From the NCBI GenBank assembly GCA_963793705.1, contig CAWCBC010000016.1, positions 3,908 to 67,907 of the forward strand: a stretch of 64,000 bases of DNA. Direction: 5' to 3'. A model generated the notes under the pieces. That model worked only from the letters and a program-made list of their open reading frames with translations. It made no database searches and had not been told where the DNA came from. Position 1 is the first letter of the stretch. The number at the start of each line of letters is the position of its first letter. Of this stretch, positions 1 to 64,000 are shown in pieces. Both the position numbers and the translations under genes were made by a program. The stretch comes from an uncultured Acidobacteriota bacterium (GTDB lineage: Bacteria; Acidobacteriota; Vicinamibacteria; Vicinamibacterales; UBA2999).

Positions 1-375
1 CGGGAGCGCTGGACCGAGCTGCTCGTGGGTGGCACCAACCGTGACCTCGCCCACCACACGGCCGCGGACCTGCGGCCCGTGCTGCCCGACTACGACCTCG
101 TGACCGACATCGACCGCATACCGGTCGAGCTGCGCGGCCTGCATCCCGCCAACCCGGTGAACCTCCCGCCGGCCGGTGGGGTCCAGCTGGAGCTTCCGCC
201 CCGAGTGCGGGGCGCTCTCCGCTGTCCCCTCCTGCCGGCAACGACGGGCTCTCCGCGCCGACCCGTGCGCTCATCGACGGTCTTGCCGCCGCCGCCCGAA
301 CCTGGAAAGGCGTCGGGCCCTCGGCGCCGGGTGGTCATAAACACCGCTGGCGATCAGATGCCTGAATGCCACTAG
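1..375 (+). CDS. poly-gamma-glutamate hydrolase family protein (5' end outside window; C-terminal part may need a frame correction)
   Basis: The frame of ORF 25..375 is open from the window edge. '...HPANPVNLPPAGGVQLELPPRVRG' resembles the conserved N..N/GGVQLE core of the UPF0714/PF05908 family (from memory). Confidence 0.4.
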   Translation, partial: RERWTELLVGGTNRDLAHHTAADLRPVLPDYDLVTDIDRIPVELRGLHPANPVNLPPAGGVQLELPPRVRGALRCPLLPATTGSPRRPVRSSTVLPPPPEPGKASGPRRRVVINTAGDQMPECH

Positions 376-415
376 GATGATCGCCATATTCCGGGGGGAA
401 TAGGGGAGGGAACCG

Positions 416-1342
416 ATGCGAAAGTTCGTGCTGATCTGTTGCGCGCTCGCGGTACTGCTGACGGCGTGCAGCCGGGGAAATCGAACCGGTCGGACGACGA
501 CCACGACCCGCCCGACCGGGCCGGCGGCCACGCTGCCGCCGGGCACGGGCGACTGTGACCGGGCCTGCCTGACGGGCATGGTCGACCAGTACCTCGACGC
601 CCTGGTGGCGCGGGACTCGTCGAGCCTGCCGCTGGCCGCCACGGCGCGCTTCACCGAGGACACCGTTACCCGTCAGATCGGCAGCGAGGGCCTGTGGCGC
701 ACGGCCAGCCGGTTGCGCCCGTTCCGCCAGGACGTCATCGACGTGTTCGCCGGCGTGGCCGGCACCCACGCCATCGTCGAGGAGGGCAGCAACCCGGTCC
801 TGCTCGTGCTGCGCCTGCGGGTGGTGAGCCGCGAGATCACCGAGATCGAGACGATGGTCGTGCGCAGCGCCGCCGAGGGCTCGATCTTCAGCCCGAACAA
901 CCTGCGGGAAGCCAGCCCGGCCATGAACGTCGTGCCGCCGGCCAGCCAGCGCAACACCCGCGCCGAGCTGATCCGGGTCGCCGAGGGCTACCCGGCCGGC
1001 CTCAAGGCGGGCAGCTTCGTGACCGTGAACGCCCAGTTCTCGACGGACGCCTACCGCCTGGAGAACGGGACGAAGATGGCCGGACCGGGCTGCGTGTTCG
1101 GGGCGTCGTGCTCGAACATCCGCACGCAGGGCATCCCCCGCCTCGCCAATCTGACCTACCGCCTCGCCGCCGTCGACGAGGAGCAGGGCATCGTGTGGCT
1201 GCGCCTCGACTTCGGCGCCGGGTCCATCGGCGCCGGCCGCGCCCTCATCGTGTGGGAGATGTTCAAGGTCTACGGCGGCCAGATGACCGCCGTGGAGGCG
1301 TTCATGGAGTCGATGCCGGCGAACTCGCCCTCGGGCTGGTAG
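416..1342 (+). CDS. hypothetical lipoprotein; paralog (by eye ~50% identity) of the 60600..61484 product
   Basis: 308-aa ORF with RBS GGGAGGG 6 nt upstream of the ATG and a lipobox-like 'LLTAC' signal. It aligns end to end with the other copy (CDRACL...TEIETMVV...MAGPGC...FKVYGG). Confidence 0.75.
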   Translation: MRKFVLICCALAVLLTACSRGNRTGRTTTTTRPTGPAATLPPGTGDCDRACLTGMVDQYLDALVARDSSSLPLAATARFTEDTVTRQIGSEGLWRTASRLRPFRQDVIDVFAGVAGTHAIVEEGSNPVLLVLRLRVVSREITEIETMVVRSAAEGSIFSPNNLREASPAMNVVPPASQRNTRAELIRVAEGYPAGLKAGSFVTVNAQFSTDAYRLENGTKMAGPGCVFGASCSNIRTQGIPRLANLTYRLAAVDEEQGIVWLRLDFGAGSIGAGRALIVWEMFKVYGGQMTAVEAFMESMPANSPSGW

Positions 1343-1379
1343 TCGGCCCGCCTGTCGCCCGTCGCTACCGTGACGGGCG

Positions 1380-1900
1380 ATGGGCGCACCGCACTGGCGT
1401 GACGCCGCCGATCTCCGGATGGACCAGGAGGTCGTCGGCCGCGCCGCGCCCGACCTGTGGCGGCCACCCCCGCCGCCGGCGCTCGTCGCCGCCGGCTGCT
1501 TCGTGGCCTTCCGTCGCGGCGAGCAGGGACCGGGCCGCGCCGGCGACCGGGCCTGGGTCGGCGTGGCGGTGTGGTCCGAGCGGGCCGGCGCGCTCGACGC
1601 CGTGGCCGTGCCCGGCGTGGCCGGCGCCGGCTACGAGCCGGGCCTGCTCGCCCTGCGTGAGGGGCCGATGATCGTCGCCGCCGCCGGTCCGGTGCTCACC
1701 GGGCTGCCCGCCGGCACCGTGCTGCTGGTGGACGCCACCGGCCGGGAGCACCGCGGCGCGCCGGCCTGGCCCGCCATCTCGGCCTGCTGCTCGGCGCGCC
1801 CACCGTCGGGGTGACGCATCGCCCCCTGCTCGCCGGCCGCGACCCGCCGCCGGCGTTGACCCGCCGCGGGGACACCGAGCCCGTGCTCCTCGGCGGTGAT
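1380..1900 (+). pseudogene. nfi: endonuclease V, frameshifted near 1745-1810 and 3'-truncated near 1900
   Basis: 'YEPGLLALREGP...VLLVDATGREH' in ORF 1380..1814 continues in another frame as 'GAPTVGVTHRPL...RGDTEPVLLGGD' (ORF 1811..). The homology then stops where the antisense SPFH reading begins. Confidence 0.6.
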
Positions 1901-3451
1901 GTACAGCTCGGACTCGGTGAGGGTCTGCTGCTGGCGCGCGACTCGGCCTCGCGGAGCTCGCGCTCCTTGACGCCGCCTTCTGCTGGCGCGCATACGTCTC
2001 GACCTGCTCCTCCGCGATCTGGCGCGAGCGAAGCTGGTCGAGGATCGCGTCGATCCGCTCCCGGGCGCGCCGACGTCGGCGTGCCGATCAGCACCTCCTC
2101 GAGCTCGAGGTTGTAGTGCGCGAACTTCGCCTTCATCTCCTCGCTCGCGATCTTCTGGATCTCGCTGCGGTCCTGGAGGAGCTGGATCAGCGTCCGAGTC
2201 TGGCCGATGTTCTTGAAGTACGCGGCGACCATCGGGTCGAGCGTCTGCTCGACGAGCCGCTTGATGTCGCCGAACCGCTGGATGACGAGCGGCGCCTTCC
2301 GGTAGTCGATGTGGACCACGACCGAGAGCGGGAGCGACGGCTCGAACGCGTCCTTGGTGATGAGCGACACCTCCGCGAGGTTCTCGTCGTACCGTGCGCG
2401 CCCGTCTCGCTGGTTCCACTTCAGGATGAAGTTCGTGGTCGGGACCATGATCACCTTTCCCGCGTACGTGTTGAACGCGTACTTGCCGGGCAGGAGCGGC
2501 TCGTTCCACACGCCGCGCTGCCGCGTCGACGAGCTCGCCGTGCTTGTAGTCCTCGCCCGACAGGTCGGCGCCGGTCTCGCCCGTGTACGACACGACGACG
2601 CCGACCTTGCCCACCTCGATCACCGTCTTCGGAATCAGCTCGACCGTCGCGAACAGCCGGTTGACGTAATACGTGCCCTCGACGAGCACCTGCAGCTGGC
2701 GGCCGCGCAGGCCGCCCGCCGGCGAGGAACCGCTCCGGGTCCTGGAAGTTGTTGTGGTACAGTCGCCGGCTCCGCGGCATCGTTGCCGACGGTCGGCGCG
2801 ATGATCTGCCCGTCCGGGAGCGAGGGGCCGTCATGGACGGTCACGATGCCGATGGCGTCGTCGGCGCCCTTGATCACGACCGGCTTGAAGCCGTCTCGCT
2901 CGGCGATGACCGTCGCCATCCTCTTGAAGGTCCTCGTCCGTGCCATCGAGCGGCAGGAAGTGGACGCTGCTCGCTCGGTGACGACGACGAACTGCGCGAG
3001 GTTGATCGCGTAGGTGCCCTCGCGCAGGATCTTGCGCTGCGGTCCGCGCTGGCCGCCGGCTGCGAGGAACGCGGCCGCGTCCTGGAAGTCGTCGGCCGTG
3101 ACGTTGGACGCGAGCGTCTGCGTCGGCGGGAGCGGCTGCCCGTCGCGCGCGAAGACGTAGCCGATCTTCCCCTGCGGGATGGTGACCAGCGGCATCTTGT
3201 GGAGGCGGTACTGGAACGGCATCAGCACGTGCCAGCCACCCCGCAGCACGTCGGGCTGAAAGCCGGCCTCGCCGTTCAGCGCGATGAGCCCGCTCGTCAC
3301 CGAGCCGGACGGGCTCCAGAGCTTCTCGACGATGCCGACGCGGTTGTTCGGGAATGTACCGAAACGTGAGCAGCAGTACCGCTGCAGCGAACAGCGCGAA
3401 TGCGATCCAGAGGACGAGTGACAGGGACACTGCGGCAGGAAATGCCGACAT
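1890..3451 (-). CDS. SPFH/band-7 (flotillin-like) membrane protein, multiple frameshifts, 3' end apparently truncated near 1900
   Basis: Start ATG at 3451 with GGAGG RBS and an N-terminal TM segment (MSAFPAAVSLSLVLWIAFALFAAAVLLL). The SPFH-like body is spread over ORFs 2635..3561, 1696..2511 and 1631..2689 (NRVGIVEKLW..., PLSVVVHIDYRKAPLVIQRFGD..., coiled-coil tail ...QQQTLTESEL). Confidence 0.7.
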
Positions 3452-3542
3452 GACTGGCCTCCAATCACGCCGACGGGGTTAGCTGACGGGCTCGAGGTTG
3501 GAAGTCCTCTACGATCCTTGTGACCGATTCGCCCCAGGCAGC

Positions 3543-3638
3543 GTCTGCCGGAACGCCTCAACGGCGTTCCTTGTGTCTGCCGGAACGCCTTAACGGCGTT
3601 CCTTGTGTCTGCCGGAACGCCTTAACAGCGTTCCTTCG
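3543..3638. repeat. 3 x 32-bp direct tandem repeat, each unit carrying the palindrome GGAACGCC-N5-GGCGTTCC
   Basis: Units at 3543-3574, 3575-3606 and 3607-3638 (gtctgccggaacgccttaacggcgttccttgt). The third unit is slightly degenerate. The array is intergenic, between the stop of 3755..4216(-) and the start of the SPFH gene. Confidence 0.9.
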
Positions 3639-3754
3639 TGGGTCCCCCGCGATGCCGTCGTGCGGCGTCTTAGGCGTAAGTTCACCCTACTCCTACGCCA
3701 GGTCGAGGTCAAATGTTCGTGCGTTCGCGGCTTGGTAAAGCCTTCGGTGGGTCT

Positions 3755-4216
3755 CTATTTCGGCGGGAGCGCGCCGGGCAACGGCACCTCGAGCTCGACG
3801 GCGATTCGGCCTCGCGGGTCAGCCACGACGGATGCGACCTGGCGGCCGTCCACGACCAGCCGATATGTCACGCCGGCGGTCAGCTCGCGGGCGGCGAACT
3901 CCACCTCCTGATCGGTCGGCATCTCGGTGGCGAATTCCACCTCCGCTTCGCCGACGACCTGACCCCCGGCCGGAGGAGCCAACGCGGCCTTGCGCTCGAT
4001 GTCGTCGTCCTCTTCCTCCACGAGGATGAACGTGCCGCGCAGCACGACGTCACCTCCGGAGTCGCGGATTTCTGCCGTCGCCGCGTTCCTGAAGTCGGCG
4101 CTCAGAATCGCCTCCTGTGGGTTGAAGCGAGCCACCGCGTAACCGCCGCCGGCAATCAGAGCGACGCCGACGACCGCGGCCAGGATGGTTTTCGGCGTGC
4201 TCAACATTCTGCTCAT
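3755..4216 (-). CDS. hypothetical membrane-anchored/secreted protein
   Basis: 153-aa ORF with an N-terminal hydrophobic segment (TILAAVVGVALIAGGGYAV). It is co-oriented with, and immediately downstream of, the histidine kinase. Confidence 0.55.
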   Translation of the reverse strand: MSRMLSTPKTILAAVVGVALIAGGGYAVARFNPQEAILSADFRNAATAEIRDSGGDVVLRGTFILVEEEDDDIERKAALAPPAGGQVVGEAEVEFATEMPTDQEVEFAARELTAGVTYRLVVDGRQVASVVADPRGRIAVELEVPLPGALPPK

Positions 4217-4265
4217 CGTCTCGCATCACCGTACGACAACGAACCTGAACACATGATAAACACCC

Positions 4266-5684
4266 CTACGGCTCCGCATCCCAAGGCAGGGCAATGACGA
4301 AGGTGGAGCCCGATTCCGACGAACGGACGAGGTCCACGTCGCCGTCATGGCTGCGCGCGATCCACCGCGCCAGCGCCAGCCCGAGGCCTGCTCCGCCGTG
4401 AGCGATGGGTCCACGCTGACGCGACGCGTCGCCGCGGTAAAAGCGCTCGAAGATATACGGCCGGATGTCATCAGGCACGCCGGGACCCTGATCGCGGACC
4501 GCGATGACATAGCCGCTCGCTGAGCGATCCAGGTCGACGCGCACGGAGCTCCGTGGCGGGGCGTGGCGAATGGCATTGGCGATCAGGTTGCCAATCATCC
4601 GGTGAATCAGTTCTTCGTCCCCGTCGAAGGATGCCGAACGGATCGTCAACGCATCATCGACCGTGACATCTTTGGTCGAGGCGACCACTCGTGCCGCCCG
4701 CACGATGTCCTCGATCACTTCGTCGAGGTACATCGGCATCTTCCGGATCGGATAGTTACCCGCATCGGCGCGCGCGAGGGTGAACATGTCATCGACCACT
4801 CGCGAGAGCCGCGCCGTCTGCTGCTCGATGATCTCGAGCGTCTGGCGATAGTCCTGCTCGTCGCGATGCGGCTGCTGGAGCGCCACGCTGGCCGCGGTGC
4901 GCGCCGTGGCCACCGGAGTCCGCAACTCGTGAGACGCGTCGGCCATGAACTGCCGTTGCTGGCCGAGCGATTTCTCGAGCCGTCCGAGCAGCTCGTTGAA
5001 CGTAGCCGCGAGGCGTCCAAGCTCGTCGCGCGGGTTGGCCACCGGAAGGCGCTCGCTCAGATTCTCGCCGCCAATCTGGCGGGCGCGATCCGCCATCGAC
5101 ACGACCGGCGAGAGACTCCGGCGTGCCAGGAACCAGCCGCCAAACCCGGCACTGATCAGCGCCAGGGGCACGATGTACGCGAGGATCCGTCGCAACGACG
5201 ACAGCTCCGCGTCCAGCGATTCCATCGGACTGCCGAGCACGACCACGTAATCGGCACCGCGTTCCAGTGACACGCGTCGCATGCCGACCCGATGACGGTC
5301 ATCGTCATCGTGTTCGTACACGCTGCGGAACAGCACGTCCTTCTGCGGAATCGACGAGACCGGGGGCAGCGTGAGCTCGAGGTCACCATCACGGCCCCCC
5401 TCGGCAAGCAACCGCCCGCCACCGTCGTAGATCGCCACCATCTGCCGCGTGGAAGACAGCTCTCCGACCGTACTGCGCGCCGCACGTGCCTGATCCTCGC
5501 CCTCGTCGAGATCGTTGGCGAGTGAAGTGATCGCGATTTGCACGCCGGCGACGACGGCCTCGTCCACGCGCGCATACATTGCCCTGGCGAGCAGGACGTA
5601 AATGAGGGCCGCCACGATAATGAGCGCTGCCGCGAGGATGCTGACGTACCAGAGCGTAAGGCGGGCCCGGACCGTGTCAATCAT
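4266..5684 (-). CDS. sensor histidine kinase (HAMP-HisKA-HATPase)
   Basis: H-box 'ASHELRTPVA', two N-terminal TM segments, and N/G boxes (IANAIRHAPP, DQGPGV, GGAGLGLAL). The ATG at 5684 overlaps the response-regulator stop (TGATG). An alternative start lies at 5705. Confidence 0.9.
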   Translation of the reverse strand: MIDTVRARLTLWYVSILAAALIIVAALIYVLLARAMYARVDEAVVAGVQIAITSLANDLDEGEDQARAARSTVGELSSTRQMVAIYDGGGRLLAEGGRDGDLELTLPPVSSIPQKDVLFRSVYEHDDDDRHRVGMRRVSLERGADYVVVLGSPMESLDAELSSLRRILAYIVPLALISAGFGGWFLARRSLSPVVSMADRARQIGGENLSERLPVANPRDELGRLAATFNELLGRLEKSLGQQRQFMADASHELRTPVATARTAASVALQQPHRDEQDYRQTLEIIEQQTARLSRVVDDMFTLARADAGNYPIRKMPMYLDEVIEDIVRAARVVASTKDVTVDDALTIRSASFDGDEELIHRMIGNLIANAIRHAPPRSSVRVDLDRSASGYVIAVRDQGPGVPDDIRPYIFERFYRGDASRQRGPIAHGGAGLGLALARWIARSHDGDVDLVRSSESGSTFVIALPWDAEP

Positions 5685-6367
5685 CAGCGGCGTTCGGCAC
5701 GGCATCCGAGGGTGTAACCGGCGCCCCGCCGCGTGTGTATCAACTTCACGTCGTGACCGTCGTCAAGCTTCCGGCGGAGCCGTTGGATGTACACCTCAAT
5801 GAGATTGGACATCGGATCAAAGCTGTCGTCCCACACGTGCTCCGCGATGTCGGCACGGCCCACGACCTCGCCCTGACGTCTCGCCAGGTACTCGAGTAGG
5901 GTGTACTCCTTCGTCGTGAGCTGGAGGGGTCGTCCGGCGCGCTCAACGCGCCTCGCCCGCGTATCAATCGAGAGGTCTCGTACCGAGAGCACCGCAGAGG
6001 CCAGGGCGGGGCCGCGGCGCAACAGCGCGCGGACGCGCGCGAGCAGTTCCTTGAAGTGATAGGGCTTGAGCAGGTAGTCGTCTGCGCCTGCGTCCAGGCC
6101 CGCGACGCGGTCATCCAGCCGCCCCAGTGCGGTCAACATGAGGACCGGCACGGACGCGCCTTCCGCACGCAGCCGGCGACACACCTCGAACCCATCGATG
6201 CCCGGCAGCAGTACGTCGACGATGAGCAGGTCGTACGGATTGATCGCCGCCTGCTCCAGCGCAGCGGCGCCATCGTTGGCGATATCAACGGTGTACGCGT
6301 GCTCCCGCAGGCCCTTCGCGAGCACGCCGGCGGCGGCCGCCTCGTCTTCGACGACGAGAATACGCAT
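5684..6367 (-). CDS. OmpR-family response regulator
   Basis: 'MRILVVEDE...DLLIVDVLLPGIDG' receiver domain plus a winged-helix C-terminus (LTTKEYTLLEYL...IHTRRGAGYTL). The internal ATG at 6367 is chosen over the long ORF start at 6601. Confidence 0.9.
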   Translation of the reverse strand: MRILVVEDEAAAAGVLAKGLREHAYTVDIANDGAAALEQAAINPYDLLIVDVLLPGIDGFEVCRRLRAEGASVPVLMLTALGRLDDRVAGLDAGADDYLLKPYHFKELLARVRALLRRGPALASAVLSVRDLSIDTRARRVERAGRPLQLTTKEYTLLEYLARRQGEVVGRADIAEHVWDDSFDPMSNLIEVYIQRLRRKLDDGHDVKLIHTRRGAGYTLGCRAERR

Positions 6368-6390
6368 TCGAGAGGAAGACTGTCTGGTGC

Positions 6391-7419
6391 TTAGTTCGTG
6401 CCTGCTGGCCTGCGTGCCGGCTCGACCGTGTCGGCAACCCGCAGCGGGAGTGGCTCGAACGCCCGAATGACAGCCTCTCCGACCCAGTCGCTTTGTTCGG
6501 TGAGACCCAGCAACCAGAGCACGGTTGCGGCGGTGTCCATGGTGTGAACCGGCTGCTGATCGAGGACGCCCGGTCTGACCCCCTGTCCCCACGTAATCCA
6601 TGGAATCGTGACGTCACGCGGATCCTTGCTGCCGTGATCCTTCCCATGGCCCCCGTGGTCGGCCGTCACAATCAGAGAAAAATTGCCGGCGCCGTAGGTG
6701 CGCTGCGCCAGATCGAGCAGCTGGCTAATCGCCGCATCGGCGGTCAGCACGGCACGGCCATACTCCGGCGTCATCCATCCGGACCGATGGCCAGCCGCAT
6801 CCACGTCTGCGAGATGGACGAAGAGCACGTTCGGCCGAGCGCCTTGGAGGTAGTTCGCCACGTCCGACATCGTGCGAGCGCTCGACCAGCGTCCAAACCA
6901 GCCACCCGGCGCCTGAGAGTAATCGAGCGTGCCGAGCCGCTGCAGCGGCTGGAACTTGGCTTTGCTGAAAAACGCGGCCGTGCTGTAACCGTGAGCGCGC
7001 GCCACGCTGAAGATATTCGGCAACTCAATCGAATCGGCATCGGCTGTTGCGACGTTGTTCCACAAGACGCCGTGCCGTTCGGGCGGCAGACCGGTCAGCA
7101 TCGACGTGTGCGACGGGAGCGTCTTGCTCGGATCAATCGTCAGCGCGGACAACGTGTAGCTACCCTCGCGCATCAGCCGTTCCAGCGTCGGCGCACGGTA
7201 CTTGGCGATCGCGTCCGGCCTGAGCCCGTCCACCGACACCACGAGCACGTTGCGGGTGATGCTTGTGGATGGCAGCGGATCGGACGGTAGAGCCGCGGAT
7301 CGGACGTAGTGGGCACTGCATGCGCTGGTGCCGAGAGCTGCGACGAGCAGGAGCGCGGCCCCACCGATGCGAACGACCTCGCGAGGAGCGCGCGTGTTGT
7401 CGAATTGACCGTGAAACAT
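6391..7419 (-). CDS. nucleotide pyrophosphatase/phosphodiesterase (alkaline-phosphatase superfamily) exported protein
   Basis: Signal peptide, then 'VLVVSVDGLRPD...TLPSHTSMLTG...HLADVDAAGH...ADHGGHG', the typical metal-ligand motifs of the NPP family. Confidence 0.85.
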   Translation of the reverse strand: MFHGQFDNTRAPREVVRIGGAALLLVAALGTSACSAHYVRSAALPSDPLPSTSITRNVLVVSVDGLRPDAIAKYRAPTLERLMREGSYTLSALTIDPSKTLPSHTSMLTGLPPERHGVLWNNVATADADSIELPNIFSVARAHGYSTAAFFSKAKFQPLQRLGTLDYSQAPGGWFGRWSSARTMSDVANYLQGARPNVLFVHLADVDAAGHRSGWMTPEYGRAVLTADAAISQLLDLAQRTYGAGNFSLIVTADHGGHGKDHGSKDPRDVTIPWITWGQGVRPGVLDQQPVHTMDTAATVLWLLGLTEQSDWVGEAVIRAFEPLPLRVADTVEPARRPAGTN

Positions 7420-7475
7420 GAATGAACCCTTGTGAGAACGCCGGAATCAGGCATCCTAAGCGCGCATCGCGCACC

Positions 7476-7604
7476 TCAAACCGCTGCATTAGTGTAGTCG
7501 CCGGTGGGCGCGCTTGCCTGACCGTTGAGCTGCACCACCATGTATCCCGCCAGTGCGACCGTTGAAAGCAAACCGACGACCGGAATGACTTGAACGTTTT
7601 TCAT
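7476..7604 (-). CDS. possible 42-aa small membrane peptide
   Basis: ATG at 7604 preceded by a GGGGGA RBS. It encodes MKNVQVIPVVGLLSTVALAGYMVVQLNGQASAPTGDYTNAAV. It is below the ORF-track cutoff and I recognise no homology. Confidence 0.3.
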   Translation of the reverse strand: MKNVQVIPVVGLLSTVALAGYMVVQLNGQASAPTGDYTNAAV

Positions 7605-7685
7605 ACGGATTCCCCCGTGCTTGGTGTAGACCTGTCACAAATACGGGCAGCGCGCACAGGACAAGAACGACGCGACGCATACGCA

Positions 7686-8567
7686 CTACGCCTTCGGCGC
7701 GCAGGCGAAACGAACGAACGAGCCGGGTTGGCCTTTCCCGCCGCCTTCGCCAGCCAGGAAGACCGTGTTGTCCGCTCCGAGCGCGACGCCTTCGCCTTGC
7801 GCCTCCTTCAGAGAGGTGAGATCGACTCGATTCGCGGCGCGCCACTGGCCTGCCAGCAGGTCGGAGGCTCGATAGAACGTCAAGGCGGTCTTGGTGCGAA
7901 GAACCGCCCACTGCCCGTCGTGAGAGACGGCTCCATCTGTGATGCGCGATTCCGCGTCGGTCTTTCCACCGCCGGAGCCGATCCGTTCCAGCATGACGGT
8001 AGCGCCAGACTTCAATTGGGCTGGGAACCGGTAGATCGCAACCCGTCCGGTTTCTCCTTTGGTGACGATATGGATCCGGCCGTCGCCGCCGATCAGCAGG
8101 GCCTCGGCGTCGTGACGACCATCCGGATAGGTGGCGTGAAAGACATCCGCGACCGAGGCCGATCCGCTGGCGCCGTCAGGTTCCGGGAGCCGATAGATCG
8201 TGATCCGCTTCCGGCGGGCATCGTTGTCGCCGATGTCCCCGACATGAAGACATGAAGCGGTTCCGCACGGCCCGACGGCGATGGCCTCCCAATCCTCGAC
8301 CGCCGCGCCCATCAGCCGAACGCGACCGGTCACCGTTCCGCGGGCATCAAGGGCGACGACGAGGGGCTCGCCTGAATCGTTATGGGTCCACAGCCGACCT
8401 GGGACTCGCCGGCTCAGCGCCAGCCCGCTGGCTTCTGAGAGACCAGGCACCTGCACGAGCGGGCCGGTTGGTCGACACTGCGCAGCGTCGTGCTGGGCGG
8501 CGATCGCTGAAGCTGACGACGAAAGAACAAACGCTATAAGAGCAAGAAGAGTTCTCGACCTGAGCAT
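7686..8567 (-). CDS. secreted hypothetical protein, beta-propeller-like
   Basis: Signal peptide from the internal ATG at 8567 (MLRSRTLLALIAFVLSSSASAIA). Contains 'EASGLA...LWTHNDSGE...EDWEAIA...GDIGDN...EGV' motifs. Confidence 0.6.
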   Translation of the reverse strand: MLRSRTLLALIAFVLSSSASAIAAQHDAAQCRPTGPLVQVPGLSEASGLALSRRVPGRLWTHNDSGEPLVVALDARGTVTGRVRLMGAAVEDWEAIAVGPCGTASCLHVGDIGDNDARRKRITIYRLPEPDGASGSASVADVFHATYPDGRHDAEALLIGGDGRIHIVTKGETGRVAIYRFPAQLKSGATVMLERIGSGGGKTDAESRITDGAVSHDGQWAVLRTKTALTFYRASDLLAGQWRAANRVDLTSLKEAQGEGVALGADNTVFLAGEGGGKGQPGSFVRFACAPKA

Positions 8568-8859
8568 CGTGCCGTGGAGTGTCATGTGTACCGACCATAC
8601 CGGTACGTTCATGAATCTCGGATAAACACAGAAGGTCATCGGTAATGTCAGCTGGTGGCAGAGGTGATCCAGCGGCGGCGCTGCTTGACTGCGCCGCTAC
8701 CAGACCTGTAATCCGGCATGCGGAACTGACGCGCCTTCCCCAGGACCCGCAGACGTCGGAGTGCGGACCGCCGCAATCCACCTGAACATCACCAATGGCG
8801 ACGTCCGCGACGTGTGGAGGTACAGGACTTGCGGAGCCCGAGTATGTCCGGATGCCGCG

Positions 8860-11162
8860 ATGCCTGTGATTCTTGCCATCGAGAGAGATCGACAACAGAT
8901 TACCCAGCTCACTTCGATTGTGCGCGAGCTCGGGGCAGAACTCGTGTTGGCCGAGTCTGCCGAGCGTGCGCTCGCGGCGCTCGGGCATCGAGTACCAGAT
9001 CTGATCCTGACCCCCCCACTTCTGTTACCGAAAGACGACATTGCTCTGACGACTCGATTACGCGAGCTCGGCGCCGCCGCCCTGCACGTGCAGATGCTCT
9101 CGATTCCGATACTGGCAATATCCGGTGTGCAGTCGCGCGGCAGGCTGTCACTGCTGCGCAGAGGCAAAGAGGAGTCGGTCGGTTGCGCTCCGGAGGTATT
9201 CCGCGATCAGCTTGTGGAGTACCTCGAACGCGCCGCCGGGGAGAAGAAACTGTCGGCCGCCATCGTCCAGCACCAGCAGGCGACCACCGGCGCGGTTCGC
9301 GAAGCCGACGCCGCTGGACGTGACAGCGAGGAGGCGGCCGAAGCCAGGGCGATAGACGAGCGGCGGGCGGCCGACGAGGCGCGGACTGCGACCGAACTGC
9401 GCATCATCGAGGAGCAGCGAGCGGCAAAGGCGGTTGCCGAGGCGAACGCCGCCGAGGAACGCCGAGCCGCAGTGGAAGCGGCGATCGCCGCAGCGGAGAC
9501 CAGGGCCGCCAATCAGCAGCGTGCCTTCGAGCAGGCCGCGCAGGCGGCCACGAACGCGAGAATTGCCGAAGAGCAGCGCGCCGTGAAAGCGGCCGCCGAA
9601 GCGCGAGGGCAGAGGAACGCCGCACCGCTGCGGACGCGGCCGTCGCCGCGGCGGAGGCCAAAGCCGCCAGTCAGCAACGTGCCGCCGAGCAAGCCGCGCT
9701 GGCTGCCAACAAGGCGCGAGTCGCAGAAGAACAGCGTGCGACGCGAGCTGCCGCTGAAGCAACAAAGGCCGAGGAACGCCGAGCCGCTGCGGAAGCGGCG
9801 GAGGCCAAAGCTGCCAGTCAGCAGCGGGCCGCAGAACAGGCCGCGCATGTGGCCCACAAAGCCCGAGTCGCCGAGGAGCAGCGCGCTGTAAAAGCCGCTA
9901 CGGATGCAAAGGCCGCCGAGCAACGCCGTGCCGCTGCGGAAGCGGCGATCGCCGAGGCGGAGGCCAAAGGCACCAGCCAGCAGCGTGCCGCGGAGCAAGC
10001 CGCGCTGGCTGCCAATAAGGCGCGAGTCGCAGAAGAACAGCGTGCGACGCGAGCTGCCGCTGAAGCAACAAAGGCCGAGGAACGCCGAGCCGCTGCGGAA
10101 GCGGCGACGGCCGCGGCGGAGGCCAAAGCCGCCAGTCATCAGCGGGCCGCGGAACAGGCCGCGCATGTGGCCCACAAAGCCCGAGTCGCCGAGGAGCAGC
10201 GCGCTGCGAAAGCCGCTGCGGAAGCGAAAGGCGCCGAGGAACGCCGTGCCGCTGCGGAAGCGGCAATCGCCGCGGCGGAGGCCAAAGCCACCAGCCAGCA
10301 GCGTGCCGCGGAGCAAGCCGCGCTGGCTGCCAATAAGGCGCGAGTCGCAGAAGAACAACGCGCGGCGCGAGCGGCCGCCGAAGCAACGAAGGCTGAGGAG
10401 CGTCGCTGCAGCTGCGGAAGCGACCGTCGCCGCGGCGGAGGCCAAGGCCGCCAGCCACAGCGGGCCGCGGAACAGGCCGCGCACGTGGCCCACAAAGCCC
10501 GAGTCGCCGAGGAGCAGCGCGCCGTGAAAGCGGCCGCCGAAGCGACGAAGGCGGAGGAACGCCGCGCCGCTGCGGAAGCGGCAATCGCCGCGGCGGAGGC
10601 CAAAGCCGCCAACCATCAGCGTGCCGCGGAGCAAGCCGCGCTGGCTGCCAATGAGGCGCGAGTCGCAGAAGAACAACGCGCGGCGCGAGCGGCGGCCGAA
10701 GCAACGAAGGCTGAGGAGCGTCGCTTAGCTGCGGCCGCGACCGTCGCCGCGGCGGAGGCCGAAGCCGCCAACAAGCAGCAGCGTGCCGCCGAGCAAGCCG
10801 CGCTGGCTGCCAGCCAAGCGCGAGTCGCAGAAGAACAGCCCGCGGGAAAGGCCGCAGCTACGGCGAAGGCGGAGCAAGAGGTTCGGATTCCGCAGGAGGT
10901 CCGGGACATCGCGGCCAAAAGGCGAGCGCGCGACGAACGGCGCGCGGCCGCTCAAGCCGCGTGGGCGACGTGGAAGCGCCCCGCCGCAAAAGCAGCGCGT
11001 CGCGTCGAACCGGCGATAGAGGACTGGAGCGTGTTCGACCCTCAAGCGGTCGACTTCGCGGCGGTGGTTGCCCAGCTTGACGAAATCACCGGAATGGGCG
11101 GCTCGACAACGGGCGCGAGTATCAGTCCTGGCCGTACGAAATCCCGTGCCTCCTCTTGCTAA
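8860..11162 (+). CDS. pseudo-receiver domain protein with long Ala/Glu/Arg-rich coiled-coil tandem repeats (FrzS/AglZ-like architecture); needs frame corrections near 9606 and 10400-10455
   Basis: ATG at 8860. The N-terminus is CheY-like, but the beta-3 motif reads 'PDLILTPP' (Thr where the phospho-acceptor Asp is expected) and beta-1 reads 'ILAIERD'. The remainder is about 9 copies of a 53-aa unit, read across ORFs 8761..9891 and 9849..11162. Confidence 0.7.
9395..10860 (+). repeat. coding tandem repeat, 159-bp unit organised as a 318-bp higher-order repeat, ~9 units
   Basis: The landmark 'gccgcgca(t/c)gtggcccacaaagcccgagtcgccgaggagcag' recurs at 9847, 10165 and 10483, exactly 318 bp apart. 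'LAANKARVAEEQ' units alternate with it. Confidence 0.85.
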
Positions 11163-11243
11163 TCCACGCCGCCTGACAGAGGCGTGCGGAACACAGGGGA
11201 CGCGGAAACAGCGACGGAAACCGTTCCTTCACCTGTGAGCCGG

Positions 11244-11660
11244 TCAGTCTTCGACAGGCCTCTCTGCCGAGTCGATGACCAGAAACTCGACTGGCCCGTT
11301 CCTCGAATCGAGCCTCAGCCCCGCTCCAGCCTCTCTTCCATGTTCGCGGCACTGGCACCGGCGGCAAGAATGTCCCAGCGTTCGGTCGCCAGCCACTCCG
11401 GCCCACCGGCGAGCTGTGAGTACCTGCACGCGGTAGACGTTTCGAATCAGTGTGCGGATCGGGATATTGGTGGCCACGAGGCGGCCGCCAGGAGCGACGT
11501 TCATCCTGTCGTCGGTGCTACTGGACAGGTTGCGCTTGATTGACGCGACCTCGAAGTGCGGGCTGGACGTAGGGGGCGGAGGACCCGGACGTTGCGCCGA
11601 CGCGACCGAGGACAACATCGCGAGGCCGATCGCGATGTGGAGCGTGGATTGGGGGCTCAT
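11244..11660 (-). pseudogene. TIGR03435-family (Acidobacteria-typical) protein remnant, frameshifted and internally shortened
   Basis: Signal peptide plus 'FEVASIKRN...GGRLVATNIPIRTLIRNVY', then the out-of-frame 'YSQLAGGPEWLATERWDIL'. The reading then jumps straight to the family C-terminus '...GLRLDSRNGPVEFLVIDSAERP'. Confidence 0.55.
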
Positions 11661-11857
11661 ACCCTCATTACGGGTGAGGGCGTGATCCGGGTGCAGAGAC
11701 GGGGCGCACGGCCACTTGTTACGAAATCGCCCGTCGTCTGCCGCAGTTTGTGATCGGCGGGAGCCCGCCAGGTACCGCTGACTCGACAAAACGGGGTCGT
11801 TTGCGAGTGGCCTTGATATTGCGCACTCAACGCTCGCCCCCCTCGAGACAAACCCCG

Positions 11858-12325
11858 ATGTCAGACGCGAACGCGCCGTTCTCACGACGCCGGTTCTGCG
11901 CAGGAGCGTGCCAGGTTGCCTCCGGCGCCACGCTGGCGACGCTGTTCTCCGCATGCGGCGGATCACCGACGTCCCCGGGCGGCGGGACGTCAACGCTTAC
12001 CGTTCTGGCGGGCCAGTTGATGGGCTCCGGAGTACGCGTCACGCCTGGATCGGCGTTGGCCGACGTGGGTGCCGCAGCTCTCGTCGAGTCCACAGCTGGC
12101 GTGTTCCTGATCGCGCGGACGAGCGCGAGCACGTTCACGGCGATCGACGCCGTCTGCACCCACGAGGGGTGCACGATCACGGACGCTCAGGGGAACGACT
12201 ACGTCTGTCCGTGCCACGGGTCGCGCTACAACCGTGACGGACGGGTCATCGGCGGACCGGCGATGGCAAACCTGCGTCAGTACTCCACCACCTTTGCCAA
12301 TGACGTCGTGACCATCGCGCTCTGA
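11858..12325 (+). CDS. Rieske (2Fe-2S) domain protein with Tat-like signal
   Basis: 'SRRRFCAGA' twin-arginine signal, plus Rieske boxes 'CTHEGC' and 'CPCHGS'. Confidence 0.85.
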   Translation: MSDANAPFSRRRFCAGACQVASGATLATLFSACGGSPTSPGGGTSTLTVLAGQLMGSGVRVTPGSALADVGAAALVESTAGVFLIARTSASTFTAIDAVCTHEGCTITDAQGNDYVCPCHGSRYNRDGRVIGGPAMANLRQYSTTFANDVVTIAL

Positions 12326-12330
12326 CCACC

Positions 12331-13800
12331 ATGGCGCAACTCAATCCGGACATCGACCATCTGCTTCGTCGCGCCGGGTTCGGCGTCAGTGCCGCGGACG
12401 CCTCGACCTTTCGCGACATGTCAACTGCCGAAGCGGTCGCGCATCTCGTCAACTACGAGGGCCGGCCCGACGACGTCGATAAGCGCATCGGACGGCGCGA
12501 CCACGCGCAGGTGACCACGAAGGAACTCTTCGCCCCCGACATCGACATCGACTCCGCGCGCCAGCGCTGGCTGTTCCGCATGATCCATACGCGGCGGCCG
12601 CTGCAGGAAAAGATGGCGCTGTTCTGGCACAACCACTTCGCCACGGCCTACAGCAAGCTGGTTGCAGACTCTGGCGAGGTGCAGGCCACCAAGATGCTCG
12701 CGCACAAGCCAGGTGTGCTGCGCGGACCGCAGGGACAGATCGAGCTCTTCCGCCAGTACGCGCTCGGCAACTATCGCGACCTCCTCGTGCAGGTCGCGAA
12801 AGATCCGGCGATGCTGGTGTGGCTCGATAGCCAGAGCAACACCAAGGCAAAGCCGCAGGAGAATTTCGGCCGCGAGGTCATGGAGCTGTTCACGGTCGGC
12901 GTCGGCCACTACACCGAGCCGGACGTCTATGCGGCCGCGCGTGTGTTTACGGGCTGGAACCTCCGGGGGTCGACCGACTACCGCCGCGACGAATATGGCG
13001 ACGTGAACTCGTATCAGGAGTTCATCTACAACGCCGAGCGGCACGACACCGGCGCCAAGACGTTCTCGTTCCCGATCTACAGCACCGGCAGCCACACGAT
13101 CCCGGAGCGCGACGAATCCGAAGGCATGCAGGACGGTATCGACCTGATCACCGCCCTGGCGTTCCACCCGGAGACGGCCCGTCGCCTGGCTCGCAAGTTC
13201 TGGAACTTCTTCGTCAGCGAGATTCATCCGCCGGATTCGAGCTTCGTCGAGAGCGTGGCCGCGGTCTACCTGCAGAGCGGCACCGACATCAGGCCCGTCG
13301 TGCAGTTCATCCTTTCGTCAGCGTGGTTCAACGATCCCTCGAGGTACTACGCGCGCTATTCGTGGCCGGTGGAATTCGTCGTGCGCGGAATCAGAGAAGT
13401 CGGCTGGCAGAACCTGACGCTGGACAAGCTGCGGTCGCCGCTGGCCAACATGGGGCAGCACCTGTTCGAGCCGCCGAACGTCGGCGGATGGCCGCTCGGC
13501 GCCGGCTGGTTTTCGACGGGGACGATGCTGGCCCGGACCAACTTCGCGGCCACGCTGGCGTCAAGCCAGAAGGAATTCCTTGGCGCGACGCTCAAGTCGA
13601 AGAGTCAGACGCCGCAGGCGTTGCTGGAGGCGATGCTCGATCGCGTGACGCCGGCGCCCCTCGATGCGGGCCCGGAGCAGGCGTTGATGTCGTACCTGTT
13701 CGCGGCTGGCGCCTGGAACGGCGGCGGGGAGCAACTCAACACGAGGGCGTCGGGCCTCGCGCGCCTCCTCGTCGGCTCCTCCGAATACCAACTCGTGTAG
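12331..13800 (+). CDS. DUF1800 domain-containing protein
   Basis: 489-aa intact ORF with 'HLLRRAGFG...LFWHNHFAT...' typical of DUF1800. It sits 5 nt after the Rieske gene. Confidence 0.85.
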   Translation: MAQLNPDIDHLLRRAGFGVSAADASTFRDMSTAEAVAHLVNYEGRPDDVDKRIGRRDHAQVTTKELFAPDIDIDSARQRWLFRMIHTRRPLQEKMALFWHNHFATAYSKLVADSGEVQATKMLAHKPGVLRGPQGQIELFRQYALGNYRDLLVQVAKDPAMLVWLDSQSNTKAKPQENFGREVMELFTVGVGHYTEPDVYAAARVFTGWNLRGSTDYRRDEYGDVNSYQEFIYNAERHDTGAKTFSFPIYSTGSHTIPERDESEGMQDGIDLITALAFHPETARRLARKFWNFFVSEIHPPDSSFVESVAAVYLQSGTDIRPVVQFILSSAWFNDPSRYYARYSWPVEFVVRGIREVGWQNLTLDKLRSPLANMGQHLFEPPNVGGWPLGAGWFSTGTMLARTNFAATLASSQKEFLGATLKSKSQTPQALLEAMLDRVTPAPLDAGPEQALMSYLFAAGAWNGGGEQLNTRASGLARLLVGSSEYQLV

Positions 13801-13808
13801 AGGACGCC

Positions 13809-15065
13809 ATGCCCATCTCTCGACGACTCTTCATTCGTAACGGCGTCGCCACGGTCACGCTCGGGATTGCCGCTCCGTCGTTCCTGAGCGCGATCGCGCA
13901 CGCGCAGGGCAACCCATCGCGGCGCCTCGTCGTCGTCTATCTTGGCGGTGGCAACGATGCGCTGAACACGCTGATCTCCTATCGGGACCCGGCCTATTAC
14001 AGTCGTCGGCCCTCGATTGCCGTGCCTGCGGGCCAGGTGCTGCAGGTGGGCGCGGATGCCGCCGGACAGGCGCTCGGGCTGCATCCGCAGCTTGACGGCC
14101 TGGCGAACATCTTCAACGAAGGACGTCTGGCGCTCGTGCAGCGCACCGGGTACCAGAACTCGAGCCGGTCGCACTTCGAGGCCACGGACATCTACGGCAC
14201 TGCCAACCCGCAGTCATCGACCGGGTCGGGCTGGCTTGGTCGCTATCTCGACACGCTCCCTCGACCGCTGGACTCGCTGGCCGCGTGGAACACGACGGGG
14301 GAAACGCCGCGCGCGCTCCTCTCGGGGCAAAGCGGCGTCCCGGCAATTCCGAATGCGACGACGTACACGTATGCGAGCCCGAACCGCGGCGCGGCTGCGC
14401 TGCAGGAGCGGGCTGCCGCGCAGGCGATGGCGACGAATCCGTCGGCAGGGCGGCCCCACCTGGCCTTGGTGAACGGCACCAATCTGGGCGCGATCGAAAC
14501 GCTCGACCGCGTGGCGCTGGCGACGTCGTACACCCCGACGGCCGGCTATCCGAACAACGGCTTTGCGCTGGCGTTGCGGACGGTGGCAGGTGCCATCGTG
14601 CGCGGCATCGGCTCACGCGTGTTCTGGGTGTCCACCGGTGGCTTCGACACGCATGCGGGGCAGGGCGGAGGCGGCGGTGGCTCCTACGCCAATCTCATGG
14701 GCACGCTCGGCGATGGGCTGTGGGCGTTCTACAGCGATATCCGAAACCAGGGCCTCGCCAGCGACACGACGGTGATTGTGTTCTCCGAATTCGGCCGGCG
14801 CATCTCGGAGAACGGCAGCGCGGGCACCGATCACGGCGCCGCCGGTCTGATGATGGCGCTCGGCGGCTCGGTGCGGGGCGGGCTCTACGGTACGGCGGCC
14901 TCGCTCGCCCCGGGCCATCCAACGCTGGAGAACAACTCCGGAGACGTACGCCACGAGACCGACTTCCGGTCCGTGTACGCGAGATTGCTCGACCAGTGGC
15001 TCGGCGTGAACTCGGTGCCGATTCTCGGCGGTGACTTTCGAGCCGGCGCGCCGGCCATTTTCTGA
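13809..15065 (+). CDS. DUF1501 domain-containing protein (Tat-exported, sulfatase/phosphatase-like fold)
   Basis: Internal ATG at 13809 gives 'MPISRRLFIRNGVATVTLG' (Tat signal). 'GGFDTH...FSEFGRR...NGSAGTDHG' is typical of DUF1501. Confidence 0.85.
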   Translation: MPISRRLFIRNGVATVTLGIAAPSFLSAIAHAQGNPSRRLVVVYLGGGNDALNTLISYRDPAYYSRRPSIAVPAGQVLQVGADAAGQALGLHPQLDGLANIFNEGRLALVQRTGYQNSSRSHFEATDIYGTANPQSSTGSGWLGRYLDTLPRPLDSLAAWNTTGETPRALLSGQSGVPAIPNATTYTYASPNRGAAALQERAAAQAMATNPSAGRPHLALVNGTNLGAIETLDRVALATSYTPTAGYPNNGFALALRTVAGAIVRGIGSRVFWVSTGGFDTHAGQGGGGGGSYANLMGTLGDGLWAFYSDIRNQGLASDTTVIVFSEFGRRISENGSAGTDHGAAGLMMALGGSVRGGLYGTAASLAPGHPTLENNSGDVRHETDFRSVYARLLDQWLGVNSVPILGGDFRAGAPAIF

Positions 15066-15071
15066 ACTACG

Positions 15072-16107
15072 GTGAACAGGATGAAACGACTCTGTCTGTT
15101 TGCAATCGTTGTCCTGGGGCTGGCTGGTCCGGCGCTGGCCCAGGAGCCACGGCCCGCGGCCGCACCGGCTGTCGGGGAGTTCCCCAGAGTGTCGTTCGGC
15201 GTCATCTCCTTTCTGGAGTACGCCGCGGAACTGCACGAACAGGACGGCTACAACGCCTTTGACATTACGCGCGGCTATTTCAATATCAAGGCGCAGCTCT
15301 CCGACCGCGTGCAGGTCCGGTTCACTCCGGACGTGCGGCCAGTCACCGACGCCAGCCTCGACAGAAACCTCGCGTTGCGACTGGAATACGCCTCGCTCGA
15401 CGTGCAGGCGACCGACCGCGTCATGCTCATGTTCGGCCTGCACGAGACGCCCTGGCTCACCTTCGAGGAGTCGGTCAATCGATACCGGGTGCTCGGTCCC
15501 TTGTTCGCGGAGCGACTGGCGCTGATTCCCGGGGCGACCGACCTCGGCGCGAGCATCAAGGCGACCGGTGCCCGTACGCAGGTGCACGTGGGGGTCTACA
15601 ACGGCGAGGGTTATGGACGCGCCGAAATCGACAAGTACAAGAGCATCGACAGCCGCGCGACGTTTCGCCCGTTCGACGAGGACAGCGAGCTTGGCAAGGT
15701 GACCATCTCAGGGTTCTACCAGTACCGGCTGGTACGCCAGGGATCGACCGCGCAACGTGGCGATCGTCATGGGCAGTTACGAGAGCACCCATCTCCTCGG
15801 AACGGCGCAGTATCTGTCCGCCACTGACAACCCCTTTGTCGCCGTGGACGTCAAGCGACGCGGCCTGTCGTTCTTCGGTGAAGGCCGGCAGGGTCCGGCC
15901 GGCTGGGCCGGAGTGTTCGGCCTGGACATTTTCGTTCCGGACGTGTCCAACGAGAGCGACACGATACGCCGCTATATCTTCGGCGGCGCGCACTGGAGTG
16001 AGGTGGGCCGGGGGCGATTGGGTGTGGTGGTGTCGCTCCAGCAGGAATCGGCGAATTCCCAGCTGCTCTCGCGCCGCCTGCTCGCCCAGACGCACATCGA
16101 GTTCTGA
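15072..16107 (+). CDS. outer-membrane beta-barrel (porin-like) protein, one frame correction near 15726
   Basis: Signal peptide, alternating beta-strand pattern and a C-terminal '...THIEF' (terminal Phe). Read across ORFs 15072..15827 and 15757..16107. Confidence 0.55.
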
Positions 16108-16201
16108 GGCAATCCGCCTGCGACGCACATCCGCTCGATCCTGGTCCTCTTCGAGCGCGTGCGCAGGTCCACCCGGAAGCTTGCACGGCTTACACTGAGT
16201 C

Positions 16202-16795
16202 ATGGAGACCAATCGCAAGCAGCGGCAGCCGGTGTCGCTCGGTATTTATGACGAGACGGTAGCCACCGGCGATCACCTTGCGCTTTTTTACGAAACTGAC
16301 GATGAATTCGCGAGGGCCTTTGGGTTCGTCGACGCGGGCATGAGCAGCGGCGATCACTGCATCCTGTTCGGGATTCCCGACGACACCGACCGGATGCTCC
16401 GGGTGCTGGAGAAGCGTGGCCACGACATCGAGGCGCTGCTCGGCGCCGGGCGGCTCTCGATTCTGCGCCCTGAACCCACCTGCGACGACACTGTCGCCGC
16501 CGTGTCAGGGCACTTCCAGCAGGTGCTTGACAGCGGCGCGACGTTCATCCGCTTCATTGGCAACGCCGCTGTCGGCCGGGAGGGCTGGCCATCGGAGGAC
16601 GAGTTCTACAAGCTTGAGGCGACGGTGAGTGCTGCCACTCTGGCTCTCCCGTGCGTGGCGATCTGCATGTTCGACCTCCGCACGCAGTCGGCCAGGACAA
16701 TCGTGCACGCGGCCATGGAGGGACACCCGGTCACCATTCACCGGAACTGCATTCGGGAGAATCCGTTCTACGTGCCGCGCGCCGCGGGAAGATAA
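16202..16795 (+). CDS. MEDS domain-containing protein
   Basis: 'GDHLALFYETDDEF...' N-terminus and the overall pattern of the MEDS sensory domain. 197 aa, intact. Confidence 0.65.
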   Translation: METNRKQRQPVSLGIYDETVATGDHLALFYETDDEFARAFGFVDAGMSSGDHCILFGIPDDTDRMLRVLEKRGHDIEALLGAGRLSILRPEPTCDDTVAAVSGHFQQVLDSGATFIRFIGNAAVGREGWPSEDEFYKLEATVSAATLALPCVAICMFDLRTQSARTIVHAAMEGHPVTIHRNCIRENPFYVPRAAGR

Positions 16796-16985
16796 CGGCG
16801 GGTCTGGGACCGCTGCGATCCACGACGATCGCTCTCACCACAACACACACGATCAGGATCAGTGGGACGCCATTGACGAGACGAATCCGCCGCCACGGCA
16901 GGGTCGGGGCGGCGCTGCTTCAGCGTGCCCCGGGCGGCGGAGCCGCGGCAGCGGGAATCACGGTCCCGACCGTCCGCGGCTTCTC

Positions 16986-17546
16986 TTACGATGACCCCCT
17001 GATGGCACTCGCGGCCCCCTCGAGCGCCGCGAGCAGCGACTCCGCGTCCCATTGGCCTTCGTGCCGCACGCCGTTGATGAAGAACGTGGGCGTGCCGTTC
17101 ACTCCGCTCTTGACACCGCTCGAGAAGTCCTCGCGCACGCGAGGCGCATGCGCGTGCGACGTGAACTCGCGGTCGAAGCGCTCCTCGTCGAGCCCTAGGA
17201 GCGCGGCATACTCGTACAGGTGCCGATCGCTCAGCGCGCGCTGGTGCTCGAAGATGTAATCGTGCATCTCCCAGAATCGGCCTTGGACACCGGCAGCTTC
17301 CGCGGCCTCGGCGGCATGCTGCGCATGTGGATGCATCTCACGTAACGGAAAGTTCCTGAAGACGAAGCGGAGATGCGCGCCCAGCCGCTCCTGAACCTGC
17401 TTGACAATCGGATAGGCGCGTCCGCAGTACGGACACTCGTAGTCACCGTACTCGACCAGAATCACCGGTGCGTCTTCGGGCCCCTGCGCGTGATCTCGCT
17501 CTGAAACCGGCAGCGACAAATGTGCCCCATCGTCATGGCTGTGCAT
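16986..17546 (-). CDS. DsbA-family thioredoxin-fold oxidoreductase
   Basis: 'VEYGDYECPYCGRAYP' CxxC motif, with the remainder DsbA-like. Confidence 0.8.
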   Translation of the reverse strand: MHSHDDGAHLSLPVSERDHAQGPEDAPVILVEYGDYECPYCGRAYPIVKQVQERLGAHLRFVFRNFPLREMHPHAQHAAEAAEAAGVQGRFWEMHDYIFEHQRALSDRHLYEYAALLGLDEERFDREFTSHAHAPRVREDFSSGVKSGVNGTPTFFINGVRHEGQWDAESLLAALEGAASAIRGSS

Positions 17547-18051
17547 GGCCAACCTCCGCAATCGATTCGAGCGCTCGCAGGATTCCGTCAGCGCCAGGAT
17601 TGATGCCGACCGGCGAAATGTAACTCCATCTGACGATGCCGTCCGCGTCGATCACGAAGAGGGCGCGCTCGCTCGTGCCGTCCTGCGGGCGATACACGCC
17701 GTACCGTCGTGCCACGTCTCCCTTTGGCTCGAAGTCCGCCAACAACGGGAATCGCAAATGACGATCGTGTGCAAACGCCACGTGACTCCAGACGCCATCG
17801 ACGGAGATGCCCATCAACTCGGCGTCGAAGCGCGCGAATTCGTCCAGTACCTCGTTGTAGAGCGCCATTTGGTCGCCGCACACCGGGCTCCAGTCTGCCG
17901 GGTAGAACGCGAGAATCACCGGCCGGCCCCTGAACTCGCTCAGCGAGACCGATTGATCAGGCGTCGAGTGCAGCGTGAAATCGGGCGCCTGTGTTCCGAC
18001 AAGGGGGCCGTCGGTCGTTCTTGTCATCGGAGAACCGGCTGTTGCAGCCAC
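17533..18051 (-). CDS. peroxiredoxin (AhpC/TSA family)
   Basis: 'APDFTL...GRPVILAFYPADWSPVCGDQ' peroxidatic-Cys motif. An alternative start lies at 18030. Confidence 0.85.
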   Translation of the reverse strand: MAATAGSPMTRTTDGPLVGTQAPDFTLHSTPDQSVSLSEFRGRPVILAFYPADWSPVCGDQMALYNEVLDEFARFDAELMGISVDGVWSHVAFAHDRHLRFPLLADFEPKGDVARRYGVYRPQDGTSERALFVIDADGIVRWSYISPVGINPGADGILRALESIAEVGHAQP

Positions 18052-18776
18052 TCCTCGAGTCGGATCTCGCCGAGTCGCGCGTCGCCGGCAGGAATCAGCG
18101 AGCGCTCGTCGAGTTCGGCCCCGAAATACCGCGCGTGCGTGTCAGCGATCACCTCGCGAGGGTCATTGCGCGCGGCAAGGCCCTGACGGATCAACTCATC
18201 GAAGCGGAACGGTTGGGGACCGGCCACTTCAACCGTGCCATTCAGCGGCGCGCCGACGGCGATCCTGCCAACCGCCTTGGCGACGTCATCAGCCGCCATT
18301 GGCTGAATGAGTACCGGTGGCAGCCGAACGGTCGTTCCGTCCGTGGCTTCGTCCGCGATGCGCTTGATGAACTCGAAGAACTGCGTCGCATGAACGATCG
18401 AGTACGGGATTCCGGCACCCTTGATCAGCGTTTCCTGAGCGTTCTTCGCTCGGAGGTAGGGACTGCCGGGGATACGCTCGGTTCCCACCACGGACAGCGC
18501 CACGTAATGCCTCACGCCGGCGGCAGCCGCCTGCATCAGAAGGTTGCGCGTGGATGTGGTGAAGAATTCCATGACGGCCGTCTCCTCGAACGAAGGAGAG
18601 TTCGAGACGTCGACGACGACCAACGCGTCCTGAAGGACCCCCGCCAGGCCCTGGCCGGTGAGGGTATCGACGCCCGTGTCTGGCGATGCCGACACGGCCT
18701 CATGGCCCTGTTTCCTCAATAGAGGCACGAGCCTGGATCCGATGAGCCCGGTGCCGCCGATGATGACGAGTTTCAT
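18024..18776 (-). CDS. NAD(P)H-binding SDR-type (NmrA-like) protein
   Basis: 'MKLVIIGGTGLIGSRLV' Rossmann motif. 250 aa, intact. Confidence 0.8.
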   Translation of the reverse strand: MKLVIIGGTGLIGSRLVPLLRKQGHEAVSASPDTGVDTLTGQGLAGVLQDALVVVDVSNSPSFEETAVMEFFTTSTRNLLMQAAAAGVRHYVALSVVGTERIPGSPYLRAKNAQETLIKGAGIPYSIVHATQFFEFIKRIADEATDGTTVRLPPVLIQPMAADDVAKAVGRIAVGAPLNGTVEVAGPQPFRFDELIRQGLAARNDPREVIADTHARYFGAELDERSLIPAGDARLGEIRLEEWLQQPVLR

Positions 18777-19364
18777 GATCGTTGTCCTTCCGTGCTGAGC
18801 CGACTCGATGTTGTGGAGCAGACACGTTCGAGGCCGGCGACGTCGCCAATCCGGGCCGCTGCGATGAAGGCTTCGAGAAGATGTCTGTGTTCGGTCGAAT
18901 TCGCAGGCATCCTTCGACCATTCGCAACGTGCTGCCGGGCGCGAGTCACCACTTGCCGCGCGTTGCCCTCTTCAAGCCGAAGGATTTTCGCGATGTCGCG
19001 GTACGCATAGTCGAACGCCTCCCGGAGGACGTACGCGGCTCGTTCGGTCGGCGTCAACCGTTCGAGCAGCACGAGAACCCCAGACGCCAACGCCTCGCCT
19101 CGTTCCGCTCGCACGACGGGGTCGTCGCTGGCATCAAATGGTTCCGGGAGACCGAGGTCCAACGGACATCTCCCGGCGTGAGCGTGCGGACTGCGTGACG
19201 TTGATCGCGAGTCGTGTCGCCGTCGTCGCAAGAAATGCCGCGGCGTCCCGAACCACGCTTCGATCTGCCGTCTGCCAGCGTACCCAGACGTCCTGCACGA
19301 TGTCCTCGGCTTCAGCTGCGCTGCCCAGCATCCGGTAGGCGATGCCGTGGAGACGAGAGCGCAC
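18773..19364 (-). CDS. RNA polymerase sigma-70 family (ECF/SigJ-like) factor, frame correction near 19150-19200
   Basis: Region 2 'LHGIAYRMLGSAAEAEDIVQDVWVRW' (ORF 19134..19364) and region 4 'LTPTERAAYVLREAFDYAYRDIAKIL...NARQVVTRAR' (ORF 18773..19231). Confidence 0.7.
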
Positions 19365-19901
19365 GCTCAGGAACGCGGTCAGGCCGTCGTCACAAGTACT
19401 GCCGCCGCCGTTGTCATTCCGGTCCCCCTCTGGCGTTTTTGTTCAAACGTGTGCGGACGGCCGGAGCCACGCAACATGGATGCCCGGGGAAGGCACTACA
19501 TAGCGCGCGTTTTTGTGGGATCGGGCCACGAAATCTTGAGATCTCATGGCAACGGGCTGGCTGCGAACTTGGGGGCGATTGCCCTGCAAACCGGTTCGAC
19601 GTTACCCGCGGTGGGCTATCCCCTCGTCGGCGATGTCGCCTACGTTGTCGGGATCGAGGCTCTCCGATCGACCCCACTCATCGTCGACGGATCCGCGAAG
19701 GCGAAACCCGCGCTCGTTCGAACTCTCATGCTGGATGAGATTTGTTCGGCGAGATGATTCCTGATTCGGCGGTGGCTTCATGCCCTGAGTCATCGTGCCA
19801 ACCTCCATCGCATGTCACATTCCAACGTGATGCCCGGTCTTGCTCTATTGGCAACGTGGCCGAAGGGTCAGCGTCGCCAGCTGATCATTCAGGAGATACG
19901 C

Positions 19902-20743
19902 ATGAGCACGATCACGGTGAAGGATGGCACAACGATCTACTACAAAGACTGGGGCAAGGGACCGGTCGTCACCCTCTCGCACGGATGGCCTCTGAACTCC
20001 GATATGTGGGACGGCCAGATGCTGTTCCTCGCACAGCACGGGCTTCCGAGTCGTGGCACACGATCGTCGTGGCCATGGCCGATCCAGCCAGGCGTGGTCC
20101 GGAAACGACATGGACGGGTATGCCGACGATCTGGCAGCCGTGATCGAGGCCCTGGATCTCAAGGACATCACGATGGTGGGCCACTCGACTGGCGGCGGAG
20201 AAGTCGCGCGCTACATCGGACGGCACGGCACGAAGCGTGTGGCAAAGGCGGTCCTCATCGCCGCCGTGCCGCCGATCATGTTGAAATCTGCGACCAATCC
20301 GGAAGGACTCCCCATCGAAGTCTTCGACGGCTTGCGGAGCGGCTCTGGCCAAGGACCGCTCGCAGACCTACAAAGACTTCGCTCCCCTGTTCTATGGCGC
20401 CAACAGACCTGGTGCGCAGGTGTCCCAAGGCACGCTGGATCAGTTCTGGCTCTGGAGCATGCAGGCCGGCCTCAAGAACGCGTACGACAGCATCAAGGCC
20501 TTTTCTGAAACCGATTTCACTGAAGACCTCAAGAAGTTCGATATCCCGACCTTGGTCATGCACGGTGAGGACGACCAGATCGTGCCCGTCAAGGAGTCGG
20601 CGAAGAAGTCAGCAAAGCTGATCAAGGGGGCCGTGGAGATCTACTATCCGGGCCTGCCGCACGGCCTCACCGCCACGCATGCCGACGTCGTCAACCGCGA
20701 CTTGCTCGCGTTCTGCCAGCAAGCCAAACGGAAGGTCGCGTGA
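19902..20743 (+). CDS. alpha/beta hydrolase (non-haem haloperoxidase/arylesterase-like), at least 3 frame corrections
   Basis: AGGAGA RBS plus ATG at 19902. '[28 protein letters not shown]', 'VGHSTGGGE' and '[12 protein letters not shown]' are spread over ORFs 19812.., 20053.. and 20420... Confidence 0.8.
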
Positions 20744-21645
20744 GTCCGCAGAGGACGGAGGAGATGACCATCGCGACCACCGAGTCGACCATCACTGAGC
20801 ACGAGGCAGCGCAGGTCGAGCGCGCGAACGCCTCGAGCGCCACACCCGTTGTCTTCGTTCACGGGCTCTGGCTGCTGCCTTCGAGCTGGGACCGCTGGGT
20901 GACGCTGTTCGAGGAGGCCGGCTACGTGGGGTTGACACCGGGCTGGCCCGACGATCCCGAGACGGTCGCCGAGGCCAGAGAGCACCCTGAGGTGTTCGCG
21001 GGCAAGGGGATCAGCGAGATCGCCGACTACGAGGAGGCGATCATCCGCCGCCTGGATCGGAAGCCCGTGATCATCGGCCACTCCTTCGGGGGCCTGCTGA
21101 CCATGATTCTCGCGGGGCGCGGGCTCGCCGCCGCGTCGGTCGCGATCAGCCCTGCTCCGTTCCGCGGCGTGCTCCCGCTGCCGATCGCGGCGCTGCGCAC
21201 GGCCAGCGTCGCCCTGCGCAACCCCGCGAACTGGAACCGCGCGGTCCCGCTCACCTACGAGCAGTTCCGCTACAGCTTCGCGAACGCGGTCGGCGAGGAC
21301 GAGGCGAAGGAGCTGTACCTCGGCTACTCCGTCCCCGGCGCCGGCGAGCCGCTCTTCCAGGCGGCGTCCGCGAACCTCAATCCGTGGTCAGAGGCGAAGG
21401 TCGACTCGACGAACCCGGAGCGGGGTCCGATGCTGATCGTCTCGGCCGACTCGGACCATACGGTCCCCTGGGCGATCGCGAACGCGTCCTACAAAAAGCA
21501 GAAGCGCAACAAGGGCGTGACCGAGATCGTCAAGATGCCGGGCCGCGGGCACGCGCTGACGATCGACGCCGGCTGGCGGGAGGTCGCCGAGAAGGCGCTC
21601 GAGTTCGTCAAGCGGTTCACAGCAAGCAAACGGAAGGTCGCGTGA
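20740..21645 (+). CDS. alpha/beta hydrolase
   Basis: 301-aa intact ORF with 'VVFVHGLW' and the nucleophile elbow 'GHSFGG'. Its start overlaps the upstream stop (GTGA). Confidence 0.8.
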
Positions 21646-22215
21646 ATCCGCGGCCGGCCGGCGGAGGCCGCGTCTTTACGAACGAGCATCCCGACCGTCA
21701 GACGCGGTTCTGGACCATCATGCGTCGGCGTTGGGGCGACGACTTCATCGCCTATCGCAACCACGTGTATCGGGTGGTGAACCTGTGTCTCGCGATCGCG
21801 GGAGGAGGCGATCGGGTCGAGCTCGAAAAGATCGCTGTCGCTGCAGTTTTCCACGATCTTGGGATCTGGACGAACCACACGTTCGACTACATTGCGCCGT
21901 CCGTCGCGCTCGCGCGCGAGCACCTTGTCGGCCTGCGCGCAGGCAGACTGGATCCCCGAGATCGAGGCGATGATCGTGGAACACCACAAGATCACGCCAT
22001 CGCGGCCAAATCGGGCGTCGCTCGTCGAACCGTTTCGGCGCGCCGATTGGATCGACGTGTCGCGCGGGCTCAGAACATTCGGCGTACCACGTTCGTTCAT
22101 CGCGTCGGTGTTCACAGTGTGGCCGAGTGCCGGATTTCATTGGCGCCTGTTGCAACTGACGGTCGATCGGTTCCTGAAGCATCCACTAACCCCGCTGCCG
22201 ATGGTGAGATTCTGA
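21643..22215 (+). CDS. HD domain-containing protein, frame correction near 21940
   Basis: 'AAVFHDLGIW' in ORF 21384..22229 continues as 'ADWIPEIEAMIVEHHKITP...RRADWIDVS' in ORF 21859..22215. Confidence 0.6.
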
Positions 22216-22239
22216 AGCGACCTCTTTGAGTTCCCTGAA

Positions 22240-22518
22240 CGAAATCCGACCACAGTCCTTCACGCTGATCCTCAAACGGCGCTTCGCAAACGCGCGTCCT
22301 AACCGGATGACAGATCACCTCAAAACGAGCGGCTTCACGTTCAAAGGAATTCCATCGAGACCACCAGCGACCAGGGCCGGTGCGAGACAGTGTGACCGCA
22401 TGGACCGTGATTTGCCACTCCAGCCGATCGCGACGTTGCTGGTGATCCCGACATAGTGACGCGAGGAGTCAGCGTAACTTCGAATGATGTAGACGATTCG
22501 CTTTTCAATACCGTCCAT
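22240..22518 (-). pseudogene. GIY-YIG nuclease family (UPF0213-like) gene, several frame disruptions
   Basis: 'RIVYIIRSYADSSRHYVGITSNV' (ORF 22315..22518), then 'NHGPCGHTVSHRPWSLVVSMEF' in another frame, then 'FEREAARFE' and 'LGRAFAKRR' fragments in further frames. Confidence 0.5.
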
Positions 22519-22644
22519 GCATCGTCCGAACGCATGGAGCCAGCCAGCGCGAAATCGAACGATCCTTCAGATAGCGTTCCTGCGGTACGCGGATCTTGCA
22601 CACCCAAAACCAACATCGAGTTGCAGGAATTTCCAATTCGACCA

Positions 22645-22743
22645 GGGGGTCCGCCTTCGCTCGCTTCGCGAGCTACGGCGAGACAGCCTTCGCCGGCGGT
22701 GACTCGCCTGCCTAGCCGTAGCTCGGCGAAGCCGAGCGAAGGC
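22645..22743. repeat. long hairpin (~27-bp stem) abutting the 3' end of tRNA-Asn; extended REP-like element
   Basis: 22651-22677 'gccttcgctcgcttcgcgagctacggc' pairs with 22715-22743 'gccgtagctcggcgaagccgagcgaaggc'. It shares words with the 63287..63369 element. Confidence 0.75.
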
Positions 22744-22818
22744 TGGCTCCTCGGGCTGGACTCGAACCAGCAACCCTCCGGTTAACAGCCGGATGCTCTG
22801 CCATTGAGCTACCGAGGA
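22744..22818 (-). tRNA. tRNA-Asn (anticodon GTT), CCA encoded
   Basis: Hand fold: acceptor TCCTCGG/CCGAGGA, anticodon loop CTGTTAA, T-arm GCTGG-TTCGAGT-CCAGC, discriminator G plus CCA. Confidence 0.9.
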
Positions 22819-22952
22819 ATAGACGTTGCGCGGATGCCCTGAGGGCGGTAGGAGAACCTGACGATCGTATCGGATGGACGGCGCCCCGTAAAGAGAGACG
22901 CCTGGCAAGAGAAAGGCACCCCTGAAAGGGGTGCCCTACGGAGGTCCGCGCA

Positions 22953-22977
22953 GGTCCGCCTGAAGGCGGACACTACG
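22953..22977 (-). repeat. REP-like hairpin, type A (GGTCCGCC-TGAA-GGCGGAC-ACTACG)
   Basis: Perfect 7-bp stem, directly downstream of the cytochrome c gene stop. Confidence 0.8.
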
Positions 22978-22980
22978 ATG

Positions 22981-23415
22981 CTACTTCGGCGCTTCGATCT
23001 TGATCTGGTTCAGCGCCTCGGTCTTCGACTCGAGCTCGGTCGACCCGCCCTTGTACCGGCTCGACGCCAGCATGTAGGCCACGATGTCGGCCGCCTGCGC
23101 CGGCGTCAGCGATCCCGGCGCGGTCGCCGGCATCGTCGTGGCCGTCTTATCGAAGAGGTCGCCCACGGTCTTCCCCTGCCAGCCGGCCAGGAAGTCCTTG
23201 CCGGCCAGCGCCGGCATCGGGCCGGAACCCTCGAGATTGTCCCCGTGGCAGGTCGCGCAGCTGTTCCTTGTAGAGGACATCGCCGCGCTTGGCCTGCATC
23301 GTCGGTGAAGACGCCGTCGTTGACCGACTTCGCCGCGCCCTGCGCGACCAACGCCGGCATACAGACCCGATACGAAAAAGACGCCGCCCAGAATCAGAAT
23401 GAATTTGGTCCTCAT
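22981..23415 (-). CDS. c-type cytochrome (exported), two frame corrections in the N-terminal third
   Basis: 'CATCHG' haem-binding motif and signal peptide MRTKFILILGGVFFVSGL. The N-terminal segment is shared with ORF 23106..23360. Confidence 0.65.
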   Translation of the reverse strand: MRTKFILILGGVFFVSGLYAGVGRAGRGEVGQRRRLHRRCRPSAAMSSTRNSCATCHGDNLEGSGPMPALAGKDFLAGWQGKTVGDLFDKTATTMPATAPGSLTPAQAADIVAYMLASSRYKGGSTELESKTEALNQIKIEAPK

Positions 23416-23428
23416 GTCACCTCGACGG

Positions 23429-23453
23429 GGTCCGCCTCAAGGCGGACGCTACG
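23429..23453 (-). repeat. REP-like hairpin, type A variant (GGTCCGCC-TCAA-GGCGGAC-GCTACG)
   Basis: Seen directly, between the cytochrome c start and the upstream gene stop. Confidence 0.8.
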
Positions 23454-23466
23454 TTGTAAATGTACT

Positions 23467-24099
23467 TCAGGATTTCTTCTTTCGTCGAACCACCCGGCCC
23501 CTCTCCCCGCCGGTCCAGCCTAGCTGCACAGTTGCACCAATCAGTCCGAGCACAATCCACACCAGCGGCACCCAGCGCTTGCCCGGCGCCGGATCCAGCG
23601 GATACGCCACCCAGACGTTCCCGGCAGCCGCCGCCGCCAGCGCCGCCGCGTCGCCCCAGGCGGCCATCGCCCCGACGATAACGTCCACGCCCCGCCGAAC
23701 GCGGTGCCGACGATGATGACGTAGCGCTGGAGATACATCGACGCCGCCGCGCCCAGGAGCGTCAGACAGCACGAGCACCAGGAAATGCGGATCCTGGCCG
23801 GTGGCGGCAAACAGCAGGTTGGCGGCCACGGCCCCGAGCGCCGCGCCGGTCAGCGCCACGCCGACGAAGTAGGCACGCCAGCATCACGCCGGCGCCGACC
23901 AGGCCGCCGACGAGCGCCGCAATCAGCATCGGCCACGTGTCGCTCGACGCCGAACACCGAGCTCGCCAGCAGCGCGCCGAGGATGAACCCGGAAAACGCC
24001 AGCACGATGCGAAACAGCCGGTAGCCGAAAAAGCAGGCGACGAGTGCCGCCGATCAGCAGGACGACCGCCGCGGGCAGCTGATAGGTCGCCGGCAGCAT
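23467..24099 (-). CDS. polytopic membrane protein (possibly DUF4203-like), frameshifted
   Basis: The ATG at 24099 overlaps the recR stop (TAATG). Hydrophobic segments are spread over ORFs 23923..24381 and 23467..23859 ([11 protein letters not shown]..., [16 protein letters not shown]). Confidence 0.4.
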
Positions 24100-24711
24100 T
24101 ACAGGTCGCGCCGGTTTTCCATCGCGCGCGTCATCGTCACTTCGTCGGTGTATTCGAGGTCCGACCCGACGGGAATGCCCATCGCGATGCGCGTGCACGC
24201 GGACGCCGAGCGGCTTCAGCAGCCGCGCCAGGTAGAGCGCCGTCGCCTCGCCTTCGACGGTCGGATTCGTGGCGAGGATCACTTCGTCCGCCTGCCCCTC
24301 GCCGACCCGCGCCAGCAGCCCCTTGATCTTCAGGTCGTCCGGACCGACGCCGTGCAGCGGCGACAGCGCGCCCATCAGCACGTGATAGACGCCGCGGAAC
24401 TCGCGCGTCTTCTCGACGACGTGACGTTCTGCGGCTCCTCGACGACGCAGATCAGGCGCTGGTCGCGCGTGGCGCTGGTGCAGAACGCGCAGGGGTCGGT
24501 GTCGGTGATGTTATTGCAGGTCGAGCAGTAGGTGACGCGCTCCTTGACGTCGCGGATGGCGTCGCAGAGGCGGTCGGCGTCCTCGCGCGGCGTGCGCAGG
24601 ATGTGGAACGCCAGGCGCTGCGCGCTCTTCGCGCCGATGCCGGGCAGCTTCTGCAACTGCTCGACGAGACGAACGAGAGGATCGGGGAGCGCCGAAGGGA
24701 TGAGCGGTCAC
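24099..24711 (-). CDS. recR: recombination protein RecR, frame corrections needed
   Basis: '[20 protein letters not shown]', Zn-finger '[16 protein letters not shown]' and Toprim '[18 protein letters not shown]', spread over three frames. Confidence 0.85.
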
Positions 24712-25007
24712 GAGGCCCGGGAATTTTCAGGCCGCCAAGCATGCCGGACATCGACTGACCGAGCTGCTCGTCGACCTTGCGATGCGCGTCGTTGACGGCG
24801 GCCACGATCAGATCCTGCAGCATCTCGACGTCGTCCTTCGAGACGACTTCGGGATCGATCCGGATCGACAGCACCTGCTTCGTGCCGTTGACGACCACGG
24901 TCACCATGCCGCCGCCGGCGGTGGCTTCGACGCGCAGGTCGGCCATCTGCTGCTGCAGACGCTCCTGCATCTGCTTCGCCTGCTGCATCACGTCTGGCGA
25001 TATTCAT
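24708..25007 (-). CDS. ybaB: YbaB/EbfC family nucleoid-associated protein, frame corrections at both ends
   Basis: 'MQQAKQMQERLQQQMADLRVEATAGGGMVTVVVNGTKQVLSIRIDPEVV...DLIVAAVNDA'. The ATG at 25007 (GGAG RBS) overlaps the dnaX stop (ATGA). Confidence 0.8.
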   Translation of the reverse strand: MNIARRDAAGEADAGASAAADGRPARRSHRRRRHGDRGRQRHEAGAVDPDRSRSRLEGRRRDAAGSDRGRRQRRASQGRRAARSVDVRHAWRPENSRAS

Positions 25008-26753
25008 GGCTCCAACTCTTCGACGTCGCGGATTTCCGCCGGGAAGACCTCGAGCACGGCCTGGATCGCTGTCGACTTCATCGCGTCGGCCTTCAAATCG
25101 CGCTTGTCGCCGGCGGCGATCGAGCTTCGGCGCGCCGTCCGCCGCGCCAGCCGGTGGCGCGCCGTCGCCCTGCGCCGATTCAACCATCACCCGCCGCCCG
25201 ACGACGCGCTCGCGCCGTGGCCTCGAGCCAGCGCGCGACTGCTCGAACTGCTCGCGCAGCGCGCGATGCGTCGGCGAGAACACGAACGTCACACGGTCGC
25301 CGGCCACCTCGATCTTCTGCGCCTGCGCGACGACGGTGTTGTAGAAGAACGGTTTGCCTGCTCTGATTTCGGCAAGCAGGGCGTCCTTCAGATTGGGTGC
25401 GATCGCACGCTTCGCGGCTGGTGCGATCGGTTCCTTCGCGGTCGGTGCGACGGTGCTTCGCGGTCGGTGCGAGCGCGGTCGCTGCGGCGGTGCGACGGTG
25501 CAGCCTTCGCAGCTGGTGCGACGGCAGCTTCGCGCGCCGGTGCGCACCGGCTTCGCGGGCGAGCGGTGCGACAGCACCGCGCAGGCCGCGATCGCACCCG
25601 TCGCACCGACTGCCGTCCCGAACTGCTCGAGCAGCTCGGCCAGCGGGACCAGCTTGCGCAGGTGCATCCAGCGCAGCAGCACCATCTCGAAGTAATAGCG
25701 CGGATGCGACGACATCGCGGATCTCCTGCTCCGCCTTCGACAGCAGGTCGAACGCGCGCATCAGATCTTCGCGCGAGAAGCGGCGGCCGAGCACGGTCGA
25801 GCCGCTCGCGCTCGCCTTCCGCCGAGCTCGCCGTCGCCGGCACGCGACGGGATCGACCGAGAGCAGCATCATGTCGCGGACCACGCGCGACAGCTCGCGG
25901 CAGACGAGCCTGCAGATCGTGGCCGGACTCCACGGCGCGATCGGCGAGCGCGAACGCGCGCGGGCCGTCTTCGTCGACCACCGCCTCGATCAGGTCGAGC
26001 AGCAGGTCGCGCCCGACGAGGCCGAGCACGGTCGCCACGTCTTCCTCCGTCATCGTCTGGCCGGCAAAGGCGATGACCTGGTCGAGCGCGCTCTGCGCGT
26101 CGCGCATGCTGCCCTCCGCCGCGCGCGCGATCAGCGCCAGCGCCGCGTCCGGGCACCTCGAGCTTCTCCGCATCGGCAATCTGCCGCAGCTGCTGCAGCG
26201 ATCGCCTTCGTCGGCGATGGTCCGGAACTCGAAGACCTGCGAGCGCGACAGGATCGTGTCGGGAATCTTGTGCAGCTCGGTCGTCGCCATCATGAAGACG
26301 ACGTGCGCGCGGCGGCTCCTCGATCGACTTCAGCAGCGCGTTGAACGACGCCGTGGACAGCTGGTGGACTTCGTCGATGATGAACACCTTGTAGCGGTCG
26401 CGCGCCGGCGCGAACGACAGGCCGGCAATCACCACTTCGCGGATGTTGTCGATGCCGGTGTGGCTGGCCGCGTCGATCTCGAGCACGTCGATGTCGCGCC
26501 CCTGCGCGATCTCGATGCAGGCGTCGCACTCACCGCACGGATCGGCCGTCGGCCCCTTGTCGCAGTTCAGCGCCCGCGCCAGGATGCGCGCGGTCGTCGT
26601 CTTGCCGCAGCCGCGCGAGCCCGCAAACACGAACGCCTGCGCGATGCGGCCGCTGGCGATCGCGTTGCGCAGCGTGCGCGTCACCGCCTGCTGCCCGACG
26701 ACATCGTCGAACCGCTGCGGCCGCCATTTGCGGGCGAGAACTTGGTAGGCCAT
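25004..26753 (-). CDS. dnaX: DNA polymerase III subunit gamma/tau, many frame corrections
   Basis: '[22 protein letters not shown]...[15 protein letters not shown]...CGECDAC...[10 protein letters not shown]', then '[18 protein letters not shown]', a Pro/Ala/Lys linker and the tail '...[10 protein letters not shown]' in other frames. Confidence 0.9.
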
Positions 26754-26803
26754 GAACAGTGGAAGTGAAGTGCAGAAGTAAGTCAGAAGTGCAGGACTGA
26801 GTT

Positions 26804-26932
26804 GGATGAGCCCCACCGCAGCCCGGCTGACCTGCGTACACCTCAGGGTCTACTTAGCGCTGCTGCCTTCCGGCCCTGACGCGGTTCGCAGGCTGAAGTT
26901 GCACAGGGTCCGGGCCGCGGTGCGGCTCACCC
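26804..26932 (-). ncRNA. ffs: signal recognition particle RNA (small bacterial type)
   Basis: The minus strand contains 'GTCAGGGCCGGAAGGCAGCAGC', matching the conserved domain IV (E. coli GUCAGGUCCGGAAGGAAGCAGCC). The 5' 'GTGAGCCGCACCGCGGCCCGG' pairs with the 3' 'CCGGGCTGCGGTGGGGCTCAT'. The position upstream of dnaX is a known synteny. Ends are approximate. Confidence 0.75.
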
Positions 26933-27008
26933 ACGCCGGGCAACGCGCGTCCCCGGCAAAGATGAGTGTAGCGTACGGCGTCCATGGACGGCCGACCTTC
27001 ATCACGCT

Positions 27009-27034
27009 GGTAGAGGCCGACCTTCAGGTCGGCC
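27009..27034 (+). repeat. REP-like hairpin, type B (GGTAGAGGCCGACC-TTCA-GGTCGGCC)
   Basis: Identical 26-mer to 62723..62748. It abuts the stop of the M20 gene. Confidence 0.8.
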
Positions 27035-27035
27035 T

Positions 27036-28049
27036 TCAGTCCGCGAGCAACCGCTTGAGCAGCGATTCGTAGAGATCCACCGCCAGGTTCAACTCGTCAA
27101 CGGCGATGTGCTCCTCGTCCGTATGCGCCACGTGGATGGAGCCGGGACCGATCAGCAGCGGCGTTCCCCAGCCGGTCAGCATCGGCACGTCGGTCGTATA
27201 CGGAAAGACGGCGGTCTCGAATCCCTGCAGCGTATGCAGCCGAACGGCTGGAACATCGAGGATCGGCTCGACGGTGACGAGCCCGTCCACGACGTGCAGC
27301 GCCTCGCGAATGGGCTCGCCGTCGCCGACCGTGCGAAACAGCAGCTCCGCTGACGCGTGCGGCGAGACGACGTTGGGCGCGACGCCGCCGTCAATCAGCC
27401 CGACGGTGTAGTGCGTGCGGCCCAGGAGCGGGTCGTCCGGCAACTGCAGGCCGCGAATCACCATCAACGCGTCGAGCAGCTTATCGATCGCCGACTCGCC
27501 CAGCTCCGGAAACGACGAGTGGGCGGCGCGTCCCGACGCACGCAGCCGCACGCGGAAGATGCCGCGCGTGGCCGAACCGAGCCGGTTGTCGGTCGGCTCA
27601 CCGTTGATCAGGTATCGAAGGCCGTCGGGCGGCTGCTCGTTCGCGACGCGGGCGCCATCGCTCCCCCGCTCCTCGCCCACGACGAACAACAGCGCGAAGC
27701 GCGACTCGCCGGACGCGCGCACACGCTCGGCGGCGGCCACCTGCGCCGCGAGAATCCCTTTCGCGTCGCACGATCCACGGCCGAAGATCAGCCCGCGCTC
27801 TTCGCGGCTGGGGAAGAACGGCGGCACGCAGTCGAAGTGCGTGGAGAGGGCCACGCGCGGCGGCTGGTCGAGCGTGGCCAGGACGTTGAAGCGGCCGTTC
27901 GCCACCGGCTGCTCGGTGACCTGATAGCCCCGCGACCGGAGATAGGCGGCCAGCCACTCGCCAGCCGCTGCCTCGCGGCCGGTGGTGGAATCGATATCGA
28001 CCAGGCTGCGGGTAAGAAAGACGGGATCGACCTGCGAGACGGATTGCAC
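27036..28049 (-). CDS. M20-family metallopeptidase (ArgE/DapE-type deacylase)
   Basis: 337-aa intact ORF with 'HFDCVP...GRGSCDAKG...GEERGS...' metal-ligand pattern, directly downstream of dapA. Confidence 0.85.
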   Translation of the reverse strand: MQSVSQVDPVFLTRSLVDIDSTTGREAAAGEWLAAYLRSRGYQVTEQPVANGRFNVLATLDQPPRVALSTHFDCVPPFFPSREERGLIFGRGSCDAKGILAAQVAAAERVRASGESRFALLFVVGEERGSDGARVANEQPPDGLRYLINGEPTDNRLGSATRGIFRVRLRASGRAAHSSFPELGESAIDKLLDALMVIRGLQLPDDPLLGRTHYTVGLIDGGVAPNVVSPHASAELLFRTVGDGEPIREALHVVDGLVTVEPILDVPAVRLHTLQGFETAVFPYTTDVPMLTGWGTPLLIGPGSIHVAHTDEEHIAVDELNLAVDLYESLLKRLLAD

Positions 28050-28080
28050 ATCGGCCCTTGAGCCCTAGACGTCTACGTGC

Positions 28081-28989
28081 TTACACGACGCGGGCCGCGG
28101 CCCCGAGCATCTTCAACTGCTGGAGCACGCCGAGCACCTTGTCGCGCGTCGCCGCCGACGGCGGCACCATCGGCAGGCGATAGTTCTCCTCGAGCAGACC
28201 CATCGCCGCCATCGCGGCCTTGCAGGGGATGGGATTCGATTCCGCGAAGTTCACCTGGAGCAGCGGCAGCAGCCAGTGGTGCAGCTTGCGCGCGGCCGCG
28301 TAGTCGCCGCGCTCGCACAGCTCGACGATCTGCACCATCTCCGCCGGCGCTTCATTGGAGCGCGACCGACACGACACCCGCGCCGCCGACGGCCATCGTG
28401 GCGACGGTGACCGGATCGTCGCCGCTCAGCACGATGAAGTCGTCGTGCGTGCCGGAGACGATCTCGGACATCTGCACCAGATCGCCCGGCCCCTTGATCC
28501 CGACGATGTTCGGGAATCTCTGAGAGGCGCACCGTCGTCTTCACGTCCAGGTTGATGCCGGTGCGCACCGGGAACGTTGTAGAGCACGACCGGCACGCGG
28601 ATGCTCTCGGCAATCGCCTTGAAGTGCTGATACAGACCCTCGGGCGTCGGCTTGTTGTAGTACGGGGTCACCGACAGCACGCCGTCCGCGCCAACACGCT
28701 CCATGTCGCGCGCCAGCTCGATCACCTCGCGCGTGTCGTAGCCGCCCGCGCCCGCCAGCACCGGCACGCCGTGGCCCTTCGCCTCCTCGAGGACGAGCTC
28801 GACGACGCGCAGCTTCTCGCGATGGTTCAGCGTGGGCGCTTCGCCGGTGGTGCCGCAGGGCGAGAGGAAGTGCACGCCCGCGTCGATCTGCCGGCGCGCG
28901 AGCCGCTTGACCGCCGCTTCATCGAGCGAACCGTCCCGACGGAACGGGGTAACGAGTGCGGTGCCGACACCGGTAAACGGTCTACGCAT
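28081..28989 (-). CDS. dapA: 4-hydroxy-tetrahydrodipicolinate synthase, three single-base insertions (near 28564, 28511, 28360)
   Basis: 'GTALVTPF...CGTTGE...YNKPTPEGLYQHF...VLYNVPGRTG...' reads through only after removing one base at each site. Confidence 0.9.
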
Positions 28990-29011
28990 GACGAGTCCTC
29001 AGGAACGCAGA

Positions 29012-29676
29012 TTATCTCCTCAGCACGTCGAGCATCGAGAACCACCCTGCGCCCCTGGATCCAGCGGGCGGCAAGCAGCGCGCCGGTCGCGAACCCGCGG
29101 CGGTCGCGCGCGGTGTGGGTGAGCTCGATGGTATCGGACGCGGAGTCGAACCCGATGGTATGCGTGCCGGGAATCGTGCCGGCGCGCGTGGACGACATGT
29201 CGATCGGACGCGGCTGAATCCGGCGTCGACCATCGCATCGCGCAGCAGGAGCGCCGTGCCGGACGGCGCGTCGCGCTTGGTGGCGTGATGCGCCTCGTGG
29301 ATCCAGGCGCCGTACTGCTCCTGCTCACGCATCAGCCGGGCGGCCTCCGCCGCCACGAGCTGAAACACGTTGACGCCGATCGAAAAATTCGCCGCCGCCA
29401 CCACGCCAAGGCCGGCGCTGGCGGCCTCGGCCCGCAGCCGATCGGCATGCTGATTCCAGCCGGTCGTGCCGATCACCAGCGGCACCTGCAGCTCGAACGA
29501 ACCGGGGGAAATTGGCGAGCAGCGCGTCGGCCGTCGAAAAGTCGATCGCGGCATCCGCCGGCGCCCACTCGTCGCGTCCCTCGTCTACGCGGCCGACGAC
29601 CTCGATACCCTGCGTCGGACGCGAGCTGGTCGACGAGCTGCCCCATCTTGCCGTAGCCGACGATGAGCAGTTTCAT
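29012..29676 (-). CDS. dapB: 4-hydroxy-tetrahydrodipicolinate reductase, frameshifted
   Basis: 'MKLLIVGYGKMG', 'VIGTTGW', 'AANFSIGVN', 'EAHHATKRDAPSGTA' and 'GTHTIGF' are spread over three frames. The start overlaps the lysC stop. Confidence 0.85.
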
Positions 29677-31037
29677 GGCTGAAAAAACTCCTCGTGCAGG
29701 CGCTGCATGGCGTGCGCGAGATCGGCCTGCCGGAGCACCACGGTGATATTCCGGCGCGACGCCGCCTGCGAGATCATCTTGAGCGGCACTTCTTCCAGCA
29801 CGCCCACGACCTGCGCCGCGATCTTCGGCTCGTCGCGGAGGCGATCGCCCACGGCGCAGAGCAGCGCCATCTCCCGCTCGATCGAGACCTCGGCAAACTC
29901 CGACAGCGCCTCGGTAATCGCCGGTATCGCCTTCGGGTCGTCCACCGTCACCGACACGCTGACCTCCGACGTCGTCACCACGTCCACGGCCGTCGAGAAG
30001 CGCTCGAACACCTCGAAGACGCGGCGGAGAAAGCCATAGGCCATCAGCATGCGCGTGGACGTGATGTCCACGACGATGACGTTCCGCTTGGAGGCCAGGC
30101 CGGTGAGCGGCGTCCCGTCCAGCGACGGCTCGGCGGTGATGAGCGTGCCGCTGCCCTCGGGACGCAACGAGTTGAGGATGCGCACGGGGATGTTTCGCTC
30201 GACGGCCGGCAGGATCGTGCTCGGGTGCAGCACCTTGGCGCCGAAATAGGCGAGCTCCGCGGCCTCGGCGAACGACAGCTTCGGGACGAGGCGGGGCTCT
30301 TTGATGACGCGCGGGTCCGCCGTCAGCATGCCGTCCACGTCGGTCCAGATCTGAATCTCGCGCGCGCCGATGCCCGCACCGACCAGCGCGCCGGAGTAAT
30401 CCGAGCCGCCGCGGCCGAGCGTCGTCGTGTGCCCGTCAACGGTCGCGCCGACGAATCCGCCGAGCACCGGCACGCGTCCGGCGTCGAGCGCGGCCACAAC
30501 CGTCGCGCGCAGCGCGTGTGCGGTTTCCGCGGTCAACGGCGTCGCCCGCATGTGATCGGCGCTGGTCACAATCGCGCGGCGCGCGTCCACCCACTCGGAC
30601 TCCACGCCGGCGGCATTGAGCGCCGCCGCCACAATCCGCGAGCTGAGCAGCTCGCCCATCGCGGCGATGACGTCGAGCGTGCGCGGCGACACCTCGCGCA
30701 GCACGGTCAGCGCCTGCGCCACGGCGGCCAGCTGATCGAGCGTCGCGTTGATCTCCGTCGCCAGTGCGGCCTGATCGCCAGGCGCGGCAAGGTCGCGCGC
30801 CGCCGCCAGATGGCGCTCGCGCAGCTGTTCGATCCTGGCGAGCGCCTCCGTGGTGCCCGTGCCGGAACCCGAGGCCGTCGCAATGCCGAGCAGCAGGTCA
30901 GTCACGCCGCTCATCGCGGACACGACGACAGCCGGACCGCGGCCGTCGCGCCGGCGTGCGGCGCGTACGATTTCAATCAGCCGCCGGATGGCGGCGGGAT
31001 CGGCGACGGACGTGCCGCCGAATTTTTGAACGACCAT
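29673..31037 (-). CDS. lysC: aspartate kinase
   Basis: Internal ATG at 31037 gives 'MVVQKFGGTSVADP...'. 454 aa, intact, with ACT-domain tail. Confidence 0.9.
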   Translation of the reverse strand: MVVQKFGGTSVADPAAIRRLIEIVRAARRRDGRGPAVVVSAMSGVTDLLLGIATASGSGTGTTEALARIEQLRERHLAAARDLAAPGDQAALATEINATLDQLAAVAQALTVLREVSPRTLDVIAAMGELLSSRIVAAALNAAGVESEWVDARRAIVTSADHMRATPLTAETAHALRATVVAALDAGRVPVLGGFVGATVDGHTTTLGRGGSDYSGALVGAGIGAREIQIWTDVDGMLTADPRVIKEPRLVPKLSFAEAAELAYFGAKVLHPSTILPAVERNIPVRILNSLRPEGSGTLITAEPSLDGTPLTGLASKRNVIVVDITSTRMLMAYGFLRRVFEVFERFSTAVDVVTTSEVSVSVTVDDPKAIPAITEALSEFAEVSIEREMALLCAVGDRLRDEPKIAAQVVGVLEEVPLKMISQAASRRNITVVLRQADLAHAMQRLHEEFFQP

Positions 31038-31152
31038 GTGCGTGAGATGTTTCCAGCCGTCCGTGGCGCGGTCGCGCGATGACCGTGGCGCGGACCTGTC
31101 AGGTCCGCGTGACGCGCCTGACCAGGCGCGTCCCACGACTGATTCTAGTTGT

Positions 31153-32302
31153 TTAGTGCACCGCCTGCGCGGATCGACGAACCGTAGACGGCGTCTTCTG
31201 GAGAATCCGCAGCATCCGGCGCAGCGGTTCCGCCGCGCCCCAGAGCAGCTGATCGCCGACCGTGAACGCGGTCAGGTACTCGCCGCCCATCGCCAGCTTG
31301 CGCAGGCGGCCGATCGGCACCTGCAGCGTGCCGGTGACGGCCGCCGGCGTCAACTGCGCCAGGCTCGCGTCTTTGGTGTTCGGCACGACCCGCACCCACT
31401 CGTGCGCGGTCTGAATCAGCGACTCGATCTCGTCGAGCGGCACGTCGCGCCGCAGCTTGATCGTCAGCGCCTGGCTGTGGCACCGCATGGACGCCGACGC
31501 GGACGCAGAGCCCCTCGATCGGCACCGCGCCGGCCGCCAGGCCGAGAATCTTGTTCGCTTCGGCCGTCGCCTTCCACTCTTCCTTGCTCTGGCCGGTGCC
31601 GAGATCGTCGTCGATCCAGGGCAGCAGGCTTCCCGCCAGCGGATGCCCGAACTTCGCCTTCGGCATCTCCGCGGAGCGCAGGCCGTCGGCAACGCGCCTG
31701 TCGATGTCGAGGATTCCAGATGCGGGATCGACGAGCAGGTCGGCGGACTGCGCGTGCAGGTATCCCATCTGCGCAATGAGCTCCCGCATCTGCGGTGCCC
31801 CGGCGCCCGATGCCGCCTGATAGGTCATCGCGGTGATCCACTCGACCAGGCCAGCGCGGAACAGGCCGGCGGTCGCCATGAGCATCAGGCTCACCGTGCA
31901 GTTGCCGCCGACGTAGTACTTGATGCCGTCGGCCACGGCGCGGTCGATCACGTCGCCGTTCACCGGATCGAGGATGAGCACCGAGTCCGGCGCCATGCGC
32001 AGCGTGGACGCCGCGTCGATCCAGTAGCCGTCCCACCCGGACTGACGCAGCCGCGGGTAGATCTCGGAAGTGTAGTCGCCTCCCTGACAGGAAATCAGAA
32101 TGTCGTTGGCTGAGAGGGCCGCGAGGTCGCGGGCATCTTTGACGGCGGGCGCACGCTTACCAATCTCAGGCGCGGCTGCTCCGGCCTGAGAGGTCGAGAA
32201 GAACACGGGGTCAATGTGCTCGAAATCACGCTCCTCGCGCATCCGCTGCACGAGGACCGACCCCACCATGCCACGCCACCCGATGATGCCGACGTTCATC
32301 AC
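31153..32302 (-). CDS. asd: aspartate-semialdehyde dehydrogenase, one frame correction near 31490
   Basis: '[15 protein letters not shown]...[12 protein letters not shown]...YQAASGAG' in ORF 31145..32302. The C-terminus '[10 protein letters not shown]...[16 protein letters not shown]' is in ORF 31153..31776. Confidence 0.9.
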
Positions 32303-32323
32303 CTGATCTTAGCTGAGCGCGGA

Positions 32324-32384
32324 GCCACGAAGAACACGAAGGTAATTCATTCGTGGTCTTCGATCCTCTTCGTGTCTTCGTGGC
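32324..32384. repeat. intergenic imperfect hairpin with short-period arms (CACGAAGA words)
   Basis: 'gccacgaagaacacgaagg' (32324-32342) pairs with 'cctcttcgtgtcttcgtggc' (32365-32384). Confidence 0.7.
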
Positions 32385-32575
32385 TAACGGTGCTTCGAGG
32401 CCGGTTTTGCGCGGCGGCGGCGCGTGGCGGTGAGCTTCTGCTGCTCACTGCGCCGCTGATCGTTGAGTTGTTTGGTGATCTGCCGGCGCAGGCGCGCGGC
32501 GTCGGTCATCACTTCGTCAAGGCGGGCCAGCAGCTCGGACAATCGTTCGGGTGTGAGGAGATCGTCGTCGGGCAT
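32384..32575 (-). CDS. possible small basic coiled-coil protein
   Basis: 63-aa ORF (MPDDDLLTPERLSELLARLDEV...). No homology recognised, and the coding call is weak. Confidence 0.3.
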   Translation of the reverse strand: MPDDDLLTPERLSELLARLDEVMTDAARLRRQITKQLNDQRRSEQQKLTATRRRRAKPASKHR

Positions 32576-32622
32576 TCCGGCGGGAAACGATAACCGGACT
32601 TCACGACGCCGTAAAGCTCAGC

Positions 32623-33290
32623 CTACCGCGCTGGGATGTGAAACTTCGAGCGACGGTCCGCGAGCAGCCACGAGGCCAGCAGATCGGTCTCAGACGCCCC
32701 GGCATGCGTGTGCTGTGCGCAAATCCTGTCGAGATGCTGCGCGGTGCGCGCATCACCAAAATGCGCAGACGAATACCCACAGAGCAGACGAAATGAGCAT
32801 TCCGTCGACAGATTGTTCCACAGCGTTTCGAGGCGCTCAGCGGCGATGAAGTTGCCTTGCCCGGCCAGGATGTCAACCATTTCGCCGTACGCGGTTACCC
32901 CCGCAGACGATTCGCGACACAGCCGATGGACGAGCGCGCCGACCTGTTCATCGAACTTCTTCCGGTCGGGTTCGCCGTTGACCAGGAAACTGGCGAGCGT
33001 CGTCGGCGCGTCAAGGACAATCAACCGACCAGCAGCGGTGATCTCTTCAACGGGACAACCCTTCGCGGTCAGCTCGGCCGCCGTCGGTGTCCAGTTGGCC
33101 GCGCGTGCGATGACCACCAGCGTATCGCCGCGGCGCCATCCTTCCGGAGAAAGCTGGCCACGGTATCAACGAGCGATCCGGATTCGTCGAAGAGATGAAC
33201 GAGGTGCTCGCTGGCAACGCTGCCTCGCATCACGCGCTCGCGGTGTGGCGACATGTGCTTGAGCCTACGATGGAGCGAATGAGGTAGCAA
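32623..33290 (-). CDS. MEDS domain-containing protein, frame correction near 33120
   Basis: 'EHLVHLFDESGSLVDTVASFL' (ORF 33069..33290) continues in ORF 32623..33117 ('GVTAYGEMVDIL...LLCGY'). Second MEDS gene in the window. Confidence 0.55.
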
Positions 33291-33555
33291 TCACAATCAG
33301 CCGAATTGCCGGGCTTCGCTGGACGTCAGGCGCCATCGCGATCGGGTCGATGCGACCCATCCGTAGCGGGAAAGCGGGGCTCGCGCCGCCGATCGGGCCA
33401 GAACTTGTCTTTCATCGCTCGCTCGGCGTCGCCTCGCACGCGCTCACTTTCACTGCGCGCGCGGTCGACCTGCTCGATGAGGTCCCGAATCTGCTCCGAC
33501 CATGACCGCTCCCGTGAAGCCATCGCAACGGCATTGATCAGCAAACCGTGCGCCG

Positions 33556-34081
33556 TTACCACGGCAGCAGAGCTCCATCGAAATAGATGGGCGGCCCGCC
33601 GCTGTTGAGCGCCACCTTACTCGCGCGTTATTACGACGGCCCTCGTCGTCCTGGCGTCGAACTCCTTCTTGTCCAGCGAGCCGAGTGCCTGCTTTGGCAT
33701 GTCGCCGAGCACGCCGGCGTTGTTGATCAGCACGTCGATGGGCGTGCCCTTGTACTTCGCGGCCAGCGCCTTGATCGCGGGCACGTCTGCGACATCGAGC
33801 TTGTCGATTGTGACGTTGCGGTTCTTCGCGGCAATCGCGCGAAGCTCCGTGGCCGTCCCGGGATCGCGGGCGGTGGCGATCACCTTCCACCCGCGCGCGG
33901 CGTACTGCTTGACGAACTCGAGCCCGAGGCCGCGGTTCGATCCGGTGATCAGCACCGTGCCGGAGGCCGGCCCGCTCGCGCCGCGCCCGTCTGCGGTTGT
34001 TGCGCGGCAAGGATGGCGGTGAGCCCGCACGCCGCGAGAATTGTGGCCACGCAAACCGGTGAGGAATCGACCGTATGGCAT
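33556..34081 (-). pseudogene. SDR-family oxidoreductase remnant lacking the catalytic middle
   Basis: GGAGG RBS plus ATG at 34081. 'VLITGSNRGLGLEF...VLINNAG' then jumps, in another frame, to the tail 'KVALNSGGPPIYFDGALLPW*'. I see no S-Y-K catalytic region. Confidence 0.55.
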
Positions 34082-34124
34082 GGAGCCTCCCCTCTCGAAG
34101 ACGACAGCGTTATAGTTCCCAGGC

Positions 34125-34845
34125 ATGACACCTGGCAAACGGCTGTGGATCACCATGCCCGTCCTGCTGCTGGCGGGCGGCATCTTCGTGTCCTCGCAGG
34201 CGCCGCACCAAGGGGCGCACTGTCTGGGACGGCGTTTATACCGAGGCGCAGGCGACGCGCGCCACCGGCATCTTCGGCGCAAGCTGCGCCGGCTGCCACA
34301 CGCTGACGCCGGAGGGCAACCGTCCCCTGGGCGGCGACAAGTTCTGGCAAAGCAATACGCAGCGGTCGGTCGCCGACCTGCTGGCCTACGTCAGCAAGAA
34401 CATGCCGAACGGCAACGGCGGCTCGCTCGCCGCTGAAAGCTACAACGACCTCGTCGCGCTGATTCTCAAATCCAACGGATTACCCGCCGGGTCAACCGAG
34501 CTGTCGCCCGCCACGATTGCCGGCGTGCAGATCATCCCGAAGGACGGCCCCGGCGAGCTGCCCGCCAACACGCTCGTCCGCGTGGTCGGCTGCCTGGCGA
34601 AAAGCGGCAGTGACTGGATGCTCACCAGCGCGACGGCCCCGGTCAGAACCGAGAAGACGCAGCCCGACCCGGCGGACGCCACCGTTCCGCTGGGAACAGG
34701 GACCGTGGCGCTGAAGTTCGTCCTGACGAAGCTGGATCAGTTCGCCGGCCAGCGGATGTCGGTGGCCGGCATGCTCATCGGCGCCGGGGGCGTCAACGGC
34801 CTCAACGTCGCCGTCGTGAACCGCGTCGCCGAAGCCTGCCCGTAA
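34125..34845 (+). CDS. c-type cytochrome domain protein (exported), frame correction near 34215
   Basis: 'CAGCH' motif is recovered after the frame shift. The C-terminal 147 aa lie in ORF 34402..34845. Confidence 0.6.
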
Positions 34846-34854
34846 GGGAATCGT

Positions 34855-34968
34855 CGAACGTTCGGTCGTGGGTCCGGGCGTTCGAATCGTTGAGGACGTT
34901 CGACCAGCCGTTCGGCGGGGTGTTACGAATCACTCGAACGGTTCGAACGGCTCGAACGGTCCGAACGA
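34855..34968. repeat. CGTTCG/CGAACG motif array: four CGTTCG words followed by four tandem 9-bp (N)TCGAACGG units
   Basis: CGTTCG at 34859, 34879, 34897 and 34909. CGAACG at 34935, 34944, 34953 and 34962 (9-bp spacing). The array lies 22 nt upstream of the ankyrin gene ATG. Confidence 0.85.
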
Positions 34969-34989
34969 TTCCAGGTGTAAGATCGGCCC

Positions 34990-36657
34990 ATGAAAACGGG
35001 CCTGCTTCCCGATCGGCGGGGGTCGCCGTCGGTGTCGCTCGCGATGCTGCTGTCAGTGCTTCAGGCGGCAACGGACAGCGCCCTCGTCACAGCCGCCAAA
35101 GACGGCGATCTGGGCGCGGTTCGTGCGCTGATCGCCAAGCGCGTCAACGTCAACGAGCCGGCGCGAGACGGATCCACCGCGCTGCTCTGGGCCGTCTACC
35201 ACTCGGACGTAGCCGATGACCAAGGCGCTGCTGGCCGCCGGCGCCAAGGTCGACACGCCCAACAAGTACGGCGTCACGCCGCTGATTCAGGCGAGCCGCA
35301 CCGGCGACACGCCGCTGATCGACCTGCTGCTGAAGGCCGGCGCCAAGGTCTCGCTGGCGCACCCGGACGGCGAGACGGCGCTGATGGCCGCATCGCGGAC
35401 GGGCCGCGCCGACGCCGTGCGGCTGCTGATCGAGGCGGGCGGCGACGTCAACGCCACCACCTACCAGCAGGAAACGGCGCTGATGTGGGCCGCCGCCGAA
35501 GGGCACACCGCCGTCGTCAAGGCGCTGCTCGACGCGAAAGCCGACGCGAACCGCAAGGCGCGGGTCACCACGATCGACGAGCGGAAGCACGCGGACCATC
35601 CGACCGGCGGCTTCACCGCGCTGATGTACGCGGTGCGCAACGGCCACGAGGCCGTGGCCCGGACGCTCGCGGCCGGCGGCGCCGATCTGAACTCGATCAA
35701 CGGCGACGGCGTCACCGCGCTGATCGTCGCCATCGTCAACGACCGGTTCGACCTGGCAGGCACGCTGGTGGACCTCGGCGCCGACGCGAACGACGGATCG
35801 CTCTACTTCGCCGTGGACATGCACGACGCGACCACCGGACATGCGGGCGCGCGACGGGTCGCGGCTGCGCGCCGACCACCCGAACACGATGACGCGCGCT
35901 CGACCTGATCGCCAAGCTGCTCGATCGCGGCGCCGATCCCAACAAGGCGTTCACCGGCCAGCTGCACTCGTCGACGCTCTGCTGCAGCGACGAAATCAAT
36001 GCCTCGCCGTTCTACCGCGCGGCGGTCGCCGCCGACGTCGAAGCGCTGAAGCTGATGATCGCGCACGGCGCCGACGTCGAGTGGAGCCCGACGCCGGTGA
36101 AGAAGACGGGCGCCGACGAAGACCAGGGCGGCGGACGCGGCAACGCGAACGTCGGACGCACGCCGGTGATGGTGGCGATCAACGGCGGCCGCGGCGCGGC
36201 GTTCGCGGCCGGCCCCGGGTTCGAGCGGCTCGGGCCGCCGCCGTTCCGCGAAGCGTCGAATCGCGAGCCGGTCGATGCGGTCAGGCGTGCTGCTCGCCGC
36301 CGGAGCCAATCCGAACGTCAAGACGCCGGACGGCTCGACGCCGCTGCATCAGGCGGTGACGGCGCGGCAGGTGCCGATCGTCCGCGCGCTCGTGGCTGCG
36401 GGCGCCAAGCTCGACGCCGTCAACAAGGACAACCTGACGCCGCTGCTGCTCGCCGAGAAGCCGGAGCCGCCACCGCCGCCGGGCAACAACACCGACTCGC
36501 GCGTGTTCGGCCGAAGCGCAACACGCGCGAAGAAGTGATCGCGGCGCTGCGCGAGCTGATGGGACTCGGCCCGAACGACCCGGCGCCGGTGCCGCCGCCC
36601 GTCGCGAAAGACGAAAAGAAGGACGGCGAGAAAAAGGCCGGAGACGAACACGCAGTG
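34990..36657 (+). CDS. ankyrin repeat protein (exported), several frame corrections; 3' end approximate
   Basis: Repeated 'G.TALM.A...GH..VV..LL.AGADVN' units across ORFs 34990.., 35216.., 35841.., 36055.. and 36275... Confidence 0.8.
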
Positions 36658-39176
36658 AAGAAGCGTCCTGTCCGCGCGCGGCCCTCGTCTGGGTCGCCGG
36701 CGCGCTACTCGCTCGCGCAGTCGTCACCGTCTCCAGCGAAGCCGTCGGCCGCTGCGCCGTCGGCCGTAGCGGCAGCCGACCGTCAAGGCGGTGCCGCTCC
36801 AGCGCAGCCGACTGCCGCCACGCACCGCGCCTGGCTGAACAGGTACTGCGTCGGCTGCCACAGCAACCGCAGCCCGCAGCCGGCCAACGATCCGGTCAAC
36901 CTCGAATCGGCCAGCCTCGACGATCTGCTGCCGCACGCCGCCACGTGGGAGCGCGTCCTCCGGAAGCTGAGCGTCCGCGCGATGCCGCCGCAGGGAACGC
37001 CGCACCCGACCGAGCCCGAATACGTCGGCGTTCACGACCTGGCTCTCGAGCTCGCTCGATCGCGCCTGGGCCGGGCGAAGCACTCCCGGGCGCTACGTCG
37101 TCCACCGGCTGAACCGCGTCGAGTATCGCAACGCGATTCGCGATCTGCTGGCGCTCGACGTGGACGTCACCGTCGCTGCTGCCGAACGACGGCGGCGACT
37201 TCGGCTTCGACAACATCGCCACGGCGCTGCGCACGTCGCCGCTGCTGCTCGACGGCTATCTCACCGCCGCGCAGCGGATCAGCACGCTGGCGGTCGGCGA
37301 CGCGGAGGCGCACGCCGGGCACGGCCGAGTATTCGATCAACCGCGACTTCAGCCAGAACGCGCACGTCGACGGGCTGCCGCTCGGCACGCGCGGCGGCCG
37401 CGTGGTGCGCCACGTGTTCCCCGCCGACGGCGAGTACAAGCTGTTCGGCCGGCTGGTGCGCGGCATCGAGGAGGGCTACGCCGGCGTCGAGGGCAACGAC
37501 CTGCCGCACACCTTCGTGATCACCGTCGACGGCGCCGAAGTGCACTCGGCGGAGATCGGCGGGCCTGGAGGATCACAAGGCGCAGGCCAAGGACATGAAC
37601 GAGGCGCGCGCCGATCCTCGACGCGCGGATGACGGCGCGGGTCACGGTGACCGCGGGCCCGCACGACATCGGCTTCACGTTCAAGGAGCGGCCGGGCCAG
37701 CCGCAGGACGTCTGGCAGCCGGCGGCGCGCGACAGCCAGGAGATCCACTTCATCGGCGGGCTGCCGAAGCTGAAGACCGTCGGCGTCGAAGGCCCGTACA
37801 ACGTGACCGGCATCAGCTCGACGCCGAGCCGCGAGCGGGTGTTCGTCTGCAAGCCGGCAGCGAGCGCGACCGCCGCGGCGCAGAGCCGCGCTGTGCGACA
37901 GCGGGTCCTGTCGAACCTCGCGAAGCGCGCCTACCGGCGTCCGGTCACCGCCGAGGACCTCGAAGCGCCGCTGGCGTTCTACACCGACGCGCGCGGCGCG
38001 GCGGCGGCAGCTTCGACGCCGGCATCCGCGCCGGCGTCGCGCGCATCCTCGCCAGCCCCAATTTCATCTACCGGATCGAGCGCGACCGCGCCGGGCGTGA
38101 AGCGCGGGCGGCGCGCATCCGGTCAGCGACGTCGAGCTCGCGTCGCGGCTGTCGTTCTTCCTGTGGAGCAGCATCCCGGACGCGCGCCTGCTCGATCTGG
38201 CGATCGCCGGCCAGCTCCGCCAGCCCGGCGTGCTCGCCGCCGAAGTGCGGCGCATGATTGCCGACAAGCGCGCCGACGCGCTGGTCAGCAACTTCGTCGG
38301 TCAGTGGCTGCAGCTGCGGAACCTGGAGTCGAAGGTCCGCCCGGACATCCTCGCTGTTCCCCGACTTCGACGACAACGTCCGCGAGGCGTTCCGCCGCGA
38401 GACCGAGCTGCTCTTCTCCCACATCCTCCGCGAGAACCGCAGCGCGCTGGAGCTGCTGAGCGCCGACTACACGTTCGTCAACGAGCGGCTGGCGCGGCAC
38501 TACGGCATTCCCGGCGTCTACGGCTCGCGCTTCCGCAAGGTGGCGGTGACCGACCCGAACCGCCGCGGCCTGCTCGGCCACGGCAGCATCCTGTCGATGA
38601 CGTCGGTCGCCACGCGGACGTCGCCGGTCTTCCGCGGCAAGTTCGTCCTGACGACGTTCCTCAACACGCCGCCGCCGCCGCCGCTGCCGAACGTGCCGAC
38701 GCTCGAGGAGAGCACGAAGGGCGCGGCGACGAAGCCGAAGACCGTTCGCGAGCAGCTCGAGCTGCACCGCAACAGCCCGGCGTGCGCCGGCTGCCACCGC
38801 GTCATCGACCCGCTGGGGTTCGCGCTCGAGAACTTCGACCCCGTCGGGCAGTGGCGGACGACGGACGCAGACGGCGCGCGCGCTCGACACGGGCGGCGTG
38901 CTGGCGGACGGCTCGAAGGTGGACGGGCCGGTGGCGCTGCGGAACGCCATCCTGAGCCGCCCCGAGGCGTTTGCCACGACCCTGACCGAGCGACTCATGA
39001 CCTACGCGCTCGGCCGCGGCGTCGAGCCGTCGGATATGGCCGTAATCCGCCGGATCGTCAAAAATTCGGCGCAGCGGCTACGCGTTGCAGTCGATCATCA
39101 CGGGATCGTCGACAGCGCGCCGTTCCAGATGCGGACTGGCGCTGGAATCGGCGACACCGAGTCCATCGCGACATGA
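36654..39176 (+). CDS. DUF1592/DUF1588/DUF1585-family haem-binding protein, many frame corrections; start approximate
   Basis: 'YCVGCHS', 'VHRLNRVEYRNAIRDLL' (after frame correction), 'FVGQWLQLRNL', 'SPACAGCHRVIDPLGFALENFD' and 'LMTYALGRG' are spread over ORFs 36055.., 37629.., 38258.. and 38898... Confidence 0.8.
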
Positions 39177-39209
39177 CGCACGCCGGCTGGCAGCCTGGAC
39201 AAAGCAGCC

Positions 39210-40542
39210 ATGATCATCACGAAGAAGCATCTGTCCCGCCGCACCTTCCTCCGCGGCGCATTCGGCGCCACGGTGGCGCTGCCCTGGCTCGACGCCATGA
39301 TGCCGGCGCTCGTCGCGCAGTCGCGCGCGCAGCGCGCCGTTCCGCTTCGGCGTCATCTACATGCCGTGCGGCGTCTATCCGGACACGTGGCATCCGGAGC
39401 AGACGGGCAAGGACTTCGTGTTCAAGCCGGTCATGCAGCCGATCGAGGCGTTCCGCGATCAGCTGGTGACGGTCAGCAAGATGAAGGCGCCGTGGGGCGA
39501 GTCGGTCCACGTCGGCGCCAGCTCGGCGTTCCTGAACGGCATCGGCCCGGTGGTGGCGCGCGAATCGACCGGCGACTCGTTCAACTATCTGCAGTCGAAG
39601 AAGACCCTCGACCAGTACATCGCCGACACGGTGGCCGGCGATACGCCGCTGCACTCGATCGAGGTCGGCACCGAGGACATGGGCACCGCCGCCGGCGCGT
39701 GCGACGGTTTCCCGTGCGTGCTGTTCGAAACGCTCGCCTGGCGTGAAGACACCCGGCCGCTGCCGGTGTCGATCAACCCGCGCGTGACGTTCGAGCGCAT
39801 GTTCGGCGAGACGGGCTCGGCGCAGCAGCGCGCCGCGCGGCTCAAGGAGAAGCAGAGCCTGCTCGACTCGGTCACGCAGGAGACGTCGAAGCTGCGCCGG
39901 ACGCTCGGCGCGCCCGACCGCGCCATCCTCGACGAGTATCTGAGCAACATCCGCGAGGTCGAGCAGCAGCTCGATCGCATGGAAACGCGCCTCAGCACGC
40001 TGACCGGCAACCCCGAGTCGCCGATCGGCCTGCCGGAGGCGTTCGACGATCACATGAGCGTGACCTACAACCTGATGCACCTGGCGCTGCAGGGCGACAT
40101 CAGCCGCGTGTTCACGTTCATGATCGGCCACGAGCCGACCGACCGCAGCTACGCGCACATCGGCTGCCCCGAGACGCACCACAGCATCTCGCACCACGGC
40201 AACGACGCCGAGAAGCTGGCCAAGTACGCCAAGATCGGCACCTATCAGATGGTGAAGTTCGCCGAGTTCCTCGAGAAGATGCGGGCGACGAAGGACGGCG
40301 ACGGCAACCTGCTCGATCACTCGCTGCTCTACTGGGGCAGCGGCATGAGCAACGGCAACGCCCACGACCGCAGCAACCCGCCGGCGCTGCTCGTCGGCGG
40401 CGCGCACGGCCGGCTGCAGGGCAACCGCCACCTCGTCGCCGGCAAGGACGAGCCGACCGCGAACCTGCTGCTCGCCATCGCCCACCTCGCCGGCGTCGAG
40501 ATCGAGAGCATGGGCCCGAGCACGGGGCGCTTCAATCTGTAG
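39210..40542 (+). CDS. DUF1552 domain-containing protein (Tat signal), frame correction near 39340
   Basis: 'LSRRTFLRGAFGATVALPWLDAM', then the 393-aa ORF 39361..40542 ('THHSISHHGND...LLYWGSGMSNGNAHD'). Confidence 0.85.
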
Positions 40543-40554
40543 CCACGAAGGGTA

Positions 40555-40579
40555 CGTAGTGTCCGCCTTCAGGCGGACC
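40555..40579 (+). repeat. REP-like hairpin, type A (CGTAGT-GTCCGCC-TTCA-GGCGGAC-C)
   Basis: Identical 25-mer to 61508..61532. Confidence 0.85.
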
Positions 40580-40594
40580 GCCGCGAAGATAATA

Positions 40595-40625
40595 GGGCCG
40601 CCGAACAGGCGGCCCTTTTTCTTTA
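40595..40625 (+). terminator. Rho-independent terminator after the DUF1552 gene
   Basis: GGGCCGCC-gaaca-GGCGGCCC followed by TTTTTCTTT. Confidence 0.75.
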
Positions 40626-40848
40626 TCAGTGCGCTTCCTCGTTCGCTGATTCGTGTAAACGACGTCGGCCACCGCTGTGTGCGCAGCAGCACGGCTCAGT
40701 TTGCGATCACAAGCGATCCGCGTACCGGTATTACACGGCTGGCGTAGGCAGCCGGTGGTCTGCTGAAGAACACCGGAGCGCGCCAGTCGGAGCGCACTTG
40801 CACGGCGCACGCCCATCCAGCGGGACCTGATGACATCCGGAGGGCGAA

Positions 40849-41519
40849 GTGACATCCATTTCCCGTCTTCTGTCGTTCACGTTTTCCGTCGCCGCCGCAA
40901 TCGCCTGCCTTGACTGCGGATCCACCGCGTTGTCACCGACGTCGCCCTTCGCGGGCGGCGCGTCCAGCGGAGCGGTGATTTCGGGTCGCGTGACCGGCGC
41001 TCCGATTCGGAGCACGGCCTCGAGCACGACTGCGGGTCCGATGGCGACAACGAAAATCACCGTCGCCATAGTTGGGACAGACATCTCGACCGCAGTTGAT
41101 GGCAACGGGCAATTCACGCTGACGGGCGTACCTCCGGGGGATGTGCAACTGAAATTCTCGGGGGCAGGTGTCGAGGGCACGATCACGCTGACCGGCGTGT
41201 CGGCTACCGATCGCATCTCCATCGTCGTCTCATTCAGTGGCAACGGCCCTCGTCTGGATAAAGGGATCGGGACGACGACGATGACGACAACGATGACGAG
41301 AACGACGACGACAACGAGCTGGATGGCACGGTGTCCGGTCTGACCGGCACCTGTCCCAGCCTGACGTTCACCGTCCAACAGACCACGATTAAGACGAACG
41401 GCTCCACGGAGTTCAAGGACGGCTCGTGCGCGAGCGTCGCCAACGGCAAGCGTGTCGAGGTCGAGGGAACCCGCCAGGCCGACGGGACAATCATGGCAAC
41501 CGAAGTCGAACTCGATTAG
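40849..41519 (+). CDS. lipoprotein with carboxypeptidase-regulatory-like and DUF5666-like domains, frame correction near 41265
   Basis: GTG at 40849 after GGAGGG. 'IACLDC' lipobox-like, 'VDGNGQFTLTGVPPGDVQLKF', a poly-Asp/Asn linker visible in the alternative frame, and the tail 'TFTVQQTTIKTN...VEVEG...ATEVELD'. Confidence 0.6.
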
Positions 41520-41556
41520 CGCGGAGCCCGCGCTCCGCTCAACGGGAAGGGATAAT

Positions 41557-41587
41557 AAGGCGGCCTCAAAGGGCCGCCTTTCTCTTG
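41557..41587 (+). terminator. Rho-independent terminator
   Basis: AAGGCGGCC-tcaaag-GGCCGCCTT followed by TCTCTTG. Confidence 0.65.
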
Positions 41588-42739
41588 CCTAACCACTGGA
41601 AGCTCACGCAGCGCCTCGCCTTCCGCTTCGGCGTCGTCTATCTCGCGCTGTTCTGCCTCGCCACGCAGATCTCCGGCAGCCTGATTCCCAACCTCTGGTT
41701 CACGTATCGCGGGCTCGGCCGGCTGTGGCCGATGCGCGAGATCACGCACTGGGTCGCGGGGACCGCCTTCGGCGTCACCGTGCCGCTGGACGACGTCAGC
41801 AGCGGCGAGACGCTGTTCTTCTGGATCCAGACGGCGTGGGTGCTCGTGGCATCCGTTGCGGCCACAGCGGTCTGGTCGCTCCTCGACCGCCAACGCCGCA
41901 GCTTCTCCGCGTGGTTGCCGTGGGTACGCCTGGCCGTCCGCCTCGTCCTGGCGGCGTCGCTGCTCGAGTACGGGATGACCAAGGTGATCCCGACACAGTT
42001 TCCCGCGCCGCCGCTCACCGCGCTGGTCACGCCGGTCGGCGACATGACGCTGAGCGCGCTGCTGTGGACGACGATCGGATCGGCGCCGGCGTATCAGATC
42101 GCCACCGGGTGCGTCGAGGTGCTGGCCGGCGTGCTGCTGCTCCTGCCGCGGACCGTGCCGCTCGGCGCGCTGCTCGCGCTGGTGTCGCTGCTGCAGGTAC
42201 TGCTGCTGAACCTGACCTTCGACATCGGCGTGAAGCTGGTGACGATGCATCTGATCGCGCTGGCGGTGATTCTGCGTGGCGCCGGTGGTGCAGGTCGCTG
42301 GCGGCCGTTGTGGCTCCGCCTCAAGGCGGACCCTACGTCGGAGGTCCGGTTAAAAGCGGACACTACGAGTACGGTCGCTCTCGTCCTGCCGATCGTGTTC
42401 GGTGCGTATCTGCTCGGAACGCAGGCGTATATCAACTGGAGCTTCTGGCAGGTCGGCGGCGGCGGACGGCCGAAGTCCGTGCTCTACGGGATCTGGAACG
42501 TCGAGCGGCTGTCGGTTGACGGGCAGGTTCGAGCGGCGGAGTTGAATGACTACGACCGCCGCTGGCGACGCGTGATCTTCGATGAGCCCGAGGCCGTCGT
42601 CGTCCAGCGCACAGATGACTCGTTCGCGCGCTACGGCGTTTCAATCGATCGCAGCAGCGGAACGCTCGCGCTCACGAAAGGTGGCGGCCGGACGTGGTCG
42701 TCGCGCTTCACCTTCGACCGCGCGTCCGACGATCGATGA
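41585..42739 (+). CDS. polytopic membrane protein (DoxX-like N-terminal half) with soluble C-terminal domain; start uncertain (TTG 41585 proposed)
   Basis: Within ORF 41426..42739: 'RLAFRFGVVYLALF...' and at least 5 hydrophobic helices. It contains an in-frame REP-like doublet. Confidence 0.55.
   Translation: MPNHWKLTQRLAFRFGVVYLALFCLATQISGSLIPNLWFTYRGLGRLWPMREITHWVAGTAFGVTVPLDDVSSGETLFFWIQTAWVLVASVAATAVWSLLDRQRRSFSAWLPWVRLAVRLVLAASLLEYGMTKVIPTQFPAPPLTALVTPVGDMTLSALLWTTIGSAPAYQIATGCVEVLAGVLLLLPRTVPLGALLALVSLLQVLLLNLTFDIGVKLVTMHLIALAVILRGAGGAGRWRPLWLRLKADPTSEVRLKADTTSTVALVLPIVFGAYLLGTQAYINWSFWQVGGGGRPKSVLYGIWNVERLSVDGQVRAAELNDYDRRWRRVIFDEPEAVVVQRTDDSFARYGVSIDRSSGTLALTKGGGRTWSSRFTFDRASDDR
42314..42367 (-). 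repeat. two degenerate REP-like hairpins embedded in frame in a CDS
   Basis: 'ctccgcctcaaggcggaccctacg' and 'gtccggttaaaagcggacactacg' translate as 'LRLKADPTSEVRLKADTTS'. Each stem has one mismatch. Confidence 0.75.
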
Positions 42740-42860
42740 GTGCTGGCGGGCGAGATGGACGGCCACAGGATTGATGCCGATCTGCGGCTGCATCGATCCG
42801 TCAGCGTTTCCGCTGCTGAACAGCGGCTTCCGCTGGATTCGTCCGCATGATCCGTAAACC

Positions 42861-43174
42861 GGGAGTTAACGGAGGTTACGGAGGTAACGGTCTCACAGGA
42901 GCAACGGAGATAACGAAGGCGAACGGAGGCTGGTTGATTCGCGGGTGAGCCGGCCTCCGGCCGGCTCTCATCGATCGAGTAAAGGGACGATCACAAGCCG
43001 ATTCTCGATGACCGCATGGGCTTGTGAATCGTCCCTTGCTCGATCGATTCGGGCGCGAAGCGCCCTCACCGCGAATCAACCAGCTTCAAAACGGCACGGA
43101 TCACCCAGGCCTTCTCCGTTCGTCCTCCGATTTCTCCGTTCCTCCTGTAAAACCGTTGCCTCCGTCCTCTCCGG
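42861..43174. repeat. ~314-bp nested inverted-repeat element: 9-bp-periodic arms (AACGGAG / CTCCGTT words) enclosing three hairpins
   Basis: The left arm 42861-42949 pairs with the right arm 43065-43174 (core 'ctggttgattcgcgggtgag' / 'ctcaccgcgaatcaaccag'). Inner hairpins lie at 42947-42967, at 42971-42999 paired with 43019-43047, and at 43051-43065. Confidence 0.8.
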
Positions 43175-43186
43175 ACTTCGCGCCCG

Positions 43187-44003
43187 TCAGTTTCGCGTGC
43201 GGTCGGCGCGCGCCCGCTCGAACTCGTCGCGCAAGCCGCGATCCGTGCGGTACCACGGCACACGCAGCCCCGCGACATTGGCGAGCATCCGTGACGGCGC
43301 GAACGCCATGCGGGCAACCCGCGTCAACGTCGTATTGCCGCGACGTTCGATGCGCCGCACGAGGTGCTCTTCGAGTGCGTCCTCGGCCAGCATCCAGCCA
43401 AATCCGACCGTGGGCGTGATGACGAGATCAACAACCCCCTCCTTCTGCGGCGACAGCCCGAGCATCGCCTCGCTCAAGGGACCAATTTCCCACTGAGTGC
43501 TGTAGGCCGCACTGAAGGCCAACGCCCGGAAGCGGCTCGGCCCAGTAACCGTCGTCTCCGGGCCGCACGACGCGGCCTCGGGCGTCGTTGTTGAGGAGCA
43601 GGCGGCCCGACATCGCGCCCATCAAGGGGTGGGCCACGTAGTTGACGAACGGGGGGCCTTGGTCGTCCCAGTGGTCAAGCGCCTTCACGTTTTCCTGCCA
43701 GTTGCGAAACATCGATATCTGCGTCAGGCGTTGGCGCGACTGCGGCTCGCCCATCAGCCGAAACGTCTGCTGCCACGAGGTCGCGTGCAGACTCTGCAGG
43801 AGCAGCGGTTTCCAGTCGATGCGGTGTGGTTCCTTCGCGGCCGCCGGCGGCCTGGATGCGGTAGGAGTGGTGTCGATGGTGCCGACCTGGCCTGTAGCGG
43901 CTTCCAGCCGGAAACGCTCCACGGTCGAGGATTGATCGTCGCTCGCGAACGATGGGGCACTCACAACGAACACAAGTGAGACAGCTAACGCAAGGGCTCG
44001 CAT
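43187..44003 (-). CDS. secreted hypothetical protein, frame correction near 43500-43560
   Basis: Signal peptide MRALALAVSLVFVVSAPSFA. The body is read across ORFs 43428..44003 and 43187..43522. Confidence 0.5.
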
Positions 44004-44119
44004 AACCAGTCCTGGGCTGACGCCGGTTGAGGTGTTACCGCAGAGAGGGAGAAGTAATTCTAACAGGCGAAACCACGGATGCCTCGCCGGTCGCGGCGCT
44101 AACGTCCGCGCCGACCGTT

Positions 44120-44515
44120 TTACCGTTTCCGGTACGTGGCTGTCGTAGAGACCGTCCGGCCCTTCGAGTCCTGTTCCCTCGTATCGACGTTCAGTGTCCC
44201 ACCGTCTGCCGATACGACTGCTGTCGCGACCGCGGCGGCCCGTCCATCGACCTTGACGACGATCTCGTAGCTGAGATCGGACAGTCTTCTATAGGCGTTC
44301 GTCAGGACGTAATCGACTCCCTGAACCGGATAGTCGTTGCCGTCGAAGCGCCCGGTCCATTCGATGTGAGTGACGCCGCCGCGGCGCCGCACCATGTCGT
44401 AGACGACGCGCAGGCCGTCGTCCCACGGCTCGATGCGCAGCGTGACCTTCTGATACGGCCACGGGTCGAACCACCTCTTTTCTGGAGGAACTTGCTGCCA
44501 GGTGCCGAACCAGGG
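44120..44515 (-). CDS. hypothetical protein, apparently 5'-truncated (no start codon upstream of the internal ATG at 44395)
   Basis: The frame is open from 44515 ('QAPWFGTWQQVPPEKRWFDPWPYQKVTLRIEPWDDGLRVVYDM...'). It is bounded upstream by a stop and two REP-like hairpins. Confidence 0.4.
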   Translation of the reverse strand, partial: PWFGTWQQVPPEKRWFDPWPYQKVTLRIEPWDDGLRVVYDMVRRRGGVTHIEWTGRFDGNDYPVQGVDYVLTNAYRRLSDLSYEIVVKVDGRAAAVATAVVSADGGTLNVDTREQDSKGRTVSTTATYRKR

Positions 44516-44532
44516 TGCCTGTTAGGAATGAG

Positions 44533-44589
44533 GGTCCGGCTAAGACCGGACACTACGGATCACGGTCCGGCTGAAGCCGGACCCTTACG
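44533..44589 (-). repeat. REP-like hairpin doublet (GTCCGGC-TAAG-ACCGGAC-ACTACG; GTCCGGC-TGAA-GCCGGAC-CCTTACG)
   Basis: Seen directly. Stems carry G/C-to-A/T compensations relative to type A. Confidence 0.8.
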
Positions 44590-44611
44590 ATCAGGAGCGC
44601 GGCGGCCGCGA

Positions 44612-44667
44612 TGAACCTGCCTAAACAAGACCTTCTGAACCCCTTGAACCTCGTGAACCCGTGAACC
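44612..44667. repeat. TGAACC word array with 8-9 bp spacing
   Basis: TGAACC at 44612, 44636, 44645, 44654 and 44662, ending 2 nt before the stop codon of 44670..45489(-). Confidence 0.75.
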
Positions 44668-44669
44668 TG

Positions 44670-45489
44670 CTATCTAACAACCTCACAGCCCGTAGGCTTG
44701 AACTTCGATCCGTTCGGCTCTTTCTTGAACGTCGAGCTGACGATGCGGGGGTTGCCGCCGTCTTCGATCGAGGTGACAACGGTCATGTAGTCCGTGCCGA
44801 AATCCGAGTGCGGCGCGAAATACTCGGTAATCACCGCGTTCTCGCTGTAGGTGTTGCGGCTCGACAGCAGATATCCGCCGGTGGTGTTCGTGGTAACGAC
44901 TTTGAGCTGTCCCCACCGGGGTGCAGCCGGTGCGGCTCCACCACGCCCGCCTCCGCCACCGCCGAAGCCGCCGGCGCGCGCGCCAGTCTCCCACGTTGCC
45001 ACCGAGTTACCCTGCAGCGAACGCTGCGCGGGAGCGGGCGCCGCCTGGCCGAAGCGCAGCGTGCGCGTCTGCGTACCAGCGTCCATCTCGATCTTCAGTG
45101 TGTTCTCGTCCACCCAGGAGATGCTGAGACGGCCGGGCAACCGCATGCTGCCGCCGGCGCCATAGACACGGCAGGGATCCGCACCGGCAGGAGGCGCGGC
45201 ACCGCGGCCACGCCCACCGGCGCCGCCAGCGGCCCGATCACCGGCATCTCGCCCGCCGGTACCTGACGGCGGCGAGTCGGGTGACATCCGCTCAATCCAG
45301 TCCTCGGTGACGAGGGAGACCCAGTAGCCGGTGAGATCAACGGGGGCGGCCGTTCGCGCTGGCGCAGGGGCCGCAGCAGGTCCGGCGCCTCGCTGCCCAC
45401 CTTCCGCGACCGCGACCGAGTGCCAGGACCGACAGGCACGCCACACCGAGGATGGCGGCCGAACGACGGATGTCAGGCAGCGTTTGCAT
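44670..45489 (-). CDS. secreted Gly-rich hypothetical protein, frame correction near 45400-45440
   Basis: The signal 'MQTLPDIRRSAAILGVACLSVLAL' (ORF 45337..45567) joins 'VDLTGYWVSLVTEDWIERM...' (ORF 44670..45446). An in-frame upstream ATG at 45510 is also possible. Confidence 0.6.
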
Positions 45490-45509
45490 TTTGAATTTTG
45501 AATTTTGCA

Positions 45510-45908
45510 TTACCTGACGTTCCCCGCCCACTCCCACGCCTCTTTCGTGGCGGTGGCCGGACGCCACACCTTGCGAACGAGGATCTTCTTATCCGTCGAG
45601 TCGCGCGCCGGGGCGCCTTCCATGAGCAGGTGGTCGCCGACCTCGAGCGTGAAGCGGTTGACACCGCCCTGCGAAAGCTGCGTGACGCCGCCCCACTCCC
45701 CGCCCCACTTCACCTTCTTGCCATCCTTCTCGGTGACTTCAATGACGATGAACGAGTGCGGGTTGCGGATGTTGAACTCCACCACATCGCCTTCGAGCTT
45801 GACGAGCTTGCCCTCGATATAGGTGCCGGCAAACGAGTGGTGCGCGGATGCAGCGGCGGTGATGACAAAGCGCCGCAACAAGCATGACGGCGAGTACTTG
45901 GATTTCAT
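45510..45908 (-). CDS. small secreted protein resembling the family PGAP labels DUF6152 (from memory)
   Basis: GAGGGA RBS plus ATG at 45908. Signal, then 'AHHSFAG...LEGDVVEFNIRNPHSFIVIEV...G..VKW'. Confidence 0.6.
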   Translation of the reverse strand: MKSKYSPSCLLRRFVITAAASAHHSFAGTYIEGKLVKLEGDVVEFNIRNPHSFIVIEVTEKDGKKVKWGGEWGGVTQLSQGGVNRFTLEVGDHLLMEGAPARDSTDKKILVRKVWRPATATKEAWEWAGNVR

Positions 45909-45922
45909 TAAGAGTCCCTCAC

Positions 45923-45975
45923 GGTCCGGTCTCAAGCCGGACACTTCCTTCCGCCTAAAGGCGGAAGCCACGACG
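45923..45975 (-). repeat. REP-like hairpin doublet (GTCCGGT-CTCAA-GCCGGAC; CTTCCGCC-TAAA-GGCGGAAG)
   Basis: Seen directly, between the MBL-fold gene stop and the downstream gene start. Confidence 0.75.
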
Positions 45976-45976
45976 A

Positions 45977-47059
45977 CTATTTCCGCGTGCTCAGGTTGCG
46001 ATAGATCGTCTCAACAAACATCTCCGCCGTCCAGTTCGGGTCGCGGTTGAAGCGCGGCTCGAACTCGTAGGTGGGGCTCGGCTTCATCCCTTTCACCTGC
46101 GCCAGCGTCATCTTCTTGTCGATCGCCGCCTGCACGCGATCCCGGATGATGGTCACCATGTCCCGGTACTCGAGCACGTCGTGCTCGTCGCCGATCCGGC
46201 CGTAGCCGGGGATCACCATCGTGCCGCCTTCCTGGTTGTGCTTCGGCACGGTGATCTCGAGCACCATGTTCAGCCCTTCGATGATGCCGTTGATGGTGCC
46301 GCCGTGCTCGACATCGATGAAGGGGAAGCTGGCGTGATTGAAGATCTCGCCCGTGGCGACGACGTCTGACCCGCGGAACCAGACCAGGCTGTCGCCGGAG
46401 GTGACGGCGTTGGGCACGTGCAGAATCACGACCGGCTCGCCATTCGAGTACAGGTCCTTCGACTTGCCACTGTAGGTGCTGGGCGGCCACCGTTCCACGA
46501 TGATCTTGGCGCGCCCGATCTTCGTCATCAGCGCGAGCAGCCGTGCGTGGCCGATCAGGTCGGCCTCGTTCGGCCGCTGCCCGAGGCCGGGGCCCGCCTG
46601 ATTGAGGCGGCCCTCCTTGATGAGCATCGCATTCGCGCCAGTGTGGGCATCGGCCAGTGTCGTATTGATGATCGTCCGCAGCGTCCTGCCGGGAGCCAGC
46701 TTTCGGATGGCCGCCACGACCTTGCCGCTCATCTGCTCGTAACCCGTATCGACCAGCAGCACGCCGCCATCGCCGATCTGCACCGCGATGTTCCCGCCCG
46801 CGCCGGCGATCAGGTGCACCTTGCCCTGGACCGGCAGCGTCTCGACCTCGAGCTTCGCCCAGTCCGGCTTCTGCGGGAACGGCACCTGCTTCGGCGTCCG
46901 AATCTGCGGTTGTGCGGGATTGGTCTGCTGCTGCGCAGTGCTGGCCTGCTGCTCCGCAGTGGTGATCCCCACCGCACAGAAAGCCAACACCACGGCACAC
47001 GCGGTGGCCGTTCGCGAGCGTCCGCTTTGGAAGTTGGGAGTTGGCGGTTGGGCGTTCAT
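45977..47059 (-). CDS. MBL-fold protein (exported) with degenerate metal-binding motif
   Basis: Overall MBL-fold pattern ('VHLIAGAGGNIAVQIGDGGVLLVDTG'). However, 'NTTLADAHTGAN' stands where NTHxHxDHxGGN is expected. Confidence 0.75.
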   Translation of the reverse strand: MNAQPPTPNFQSGRSRTATACAVVLAFCAVGITTAEQQASTAQQQTNPAQPQIRTPKQVPFPQKPDWAKLEVETLPVQGKVHLIAGAGGNIAVQIGDGGVLLVDTGYEQMSGKVVAAIRKLAPGRTLRTIINTTLADAHTGANAMLIKEGRLNQAGPGLGQRPNEADLIGHARLLALMTKIGRAKIIVERWPPSTYSGKSKDLYSNGEPVVILHVPNAVTSGDSLVWFRGSDVVATGEIFNHASFPFIDVEHGGTINGIIEGLNMVLEITVPKHNQEGGTMVIPGYGRIGDEHDVLEYRDMVTIIRDRVQAAIDKKMTLAQVKGMKPSPTYEFEPRFNRDPNWTAEMFVETIYRNLSTRK

Positions 47060-47061
47060 CA

Positions 47062-48063
47062 CTACTGACGGCCTCCCGCTCCGGCGCCACGTCCACCAGC
47101 TGGCGTTCCACCGCGCCCGCCGGCTGGCGCCGCGGGTCCCTGTCCCCTCCCTGCTGGAGCGGCAGGAGCCGGAGGATCCGCGTTCGGATCGACGAACACC
47201 GCCACCGGAAGCTTCTTCAGCCGCTCGCGATACTCCGGATACATCTGCTCGGGTCCGCCCAGCGTCGCTTCCTGCGGCAGGTTGTGTGTCGCGGCGTATT
47301 CCGCCATCCAGATGTTCTGGCCCGGCAGATAGTGCGGCACCTCACCGCGTGCTCGCTCTCCTTCATCGACGTACTCGCATGGCCAGAACGGGTTGAAGGA
47401 ATTCGGATTGGCGTTGAGTGTGAGGTCCTCGCTCTTGATCAGCGGCTCCGCAAGGAAGATCGGATCCTCGGTGACGCTGATGTGCGTCCACACGTTGCCG
47501 TTGCGAATCCAATGTTCGATCGTCGTCACCTCGTCGCTCGACGGGATATTTTCGCGTCGGTGCCACCCCTGCTTCATGTGCGTGGTGGTAATTGTCAGCA
47601 TGTTGCCCTGCCACACGCCCGTCGAGAATCCCATCCACGTGTGCGGTGTGTTCGGTCCAGGGTGCGGCCGGCCGTCCATCCAGATCGTCCGCTCCTGTTC
47701 GTAGGTGCCGATCGCTTCGTGAATCGCGATCAACTGGTGAGTCACCGGGTCGCGTTCCTCCCAGATCCGCGCCGCAAACGGCCCACGATGGATGTAGTGG
47801 GAGACGTGAACCTGGCACTGATGCTCGGTCAGCGAGAGGCGGCCGGGGCGATACGCGAGCCCCCATTGCCGCGCCTGGTCGTTGATCGGCAGCCCCATGA
47901 ACTCGACGAGCGACGGCCCCGCCGCGCGCTCAGGGCCGTCTTCGGCGTTGGTATTGCCGTTCCAGACACCCGTGAAATCGACCTGGGCCGACGCCGGCAC
48001 GCTATAAAGCAGCCCGGTCAGCAGTAAGGGTAGTATGAGCGTCGCCCGACGCGCAGTGGACAT
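47062..48063 (-). CDS. secreted hypothetical protein with Gly/Arg/Pro-rich tail
   Basis: Internal ATG at 48063 gives the signal MSTARRATLILPLLLTGLLYSVPASA. 333 aa. The stop abuts the MBL gene start. Confidence 0.7.
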   Translation of the reverse strand: MSTARRATLILPLLLTGLLYSVPASAQVDFTGVWNGNTNAEDGPERAAGPSLVEFMGLPINDQARQWGLAYRPGRLSLTEHQCQVHVSHYIHRGPFAARIWEERDPVTHQLIAIHEAIGTYEQERTIWMDGRPHPGPNTPHTWMGFSTGVWQGNMLTITTTHMKQGWHRRENIPSSDEVTTIEHWIRNGNVWTHISVTEDPIFLAEPLIKSEDLTLNANPNSFNPFWPCEYVDEGERARGEVPHYLPGQNIWMAEYAATHNLPQEATLGGPEQMYPEYRERLKKLPVAVFVDPNADPPAPAAPAGRGQGPAAPAGGRGGTPAGGRGAGAGGRQ

Positions 48064-48174
48064 GCACGGGATGGTAATGAAATTACCCTTCCGCTGTCGA
48101 TGCACTGGTTGTAAAACCTGCCTCGCCGAAGCCGCGAAGCGGCGGAGGCGGGACTTGTCTGATCGTGAGGCCGC

Positions 48175-48978
48175 ATGAAGCCGGTCGCCCTCGTCGCCAC
48201 GCTGCTGCTCGTCGCCGCCGGGTCGGTGGCGGGTCAGTGGCTGAAAGTGCCCACGCCGGGCATCCCGCGCACCGCAGACGGCCGGGCGGACCTGACCGCG
48301 CCAGCGCCCCGGGGCGCGAACGGAAAACCGGTCATTGCCGGACTCTGGCGGCCGACGGCGAGGCTCATCGAAAACATCTCGCGCGGCATGAAACCTGGTG
48401 AGACCGTGCCGTTCCAGCCGTGGGCCGAGGCGCTCTTCAAGACGCGCGTCGCCAACGACGCCAAAGACGACCCCACCTCCAACTGCATCGTCGGCGGCGT
48501 CCCGCGCTCGGACTTCGTTCCCTACCCGTTCAAGATCGTCGAGACGCCAGGGCTGGTCACGATCCTCTACGAGGCGGTTCACTCGTTCCGGCAGATCTTC
48601 ACCGACGGCCGCAAGCTGCCGCAGGATCCGAATCCGGCGTGGTTTGGCTATTCGATTGGACGCTGGGAGGGCGACGCGTTCGTCGTCGAGAGCTCGGGGT
48701 TCAACGACAACGTCTGGCTCGACAACGCCGGCCGGCCGGCTGGCGAGGCGCTGCGCGTCATCGAGCGATTCCGCCGCACCGACTTCGGGCACATGGTCAT
48801 CGAGATCACGATCGACGATCCGAAGACCTACACGCGCCCGTGGAACGTGACCGAGCGGCTCCTGTACCTGCCGGACACGGACATCATCGAGTACATGTGC
48901 ACGGAGAATAACCGCTACTTCCGGATCGTTCCGGATGCAGCGCCACCGGGTGCGCCTCTGTCAAAGCCGAATCGTTAG
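48175..48978 (+). CDS. secreted hypothetical protein, 'GRWEGD' family (paralog of 49633..50501 and of the C-terminal part of 61641..62659)
   Basis: 267-aa intact ORF with signal peptide and 'WFGYSIGRWEGDAFVVESSGFNDNVWLD...'. Confidence 0.75.
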   Translation: MKPVALVATLLLVAAGSVAGQWLKVPTPGIPRTADGRADLTAPAPRGANGKPVIAGLWRPTARLIENISRGMKPGETVPFQPWAEALFKTRVANDAKDDPTSNCIVGGVPRSDFVPYPFKIVETPGLVTILYEAVHSFRQIFTDGRKLPQDPNPAWFGYSIGRWEGDAFVVESSGFNDNVWLDNAGRPAGEALRVIERFRRTDFGHMVIEITIDDPKTYTRPWNVTERLLYLPDTDIIEYMCTENNRYFRIVPDAAPPGAPLSKPNR

Positions 48979-49005
48979 TTACTGGGATCCACCACGATTC
49001 GCGTT

Positions 49006-49590
49006 CTAGTTCAGGTCGGGCGTCTTCAGGGCTTCCGCGTGCCAGGCTTTGTTCCGCACATGCGTGCGGGACTTGATCCGCCAACCTTCGGCGGTCTTCA
49101 CGTAAACATCCTCATACCCGCCGTGTCGTTCAATCGTCCCGGGGCCGCGCATTCCCAGTTGCACCAGGTAGACCCTGCCTTTGGCTCCCTCCGGCGTCGC
49201 CGTGATTTCATGGTTGAGCATCAGGTGGCTCCAGTCGGTCCAGACCTGTTTGGTCTTGCATCCCTTGGCGCCCCCACCGATCAACTCCGCGAGCGCCTGT
49301 CTCCCTCGGGCAAGGACACGACCGCCGGCGGCGTAACCGGCGTCAGAGTTCCGGTCGGTGAATACGCCGTCGGGAGTAAACACGTTGGCGTAGTCGAAGC
49401 CGTTGCCCCCGCAGGTATCGATGCCGTAGGCGTACCGATTGATGAGTTGCGTAATCTCGGCATAGTCCTGGGCCGTCAGCGAAATGCTTTGAGCCGAAAC
49501 CACCAGGTTTGCCGTCTGGGCGCGACCCGCCCAGAACGCTGCGACGACGAGTACGGCGGTGCCGAGTCTGGAAAGCATCTTCTTCAACAT
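49006..49590 (-). CDS. SnoaL-like/NTF2-fold secreted protein
   Basis: GGAGG RBS plus ATG at 49590. Signal peptide, then 'DYAEITQLINRYAYGIDT...' typical of SnoaL_4-like proteins. Confidence 0.65.
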   Translation of the reverse strand: MLKKMLSRLGTAVLVVAAFWAGRAQTANLVVSAQSISLTAQDYAEITQLINRYAYGIDTCGGNGFDYANVFTPDGVFTDRNSDAGYAAGGRVLARGRQALAELIGGGAKGCKTKQVWTDWSHLMLNHEITATPEGAKGRVYLVQLGMRGPGTIERHGGYEDVYVKTAEGWRIKSRTHVRNKAWHAEALKTPDLN

Positions 49591-49632
49591 GGAGCCTCCG
49601 TTGGCGGATTCGGAAGTATAAGAAGGATCGTG

Positions 49633-50501
49633 ATGGACCGACGCATCGACAGCTTCATCTCCACGACGCGCCCGATCAGAAACGCGCACCGGCGTGCTGG
49701 CTCGTCGGCATCGCCACAGTGCTTCTGCCCGCGACGCTCCTGGCACAGTGGCCGGCAGCGAGGTCCGATTCCGCACCGCGGACACCGGATGGCCGCGTCA
49801 ACATGGTCGCGGCCGCGCCGCGCATGCCGGATGGCAAGCCGGATCTGTCAGGTATCTGGGACAAGGGCCTGCTGCCAGGAGAGGTGCCGCCGCCTGGCCT
49901 CTTCTCCGGCATTGGCCCTTCTCAGGCTTTTCGCGACCTGAAGGCGGCGCTGCCCGGCGAGCTTCCGATGCTGCCATGGGCGGCGAAGGTAAAAGCCACA
50001 CGGTTCGGGCAGAACAGCAAGGATCACCCCGACGCCCACTGTCTGCCACTGCACCCGATTCAGCTGCATCTGCACCCACAGCCACGAAAGATCGTCCAGA
50101 CGCCGAACCTCGTGCTCATCCTCTACGAGGCCAACGACGGGCGGCGCGAGATCCACCTCGACGGCCGGACGCTGCCGACTGGCGACGTCCAGCCGTGGTG
50201 GTTCGGGTATTCCACCGGTCGCTGGGAGGGCGACACGCTGGTCGTGGAGTCCATGGGCTTCAGGGACCAAACATGGATCGACGAAAACGGCACGCCCGCC
50301 ACCGAGGCTCTGAGACTGACCGAGCGTCTGCGGCGAGTCAATTTCGGCACGCTGGAGATCCAGATCACCGTCACCGACCCGAAGACGTTCACACGGCCGT
50401 TTACCTTCACGCTCCAGCAGCGCCTCATGCCCGACACCGAGTTGATCGAGTTTGTCTGCGGCGAGAACAACCTCAGCGCGTCGCGCCTCGTCGGGAACTG
50501 A
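49633..50501 (+). CDS. secreted hypothetical protein, 'GRWEGD' family, frame correction near 49660-49690
   Basis: 'WWFGYSTGRWEGDTLVVESMGFRDQTWID...' in ORF 49509..50501. The proposed ATG at 49633 is in the neighbouring frame. Confidence 0.6.
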
Positions 50502-50638
50502 TTCTCATGACGTCACGCTAGGACTTCCGTAGATCGTGGGGCGCCTTGTCAGGCGTCGCCTCGCGGACCTGGACCAGGTCCGCGCCACGAAGTCAGTCCT
50601 TGTGCTCGCCACGATCACGCATAAGGACAATGCACTAA

Positions 50639-53600
50639 TCAGCGCGCTTCGTACGCAACTCGCCCGTTGACGATCGTCATCACCGAGCGGGTGTCTTTGA
50701 TCTGATCGACAGGCACCGTCAGGTAGTCGCGATCGAGGACGACGAGGTCCGCGAGCTTGCCGACTTCGATCGATCCCGAGATTCTTCTCCTGGAACACCA
50801 GATAGGCGTTCGCCGCGTGTGGGCGATGAGCGCCTCTTCACGACTGATCGTGTGTGTCTGGCTGAGCACAACCCGGCCGCCGACCATCCGGCCGGTCACT
50901 GCCCACGACAGCGTCTGAAACGGAAGAATCTGATTCGCGCGGCTGCCGTCGCTGCCGAGTCCCCACACGACGCCGCTGGCCTGCAGCGTCTTGAGCGGCG
51001 CCATATCCATCGCAGCACGCTCGAAAACCGTGCGGTTGATGCCGCCGTTGATCACCGCCCACGGATGGACGGCAGCAGCCATCCCGAGCTTCTTCATGCG
51101 TTCGAGGTCGGCGGCGCTGATCTGGTTGACGTGCGCCAGCATCCAGCGCAGGTTCCGGATCGGATACTCGCGATCGATCAGCTCGATCTGATCGAGAAAG
51201 GCGCCGATCGTGGCCGTCAGGTTGGCGTGCACGTGCAGCGGCAGGCCAGCCTTCGCCACCTCGGTGGCGACGCGCCGCCACTCGGCGAGCTGGTCGCGGC
51301 TGCGGACTGGAGGCGCGCACGAACATCGGATCGTGCAGCGGCGAGTAGACGGTCTCGCCATAGGCAATCTGATTGATGAAGGTGTCGCCCTGCTGCACTT
51401 TCATCGCGCGGATCTGCGGCAGGATGCCGCTGACCTGCTGCGGCGTGCCCGCCGAAAAGCCGGTGATGCAGAACACCCGGACGTTGAGCTCCTTTTTCTC
51501 GGCCCATCGCCTGTAGATCGGCAGCACGTTTGGCTCGCACGCCGCGCTGCCGAAGGCCGTGAGCCCCGCGCGGTTGAGGTCCTGGATCATCTGCCGCGTG
51601 CTGGATTCGAGCTCCGCGCCAGTTGCCACGGGCAGCCGCGCCGCCACTCCGCGCAGGCTTGATTCCTGGACGACACCGGACGGGTCTTCGAGGCCAAGCG
51701 CTTTCATCGCCAGCGTGTTCGCGTAGCCGCGGTAGTAGGACGCCTGCAGGAAGACCGGATTCGCCGGCGCGACACGATCGAGTTCCGCAGGCGTGAACGG
51801 ACGCTCATCGTCCGCGAACTGCTCGAGCGTCCAGCCGCCGAGGGTGTAGATCCACTCGCCCGCCTGGATCGCTTTCGCGCGCTCACGAATCAGATCGAGC
51901 GCCTGCTTGCGCGACGGCACGCCGTCCAACCGCACCTCGCGCTGCCACGTCGTGCCCGCGCGCAGCAGGTGCATGTGGTTGTCGATCAGCCCGGGGACGA
52001 CGGTCTTTCCTGCCAGGTCAACGCGGCGCGTCGTGCGACCGGCAAGCGCCTGAATCTCCTTGTCGGTTCCAACCGCGATGATTCGACCGTCGCCGATGGC
52101 CACAGCCTGCGCGATGGAGAACCGCTCGTCGACGGTCACGACCTTGCCGTTGGTGAGAATCAGATCCGGCATGCGCAGCTGCGCGGCCCCCGCGGCGCCC
52201 GCGCCAGCAATCGCGAAGGCGTACACGGCGCCGGCTTCATCCGCGGCATTGTTGGACTGGTCGCCGTTGACGCCGCGCGCCGCGCTGTTTGCTTGGCGCG
52301 CAGACGCGCTGTCTTCACCTTTCGCCGACGCCACGAGCGTCGTACCCGTGCGATCGAGCGCCACCGAGCTGCCGAACTCGTCAAAGGCGTCGGTGTTGGA
52401 CCCTTTTACGTACGCGCGCTGCTGCCACGTCGTTCCCGCTCGAGTGAACACATAGACGGCCCCGGCCTGGCTCGCGGACTCGTCATCCTGCCGCCCATTG
52501 ATGCCTTTGGCACCGCCATCCTCGAACGGCGCGGCAATCGCCGCGGTGTTACCGTCGCCGCTCAGCGCGACCCGCGCGCCGAACCAGTCGTTCGGGCCGG
52601 TGTTCGACGGCTTCAGGAACGCCTGTTGCGCCCACGTGCCGCCGGCACGCACGAAGACGTAGGCGGCGCCCATCGACAGATCGTCGTTCCAGTCGTTGTC
52701 GCATCCACGTGGGTTGACGCCGGTCGCCGGGCAGTCCTCGTCCAGCGATCCCGCCAGCAGCGTGGCGCCGTCGTCGCTGAGCGCAATGTGGACGCCGAAG
52801 GAATCCTGCGACTCGCTGTTGGACGGTTTGATGTACGCCTGCTGAGACCAGTTCGAACCCACGCGCGCAAACACATAGGCCGCTCCCGATCCGGCATTGC
52901 GATTGTCGGACGGAGGATTGATGCCGCGGCCGGAGCCGTCCTCGTCGAAGCTGCTGACCGCGAGCGTGTAGCCGTCGCGGCTCAGCGCCACCGAGTACCC
53001 GAACATGTCACCGGCATCCGGGTTCGACGGCTTGACGTAGGCCTGCTGCACCCAGGTGTTCCCGGCTCGCGTGAAGACATAGACGGCGCCGGCTCCCTGC
53101 GCCGAGTTGTTGCGCTGGTCTGCCGTTGATACCCGCGGACCCGCTGTCTTCGGTAATCGCTCCAACCGCGATGGTGTTGCCATCGCCGCTCAGCGCGAGC
53201 GACCAGCCGAACTGATCGCCCTCGCCAAAGCTGTCCGCGGTCCCGGCCTCGCCGGTGTTGGACGCCTTGACGTAGGCCTGCTGCATCCACGTCGAGCCTG
53301 CGCGCGCGAACACGTACACGGCTCCAGCCTGCGGAATCGATTCATCGCGCTGGTTTCCGTTGATGCCGGTGGCGTTGCTGGCTTCCCAGTACGCCGATAC
53401 GGCCAGCGTGTTGCCGTCGGCGCTCAGCGCGACGTAGTGGCCGAACTCGGCGCCGGTCTGCGGGTTCGATGGCTTGAGGTAGGCCTGCTGCGTCCAGCGC
53501 GTCGCCGGTGCGCGTGAAGACGTAGACCGCGCCCGCGTCGAAGAGCGAGTTATCCGCCTGATTGCCGTTGATGCCACGGGCAGCGCTGGATTCGTGCGGC

Positions 53601-53839
53601 GCGCCAACCGCCAAGCGTCCTGCCATCCGCGCTGAGGGAGACCCCGTGGCCGTTATGGCCCTGATTCTCGCCGCCGCAGCCGAAGTGATCGGAGGCGTCG
53701 GGATTGGACGCCTTGAGATATGCGGTCTGCCGTACCTGCAGCGGCGTGGTGATGGCGCCTGCGCGCCCGGACGAGCATCGTCAGCGCCGCACGGCCAACG
53801 CGAGACGAGCGAACGACTCGAGCGCTCCGAGCGTTTCAT
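50639..53839 (-). CDS. FG-GAP-like repeat beta-propeller fused to an amidohydrolase domain (exported), several frame corrections
   Basis: About 8 units of 'AGAVYVF.R.G..W.QQAY.K.SN....FG.SVALS.DG.TLAV......GING.Q.DNS', then 'GLIDNHMHLL...' and an amidohydrolase tail. Spread over ORFs 53342.., 53008.., 50838.. and 50639... Confidence 0.75.
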
Positions 53840-54271
53840 TGCGCGATGAACGAGCCCTTGGGACCCTTCGCCGGCGCCGGCTTGCCGAAGTTCTCCGTCC
53901 GGTAAATCTCCTTCCCGGTATCCGCCACCACGATGTTGGCGCGCTCGGTGAGATTCAGATACGGGGCCTGTCCCTTCAGCCGACGTCCGATCATCGTCAG
54001 CTTCATCCCTGCCTTGACCGTTGACGGCGTCCAGCCGAAATGTTCGGATCAGCTGCTGCGGCGTGCCGAGCTCCGCCTGCCAGCGCACCGTTTTGCCGTT
54101 CTCGACGACGTCGAAAATGATGTGGGTGTGGGGATTGACCATCTGCAGCGCCACGACGGTGCCCGTGACGGTGATGACCTCTTCGTCGTAGCGGCCGGCG
54201 TCGCCATGATGGGCGTTGATGGCGACTGAAGCTCCCACAAGCATGACGAACGCGAGCAGCACGGTTTGCAT
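53836..54271 (-). CDS. small secreted DUF6152-like protein, frame correction near 54035
   Basis: 'MQTVLLAFVMLVGASVAINAHHGDAGRYDEEVITVTGTVVALQMVNPHTHIIFDV'. The stop overlaps the ATG of the downstream FG-GAP/amidohydrolase gene (ATGA). Confidence 0.6.
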
Positions 54272-54339
54272 TTTGAATGTTGCCGGCCTTCGCCCAAGTT
54301 GGGCTTCGGCGTGGCTAGCGCTATTTTGCATTTCGTGCC

Positions 54340-55240
54340 TCACTCGTGTCCCGCGTACTTCTTCTCGCCCGCGAGAATCTTCACGGCCAGCCGATTCTCC
54401 TTGAGGGGAATCGGGCACGTCGTGTACTTGTTGAACGCACAAGGCGGGTTGTAAGCCTCGTTGAAATCCAGCACGGTCGTCCCATCGTCCCGGAGATCGG
54501 AATACAGGAAGCGCGCGGTCTCATAGGTCTCATGGCCGCTCGATCCGTCGCGGAAGACGAAGTAGAAGCGCTTCGGTCGCGTCGTGAACGGACGAAGCCG
54601 CACGGTTTCCCCGTTCAGCGTGAACTCGACGACGCCCTCGGACGGCATCATGTCCGTGTCGTTGTAGGTGTTCATGACCGGCACGATGCTCGGCTTCTCG
54701 TCGGGAATAAAGCGCGCGACCACGCGGTAGTTCGGATCGAGCGGGAACCAGGTCGAAGCCGGCAAACTCCTGCGCCTGCTTGCCGTCAGGATCCCACACC
54801 CGCAACGACAGTCGTGGGCCGCTCTCGTGGACAGCGAACTTGACGTCGCTGATCGCGACCTCGTCAGCCGCGTCCTTGCCCGGCTCCTTGAGAACGACCG
54901 CGCCCGTCACCGGCTTGCCGTTCTGCGACGGCATGACGCCCGACGGCCGGCTCATAGCGGACCCAGCCGTCGGCAACGAAGATGCGACCGATGCTTGGCA
55001 GGAAGGTCCGGGCAGCACGATCTCGTTTTTCTTGCCGCTGCCGATTGAGTGATGCCCCGATGCTCGAGAAAGTGCAGGCCGGCAATCGTCGCCCAATCGC
55101 GGCGATAGTCCGTCTCGTGCTTCGTGCGCCAGGCGTTGACGCTCTTGACCCACTCCTCGCCCGTCGGAGACGCCGCCTCCTCGGCAGGTTTCGAACACCC
55201 GCCACAGGAAAGCGGCCACCAGCAGGATCCGAACGTGCAT
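54340..55240 (-). CDS. DUF1684 domain-containing protein, frameshifted in the N-terminal half
   Basis: C-terminal 141 aa intact ('YNPPCAFNKYTTCPIPLKENRL...AGEK'). N-terminal pieces lie in ORFs 54530..55261 and 54864..55403. Confidence 0.75.
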
Positions 55241-55377
55241 CGTGATGAATCTTAGCCCCAAGGCCGAACCTCGAAGGTCGAGCCACTACCACTGATTCTT
55301 CTTCTTCGACCCTCTTTCCTGGATCAGCCCTTGGGCGTTGGGCCTGGGCCTTGAGGCCTGTACACTTCGCTCTCGTC

Positions 55378-55849
55378 ATGGCTAACTTCACCTTAAGGGT
55401 CAACGGGAAGACTTCATACCGTCGACGTCGACCCCGCCACCCCTCTGCTCTACGTCCTGCGCAACGACCTCGACCTGCACGGCCCGCGCTTCGGCTGCGG
55501 TCTCGGCCAGTGCGGCGCCTGCACGGTGCTGATCAAAGGCGAAGCCGTCCGCTCGTGCATGCGGCCGATCTCAGGAGTCGCTGGGGCCGAGATCACGACG
55601 CTCGAAGGACTCGCGACCAACGGCCGGCTGCATCCGCTGCAGCAGGCGTGGATCGACGAGCAGGTGCCGCAGTGCGGGTTCTGCCAGAACGGTCAGATCC
55701 TCACGGCGAAGGCGCTGCTCGATCGGACCCCCAATCCGAGCGACGCGCAAATCCGCCAGGGGATGAACTCGACGTTGTGCCGCTGCATGACGTACTACCG
55801 GATCCAGGCGGCCATCAAACGCGCGGCAAAGGCGATGGTGAGCGCATGA
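55378..55849 (+). CDS. (2Fe-2S)-binding small subunit of an IorA/aldehyde-oxidoreductase-type enzyme, one inserted base near 55420
   Basis: 'MANFTLRVNGK...' then 'GCGLGQCGACTV' (after frame correction) and 'QCGFCQNGQI...LCRCMTY' in ORF 55526..55849. Confidence 0.85.
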
Positions 55850-58164
55850 CCACCAGACGCGATTTCATCAAGTCGTCCGGCTACCTGGTCGTCGGGATCA
55901 CGGCGATCGCGAATGCGGATCCGTTCACGGGCCTCGTCGTCGAGGCGCAGGGCGCCGGTCCGTATCCGGACCTGGACTTCCGGCAGCTCGATTCGTGGAT
56001 CGTCATCCGCGAGGACAACACCGCAACGTTCTTCGTCGGCAAAACCGATCTCGGTCAGGGCACCGGCACCGCGTTCCGGCAGATCATGGCCGACGAGCTC
56101 GACATGCCCTACGCACGAACGAGCTGCGTGATGGGAAGCACCGACGTCACCGTCGATCAGGGTGGGTCCGGCGGATCGGATGCGCTGCAGACCGACGGCT
56201 GGCCGATGCGCCGCGTCGCGGCCGAAGCGCGCCGGGTTCTCCTCGAACAGGCGAGCGCGCGCTTCAGCGTGCCGGTCGCCCAGCTTGCCGTTGCCGATGG
56301 CGTCATCTCGGTCGCTGCCGATCCGACGCGGCGGGTCACCTACGGCGAACTGATCGGCGGCCGCAAGTTCAACGTCACGCTGCGCGGGAACAACACCGAC
56401 GCGACGACAGGGACAGCGCCGATCAAGACCGTCCAGCAGCTCAAGATCGTCGGGCAGTCGCCGCAGCGCTATGACATTCCGCCTAAGGTCGATGGCTCGC
56501 TGAAGTGGGCCGTTGACATGAAGGTGCCGGGGATGCTGCACGCGCGGAACGTGAGGCCGCCGGTTGCCGGCGCCACGCTCGTGAGCATCGACGAGTCGTC
56601 AGTGAAGGGCGTGCCCGGACTCGTCAAAGTGGTGAGCAAAGGGAACTACGTCGCGGTCGTGTGCGAGCGCGAGGAGCAGGCGATTCAGGCGGCGCGTCAG
56701 CTCAAGGTGAATTGGAGAAACCCGGCAACGCCGCCGTTTCCTGCGTCCGAAGATCTCTTCCGCTACATGCGCCAGGCGACGCCGACCTCCAGCGGAAATC
56801 CGGCCGTCGTCGGTAATCCTGACGCCGCATTCAGCAGCGCCGCTCGGGTCGTGGAAGCCGACTACGACATTCCGTTCCAGGGACACGTCTCGATCGGCCC
56901 GGCCCACGCGATGGCCGATCCGTCGAACGACCAGTTGACGATCTACTCCAACGACATGAAGTCGTACGGGTTGCGCAACGGCGTCGCGGAGTTCCTCAAG
57001 ATGCCGCGCGATCGCGTGCGCGTCGTGTGGATGGAAGGACCGCAGGCGTACGGGCGAACGGCCGCGGACGATGCCGGCTTCGAGGCGGCGTTTCTGGCGA
57101 AGGAGCTGGGACGGCCGGTGCGAGTGCAGTGGATGCGGCAGGAAGAGACCGCATGGGATACGAAGGGGCCGGCATTCACCGTCAAGATGCGCGGCGGACT
57201 CGATGCGCAGGGCAATCTCGTCGCGCTCGACTTCGAGGCGCGTGCGGCCGACCACAACCATCTGGGTTACAACGAATTCGACACCGTGCTGATTTCGCAG
57301 CTCGCCAACATGCGGCGCGCAACGCCCGCGCGCGGCGGCGCGGCCACACCGTCGGAGATGTACGCCATCCCCAACCGGCGGACGGTCGCGCACGTCGTCG
57401 GCCTGCCGCTGATCTGGGAGACGCCGCTCCGCACCGGCAACCTGCGCGACCCCAATGGTCCGCAGGTCACCTTCGCGTCCGAGTCGTTCATCGACGAGCT
57501 CGCGGTGGCGGCCAAGGCGGATCCGGTGGAGTTCCGTCTGCGGCTGCTCAACGCCGGCACCGGGGACGACAGCGGGTTCAAGCGTGCGCGATCGATCGCG
57601 TGCGTCAAAGCGGCGGCCGAGAAATACGGCTGGCAGCCGCGGCCGTCGCCACAGGCGCGCGCGACCGGCGACATCCTGACCGGCCGTGGAATCGCTTACA
57701 CCTACCGCAGCCAGACCGTGGTGGCGCAGATCGCCGAAGTCGAAGTGAACCGCCGGACCGGCCGCGTCTGGGTGAAGCGCATCGTCTGCGCGCACGACTG
57801 CGGCCTCGTCATCAATCCGCAGGGGCTGATCCGGACGATCGAAGGCGGGACGCTGTATGCGCTCAGCCGGGCGCTGCACGAAGAGGTGACGTTCGACACC
57901 GAGAAGGTCACCAGCGTGGACTGGGCGACCTATCCGACGCTGACGCACGCCGACACGCCGGAGTCGATCGACGTCGTGCTCGTCAACGGCGACCCGAATC
58001 CGAACCGGCCCGACCTGCCGCACTACGGCGCCGGGGAAACCGTCTGCAAGCCGCTGATGGCGGCAGTGGCAAATGCGATCTACGACGCGACCGGCGTGCG
58101 CATGCGCCGCCTGCCGTTTCGGAATGCACGCGTCCTGGCCGCACTGAAGGCCGCGGGCGCCTAG
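55846..58164 (+). CDS. molybdopterin-binding large subunit, xanthine dehydrogenase/IorB family (Tat signal)
   Basis: The ATG at 55846 overlaps the small-subunit stop (ATGA). 'MTTRRDFIKSSG', 772 aa, intact. Confidence 0.9.
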   Translation: MTTRRDFIKSSGYLVVGITAIANADPFTGLVVEAQGAGPYPDLDFRQLDSWIVIREDNTATFFVGKTDLGQGTGTAFRQIMADELDMPYARTSCVMGSTDVTVDQGGSGGSDALQTDGWPMRRVAAEARRVLLEQASARFSVPVAQLAVADGVISVAADPTRRVTYGELIGGRKFNVTLRGNNTDATTGTAPIKTVQQLKIVGQSPQRYDIPPKVDGSLKWAVDMKVPGMLHARNVRPPVAGATLVSIDESSVKGVPGLVKVVSKGNYVAVVCEREEQAIQAARQLKVNWRNPATPPFPASEDLFRYMRQATPTSSGNPAVVGNPDAAFSSAARVVEADYDIPFQGHVSIGPAHAMADPSNDQLTIYSNDMKSYGLRNGVAEFLKMPRDRVRVVWMEGPQAYGRTAADDAGFEAAFLAKELGRPVRVQWMRQEETAWDTKGPAFTVKMRGGLDAQGNLVALDFEARAADHNHLGYNEFDTVLISQLANMRRATPARGGAATPSEMYAIPNRRTVAHVVGLPLIWETPLRTGNLRDPNGPQVTFASESFIDELAVAAKADPVEFRLRLLNAGTGDDSGFKRARSIACVKAAAEKYGWQPRPSPQARATGDILTGRGIAYTYRSQTVVAQIAEVEVNRRTGRVWVKRIVCAHDCGLVINPQGLIRTIEGGTLYALSRALHEEVTFDTEKVTSVDWATYPTLTHADTPESIDVVLVNGDPNPNRPDLPHYGAGETVCKPLMAAVANAIYDATGVRMRRLPFRNARVLAALKAAGA

Positions 58165-58276
58165 TTGGTTAGTTAGCTAGTTGGATAGTTCGTAGTGAAG
58201 AACGCGGAGGAACGAAGAACCTGAAGAACAACTACGAACTCACTCTACTTCCAACTATCCTGCAACTATCCAACTG
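58162..58276. repeat. imperfect inverted repeat with 8-bp-periodic arms (TAGTTGGN words) around a GAAGAAC-rich centre
   Basis: Left arm 'tagttggttagttagctagttggatagttcgtagtg'. Right arm 'caactacgaactcactctacttccaactatcctgcaactatccaactg'. Confidence 0.75.
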
Positions 58277-58291
58277 CCACCTGAGGAGCCA

Positions 58292-59221
58292 GTGCCAGAA
58301 GCCGTTATCTCCGTCGAAGGTCTGGTCAAGAACTACCGCGCCGGAATGCGCCGTTCGGTCGTTCACGCGGTCAGAGGGCTATCCCTGACCGTTCCGCGCG
58401 GCTGCATCGTCGCCTTCGTCGGCCCCAACGGCGCCGGCAAGACGACGACGATCCATACGCTGCTCGGGTTTCTGAAGCCCACCAGCGGGAAGGTCCAGGT
58501 CTTTGGCGAGCCGCCCGGACCGGGCACCGCCCGCCGCATCGGCTATCAGCCGGAAATCTTCTACACCTACCCGTTCTATTCCGCGCGCGAGGCGCTGCGG
58601 TTCTATGGGCAGCTGGCCGGAATGTCCTCCGCGTCGTTGGACGCCGCGATACCGGGCCTGCTCGATCGCATGGCGCTCACCGACGCCGGCAAGCGCCCGA
58701 TCAAGAGCTACTCGAAAGGCATGACGCAGCGGCTCGGGCTTGCGCAGGCGCTCATCCACGATCCGGAGCTGCTGATTCTCGACGAACCGACCAGCGGACT
58801 CGATCCCGAAGGCCGCCGCCTCGTCCTCGACATCATCGTCGAGGAAAAATCCAGAGGCCGGACGGTGTTCCTGAGCAGCCACATCCTGTCGGACGTGGAG
58901 CGGACCTGCGACGAAGTGGTGATGGTGCGGCAGGGACAGGTGGTGATGGCGGATCGCCTCACGTCGTTTGGCGCCGCCGGCCTGCAGTGGGACATCGAGA
59001 TACTGGGGTGGACCTCCGCACATCAGAGCCTGCTCCCCGCTGGCCTGGCGACCGTGCTGAAAGAAAGCGGCGGCACCGCGGTGCTGCGGTGCGATACCTC
59101 AACGAAACAGGCGCTGCTCAAGGCGCTCATCGCGATCCCGCTGGAGATCGGCACGGTGCAGCAGATGCGCGCGGCCACACTCGAAGAGACGTATCTCAAA
59201 CATGCAGGAGCGGCATCGTGA
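58292..59221 (+). CDS. ABC transporter ATP-binding protein
   Basis: Walker A 'GPNGAGKTT', signature 'YSKGMTQRL', Walker B 'LLILDEPTSGLD'. GTG start after GAGGAG. Confidence 0.9.
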   Translation: MPEAVISVEGLVKNYRAGMRRSVVHAVRGLSLTVPRGCIVAFVGPNGAGKTTTIHTLLGFLKPTSGKVQVFGEPPGPGTARRIGYQPEIFYTYPFYSAREALRFYGQLAGMSSASLDAAIPGLLDRMALTDAGKRPIKSYSKGMTQRLGLAQALIHDPELLILDEPTSGLDPEGRRLVLDIIVEEKSRGRTVFLSSHILSDVERTCDEVVMVRQGQVVMADRLTSFGAAGLQWDIEILGWTSAHQSLLPAGLATVLKESGGTAVLRCDTSTKQALLKALIAIPLEIGTVQQMRAATLEETYLKHAGAAS

Positions 59222-60054
59222 ACCGGATCTTCCTCATCGCCAAGAACGCGTTCCGCGGCGTGATGAGCCAACGCGCGTTGTTCATGTGGGGGTTCGCGGT
59301 CGTCATCATGTTTCTGAACTCGGCGCCCGCATTGTTCATGGGGAACCAGGCACCGGAGATGATGGCCTTTCTGCGCGCCAACGCGGTGTCGGGCTCGCTC
59401 GGAACCTGGAGCTATCTGTGCATGGCGGCCGCGATCTATCTCGGCGCCACGTCGGTGTCGACCGACCTGCGGACGAAGACGATCATCACCGTGCTGGCCC
59501 GGCCCGTACGGCGCTGGGAACTGCTGACCGGCAAGTGGCTTGGGCTGTCGGCCTTCTGCGTGGTCACGCTCGGCCTGGGCATCGTGCTGGCGTTCGGGCT
59601 GTCGCGGTACCTTGGCGTCAACATGGATGGCAACGTGCTGGCCATCTCCGCAACACGGACAATCGCTGGCATTGTCCTCTTTTGCGGCATTGCCGCCGCC
59701 TTGAGCACGTCAGGATCGGCGCCCGTCGCCGTCGCCGTCACGATGTTCGTGGCGATCGTGCCGAACTTGATTCAGCCGCTGCGGGACGATTCACATCCTA
59801 CGTACCAACGGATTGGGGCGACGCTGGATGTGGTCGTGCCGCCTGGCTACGAGAGCAATTACAACGGCGTGGTGTGGGCGCCGTTCCCGATACCGCAGAA
59901 TATGCGCGGCCGCGTGCCGCAGGCAGCGCGGCAGCGCCCGACGGTCGACTACGGCGAGCAGCAGAAACAGACGGCGGAAACCGTCGGTTACGCGGGAGTC
60001 TACTTCGTCATCGGCTGCTTCCTGTTCGGCCGCCGCGATCTCAAATTCAGCTGA
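59218..60054 (+). CDS. ABC-2-type transporter permease
   Basis: The GTG at 59218 overlaps the ATPase stop (GTGA). About 6 hydrophobic segments in the ORF 58987..60054 frame. Confidence 0.7.
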   Translation: MNRIFLIAKNAFRGVMSQRALFMWGFAVVIMFLNSAPALFMGNQAPEMMAFLRANAVSGSLGTWSYLCMAAAIYLGATSVSTDLRTKTIITVLARPVRRWELLTGKWLGLSAFCVVTLGLGIVLAFGLSRYLGVNMDGNVLAISATRTIAGIVLFCGIAAALSTSGSAPVAVAVTMFVAIVPNLIQPLRDDSHPTYQRIGATLDVVVPPGYESNYNGVVWAPFPIPQNMRGRVPQAARQRPTVDYGEQQKQTAETVGYAGVYFVIGCFLFGRRDLKFS

Positions 60055-60599
60055 TCTCGCCTTCGCGCCGCTCATCCGACAAAAGGCAACCGTGCCGGCC
60101 AGGCCGGGTCCGGCTCCGCACGCCGGGAAAGCTCCTTCCGCTCGTACCCTGACGCTTCCGCCGCCAGTAGCACCCAATTCGGTCGCCTGCCATCGCGGCA
60201 TGCACCGACGTTGCTCGTTCGGTACGCCACGGATCGCGCAGAACGAACTGGCGGCGAATGAATCGCTTCACTCGCTTTCCGGATTTCGACGCGGCGTGCT
60301 TCGAACGGACACCGGCCTTGTCCGGCACGGCCGCCTTTGTCGCTATCGCTGACGCGACGCGGCCGCAGTACGGCGGCCTGGCGCCTCGCGGACGCGAAGC
60401 CTTCGAGCGATGCCGATCATCGACAGATCAAAGACGGCGAGTAGGCTGTGACTTCGGCAGAGCCGCGTGCGAAGCACGGGCGACCCGAGCGGCCAGAGAA
60501 AGCCTGCGCCACCGCAGCGGTCTTCGGCGTCGCGAGCGGCTTCGCGGAGCGAGGTGCCAGACGCCCACCACCACGCGTCGCTCCGCTGACTAGGCCTCG

Positions 60600-61484
60600 C
60601 TAATTCCACCCGGAGGAGCCACCGGACGGTTGGCCCTCGAAAATCGCCTCCGCCGCGTGCACCATGCCGCCGTACACCTTGAACGCCTCGAAGGTGACGA
60701 GCGCCCGGCCGCCGGCGCCGGGCAGTGAACCGGGGCCGAAGTTCATCCAGAAGAGGACGACGCCCATCTCCTCGTCCACCGCTACGAGCCGCTGCGTCAG
60801 CCCCGCCAGTGTCGGGATGCGCTGGGTCCGCATGTTCTCGCAGGAGGGAGGCTGGAACGTGCAGCCGGGGCCCGCCATCCGCACGCCGTTTTCGAAGCGA
60901 TAGGCAGTCGGCGCAAACGGCACGTCGGACTTCTCGAAGCTGCCGGTTTTCAGACCGGTCGGATAGCGTGACGCAATCTCGATCATCTGCGCGCGGGGCA
61001 TCCGTTCCGCCGCGCTCGGCACGTAGCGCATCGTCGCCGATGCCTCTTTCAGGTTTTCGGGGGCCCACAACGCGCCCTCGTCCCTGTTCTTGACCACCAT
61101 CGTCTCGATCTCGGTGAGCTTGCGGTCCACGACCTTCAGTCGCGCGGCAAACAGAATCGGCATGCCGTTCTCTTCCATCACGGCGTGAACAGCGGCAACG
61201 CCCTGCTGCACATCGATGAAATCCACGCGATACGGCCGCAGCTTCGTCACCGTCTTCCAGGCGCCCTCGCCGAGCTTCAGTTCCTTCGTGTCTTCCGTGA
61301 ACTTGACGTTCGGCGCCACGGGTAGCGATGACGGATCGTGCGCGACCATCGCGTCCAGGTAGCGCGACAGGATGACGCTCAGGCACGCGCGGTCGCATTT
61401 TCCTTGCCCATGTGCCGCGGGCACGATGGTCAGAGCGGCAAGAATGGCAAGGTGGGCAACAGACGGTCTCTTATTAGTCGGCAT
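60600..61484 (-). CDS. hypothetical exported protein; paralog of 416..1342
   Basis: Internal ATG at 61484 gives the signal MPTNKRPSVAHLAILAALTIVPAAHG. It aligns along its full length with the first gene of the window. Confidence 0.75.
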   Translation of the reverse strand: MPTNKRPSVAHLAILAALTIVPAAHGQGKCDRACLSVILSRYLDAMVAHDPSSLPVAPNVKFTEDTKELKLGEGAWKTVTKLRPYRVDFIDVQQGVAAVHAVMEENGMPILFAARLKVVDRKLTEIETMVVKNRDEGALWAPENLKEASATMRYVPSAAERMPRAQMIEIASRYPTGLKTGSFEKSDVPFAPTAYRFENGVRMAGPGCTFQPPSCENMRTQRIPTLAGLTQRLVAVDEEMGVVLFWMNFGPGSLPGAGGRALVTFEAFKVYGGMVHAAEAIFEGQPSGGSSGWN

Positions 61485-61507
61485 GCATCCTCGTAGTTCC
61501 GTGTGCT

Positions 61508-61532
61508 CGTAGTGTCCGCCTTCAGGCGGACC
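61508..61532 (+). repeat. REP-like hairpin, type A
   Basis: Identical to 40555..40579. It lies in the divergent intergenic region. Confidence 0.85.
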
Positions 61533-61640
61533 ACCGCAGCCTACCGCGTTTCGAGGTCGATTTTCGAGAAGACGCATCATGCGCCAGAGCGTCAGTGTTT
61601 ACCTTGCGGGATGCCGCGTTCAGGGGGAAAATCGGAGCCT

Positions 61641-62659
61641 ATGAAGAAGATCTCAGTCTGCTGTTCGCCTGCGCAGCGCTCGTCGCCATGGCGGCACCAG
61701 TGCTCGCGCACCACAGCGCCGCCGCCTTCGACGGCCAGAAAAAGGTCTCGGTCACCGGCAAGGTGGTCGAGTACCGCTACATGAACCCGCACATCTACCT
61801 CACGCTGGAGATCGCCAAAGAGGACGGGACGAAGCAGCGGATGGATGTCGAGGCTGGTGCGGCCTCGGTGCTCAATGCCCTCGGCTTCACGAAGGACAAG
61901 CTGAAGGTCGGCGACATCGTCACCATCGCCGGCAGCCCGAGCCGCCGCGAGCCTGACAAGTTCATGATTGGCCGCGACTTGACCAAGCAGAAGGACAGCT
62001 CCTACGTGCCGCTCAATATCGCGTCACGCAGCATCTACGAGGTCAAGACCGACGCCGTGGCAACGAGCATCGACGGGACATGGTTCTCGCCGATGAGCTC
62101 GTTCCAGGCCTACATGGGCGCCGCGGGCAAGTTTGCGAGAAACGATGAGGCGAGGAAGGTCGCCAAGGAGATGTCCGACTCGAAGGCGACGACGCAGAAG
62201 GACTGCATCCCGATCGGACTGCCGGCCACCACGTTTTATCCGGTCGCGACCACGATCACGGTCCAGAAGGATAAGGTGATCGTCAAGACGGATTGGATGG
62301 ACACCACGCGAACGGTCTATCTCGATGGACGCCAGCACCCGCCTGCCAGCCAGAAATTCCTGCACGGCCACTCGGTCGGCCGCTGGGAGGGCAAGACGCT
62401 GGTGGTCGAGACGACGAACTTCACGGACCATCCGATGGGCCTGTCAACGGGCGTGCCGAGCAGCGACCAGAAGAAACTCATCGAGAAGTTCTCCCTCGCC
62501 GAGGACGGCAAGTCACTGATCTATGCCGGCACCATCGAGGATCCGAAGTATCTGACGCAGACGGCGCAGTGGTCGGGCAGACTCGAGTACCGCCCGGGCA
62601 TGCCGCAGTCGAATCAGAAGTGCAACGTCGAGGTCGCGAGAAGATTCCTGAACGATTAG
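61641..62659 (+). CDS. fusion protein: DUF6152-like N-terminal domain plus 'GRWEG' family C-terminal domain, one frame correction near 61655
   Basis: ATG at 61641 (MKKISV...). 'LAHHSAAAFDGQKKVSVTGKVVEYRYMNPHIYLTLEI' is followed by 'FLHGHSVGRWEGKTLVVETTNFTD...'. Confidence 0.7.
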
Positions 62660-62722
62660 GGTGCAAACGGACTAACGCGGTCGGTGCGAGCCGACTGACG
62701 CGGTCGGTGCAATAGGTGCGAT

Positions 62723-62753
62723 GGTAGAGGCCGACCTTCAGGTCGGCCTTTTT
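62723..62753. terminator. REP-like type B hairpin plus T-run; likely bidirectional terminator
   Basis: AGGCCGACC-ttca-GGTCGGCCT followed by TTTT. The stop codon of 62738..63274(-) lies in the loop. Confidence 0.65.
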
Positions 62754-63274
62754 GCTATCCGCTCGACAGTCGTCCAATTCCGCGCGGTTGACGCGACACC
62801 GAGCTCCTTCTCGGTCCACAGACCCGGAAACCCGTACATCCCGTTTGGCTTCGGCCGGCTGACGATCAGCGCGTCCTGCTCGTGCATGCCAGGGATTTCG
62901 ATGACCTCCTTGGAGATGGTGAGCGGAAACGCGGGGAGTTGTTTCGGCTTGCCGGCGAGAAACAACACGTACAGTTTGAGGGTCCGCTCGTTGACGAGCG
63001 CGCCGAACGGTGCTGTCTCGACGAGACGCTGAAGGTAGGGCAGGGTTCGAAACACGATCACCGGCTCTGCGCCGAGCAGCGCCTTCACCTTCTGCTGAAT
63101 CCGTTCGCGAACGGTGCCGAGCGCCGTTGGCGCGTCGAAGACGACGTTGCCGCTGGCGATCACGGTGCGCACGTCCTTGGCACCCGCGGCGGTGAACGCC
63201 TTCTGCAGATCGGTCATCTTCACGACGGCCCGCCCGCCGACGTTCACGGCGCGCAGGAACGCCACATGTGTCAT
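62738..63274 (-). CDS. DUF1697 domain-containing protein
   Basis: 'HVAFLRAVNVGGRAVVKMTDL...ARNWTTV' is typical of DUF1697. 178 aa, intact. Confidence 0.8.
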   Translation of the reverse strand: MTHVAFLRAVNVGGRAVVKMTDLQKAFTAAGAKDVRTVIASGNVVFDAPTALGTVRERIQQKVKALLGAEPVIVFRTLPYLQRLVETAPFGALVNERTLKLYVLFLAGKPKQLPAFPLTISKEVIEIPGMHEQDALIVSRPKPNGMYGFPGLWTEKELGVASTARNWTTVERIAKRPT

Positions 63275-63999
63275 GACCCTGCCTTCGGGTCCGCCTGAAG
63301 GCGCCCGCCTTCGCGCGAAGCGCTCCGGCGAGGCCTCGCCGAAGCCTCGGCGGAGGCGTGGACACTACGAGCTCTTGGGTGCGCCTTTCGATAGACATCG
63401 AGCAGCTGCGCCGCGTTGACGTGCGTATACCGCTGGGTCGTCGACAGCTGCACATGGCCGAGCAACTCCTGGATCGCGCGCAGGTCGGCGCCGCGCTCGA
63501 GCAGATGCGTCGCGAACGAATGTCGCAGCGCGTGCGGACTGATCCCGAAACGGGTGCTGCACATCGAGACGTAGCGCGCCAGGAGGCGCTGCACGCTTCG
63601 CCCGGTCAACCGCGATCCCCGGGCATTGACGAACAGGGGATCTCCCTTCCCCTTCAGCAGTGCGATGCGAACCTTCAACCACGCCGCGATCGCCTTCCGT
63701 GTCGTCTCGTTGAACGGAACCAGCCGCTCCTTCGACCCCTTCCCCATCACGCGGACCATGCGCGCACTCAGGTTTACGTCCTCGACGTCGAGTCCAACCA
63801 GCTCGCTCAGACGCAATCCAGACGCATAGAACAGCTCGAGCATCGCGCGGTCGCGGCAGCCGAGCGGTTGGCTCGCATCGGGCATCGTCAGCAGCGTTGA
63901 CATCTCGTCAACCGAGAGATGCGCCGGAACCTTCTGCTCCTTCTTGGGGGCAGCAGCCAGCGCAACGGGATCCCCTTCGATCCATCCTTCGCGCCGCAT
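63271..63999 (-). CDS. tyrosine recombinase XerC/XerD family (N-terminus outside window; C-terminus runs into a REP-like element)
   Basis: 'LFYASGLRLSEL...', 'HALRHSFATHLL', 'LLGHVQLSTTQRYTHV' catalytic R..H.R.Y pattern. The ORF is open to the window edge. Confidence 0.85.
   Translation of the reverse strand: MRREGWIEGDPVALAAAPKKEQKVPAHLSVDEMSTLLTMPDASQPLGCRDRAMLELFYASGLRLSELVGLDVEDVNLSARMVRVMGKGSKERLVPFNETTRKAIAAWLKVRIALLKGKGDPLFVNARGSRLTGRSVQRLLARYVSMCSTRFGISPHALRHSFATHLLERGADLRAIQELLGHVQLSTTQRYTHVNAAQLLDVYRKAHPRARSVHASAEASARPRRSASREGGRLQADPKAGS
63287..63369 (-). repeat. extended REP-like element (type A ends with a ~55-nt insert)
   Basis: 'gggtccgcctgaaggcg...ggcgtggacactacg' with the internal hairpin 'ggcgaggcctcgcc'. 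It shares word content with 22645..22743. Confidence 0.75.
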
Positions 64000-64000
64000 A

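Follow-up and report, generated by a model that had tools for sequence, protein, structure and literature searches.

Intergenic hairpins with tandem-word arms in a soil Acidobacteria lineage as probable mobile elements without genes, remodeled by replication slippage

Foldback (FB) transposons of Drosophila carry long terminal inverted repeats made of short tandem subrepeats; these eukaryotic, kilobase-sized elements vary in arm length between copies, and many copies contain no gene. Bacterial MITEs (e.g., Correia, Nezha, and RUP) are non-autonomous intergenic elements of 50-400 bp with terminal inverted repeats, and are present in some strains and absent from others. REP, REPIN, and BIME elements are small, non-autonomous, multi-copy intergenic palindromes that abut stop codons without duplicating their target, and REP stems are unique 20-40-bp palindromes tagged GTAG or CGTC. 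Heterocystous cyanobacteria contain heptamer repeats known as STRR. Two reports (PMC3116915, PMC3733652) deal with REP, REPIN, and BIME elements and the associated RAYT transposases, and long simple sequence repeats with units of 5-11 nt and an excess of heptamers are described in the summary of Mrazek et al. 2007 given in PMC4679880. Xanthomonas and Nostoc carry intergenic arrays of a GGGNATC heptamer (Rehm et al. 2015, PMC4692102), which often lie within 50 bp of a stop codon and vary in unit number. Each Xanthomonas genome contains 70-75 convergent (inverted) pairs, and many of the arrays occur in inverted pairs that could fold into stem-loops. Related species usually retain the array type but differ in array length, and the single G-rich heptamer that dominates a genome has been interpreted through G-quadruplexes (PMC4692102). 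These heptamer arrays and the REP elements are the closest published relatives of the elements described here.

The DNA analyzed, hereafter the window, is a 64-kb stretch from an uncultured Acidobacteriota bacterium. The original prediction held that four intergenic hairpins in it share one design, in which arms of 8-9-bp tandem units are inverted around a non-repetitive center, but share no sequence. The four loci are present at the coordinates claimed. They have the appearance of mobile elements without genes, altered by replication slippage, and not of structural signals under conservation. The reading that we favor, by a modest degree of confidence, is that each locus is a copy, often remodeled or half-decayed, of a different non-autonomous, foldback-like palindromic family, gene-less and subject to slippage and arm-to-arm copying. 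The features are as follows, with the strand given where one was assigned.

22640-22745, no strand: additional hairpin of CTTCGC / GCGAAG words, 106 nt, directly 3' of tRNA-Asn
26762-26800, no strand: one-armed ACTTC/GAAGTG array, in the spacer that separates the SRP RNA from the dnaX start
32323-32385, no strand: locus 1, CACGAAG-family hairpin, flanked by a conserved small ORF (stop side) and the asd start
34846-34975, no strand: locus 2, CGAACGG-family element, in the gap that separates a cytochrome-c gene stop (34845) from an ankyrin gene start (34990)
42858-43176, no strand: locus 3, nested AACGGAGG-family palindrome, from a DoxX-like gene to a convergent DUF3943-like gene
42862-42930, + strand: locus 3 left arm, about seven 9-nt units of the AACGGAGGT type
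42926-43087, no strand: locus 3 inner modules, a 19-bp stem with enclosed hairpins
43105-43173, + strand: locus 3 right arm, CCTCCGT-type units, bulged
44600-44670, + strand: locus 5, unpaired TGAACC array with two REP-like hairpins ahead of it (about 44530-44590)
58161-58276, no strand: locus 4, TAGTTGG-family hairpin, in the gap that separates a molybdopterin-enzyme gene stop from an ABC ATPase start (58292)

Reiterated 8-9-nt words are found as predicted, although the description of the loci needs some correction. Locus 1, which lies between a small ORF (32384-32575, - strand) and the asd start (32302, - strand), is asymmetric, with two CACGAAGA units on the + strand opposite four CTTCGTG-type units, enclosed by a perfect 11-nt outer stem (32323-32333 / 32375-32385). 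At locus 2, only the right arm forms a genuine 9-nt tandem array (TCGAACGGN x4.2), whereas the CGTTCG words of the left arm are irregular and spaced by 12-20 nt; the right arm of locus 4 is degenerate, with 11-nt spacing. Locus 3 begins directly behind the DoxX-like stop TAA (42855-42857) and ends 10 nt short of the stop of the DUF3943-like gene (43187), with arms that are 80% complementary (42870-42919 / 43124-43173). The centers of two loci also need redescribing: that of locus 3 is not plain sequence but a near-perfect 19-bp stem (42926-42944 / 43069-43087, 95% complementary) enclosing three hairpins (42947-42967, 42970-43048, and 43051-43065), and that of locus 4 has GAAGAAC words of its own. 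No second copy of the locus 3 inner modules was found, either in the window or among compared loci totaling about 1.3 Mb.

Each locus was folded as RNA and compared with 200 dinucleotide shuffles. All four hairpin loci are far more stable than their shuffled controls (z -3.3 to -18): locus 1 (32316-32392) reaches -31.8 kcal/mol with z -4.3 on the + strand and -5.1 on the - strand, locus 2 (34846-34975) -62.4 kcal/mol (z -3.4), locus 3 (42855-43180) -208.6 kcal/mol (z -18), and locus 4 (58155-58285) -39.7 kcal/mol (z -3.3). Locus 5, noted originally as a periodic arm lacking an inverted partner, is just that, and no hairpin was obtained on folding 44600-44700 (z +0.85). The window was also scanned for 6-mers occurring at least three times in 45 nt with their reverse complement clustered within 350 nt. 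Nine such loci were found, against 2.0 +/- 1.4 (maximum 6) in 200 third-order Markov simulations; they include all four hairpin loci and the additional hairpin at 22640-22745 (-68.3 kcal/mol), to which the relatives' sequence after tRNA-Asn is unrelated. Compared with the intact genes of relatives, the window is frameshifted roughly once every few hundred bases, a pattern resembling indel errors of long reads, and the distinction between unit lengths of 8 and 9 is accordingly soft. It is nevertheless scarcely credible that the loci themselves are artefacts of error-prone long-read assembly, since relatives show the same architecture, partly with the same sequences, on independent contigs from metagenomes and MAGs, and every locus is flanked on both sides by sequence collinear with theirs.

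The stability of these folds could instead suggest selected cis-acting hairpins, serving as bidirectional terminators, mRNA 3'-end stabilizers, RNase III sites, or protein-binding arrays, with the sequence drifting under a conserved fold. Consistent with this explanation, every locus begins only a few nucleotides from a stop codon (at locus 4 the molybdopterin-enzyme stop TAG, 58162-58164, lies within the first unit), loci 3 and 5 are flanked by convergent genes, and similar arms occur on two small metatranscriptome contigs. The gap behind the DoxX-like gene has gained hairpins independently in the window (AACGGAGGT), L001 (AATGCAG, with a remnant in L002), L004 (ACACAGAG), and L009 (ACGAATTGA); the same gap holds TGAACC in L102 and nothing in L003, L006, and L008, so that four or five different word hairpins occupy one orthologous gap across relatives. 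The gap of locus 5 likewise contains a TTGGTCC hairpin in L002, L098, and L099, a CACGAAG hairpin in L001, and REP-like hairpins alone in L101. However, the sites of loci 2 and 3 are cleanly empty in the closest relatives: at locus 2 the 127 nt of 34847-34973 correspond to 10 nt in L101 by BLASTN, an exact presence/absence difference, and about 330 nt at locus 3 correspond to 32-35-nt spacers in L098, L100, and L101. The word of locus 1 is retained in relatives whose asd identity is 87-95%, but as direct-only arrays, inverted-only arrays, or both, so that one-armed arrays replace the hairpin in several of them. Stems lack T-rich tails; an intrinsic terminator search returned no terminator-like site at loci 1, 2, 3, and 5, and no T run follows locus 4. 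At gathering score, Rfam recognizes only SRP RNA, tRNA, and a c-di-AMP riboswitch in the window, and no family at the loci. Moreover, a single lineage contains no fewer than ten different words, and many binding proteins would therefore be needed. A cis-acting role thus appears quite unlikely, and the structural function originally suggested is not borne out: with no U-tract terminators, no Rfam match, and hairpins lost or one-armed in relatives, no function is indicated. A cassette with a PF05635 'IVS protein' or nuclease gene in the loop was also considered and rejected, as no loop in the window contains a plausible gene; the sole ORF listed inside locus 3 starts in the center and runs antisense through the neighboring DUF3943-like gene, and a search for array partners out to 2 kb revealed only ordinary genes between arrays.

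The suggestion of a common generating mechanism fares better, as slippage in unit number can be observed directly. L095, L096, and L097, which have identical asd proteins and are 98.7% identical over 19.4 kb, contain nine, six, and five left-arm TAGTTSG units, respectively, with the right arm unchanged; this array is one of just two internal indel hot spots, other indels being at the divergent end of L096. CGAACG units number 4.2 in the window and five in L092. Arms are mirrored unit for unit in L004, a perfect palindrome with 35-nt arms of non-identical units, and in L015, where two composite copies show compensated changes (CACAGAG/CTCTGTG versus CACGGAG/CTCCGTG). The unit-number differences among near-identical strains also fit growth in place, in which local seeds slip into 7-9-nt arrays, template switching produces the inverted copy, nothing moves, and recurring words reflect mutational or structural preference. 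Two observations of this kind count against the explanation that we favor. The gap between the SRP RNA and dnaX presents a series of short seed ('CCACTTCCCAACTTATTCC' alone in L095 and L097), array (the window), and full hairpin (105 nt, CAAGTGN/CACTTGN, in L092), and the left arm of locus 2 is also complementary to the unique flank ATTCC, which fits local inverted duplication. One-armed arrays at locus 5, in L012, and at the locus-2 site of L092 (shared with L099, where the right array of five units stands with a REP-like hairpin) are compatible with this scenario as well. We nonetheless regard growth in place as unlikely, if the most serious of the competing scenarios. A clean 26-nt insertion in L092, absent from the window, consists of three CACCGAGG units that are not derived from the flanking sequence, and the distribution of words among relatives points to movement.

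Within the window each word is found at a single locus and elsewhere only at background frequency, which counts against the favored explanation. The original view that no single element was copied to all of the loci is right. Shared sequence appears, however, at non-orthologous sites in relatives, and its absence here is a sampling effect of the 64 kb. CACGAAG elements occur in L001, L005, L015, L024, and L092; TAGTTSG elements occur in L095-97, where the word of locus 4 forms a hairpin at the locus-2 site; and the AACGGAGG arm is present in L101 and L102, about 1.2 kb away from the orthologous position. The 73-nt left arm of locus 3 (42857-42929) consists of dissimilar units and shares 90.4% identity with L101 12362-12433, a match that growth in place would not readily produce at a non-orthologous site. 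Nor would it readily explain the TGAACC array of L102, a homologue of locus 5 at the locus-3 site, where a 14-nt leader recurs with the array and mean column identity is 80% over the whole 104-column alignment and clearly higher across the array. CCAC[AG][AG]AG...CT[CT][CT]GTGG pairs were found at 6 intergenic loci in 1.1 Mb, a count that leaves out two matching pairs inside coding sequence (L051 and L059), judged coincidental; about 1.35 would be expected by chance. Many contigs from soil and sediment metagenomes match the arms of loci 1, 3, and 4, at 5-20 times flank depth and with flanks that differ, and segment 32350-32387 of locus 1 alone matches at least five different contigs of a single metagenome. 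For locus 4 the excess of 5-20 times is confined to the left arm (58164-58211), with none on the right; at loci 1 and 4 this depth indicates a shared word and not a proven common origin, because same-word arrays match without shared descent. At locus 3 the left arm reaches 5-10 times flank depth and depth is raised on the right side at 43116-43216, while the inner modules do not exceed the flanking genes. Metagenome copies of locus 3 have recurrent end points (start 42862/42863, end 43173) despite unrelated flanks, again contrary to growth in place. These results show that the element families are dispersed among genomes of soil Acidobacteria (order Vicinamibacterales) and that their ends are reproducible. 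The elements occupy short spacers where genes end, as a rule 0-5 nt past a stop codon, and at orthologous sites of close relatives they may be present, missing, or replaced by another. As each word recurs at non-orthologous sites and on diverse contigs, the pattern favors dispersal of several families and is not, as originally argued, evidence against transposition.

Under the favored reading of dispersed gene-less families, copies would be carried to new sites by a trans-acting enzyme able to recognize hairpins or single-stranded DNA, such as a REP-associated (RAYT-type) Y1/HUH transposase. Once a copy is inserted, replication slippage may alter the number of its units, the arms may stay or again become complementary through fold-back copying or intrastrand template switching, and other palindromes such as REP-like hairpins could nest within the elements. 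Frequent loss of one arm would leave orphan arrays such as locus 5, and effects on transcript ends or adjacent promoters would be a by-product. Consistent with non-autonomous elements, neither transposase families nor PF05635 are present among the genes tabulated for 11 syntenic loci, which together span about 190 kb, and we know of no insertion sequence that shares these ends and could be the parent. Alternatively, the arrays could be stacked target-site duplications, accumulated through insertion and excision cycles of an element that duplicates 7-9 bp. Periods of 7-9 nt are indeed common target-duplication lengths, and REP-like hairpins lie inside CACGAAG arrays with direct units flanking them (window 40543-40590 and L092 9831-9900). 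Yet L095-97 gained units without any trace of an inserted element, and neither REP elements nor RAYT transposases are, to our knowledge, known to duplicate their target; accumulation of such footprints is very improbable.

Among known systems, bacterial MITEs resemble loci 1-4 in size (63-326 nt here) and in having inverted arms around a short non-coding core (50-500 bp in MITEs), but here each arm is built as a tandem array. None of the junctions shows a target-site duplication, which counts against the favored reading, and comparison of filled with empty sites at loci 2 and 3 shows no direct repeat of the flank. In this lack of duplication, and as small non-coding intergenic palindromes next to stops, the window elements are like REP elements, and GTAG-tagged REP-like hairpins co-occur with the arrays and nest inside them (e.g., 40557-40580 and about 44530-44590). 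They are not themselves REPs or REPINs, since their arms are word arrays and not imperfect palindromes of 20-40 bp tagged GTAG or CGTC. With STRR and long simple sequence repeats they share several unrelated short words per genome, tandem arrangement in non-coding DNA, proposed slippage, and 5-11-nt units varying in number between strains; those repeats are described there mainly as direct arrays, without inverted arm pairs, defined ends, or relocation. The Xanthomonas and Nostoc arrays likewise are intergenic short-unit arrays of variable number that form convergent inverted pairs close to stop codons. Unlike them, the elements here comprise at least ten words of 7-9 nt in one lineage, most without G4 potential, their palindromes are nested, and orthologous sites are empty or hold other words while copies lie at non-orthologous sites. 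A GGGNATC-type G4 heptamer with four G-tracts does not fit the window words CACGAAGA, CGAACGG, AACGGAGG, TAGTTGG, and TGAACC; a GGGATTT word occurs in L015 only. In design, the elements, whose terminal inverted arms are arrays of a 7-9-nt word, resemble foldback elements or MITEs, and the likeness to FB transposons lies in how the elements work, not in family membership. We tentatively raise the further possibility, which we do not consider probable at present, that soil Acidobacteria carry an undescribed class of bacterial foldback-type mobile DNA, with many gene-less word-array palindrome families inserted by a trans-acting, structure-reading enzyme behind stop codons and into hairpin arms or apices, and reshaped by slippage and arm-to-arm copying. 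If this were true, the long-unexplained cyanobacterial STRR and the Xanthomonas heptamer arrays would belong to the same phenomenon, in a poorer form.

The original prediction held that four intergenic loci share one design, in which inverted arms of short tandem units enclose a non-repetitive centre, and that a fifth carries a periodic array without a partner. At all five loci the sequence reads as stated. Genes were placed by Pfam matches and relatives' proteins, and every locus is non-coding and begins a few nucleotides from a stop codon.

Repeat loci of the window, their gene context, and RNA folding free energy with z-scores against dinucleotide shuffles
32323-32385: locus 1, CACGAAG words, flanked by asd and a conserved small ORF; -31.8 kcal/mol, z -4.3 (+ strand) and -5.1 (- strand)
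34846-34975: locus 2, CGAACGG words, flanked by genes for a cytochrome c and an ankyrin-repeat protein; -62.4 kcal/mol, z -3.4
42858-43176: locus 3, nested palindrome, between convergent DoxX-like and DUF3943-like genes; -208.6 kcal/mol, z -18
44600-44670: locus 5, TGAACC array, in another gap with conserved blocks on both sides; no hairpin, z +0.85
58161-58276: locus 4, TAGTTGG words, flanked by genes for a molybdopterin enzyme and an ABC ATPase, with a stop codon inside the first unit; -39.7 kcal/mol, z -3.3

The four hairpins are far more stable than their shuffles (z -3.3 to -18), and the partnerless locus 5 does not form a hairpin. Pair statistics cover the window, where G+C is 63-74% (mean about 66%), and about 1.3 Mb of fetched relatives' loci. 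Within the window, a scan for a clustered 6-mer with its clustered reverse complement in the vicinity returned 9 loci, compared with 2.0 +/- 1.4 in 200 Markov simulations, none of which exceeded 6; all four hairpin loci were recovered, along with an extra hairpin at 22640-22745, next to tRNA-Asn. The feature is real and non-random, and the interpretation put on it is corrected in part. The overall architecture holds in all four, but the arms are less regular than described and the centre of locus 3 is not plain sequence: the arms of locus 1 are unequal (two units opposite four), locus 2 has a true 9-nt array in its right arm only, locus 4 has a degenerate right arm, and further palindromes are nested within the centre of locus 3.

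Several neighboring genes (asd, ankyrin, PSD-domain protein, HXXSHH, DoxX-like and DUF3943-like) are split between frames (31145-32302, 34990-39200, 39210-40542, 41585-42857 and 43187-44003). Compared with the intact genes of relatives, there is one frameshift in asd, at least five in the ankyrin gene, at least six in the PSD-domain gene, at least one in DUF3943 and one in DoxX, or about one per few hundred bases. These look like uncorrected long-read indel errors rather than pseudogenes; hence, the distinction between 8-nt and 9-nt units is soft. Relatives' proteins place the true DoxX-like stop at TAA 42855-42857, immediately ahead of locus 3. The same architecture appears on independent contigs from relatives, so the arrays are almost certainly not an assembly artefact. 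A conserved TAAGAT / TACACT / TAAACT box lies 6-8 nt ahead of the start codons (ATG) of asd and the ankyrin gene (window 32303-32325 and 34975-34992), and at the corresponding places in five relatives (L012, L014, L092, L095 and L101), which suggests leaderless transcripts and promoters adjoining the arrays. The conserved small ORF upstream of asd (window 32384-32575, - strand) encodes 63 aa, and 82 aa are called in L092 and L101. In L092 (9653-9901), its final ~25 codons traverse the CACGAAG array together with a REP-like hairpin nested there, and the repeat has apparently been absorbed into the coding end.

The closest relatives of the window are metagenome-assembled genomes labelled Vicinamibacterales, Acidobacteriota. 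Eleven genome loci were collected via the DoxX-like protein and 80 metagenome loci via asd, together with additional syntenic contigs (asd identity 90-95%, DoxX-like identity 83-86%); handles beginning with L denote these loci and contigs. Two gaps change occupant from relative to relative, the locus-5 gap showing four distinct states.

Occupants of two orthologous gaps
Gap 3' of the DoxX-like stop codon (site of locus 3):
Window: AACGGAGGT hairpin, 326 nt
L001: AATGCAG hairpin
L002: remnant of an AATGCAG hairpin
L004: ACACAGAG/ACACAAAG units forming a perfect palindrome, arms 35 nt
L009: ACGAATTGA hairpin
L102: TGAACC array
L003, L006, L008: empty
Locus-5 gap:
Window: TGAACC array and REP-like hairpins
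L001: CACGAAG hairpin
L002, L098, L099: TTGGTCC hairpin
L101: REP-like hairpins, no array

In L098, L100 and L101, the closest relatives keeping the DUF3943-like gene, the spacer at the locus-3 site is just 32-35 nt, indicating that locus 3 is an insertion in the lineage of the window. Locus 2 occupies 127 nt (34847-34973) compared with 10 nt in L101; at this site L092/L099 has the right array only (five units) with a REP-like hairpin, and L095-97 have another element. The CACGAAG/CTTCGTG words of locus 1 are kept by every relative at 87-95% asd identity except L013, in varied arrangements: L012 has only direct units, L093/94 and L095-97 have only inverted ones, and the window, L014 and L092 have both, L092 with a REP-like hairpin inside one of its arms. 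Hence, the hairpin itself is not conserved. Unit number does vary between orthologous gaps, but the expectation of a kept hairpin failed at locus 1, with its one-armed versions, and at the empty sites of loci 2 and 3. Among L098, L099 and L100, which have an identical DoxX-like protein, no array differences were seen.

Larger differences were also observed. A 4.4-4.9-kb block encoding a Ser/Thr kinase, an ECF sigma factor, a UCP032817-like protein and others is present in L099 (12190-16626) and L101 (12247-17179) and absent from the window (44045-44153), and the AACGGAGG element lies at its left edge in L101 and L102. A 926-nt stretch of the window (40625-41550), missing from L099 and L101, encodes on the + strand a protein that is probably secreted and contains an Asp-rich (GAC)n linker; the stretch is flanked by two GATAATAGGGCCGCC... 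terminator-like hairpins (40588-40626 and 41550-41590).

These comparisons bear on a structural function, which had been offered as one possibility. Selection for terminator or stabiliser hairpins, or for binding-site arrays, is quite unlikely in view of the empty sites in close relatives, the one-armed versions and the number of different words. The loci have no Rfam match, no T tails were found after the stems, and a promoter and terminator scan of the window gave counts equal to shuffles, with none at the loci. Two small contigs from four metatranscriptomes fall on the right arm of locus 3; none of these runs contains the source organism. Telomere-like and G-quadruplex readings were rejected since most words do not fit. 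A CsrA-type GGA-motif RNA was likewise rejected for locus 3, since its motifs would be sequestered by the complementary arm and are missing from the other loci.

Each word is limited to one locus in the window, which is why the loci had been described as sharing design without sequence. That description is true of the window only, as words recur at non-orthologous gene ends of relatives. For example, the CACGAAG family occurs in the L001 locus-5 gap, L005 (3' of the DoxX-like gene, with a similar loop), L024, L015 (two copies) and a second site in L092, and the TAGTTSG word of locus 4 forms a hairpin at the locus-2 site of L095-97. CCAC[AG][AG]AG...CT[CT][CT]GTGG pairs were found at six intergenic loci in 1.1 Mb, compared with about 1.35 expected by chance; two further matches inside coding sequence (L051 and L059) were judged coincidences. 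The left arm of locus 3, with unlike units in a particular order, has 90.4% identity over 73 nt with L101 (12362-12433) and a copy in L102, both about 1.2 kb off the window's position, beyond the DUF3943-like gene. The locus-5 array, with about 14 nt ahead of its first unit, has a homologue in the L102 locus-3 gap. An earlier BLAST of the locus-3 inner modules and all arms against the fetched loci passed only the orthologous locus-2 array of L092; the L101 and L102 copies emerged from comparison with the closer relatives.

When soil and sediment metagenome contigs were mapped on the window, the locus-3 arms reached 5-10x the depth of flanking genes, and the centre did not exceed them. Contigs matching these arms have dissimilar flanks and repeated end points (42862/42863 and 43173), with a stop codon adjoining the end in two cases. 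The locus-1 right arm and locus-4 left arm give the same pattern. Raised depth at the short arrays demonstrates a common word and no more; at locus 3, true homology is established by the copies found in relatives. Local slippage with inverted duplication as the sole process leaves the relocated 73-nt arm unexplained and is unlikely.

A common generating mechanism, as suggested, can be seen at work, and slippage is directly visible. L095, L096 and L097 have the same asd protein and 98.7% identity over 19.4 kb, yet their left arms hold 9, 6 and 5 TAGTTSG units, respectively, with identical right arms. This array and the dnaX coding repeat are the only internal indel hot spots of the alignment, the other indels being at the divergent end of L096. 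These unit gains leave no trace of an inserted element and no direct evidence was found for stacked target-site duplications, making them a highly improbable source. The locus-1 spacer is partly replaced in strains ~99% identical to the window in asd. Arms are also mirrored: in L004 they are exactly complementary despite differing units inside each arm, and two composite elements of L015, 0.8 kb apart, share a plan (AAATCCC array, ATCACGAG, CCACRGAG array, loop, mirror image) and differ by compensated changes (CACAGAG/CTCTGTG versus CACGGAG/CTCCGTG). Nesting involves REP-like hairpins within arrays (L092 locus 1; window 40543-40590) and inner word-arms within outer ones (L015; window locus 3). 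The SRP RNA-dnaX gap holds CCACTTCCCAACTTATTCC in L095/L097, an expanded ACTTC array in the window and a 105-nt same-word hairpin in L092, and growth in place seems to have occurred. Nearby, dnaX itself has a GGTGCGA-type coding tandem repeat (window 25396-25544; L095 16779-16830).

Other repeats and calls were noted in the window. REP-like hairpins whose loops are of the TGAAG/CTTCA type, e.g., GGCCGACCTTCAGGTCGGCC, some with GTAG ahead (22950-22975, 27010-27040, 40557-40580, 44530-44590 and 62725-62750), belong to a distinct repeat family, whose members occur in the same gaps as arrays and also nested within arrays. A heptamer array (TTTTGCAT/TTTTGAAT, 45483-45511) lies at a gene start, and its position and word are kept in L002 (4573-4602). 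A c-di-AMP riboswitch match at the Rfam gathering score (3453-3686, - strand) spans three tandem 32-nt units (3543-3636), each a GGAACGCC/GGCGTTCC hairpin. A 92-nt ARAGORN tRNA-Gly (52520-52611, anticodon ACC) within a long ORF is not confirmed by Rfam and is probably a false call.

On balance, we lean towards the loci being small palindromic elements, non-autonomous and of several families, with word arrays as their inverted ends. This reading draws on the defined ends of the elements, the homologous copies located at gene ends that are not orthologous, their exact presence or absence at orthologous sites and the changing occupants of one gap. It also draws on the failure to find a transposase or cargo gene close to the elements, in gaps between arrays or in syntenic gene tables; only ordinary genes (a periplasmic binding protein and leuD) lie between separate hairpins, and no link to PF05635 gene cassettes was observed. 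Such elements would be moved by a putative mobilising enzyme and subsequently remodelled by slippage, arm-to-arm copying, nesting and loss of an arm. No target-site duplication was found at element junctions; this absence would be consistent with a Y1/HUH-type mechanism acting on single strands or specific to hairpins.

Vicinamibacterales abound in soil, and these elements are among the quickest-changing parts of their genomes: between strains 98.7% identical, one of them is among just two internal indel hot spots found over 19 kb. The elements adjoin stop codons and promoter-like boxes. They can themselves provide a stop codon and, it appears, can become part of the coding sequence at a gene's C-terminal end. 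They touch the old open question of why 7-9-nt tandem repeats accumulate in bacterial non-coding DNA, and filled, empty and relocated sites among sequenced relatives make the origin of such repeats testable. In practice, they make useful strain markers and are a cause of metagenome assembly breaks.

No description of such elements in Acidobacteria was found in the literature searched. The nearest published description concerns Xanthomonas and Nostoc, where GGGNATC heptamers form arrays; each Xanthomonas genome has 70-75 inverted pairs of such arrays (PMC4692102). Next nearest is the broader class of long simple repeats with 5-11-nt units and an excess of heptamers, as summarised in PMC4679880, followed by the STRR repeats of cyanobacteria and by REP/REPIN elements. 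The present elements differ from these known repeats in four respects: many 7-9-nt words coexist, palindromes are nested, orthologous sites show complete turnover, and there is evidence that copies have relocated. In the way they work, they most resemble the foldback elements of eukaryotes, whose inverted ends consist of tandem subrepeats.

Follow-up and report, generated by a model that had tools for sequence, protein, structure and literature searches.

The window, by which we mean the whole 64-kb stretch of DNA that was analyzed, carries on its + strand a gene for a DoxX/SURF4-like membrane protein, whose homologues are named Vicinamibacterales. The Vicinamibacterales are abundant, mostly uncultured soil bacteria. 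The stop codon of this gene is a TAA at 42855-42857, which is conserved in relatives (alignment, tblastn) and lies 2 nt before a large palindromic element. On the other side, 11 nt past the right arm of the element, a convergent gene on the - strand ends at its stop codon (43187-43189). The element fills nearly the whole spacer between these two stop codons. A sequence-only reading had already placed it between the DoxX-like gene and the convergent gene, which is correct. The DoxX-like reading frame, as conserved in relatives, does not end at 42739 but at this TAA.

Neither flanking gene is intact when set beside its homologues. In the DoxX-like gene there are an in-frame TGA (42737-42739) and a +1 frameshift near 42789, before the conserved last 21 codons. 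The convergent gene, which is 280 aa long in the related locus L001, changes frame near 43538. Compared with these homologues, the two genes would be either pseudogenes or the products of assembly indel errors.

Anatomy and fold of the window element

The element (42860-43175; ~315 bp) folds into a single nested hairpin on either strand, far beyond chance. The minimum free energy (MFE) of the + strand RNA for 42850-43185 is -209.6 kcal/mol, and that of shuffled sequences is -120.9 +/- 5.3 (z -16.8; 0/100 shuffles as good). The corresponding values are -215.1 kcal/mol for the - strand RNA (z -14.6) and -118.7 kcal/mol for the same stretch folded as DNA (z -13.7). One long imperfect stem had been proposed from the letters alone, and folding of both strands bears this out. 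The repeat finder detects an arm-to-arm inverted repeat (42870-42919 / 43124-43173; 50 nt, 80% complementarity), a core inverted repeat (42926-42944 / 43069-43087) and a central hairpin that is an inverted repeat with 33-nt arms. The core had been described as a near-perfect 19-bp stem; it measures 19 nt at 95%.

The boundaries of the parts were taken from the parsed fold. The left arm (42860-42928; inverted-repeat scan and fold parse) is built of eight units with a period of ~9 nt. GGAG is found at 42862, 42871, 42880, 42898, 42906 and 42925, GAAG at 42915, and a GGTC variant at 42889; with this variant included, the ~9-bp-spaced units noticed in the sequence-only reading number eight. The stretch AACGGTCTCACAGGAGCAACGGAG (42886-42909) is the most conserved of the family. 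The arm HMM matches the left arm at 42863-42931 (E 3e-17), and the arm is sequence-invariant across the family alignments A2 and A3 described below.

The 5' half of the core stem, GCTGGTTGATTCGCGG (42929-42944), closes a multi-hairpin junction. Small GC hairpin 1 (42945-42969) reads GAGCCGGCC-TCC-GGCCGGCTC. The long central hairpin (42970-43048) has a conserved base, ATCGATCGA, and a conserved tip, GATCACAAGCC / GGCTTGTGA. Its middle is variable and covarying, and its loop is hypervariable. Small GC hairpin 3 (43051-43065) reads GGGCGC-GAA-GCGCCC. All three inner hairpins are present where they had been proposed. The 3' half of the core stem, CCGCGAATCAACCAGC (43069-43084), is supported by the repeat finder, the fold parse and covariation in the family. 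It is followed by a one-sided bulge of 29 nt (43085-43113), which has no pairing partner within the left arm, and by the right arm (43114-43175), in which CTCCGT / CCTCC units mirror the left arm. The arm HMM matches the right arm at 43175-43114 on the - strand (E 1e-12). The mirror units, and a bulge estimated at ~30 nt, had likewise been recognized from the sequence.

No plausible protein is encoded, as had been suggested; there is no conserved ORF, and the indels in alignment A2 are not multiples of 3. The element had also been described as belonging to no recognized class of ncRNA. This stands, since an Rfam search matched no family; at a permissive E-value, the window copy and five other copies gave sub-threshold miRNA-hairpin noise only.

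Within the 64-kb window, no other copy was found by pattern search, blastn-short, inverted-repeat scan or the arm HMM, which yields only the element's own two arms there. The window does hold other repeats. A 32-nt unit, GTCTGCCGGAACGCCTTAACGGCGTTCCTTGT, is repeated in tandem 2.9 times at 3543-3636 (96% identical), and each unit holds a 9-bp hairpin, GGAACGCC-TTAA-CGGCGTTCC. A large tandem repeat at 9450-10855 (periods 159, 318 and 477 nt; 76-87% matches) is GC-rich with many GCN codons, and is probably a repetitive coding region. Two other repeats share the 9-nt period, TCGAACGGT (x4.2) and TGAACCCCG (x3.7), at 34934-34971 and 44636-44667. Their sequence is unrelated to the arm units of the element.

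Family size, architecture and pairing

The arm pattern AACGGTNTNACAGGAGNAACGGAG was run on metagenomes, GTDB representative genomes and viral contigs. It occurs at no fewer than 120 loci (>= 120) in JGI metagenomes and at 47 loci in the GTDB representative genomes, with zero matches in the viral contigs. Of the genome loci, 45/47 are in metagenome-assembled genomes (MAGs) titled Vicinamibacterales, five of which carry 7-11 loci each; the remaining two are labelled Ca. Sulfopaludibacter and uncultured Acidobacteriota. By the taxonomy of these matches, the family as sampled here is confined to Vicinamibacterales and close relatives within the Acidobacteriota. In metagenomes from soil and sediment, contigs match the window element through its two arms only, and their flanks are unrelated. 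Nearly every arm match has an inverted partner arm when four mismatches are allowed (125 pairs). The spacings between arms fall into classes of ~55-70, 105-150, 165-175 and 240-266 nt, with the arms retained throughout. In the 1.08 Mb of DNA that was fetched, the arm HMM detects 343 arms; the copies sampled number at least 170.

The arm consensus, CTGGAGGTAACGGAGGTTACGGAGGAAACGGTTTCACAGGAGAAACGGAGGAACGGAGACGAACGGAGGG, is a ~70-nt array of GGAG units. The arms (~65-70 nt) are inverted repeats of each other, and the termini are often TGAGG...CCTCA. A full-length copy runs in the order arm, core stem, small GC hairpin, long hairpin (tip ...ACAAGCC...), small GC hairpin, core-stem half, one-sided bulge and arm. 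Shorter copies are without inner modules and still have the arms. There are two clear subfamilies, A (42 copies; core GGCCGTTCGATTGG) and B (15 assigned copies). The bulge of subfamily A contains three CTTCGTG units spaced 9 nt apart. By its sequence, the window element is a subfamily B copy of this ~310-bp nested-palindromic interspersed family. A 151-nt contig from a soil metagenome run (X4) is near-identical to the window element, with 2 mismatches over 42863-42946. It skips 108 nt (42946 to 43055) and is without the first small hairpin and the long hairpin.

The sequence-only reading had implied a novel ncRNA specific to this locus. The lack of an Rfam match and the uniqueness of the element within the window are in keeping with a locus-specific structured ncRNA gene. 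The census refutes it, since there are hundreds of homologous arm matches elsewhere and the window element is one member of a dispersed family. A copy is also missing from the orthologous site of the closest relatives. The related possibility, a chance palindrome of this intergenic region, is contradicted by folding far beyond chance. We give these explanations practically no chance of being right. An ordinary MITE had been named as another outcome, with many near-identical copies flanked by target-site duplications. Many copies were indeed found. They are not near-identical, at ~75% identity within a genome, and detectable target-site duplications are lacking.

The predicted pairing is conserved while the sequence has diverged. 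Alignment A2 consists of the 11 of the 15 subfamily B copies that are similar enough to align, window copy included. In it 94.6% of cells are paired and 24 of 101 pairs have changed on both sides, compared with 32-46% paired cells in slid controls. Alignment A3 (subfamily A, 34 sequences) has 97.5% of cells paired and 26 of 76 pairs changed on both sides (slid controls, 32-45%). For both alignments, 0/500 shuffles reach the observed values on all five measures, and the slid controls are also exceeded. The core-stem helix covaries strongly, with both-side changes in 10 of its 18 pairs in A2; helix 7, in the long hairpin, has them in 12 of 30 pairs. Small hairpins 1 (helix 6) and 3 (helix 8) are sequence-invariant in subfamily B. 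The same division is seen in A2 and A3, where the arms, the small hairpins and the base and tip of the long hairpin are near-invariant, and covariation is seen in the core stem and in the middle part of the long hairpin. A covariation check in homologous loci had been proposed together with the sequence-only reading; its outcome is that pairing is kept, with many compensatory changes.

Copies inside one MAG are ~75% identical (maximum 84%), and pairing has therefore been kept through substantial divergence. The copies are old and diverged and do not stem from a recent burst; this also fits a functional element maintained by the host. One orthologous locus is filled in four related contigs (L010, L023, L159 and L079). 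Between L010 and L023 there are several compensatory double changes in the long hairpin. For this one orthologous pair, the element is 79% identical and the coding flanks are 70% and 81% identical, a hint that the element is constrained where it stands.

A wobble pair is observed near the tip of the long hairpin in subfamily A (e.g. L056:1935-1975 and L010:1335-1375). It is G.T in 22 copies (ACAAGCCGC/GCGGTTTGT), A.C in 9 copies (ACAAACCGC/GCGGCTTGT) and G-C in 1 copy, so that it is almost never Watson-Crick. The orthologues L010 and L023 differ by exactly this wobble swap, G.T versus A.C. In some subfamily A copies the two small hairpins are in swapped order, and therefore the inner modules occur in both orientations relative to the rest.

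Insertion sites, gene context and transcription

The closest DoxX-like homologues (L001-L004; 85-86% identity) have the same gene order as the window. Their spacer is 32-35 nt, versus 327 nt in the window, where the conserved C-terminus ...RWIRPHDP* ends at 42855-42857 in the alignment. Because close relatives have ~33 nt between the same two convergent genes, the window copy is an insertion. The best-supported reading is that it entered the convergent-gene spacer after the lineage had split from its nearest sampled relatives. In L009, which is more distantly related, the stop codon of the orthologous gene is followed after 2-3 nt by an element of the other subfamily, and the downstream gene differs; the simplest reading is an independent insertion at an analogous position. 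Elsewhere in the window, 63120-63456 matches, at 69% identity, the sequence formed by joining the two flanks of the L027 element. Judging from this identity, it is the unoccupied counterpart of the L027 insertion site.

The neighboring genes, called with a crude GC3-based gene caller, are convergent in 24 cases, tandem in 43 and divergent in 6. Facing stop codons lie 19-36 nt outside the arm pattern at ~70 of 105 ends, i.e. at the terminus or in the first unit; this closeness is partly due to short 3' spacers. The junctions read T|GAGG, TA|GAGG or TAA|GAGG, so that the stop codons of many genes are built partly from the end of the element. In the literature, we found no description of such a repeat family in Acidobacteriota. 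A family in soil Vicinamibacterales with copies located just after stop codons is apparently undescribed.

We looked for signatures of mobility around the copies. For target-site duplications of 6 nt or more (>= 6 nt), direct repeats between left and right flanks were not above mismatched control pairs; the exact termini are fuzzy, and duplications of 2-4 nt are below the reach of this comparison. A TA duplication was rejected, as the three forms of the junction are inconsistent with it. In ~1 Mb of neighborhoods around copies, no transposase or RAYT adjoins an element. No integrase was found near copies in the neighborhoods examined, and no autonomous IS with the same ends among the sampled loci. 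Recurrent neighbors were considered as candidate transposases and rejected, being only large, ordinary paralogous families, one of them presumably TIGR03435-like. Widely spaced arm pairs were also considered as autonomous elements. These contain a putative transposase fragment (L069) or a defense-like island (L143) and no intact transposase. In L069:111-1523, arms 1.4 kb apart enclose a 133-aa ORF and small ORFs, and Pfam gives no family for any of them. Judged by eye, we take the 133-aa ORF to be a C-terminal fragment of an IS1/IS1595-like transposase.

Flanks are identical between the loci L135:3900-4130 (filled) and L095:5130-5160 (emptied). Of the left arm, L095 still has the outermost 16 nt, and a 9-nt repeat, CGGAGCCTA, borders the segment by which the two loci differ. 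This single 9-nt case was considered as a target-site duplication; a microhomology deletion that spared those 16 nt is the better reading. From this comparison, the L095 state looks like an excision-like deletion.

A few copies are associated with accessory genes. In L143:3270-5900, the left arm directly follows a stop codon and the right arm is 2.5 kb away. The arms flank a lower-GC island of 2.4 kb encoding Abi_alpha, DUF5343 and a Swt1-like HEPN domain (HEPN_Swt1). The island is defense-like cargo, located within a single element or, alternatively, separating two halves of an element. In L012:6355-7530, two nearly identical full-length direct copies flank a small PD-(D/E)XK (PDDEXK_3) gene, presumably of the GxxExxY type, whose reading frame extends into the arm of the second copy. 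In L140, two + strand arms have the same 866-nt spacing as in L012 (arm positions only).

These cases bear on a further explanation, in which the element would be a DNA-level protein-binding or recombination site. Its units would array a DNA-binding protein on one face of the helix, or the palindrome would be an integration site for accessory genes. BIMEs bind IHF and gyrase. The 9-10-bp period of the arm units, their invariant sequence on both arms and the orientation-independent behavior of the element are consistent with such a site, as are the arms flanking the island in L143 and the direct copies flanking the gene in L012. However, cargo is present in only two or three of ~170 copies, no recombinase adjoins the L143 or L012 cargo, and a candidate binding protein is not known. 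The hairpins covary internally, which implies that folding within one strand is important, and not duplex binding sites alone. We regard this explanation as very improbable.

Strand tests were used to compare the two transcripts. The interior points the same way as the upstream gene in 15 copies and the opposite way in 15. The sense strand is not favored in MFE over the antisense strand (22 vs 26, p 0.67), nor is it enriched in G.U pairs; selection on one transcript is therefore not indicated. The terminator scan found no U-tract after either arm and no terminator-like site in 42500-43500. In two rhizosphere metatranscriptomes, contigs with at least 99% identity (>= 99%) to L010 run from the apex of the long hairpin to ~25 nt past the right arm, which is half of the element; the depth of the flanking CDS is 0 in these data. 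At L056, the flanking CDS and the arm are joined in metatranscriptome contigs on both sides. These elements are transcribed, as far as assembled contigs that carry no strand information and may include DNA carry-over can tell. A further RNA run (X23), consulted for the window copy and with a library labelled genomic, contains only arms of other family members.

Once transcribed, a hairpin with a predicted -210 kcal/mol must affect the 3' ends of neighboring mRNAs. REP elements have exonuclease-barrier and terminator roles and affect translation termination, and stop-codon-proximal REPs have reportedly been linked with trans-translation in one study. By analogy, plausible roles for the elements described here would be those of an exonuclease barrier or a terminator or, where the hairpin begins at a stop codon, an influence on translation termination.

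Such effects could be what maintains the family. The element would then be a host-functional, cis-acting RNA module at mRNA 3' ends, multiplied and kept for its benefit to gene expression. It could act as a factor-independent bidirectional terminator, as an mRNA stabilizer or, like stop-codon-proximal REPs, as a regulator coupled to translation termination. In one variant, ribosomes might possibly be contacted by the GGAGG / CCUCC arms, whose words look like SD and anti-SD sequences; owing to the symmetry of the arms, the RNA of either strand begins with GGAG repeats and ends with CUCC repeats. The extreme stability of the hairpin suits this explanation, and so does its location, with ends that abut or overlap stop codons in most copies and with few copies between divergent genes. 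It is also consistent with strongly conserved pairing in old, diverged copies, with an element as conserved as its coding flanks at one orthologous pair, and with element RNA contiguous with flanking CDS in metatranscriptomes. However, the sense strand is not favored in stability or G.U content, the interior orientation is random, the inner modules occur inverted relative to each other and a U-tract is lacking. The element is missing at the same site in close relatives, and is thus dispensable for these genes. Both flanking genes in the window are, in addition, disrupted. We consider a host function to be an unlikely, though still serious, rival explanation of the family.

Interpretation and comparison with known systems

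The family is large, dispersed and modular. It is intergenic at gene 3' ends, is present or absent at the same site among related genomes, and has kept its pairing despite ~25% divergence. We consider it probable that these are REPIN/BIME/MITE-like non-autonomous palindromic elements, which probably move as a folded single strand and end as stable hairpins at mRNA 3' ends. A hypothetical enzyme supplied in trans would mobilize them by recognizing the invariant arm and hairpin motifs. By analogy with the IS200/RAYT and REPIN model, this enzyme would most likely act on the folded single strand. Such action would explain the absent target-site duplications, the constraint on structure over sequence and the indifference to orientation; conserved ends with a constrained variable middle, and inverted inner modules, also point to folded-strand recognition. 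After insertion, the element would be transcribed as the tail of neighboring mRNAs. The stable hairpin would then probably be an exonuclease barrier, or a bidirectional stop between two convergent genes. This role would be a side effect, or co-opted, and not the reason for the spread of the element.

A more unusual proposal, and a decidedly unlikely one, has two forms. The family could represent a new mobilization or maintenance system that inserts elements precisely at stop codons without target duplication. A protein would then read the folded four-way junction through the invariant hairpin tips, the conserved G.T / A.C wobble and the 9-nt iterons. Alternatively, it could be a stop-codon-coupled 3'-end regulator, with GGAGG / CCUCC arms that would engage terminating ribosomes. 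Either form, if true, would go beyond the REPIN and MITE models.

The elements are also of practical concern. Palindromes of ~310 bp likely break assemblies. For annotation, the ends of elements supply the stop codons of adjacent genes in many copies. The presence or absence of a copy is a marker of strain differences, and elements may be hot spots for the gain of accessory genes, e.g. the L143 defense-like island. The covariation is strong enough to model, and two questions thereby become testable: which factor reads the structure, and whether it does so on RNA or on single-stranded DNA.

The preferred reading, a REPIN/BIME/MITE-like element, can be set against known systems. Integron attC sites are similar in that the folded single strand defines the site more than the sequence does, in their location at gene 3' ends, and in that rare copies of the family flank accessory genes. 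Unlike the family, attC sites are 57-141 nt long and have R''/R' cores, extrahelical bases and same-orientation arrays next to an integrase, none of which is found here. The family elements are ~310 nt long, mostly solitary and in either orientation. A Rho-independent terminator also differs, as the element is a GC-rich hairpin without a U-tract.

As a structural analogy only, parvovirus/AAV ITRs and the origins of HUH endonucleases may be likened to the element, with a long stem that has short tandem repeats and encloses a junction of small internal hairpins. AAV ITRs occur with their asymmetric inner part in 'flip' and 'flop' orientations, which may also be compared with the inner modules. 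Unlike ITRs, the family consists of interspersed chromosomal copies and not of replicon termini, with no associated Rep/HUH gene and no match in viral contigs.

Bacterial MITEs include Correia/CREE in Neisseria, ERIC/IRU in enterobacteria, RUP/BOX in pneumococci and Nezha in cyanobacteria. They lie near or extend into gene ends, can supply stop codons and are co-transcribed with neighbors; deletion derivatives exist. PMC3184786 and PMC10969869 are reviews of such elements. The family resembles them in these respects and is likewise small (<~600 bp), non-coding and multi-copy, with long terminal inverted repeats that form a long hairpin as RNA. Unlike MITEs, it has no detectable target-site duplication and no related autonomous IS among the sampled loci. 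Its copies are old, ~75% identical rather than near-identical, and their internal stems covary extensively.

REPINs are REP doublets that fold into hairpins and are mobilized by RAYT tyrosine transposases (Y1 HUH). Their ends are conserved, the hairpin spacer varies with compensatory changes, and excision is asymmetric (PMC3116915). The family is likewise an inverted doublet that forms a hairpin with compensatory changes in its spacer, by which a REPIN is recognized. As in REPINs and BIMEs, a symmetric palindrome has two highly conserved ends and a less conserved middle that keeps its pairing by compensatory changes (PMC3116915). The location is also shared with REPINs, REPs and BIMEs, intergenic and often just past stop codons, without target-site duplication. 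As with REPINs, diverged populations persist within a lineage, and excision-like deletions leave part of one end; the L135/L095 deletion recalls the asymmetric REPIN excisions (PMC3116915). The mosaic, modular build resembles that of BIMEs (see also PMC2817692, PMC3733652).

There are also differences from these elements. At ~310 bp, compared with ~70-110 bp, the family is about three times longer than REPINs, and its interior is a junction of three hairpins. Its ends are arrays of 9-nt GGAG units, unlike the 20-40-nt REP palindrome with a GTAG or CGTC tag; no palindrome with either tag is present in the arm consensus. No RAYT adjoins the sampled copies, and the phylum is Acidobacteriota, not Proteobacteria. 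With this family, long-lived palindromic repeats of the REPIN/BIME type would be known from another phylum, in a much larger and more elaborate architecture with periodic arms and a three-hairpin junction. It is not categorically new on present evidence. It works like REPIN/MITE elements, and differs in its ~310 bp size, its arms of ~eight 9-nt units, and its three-hairpin junction with a conserved wobble.
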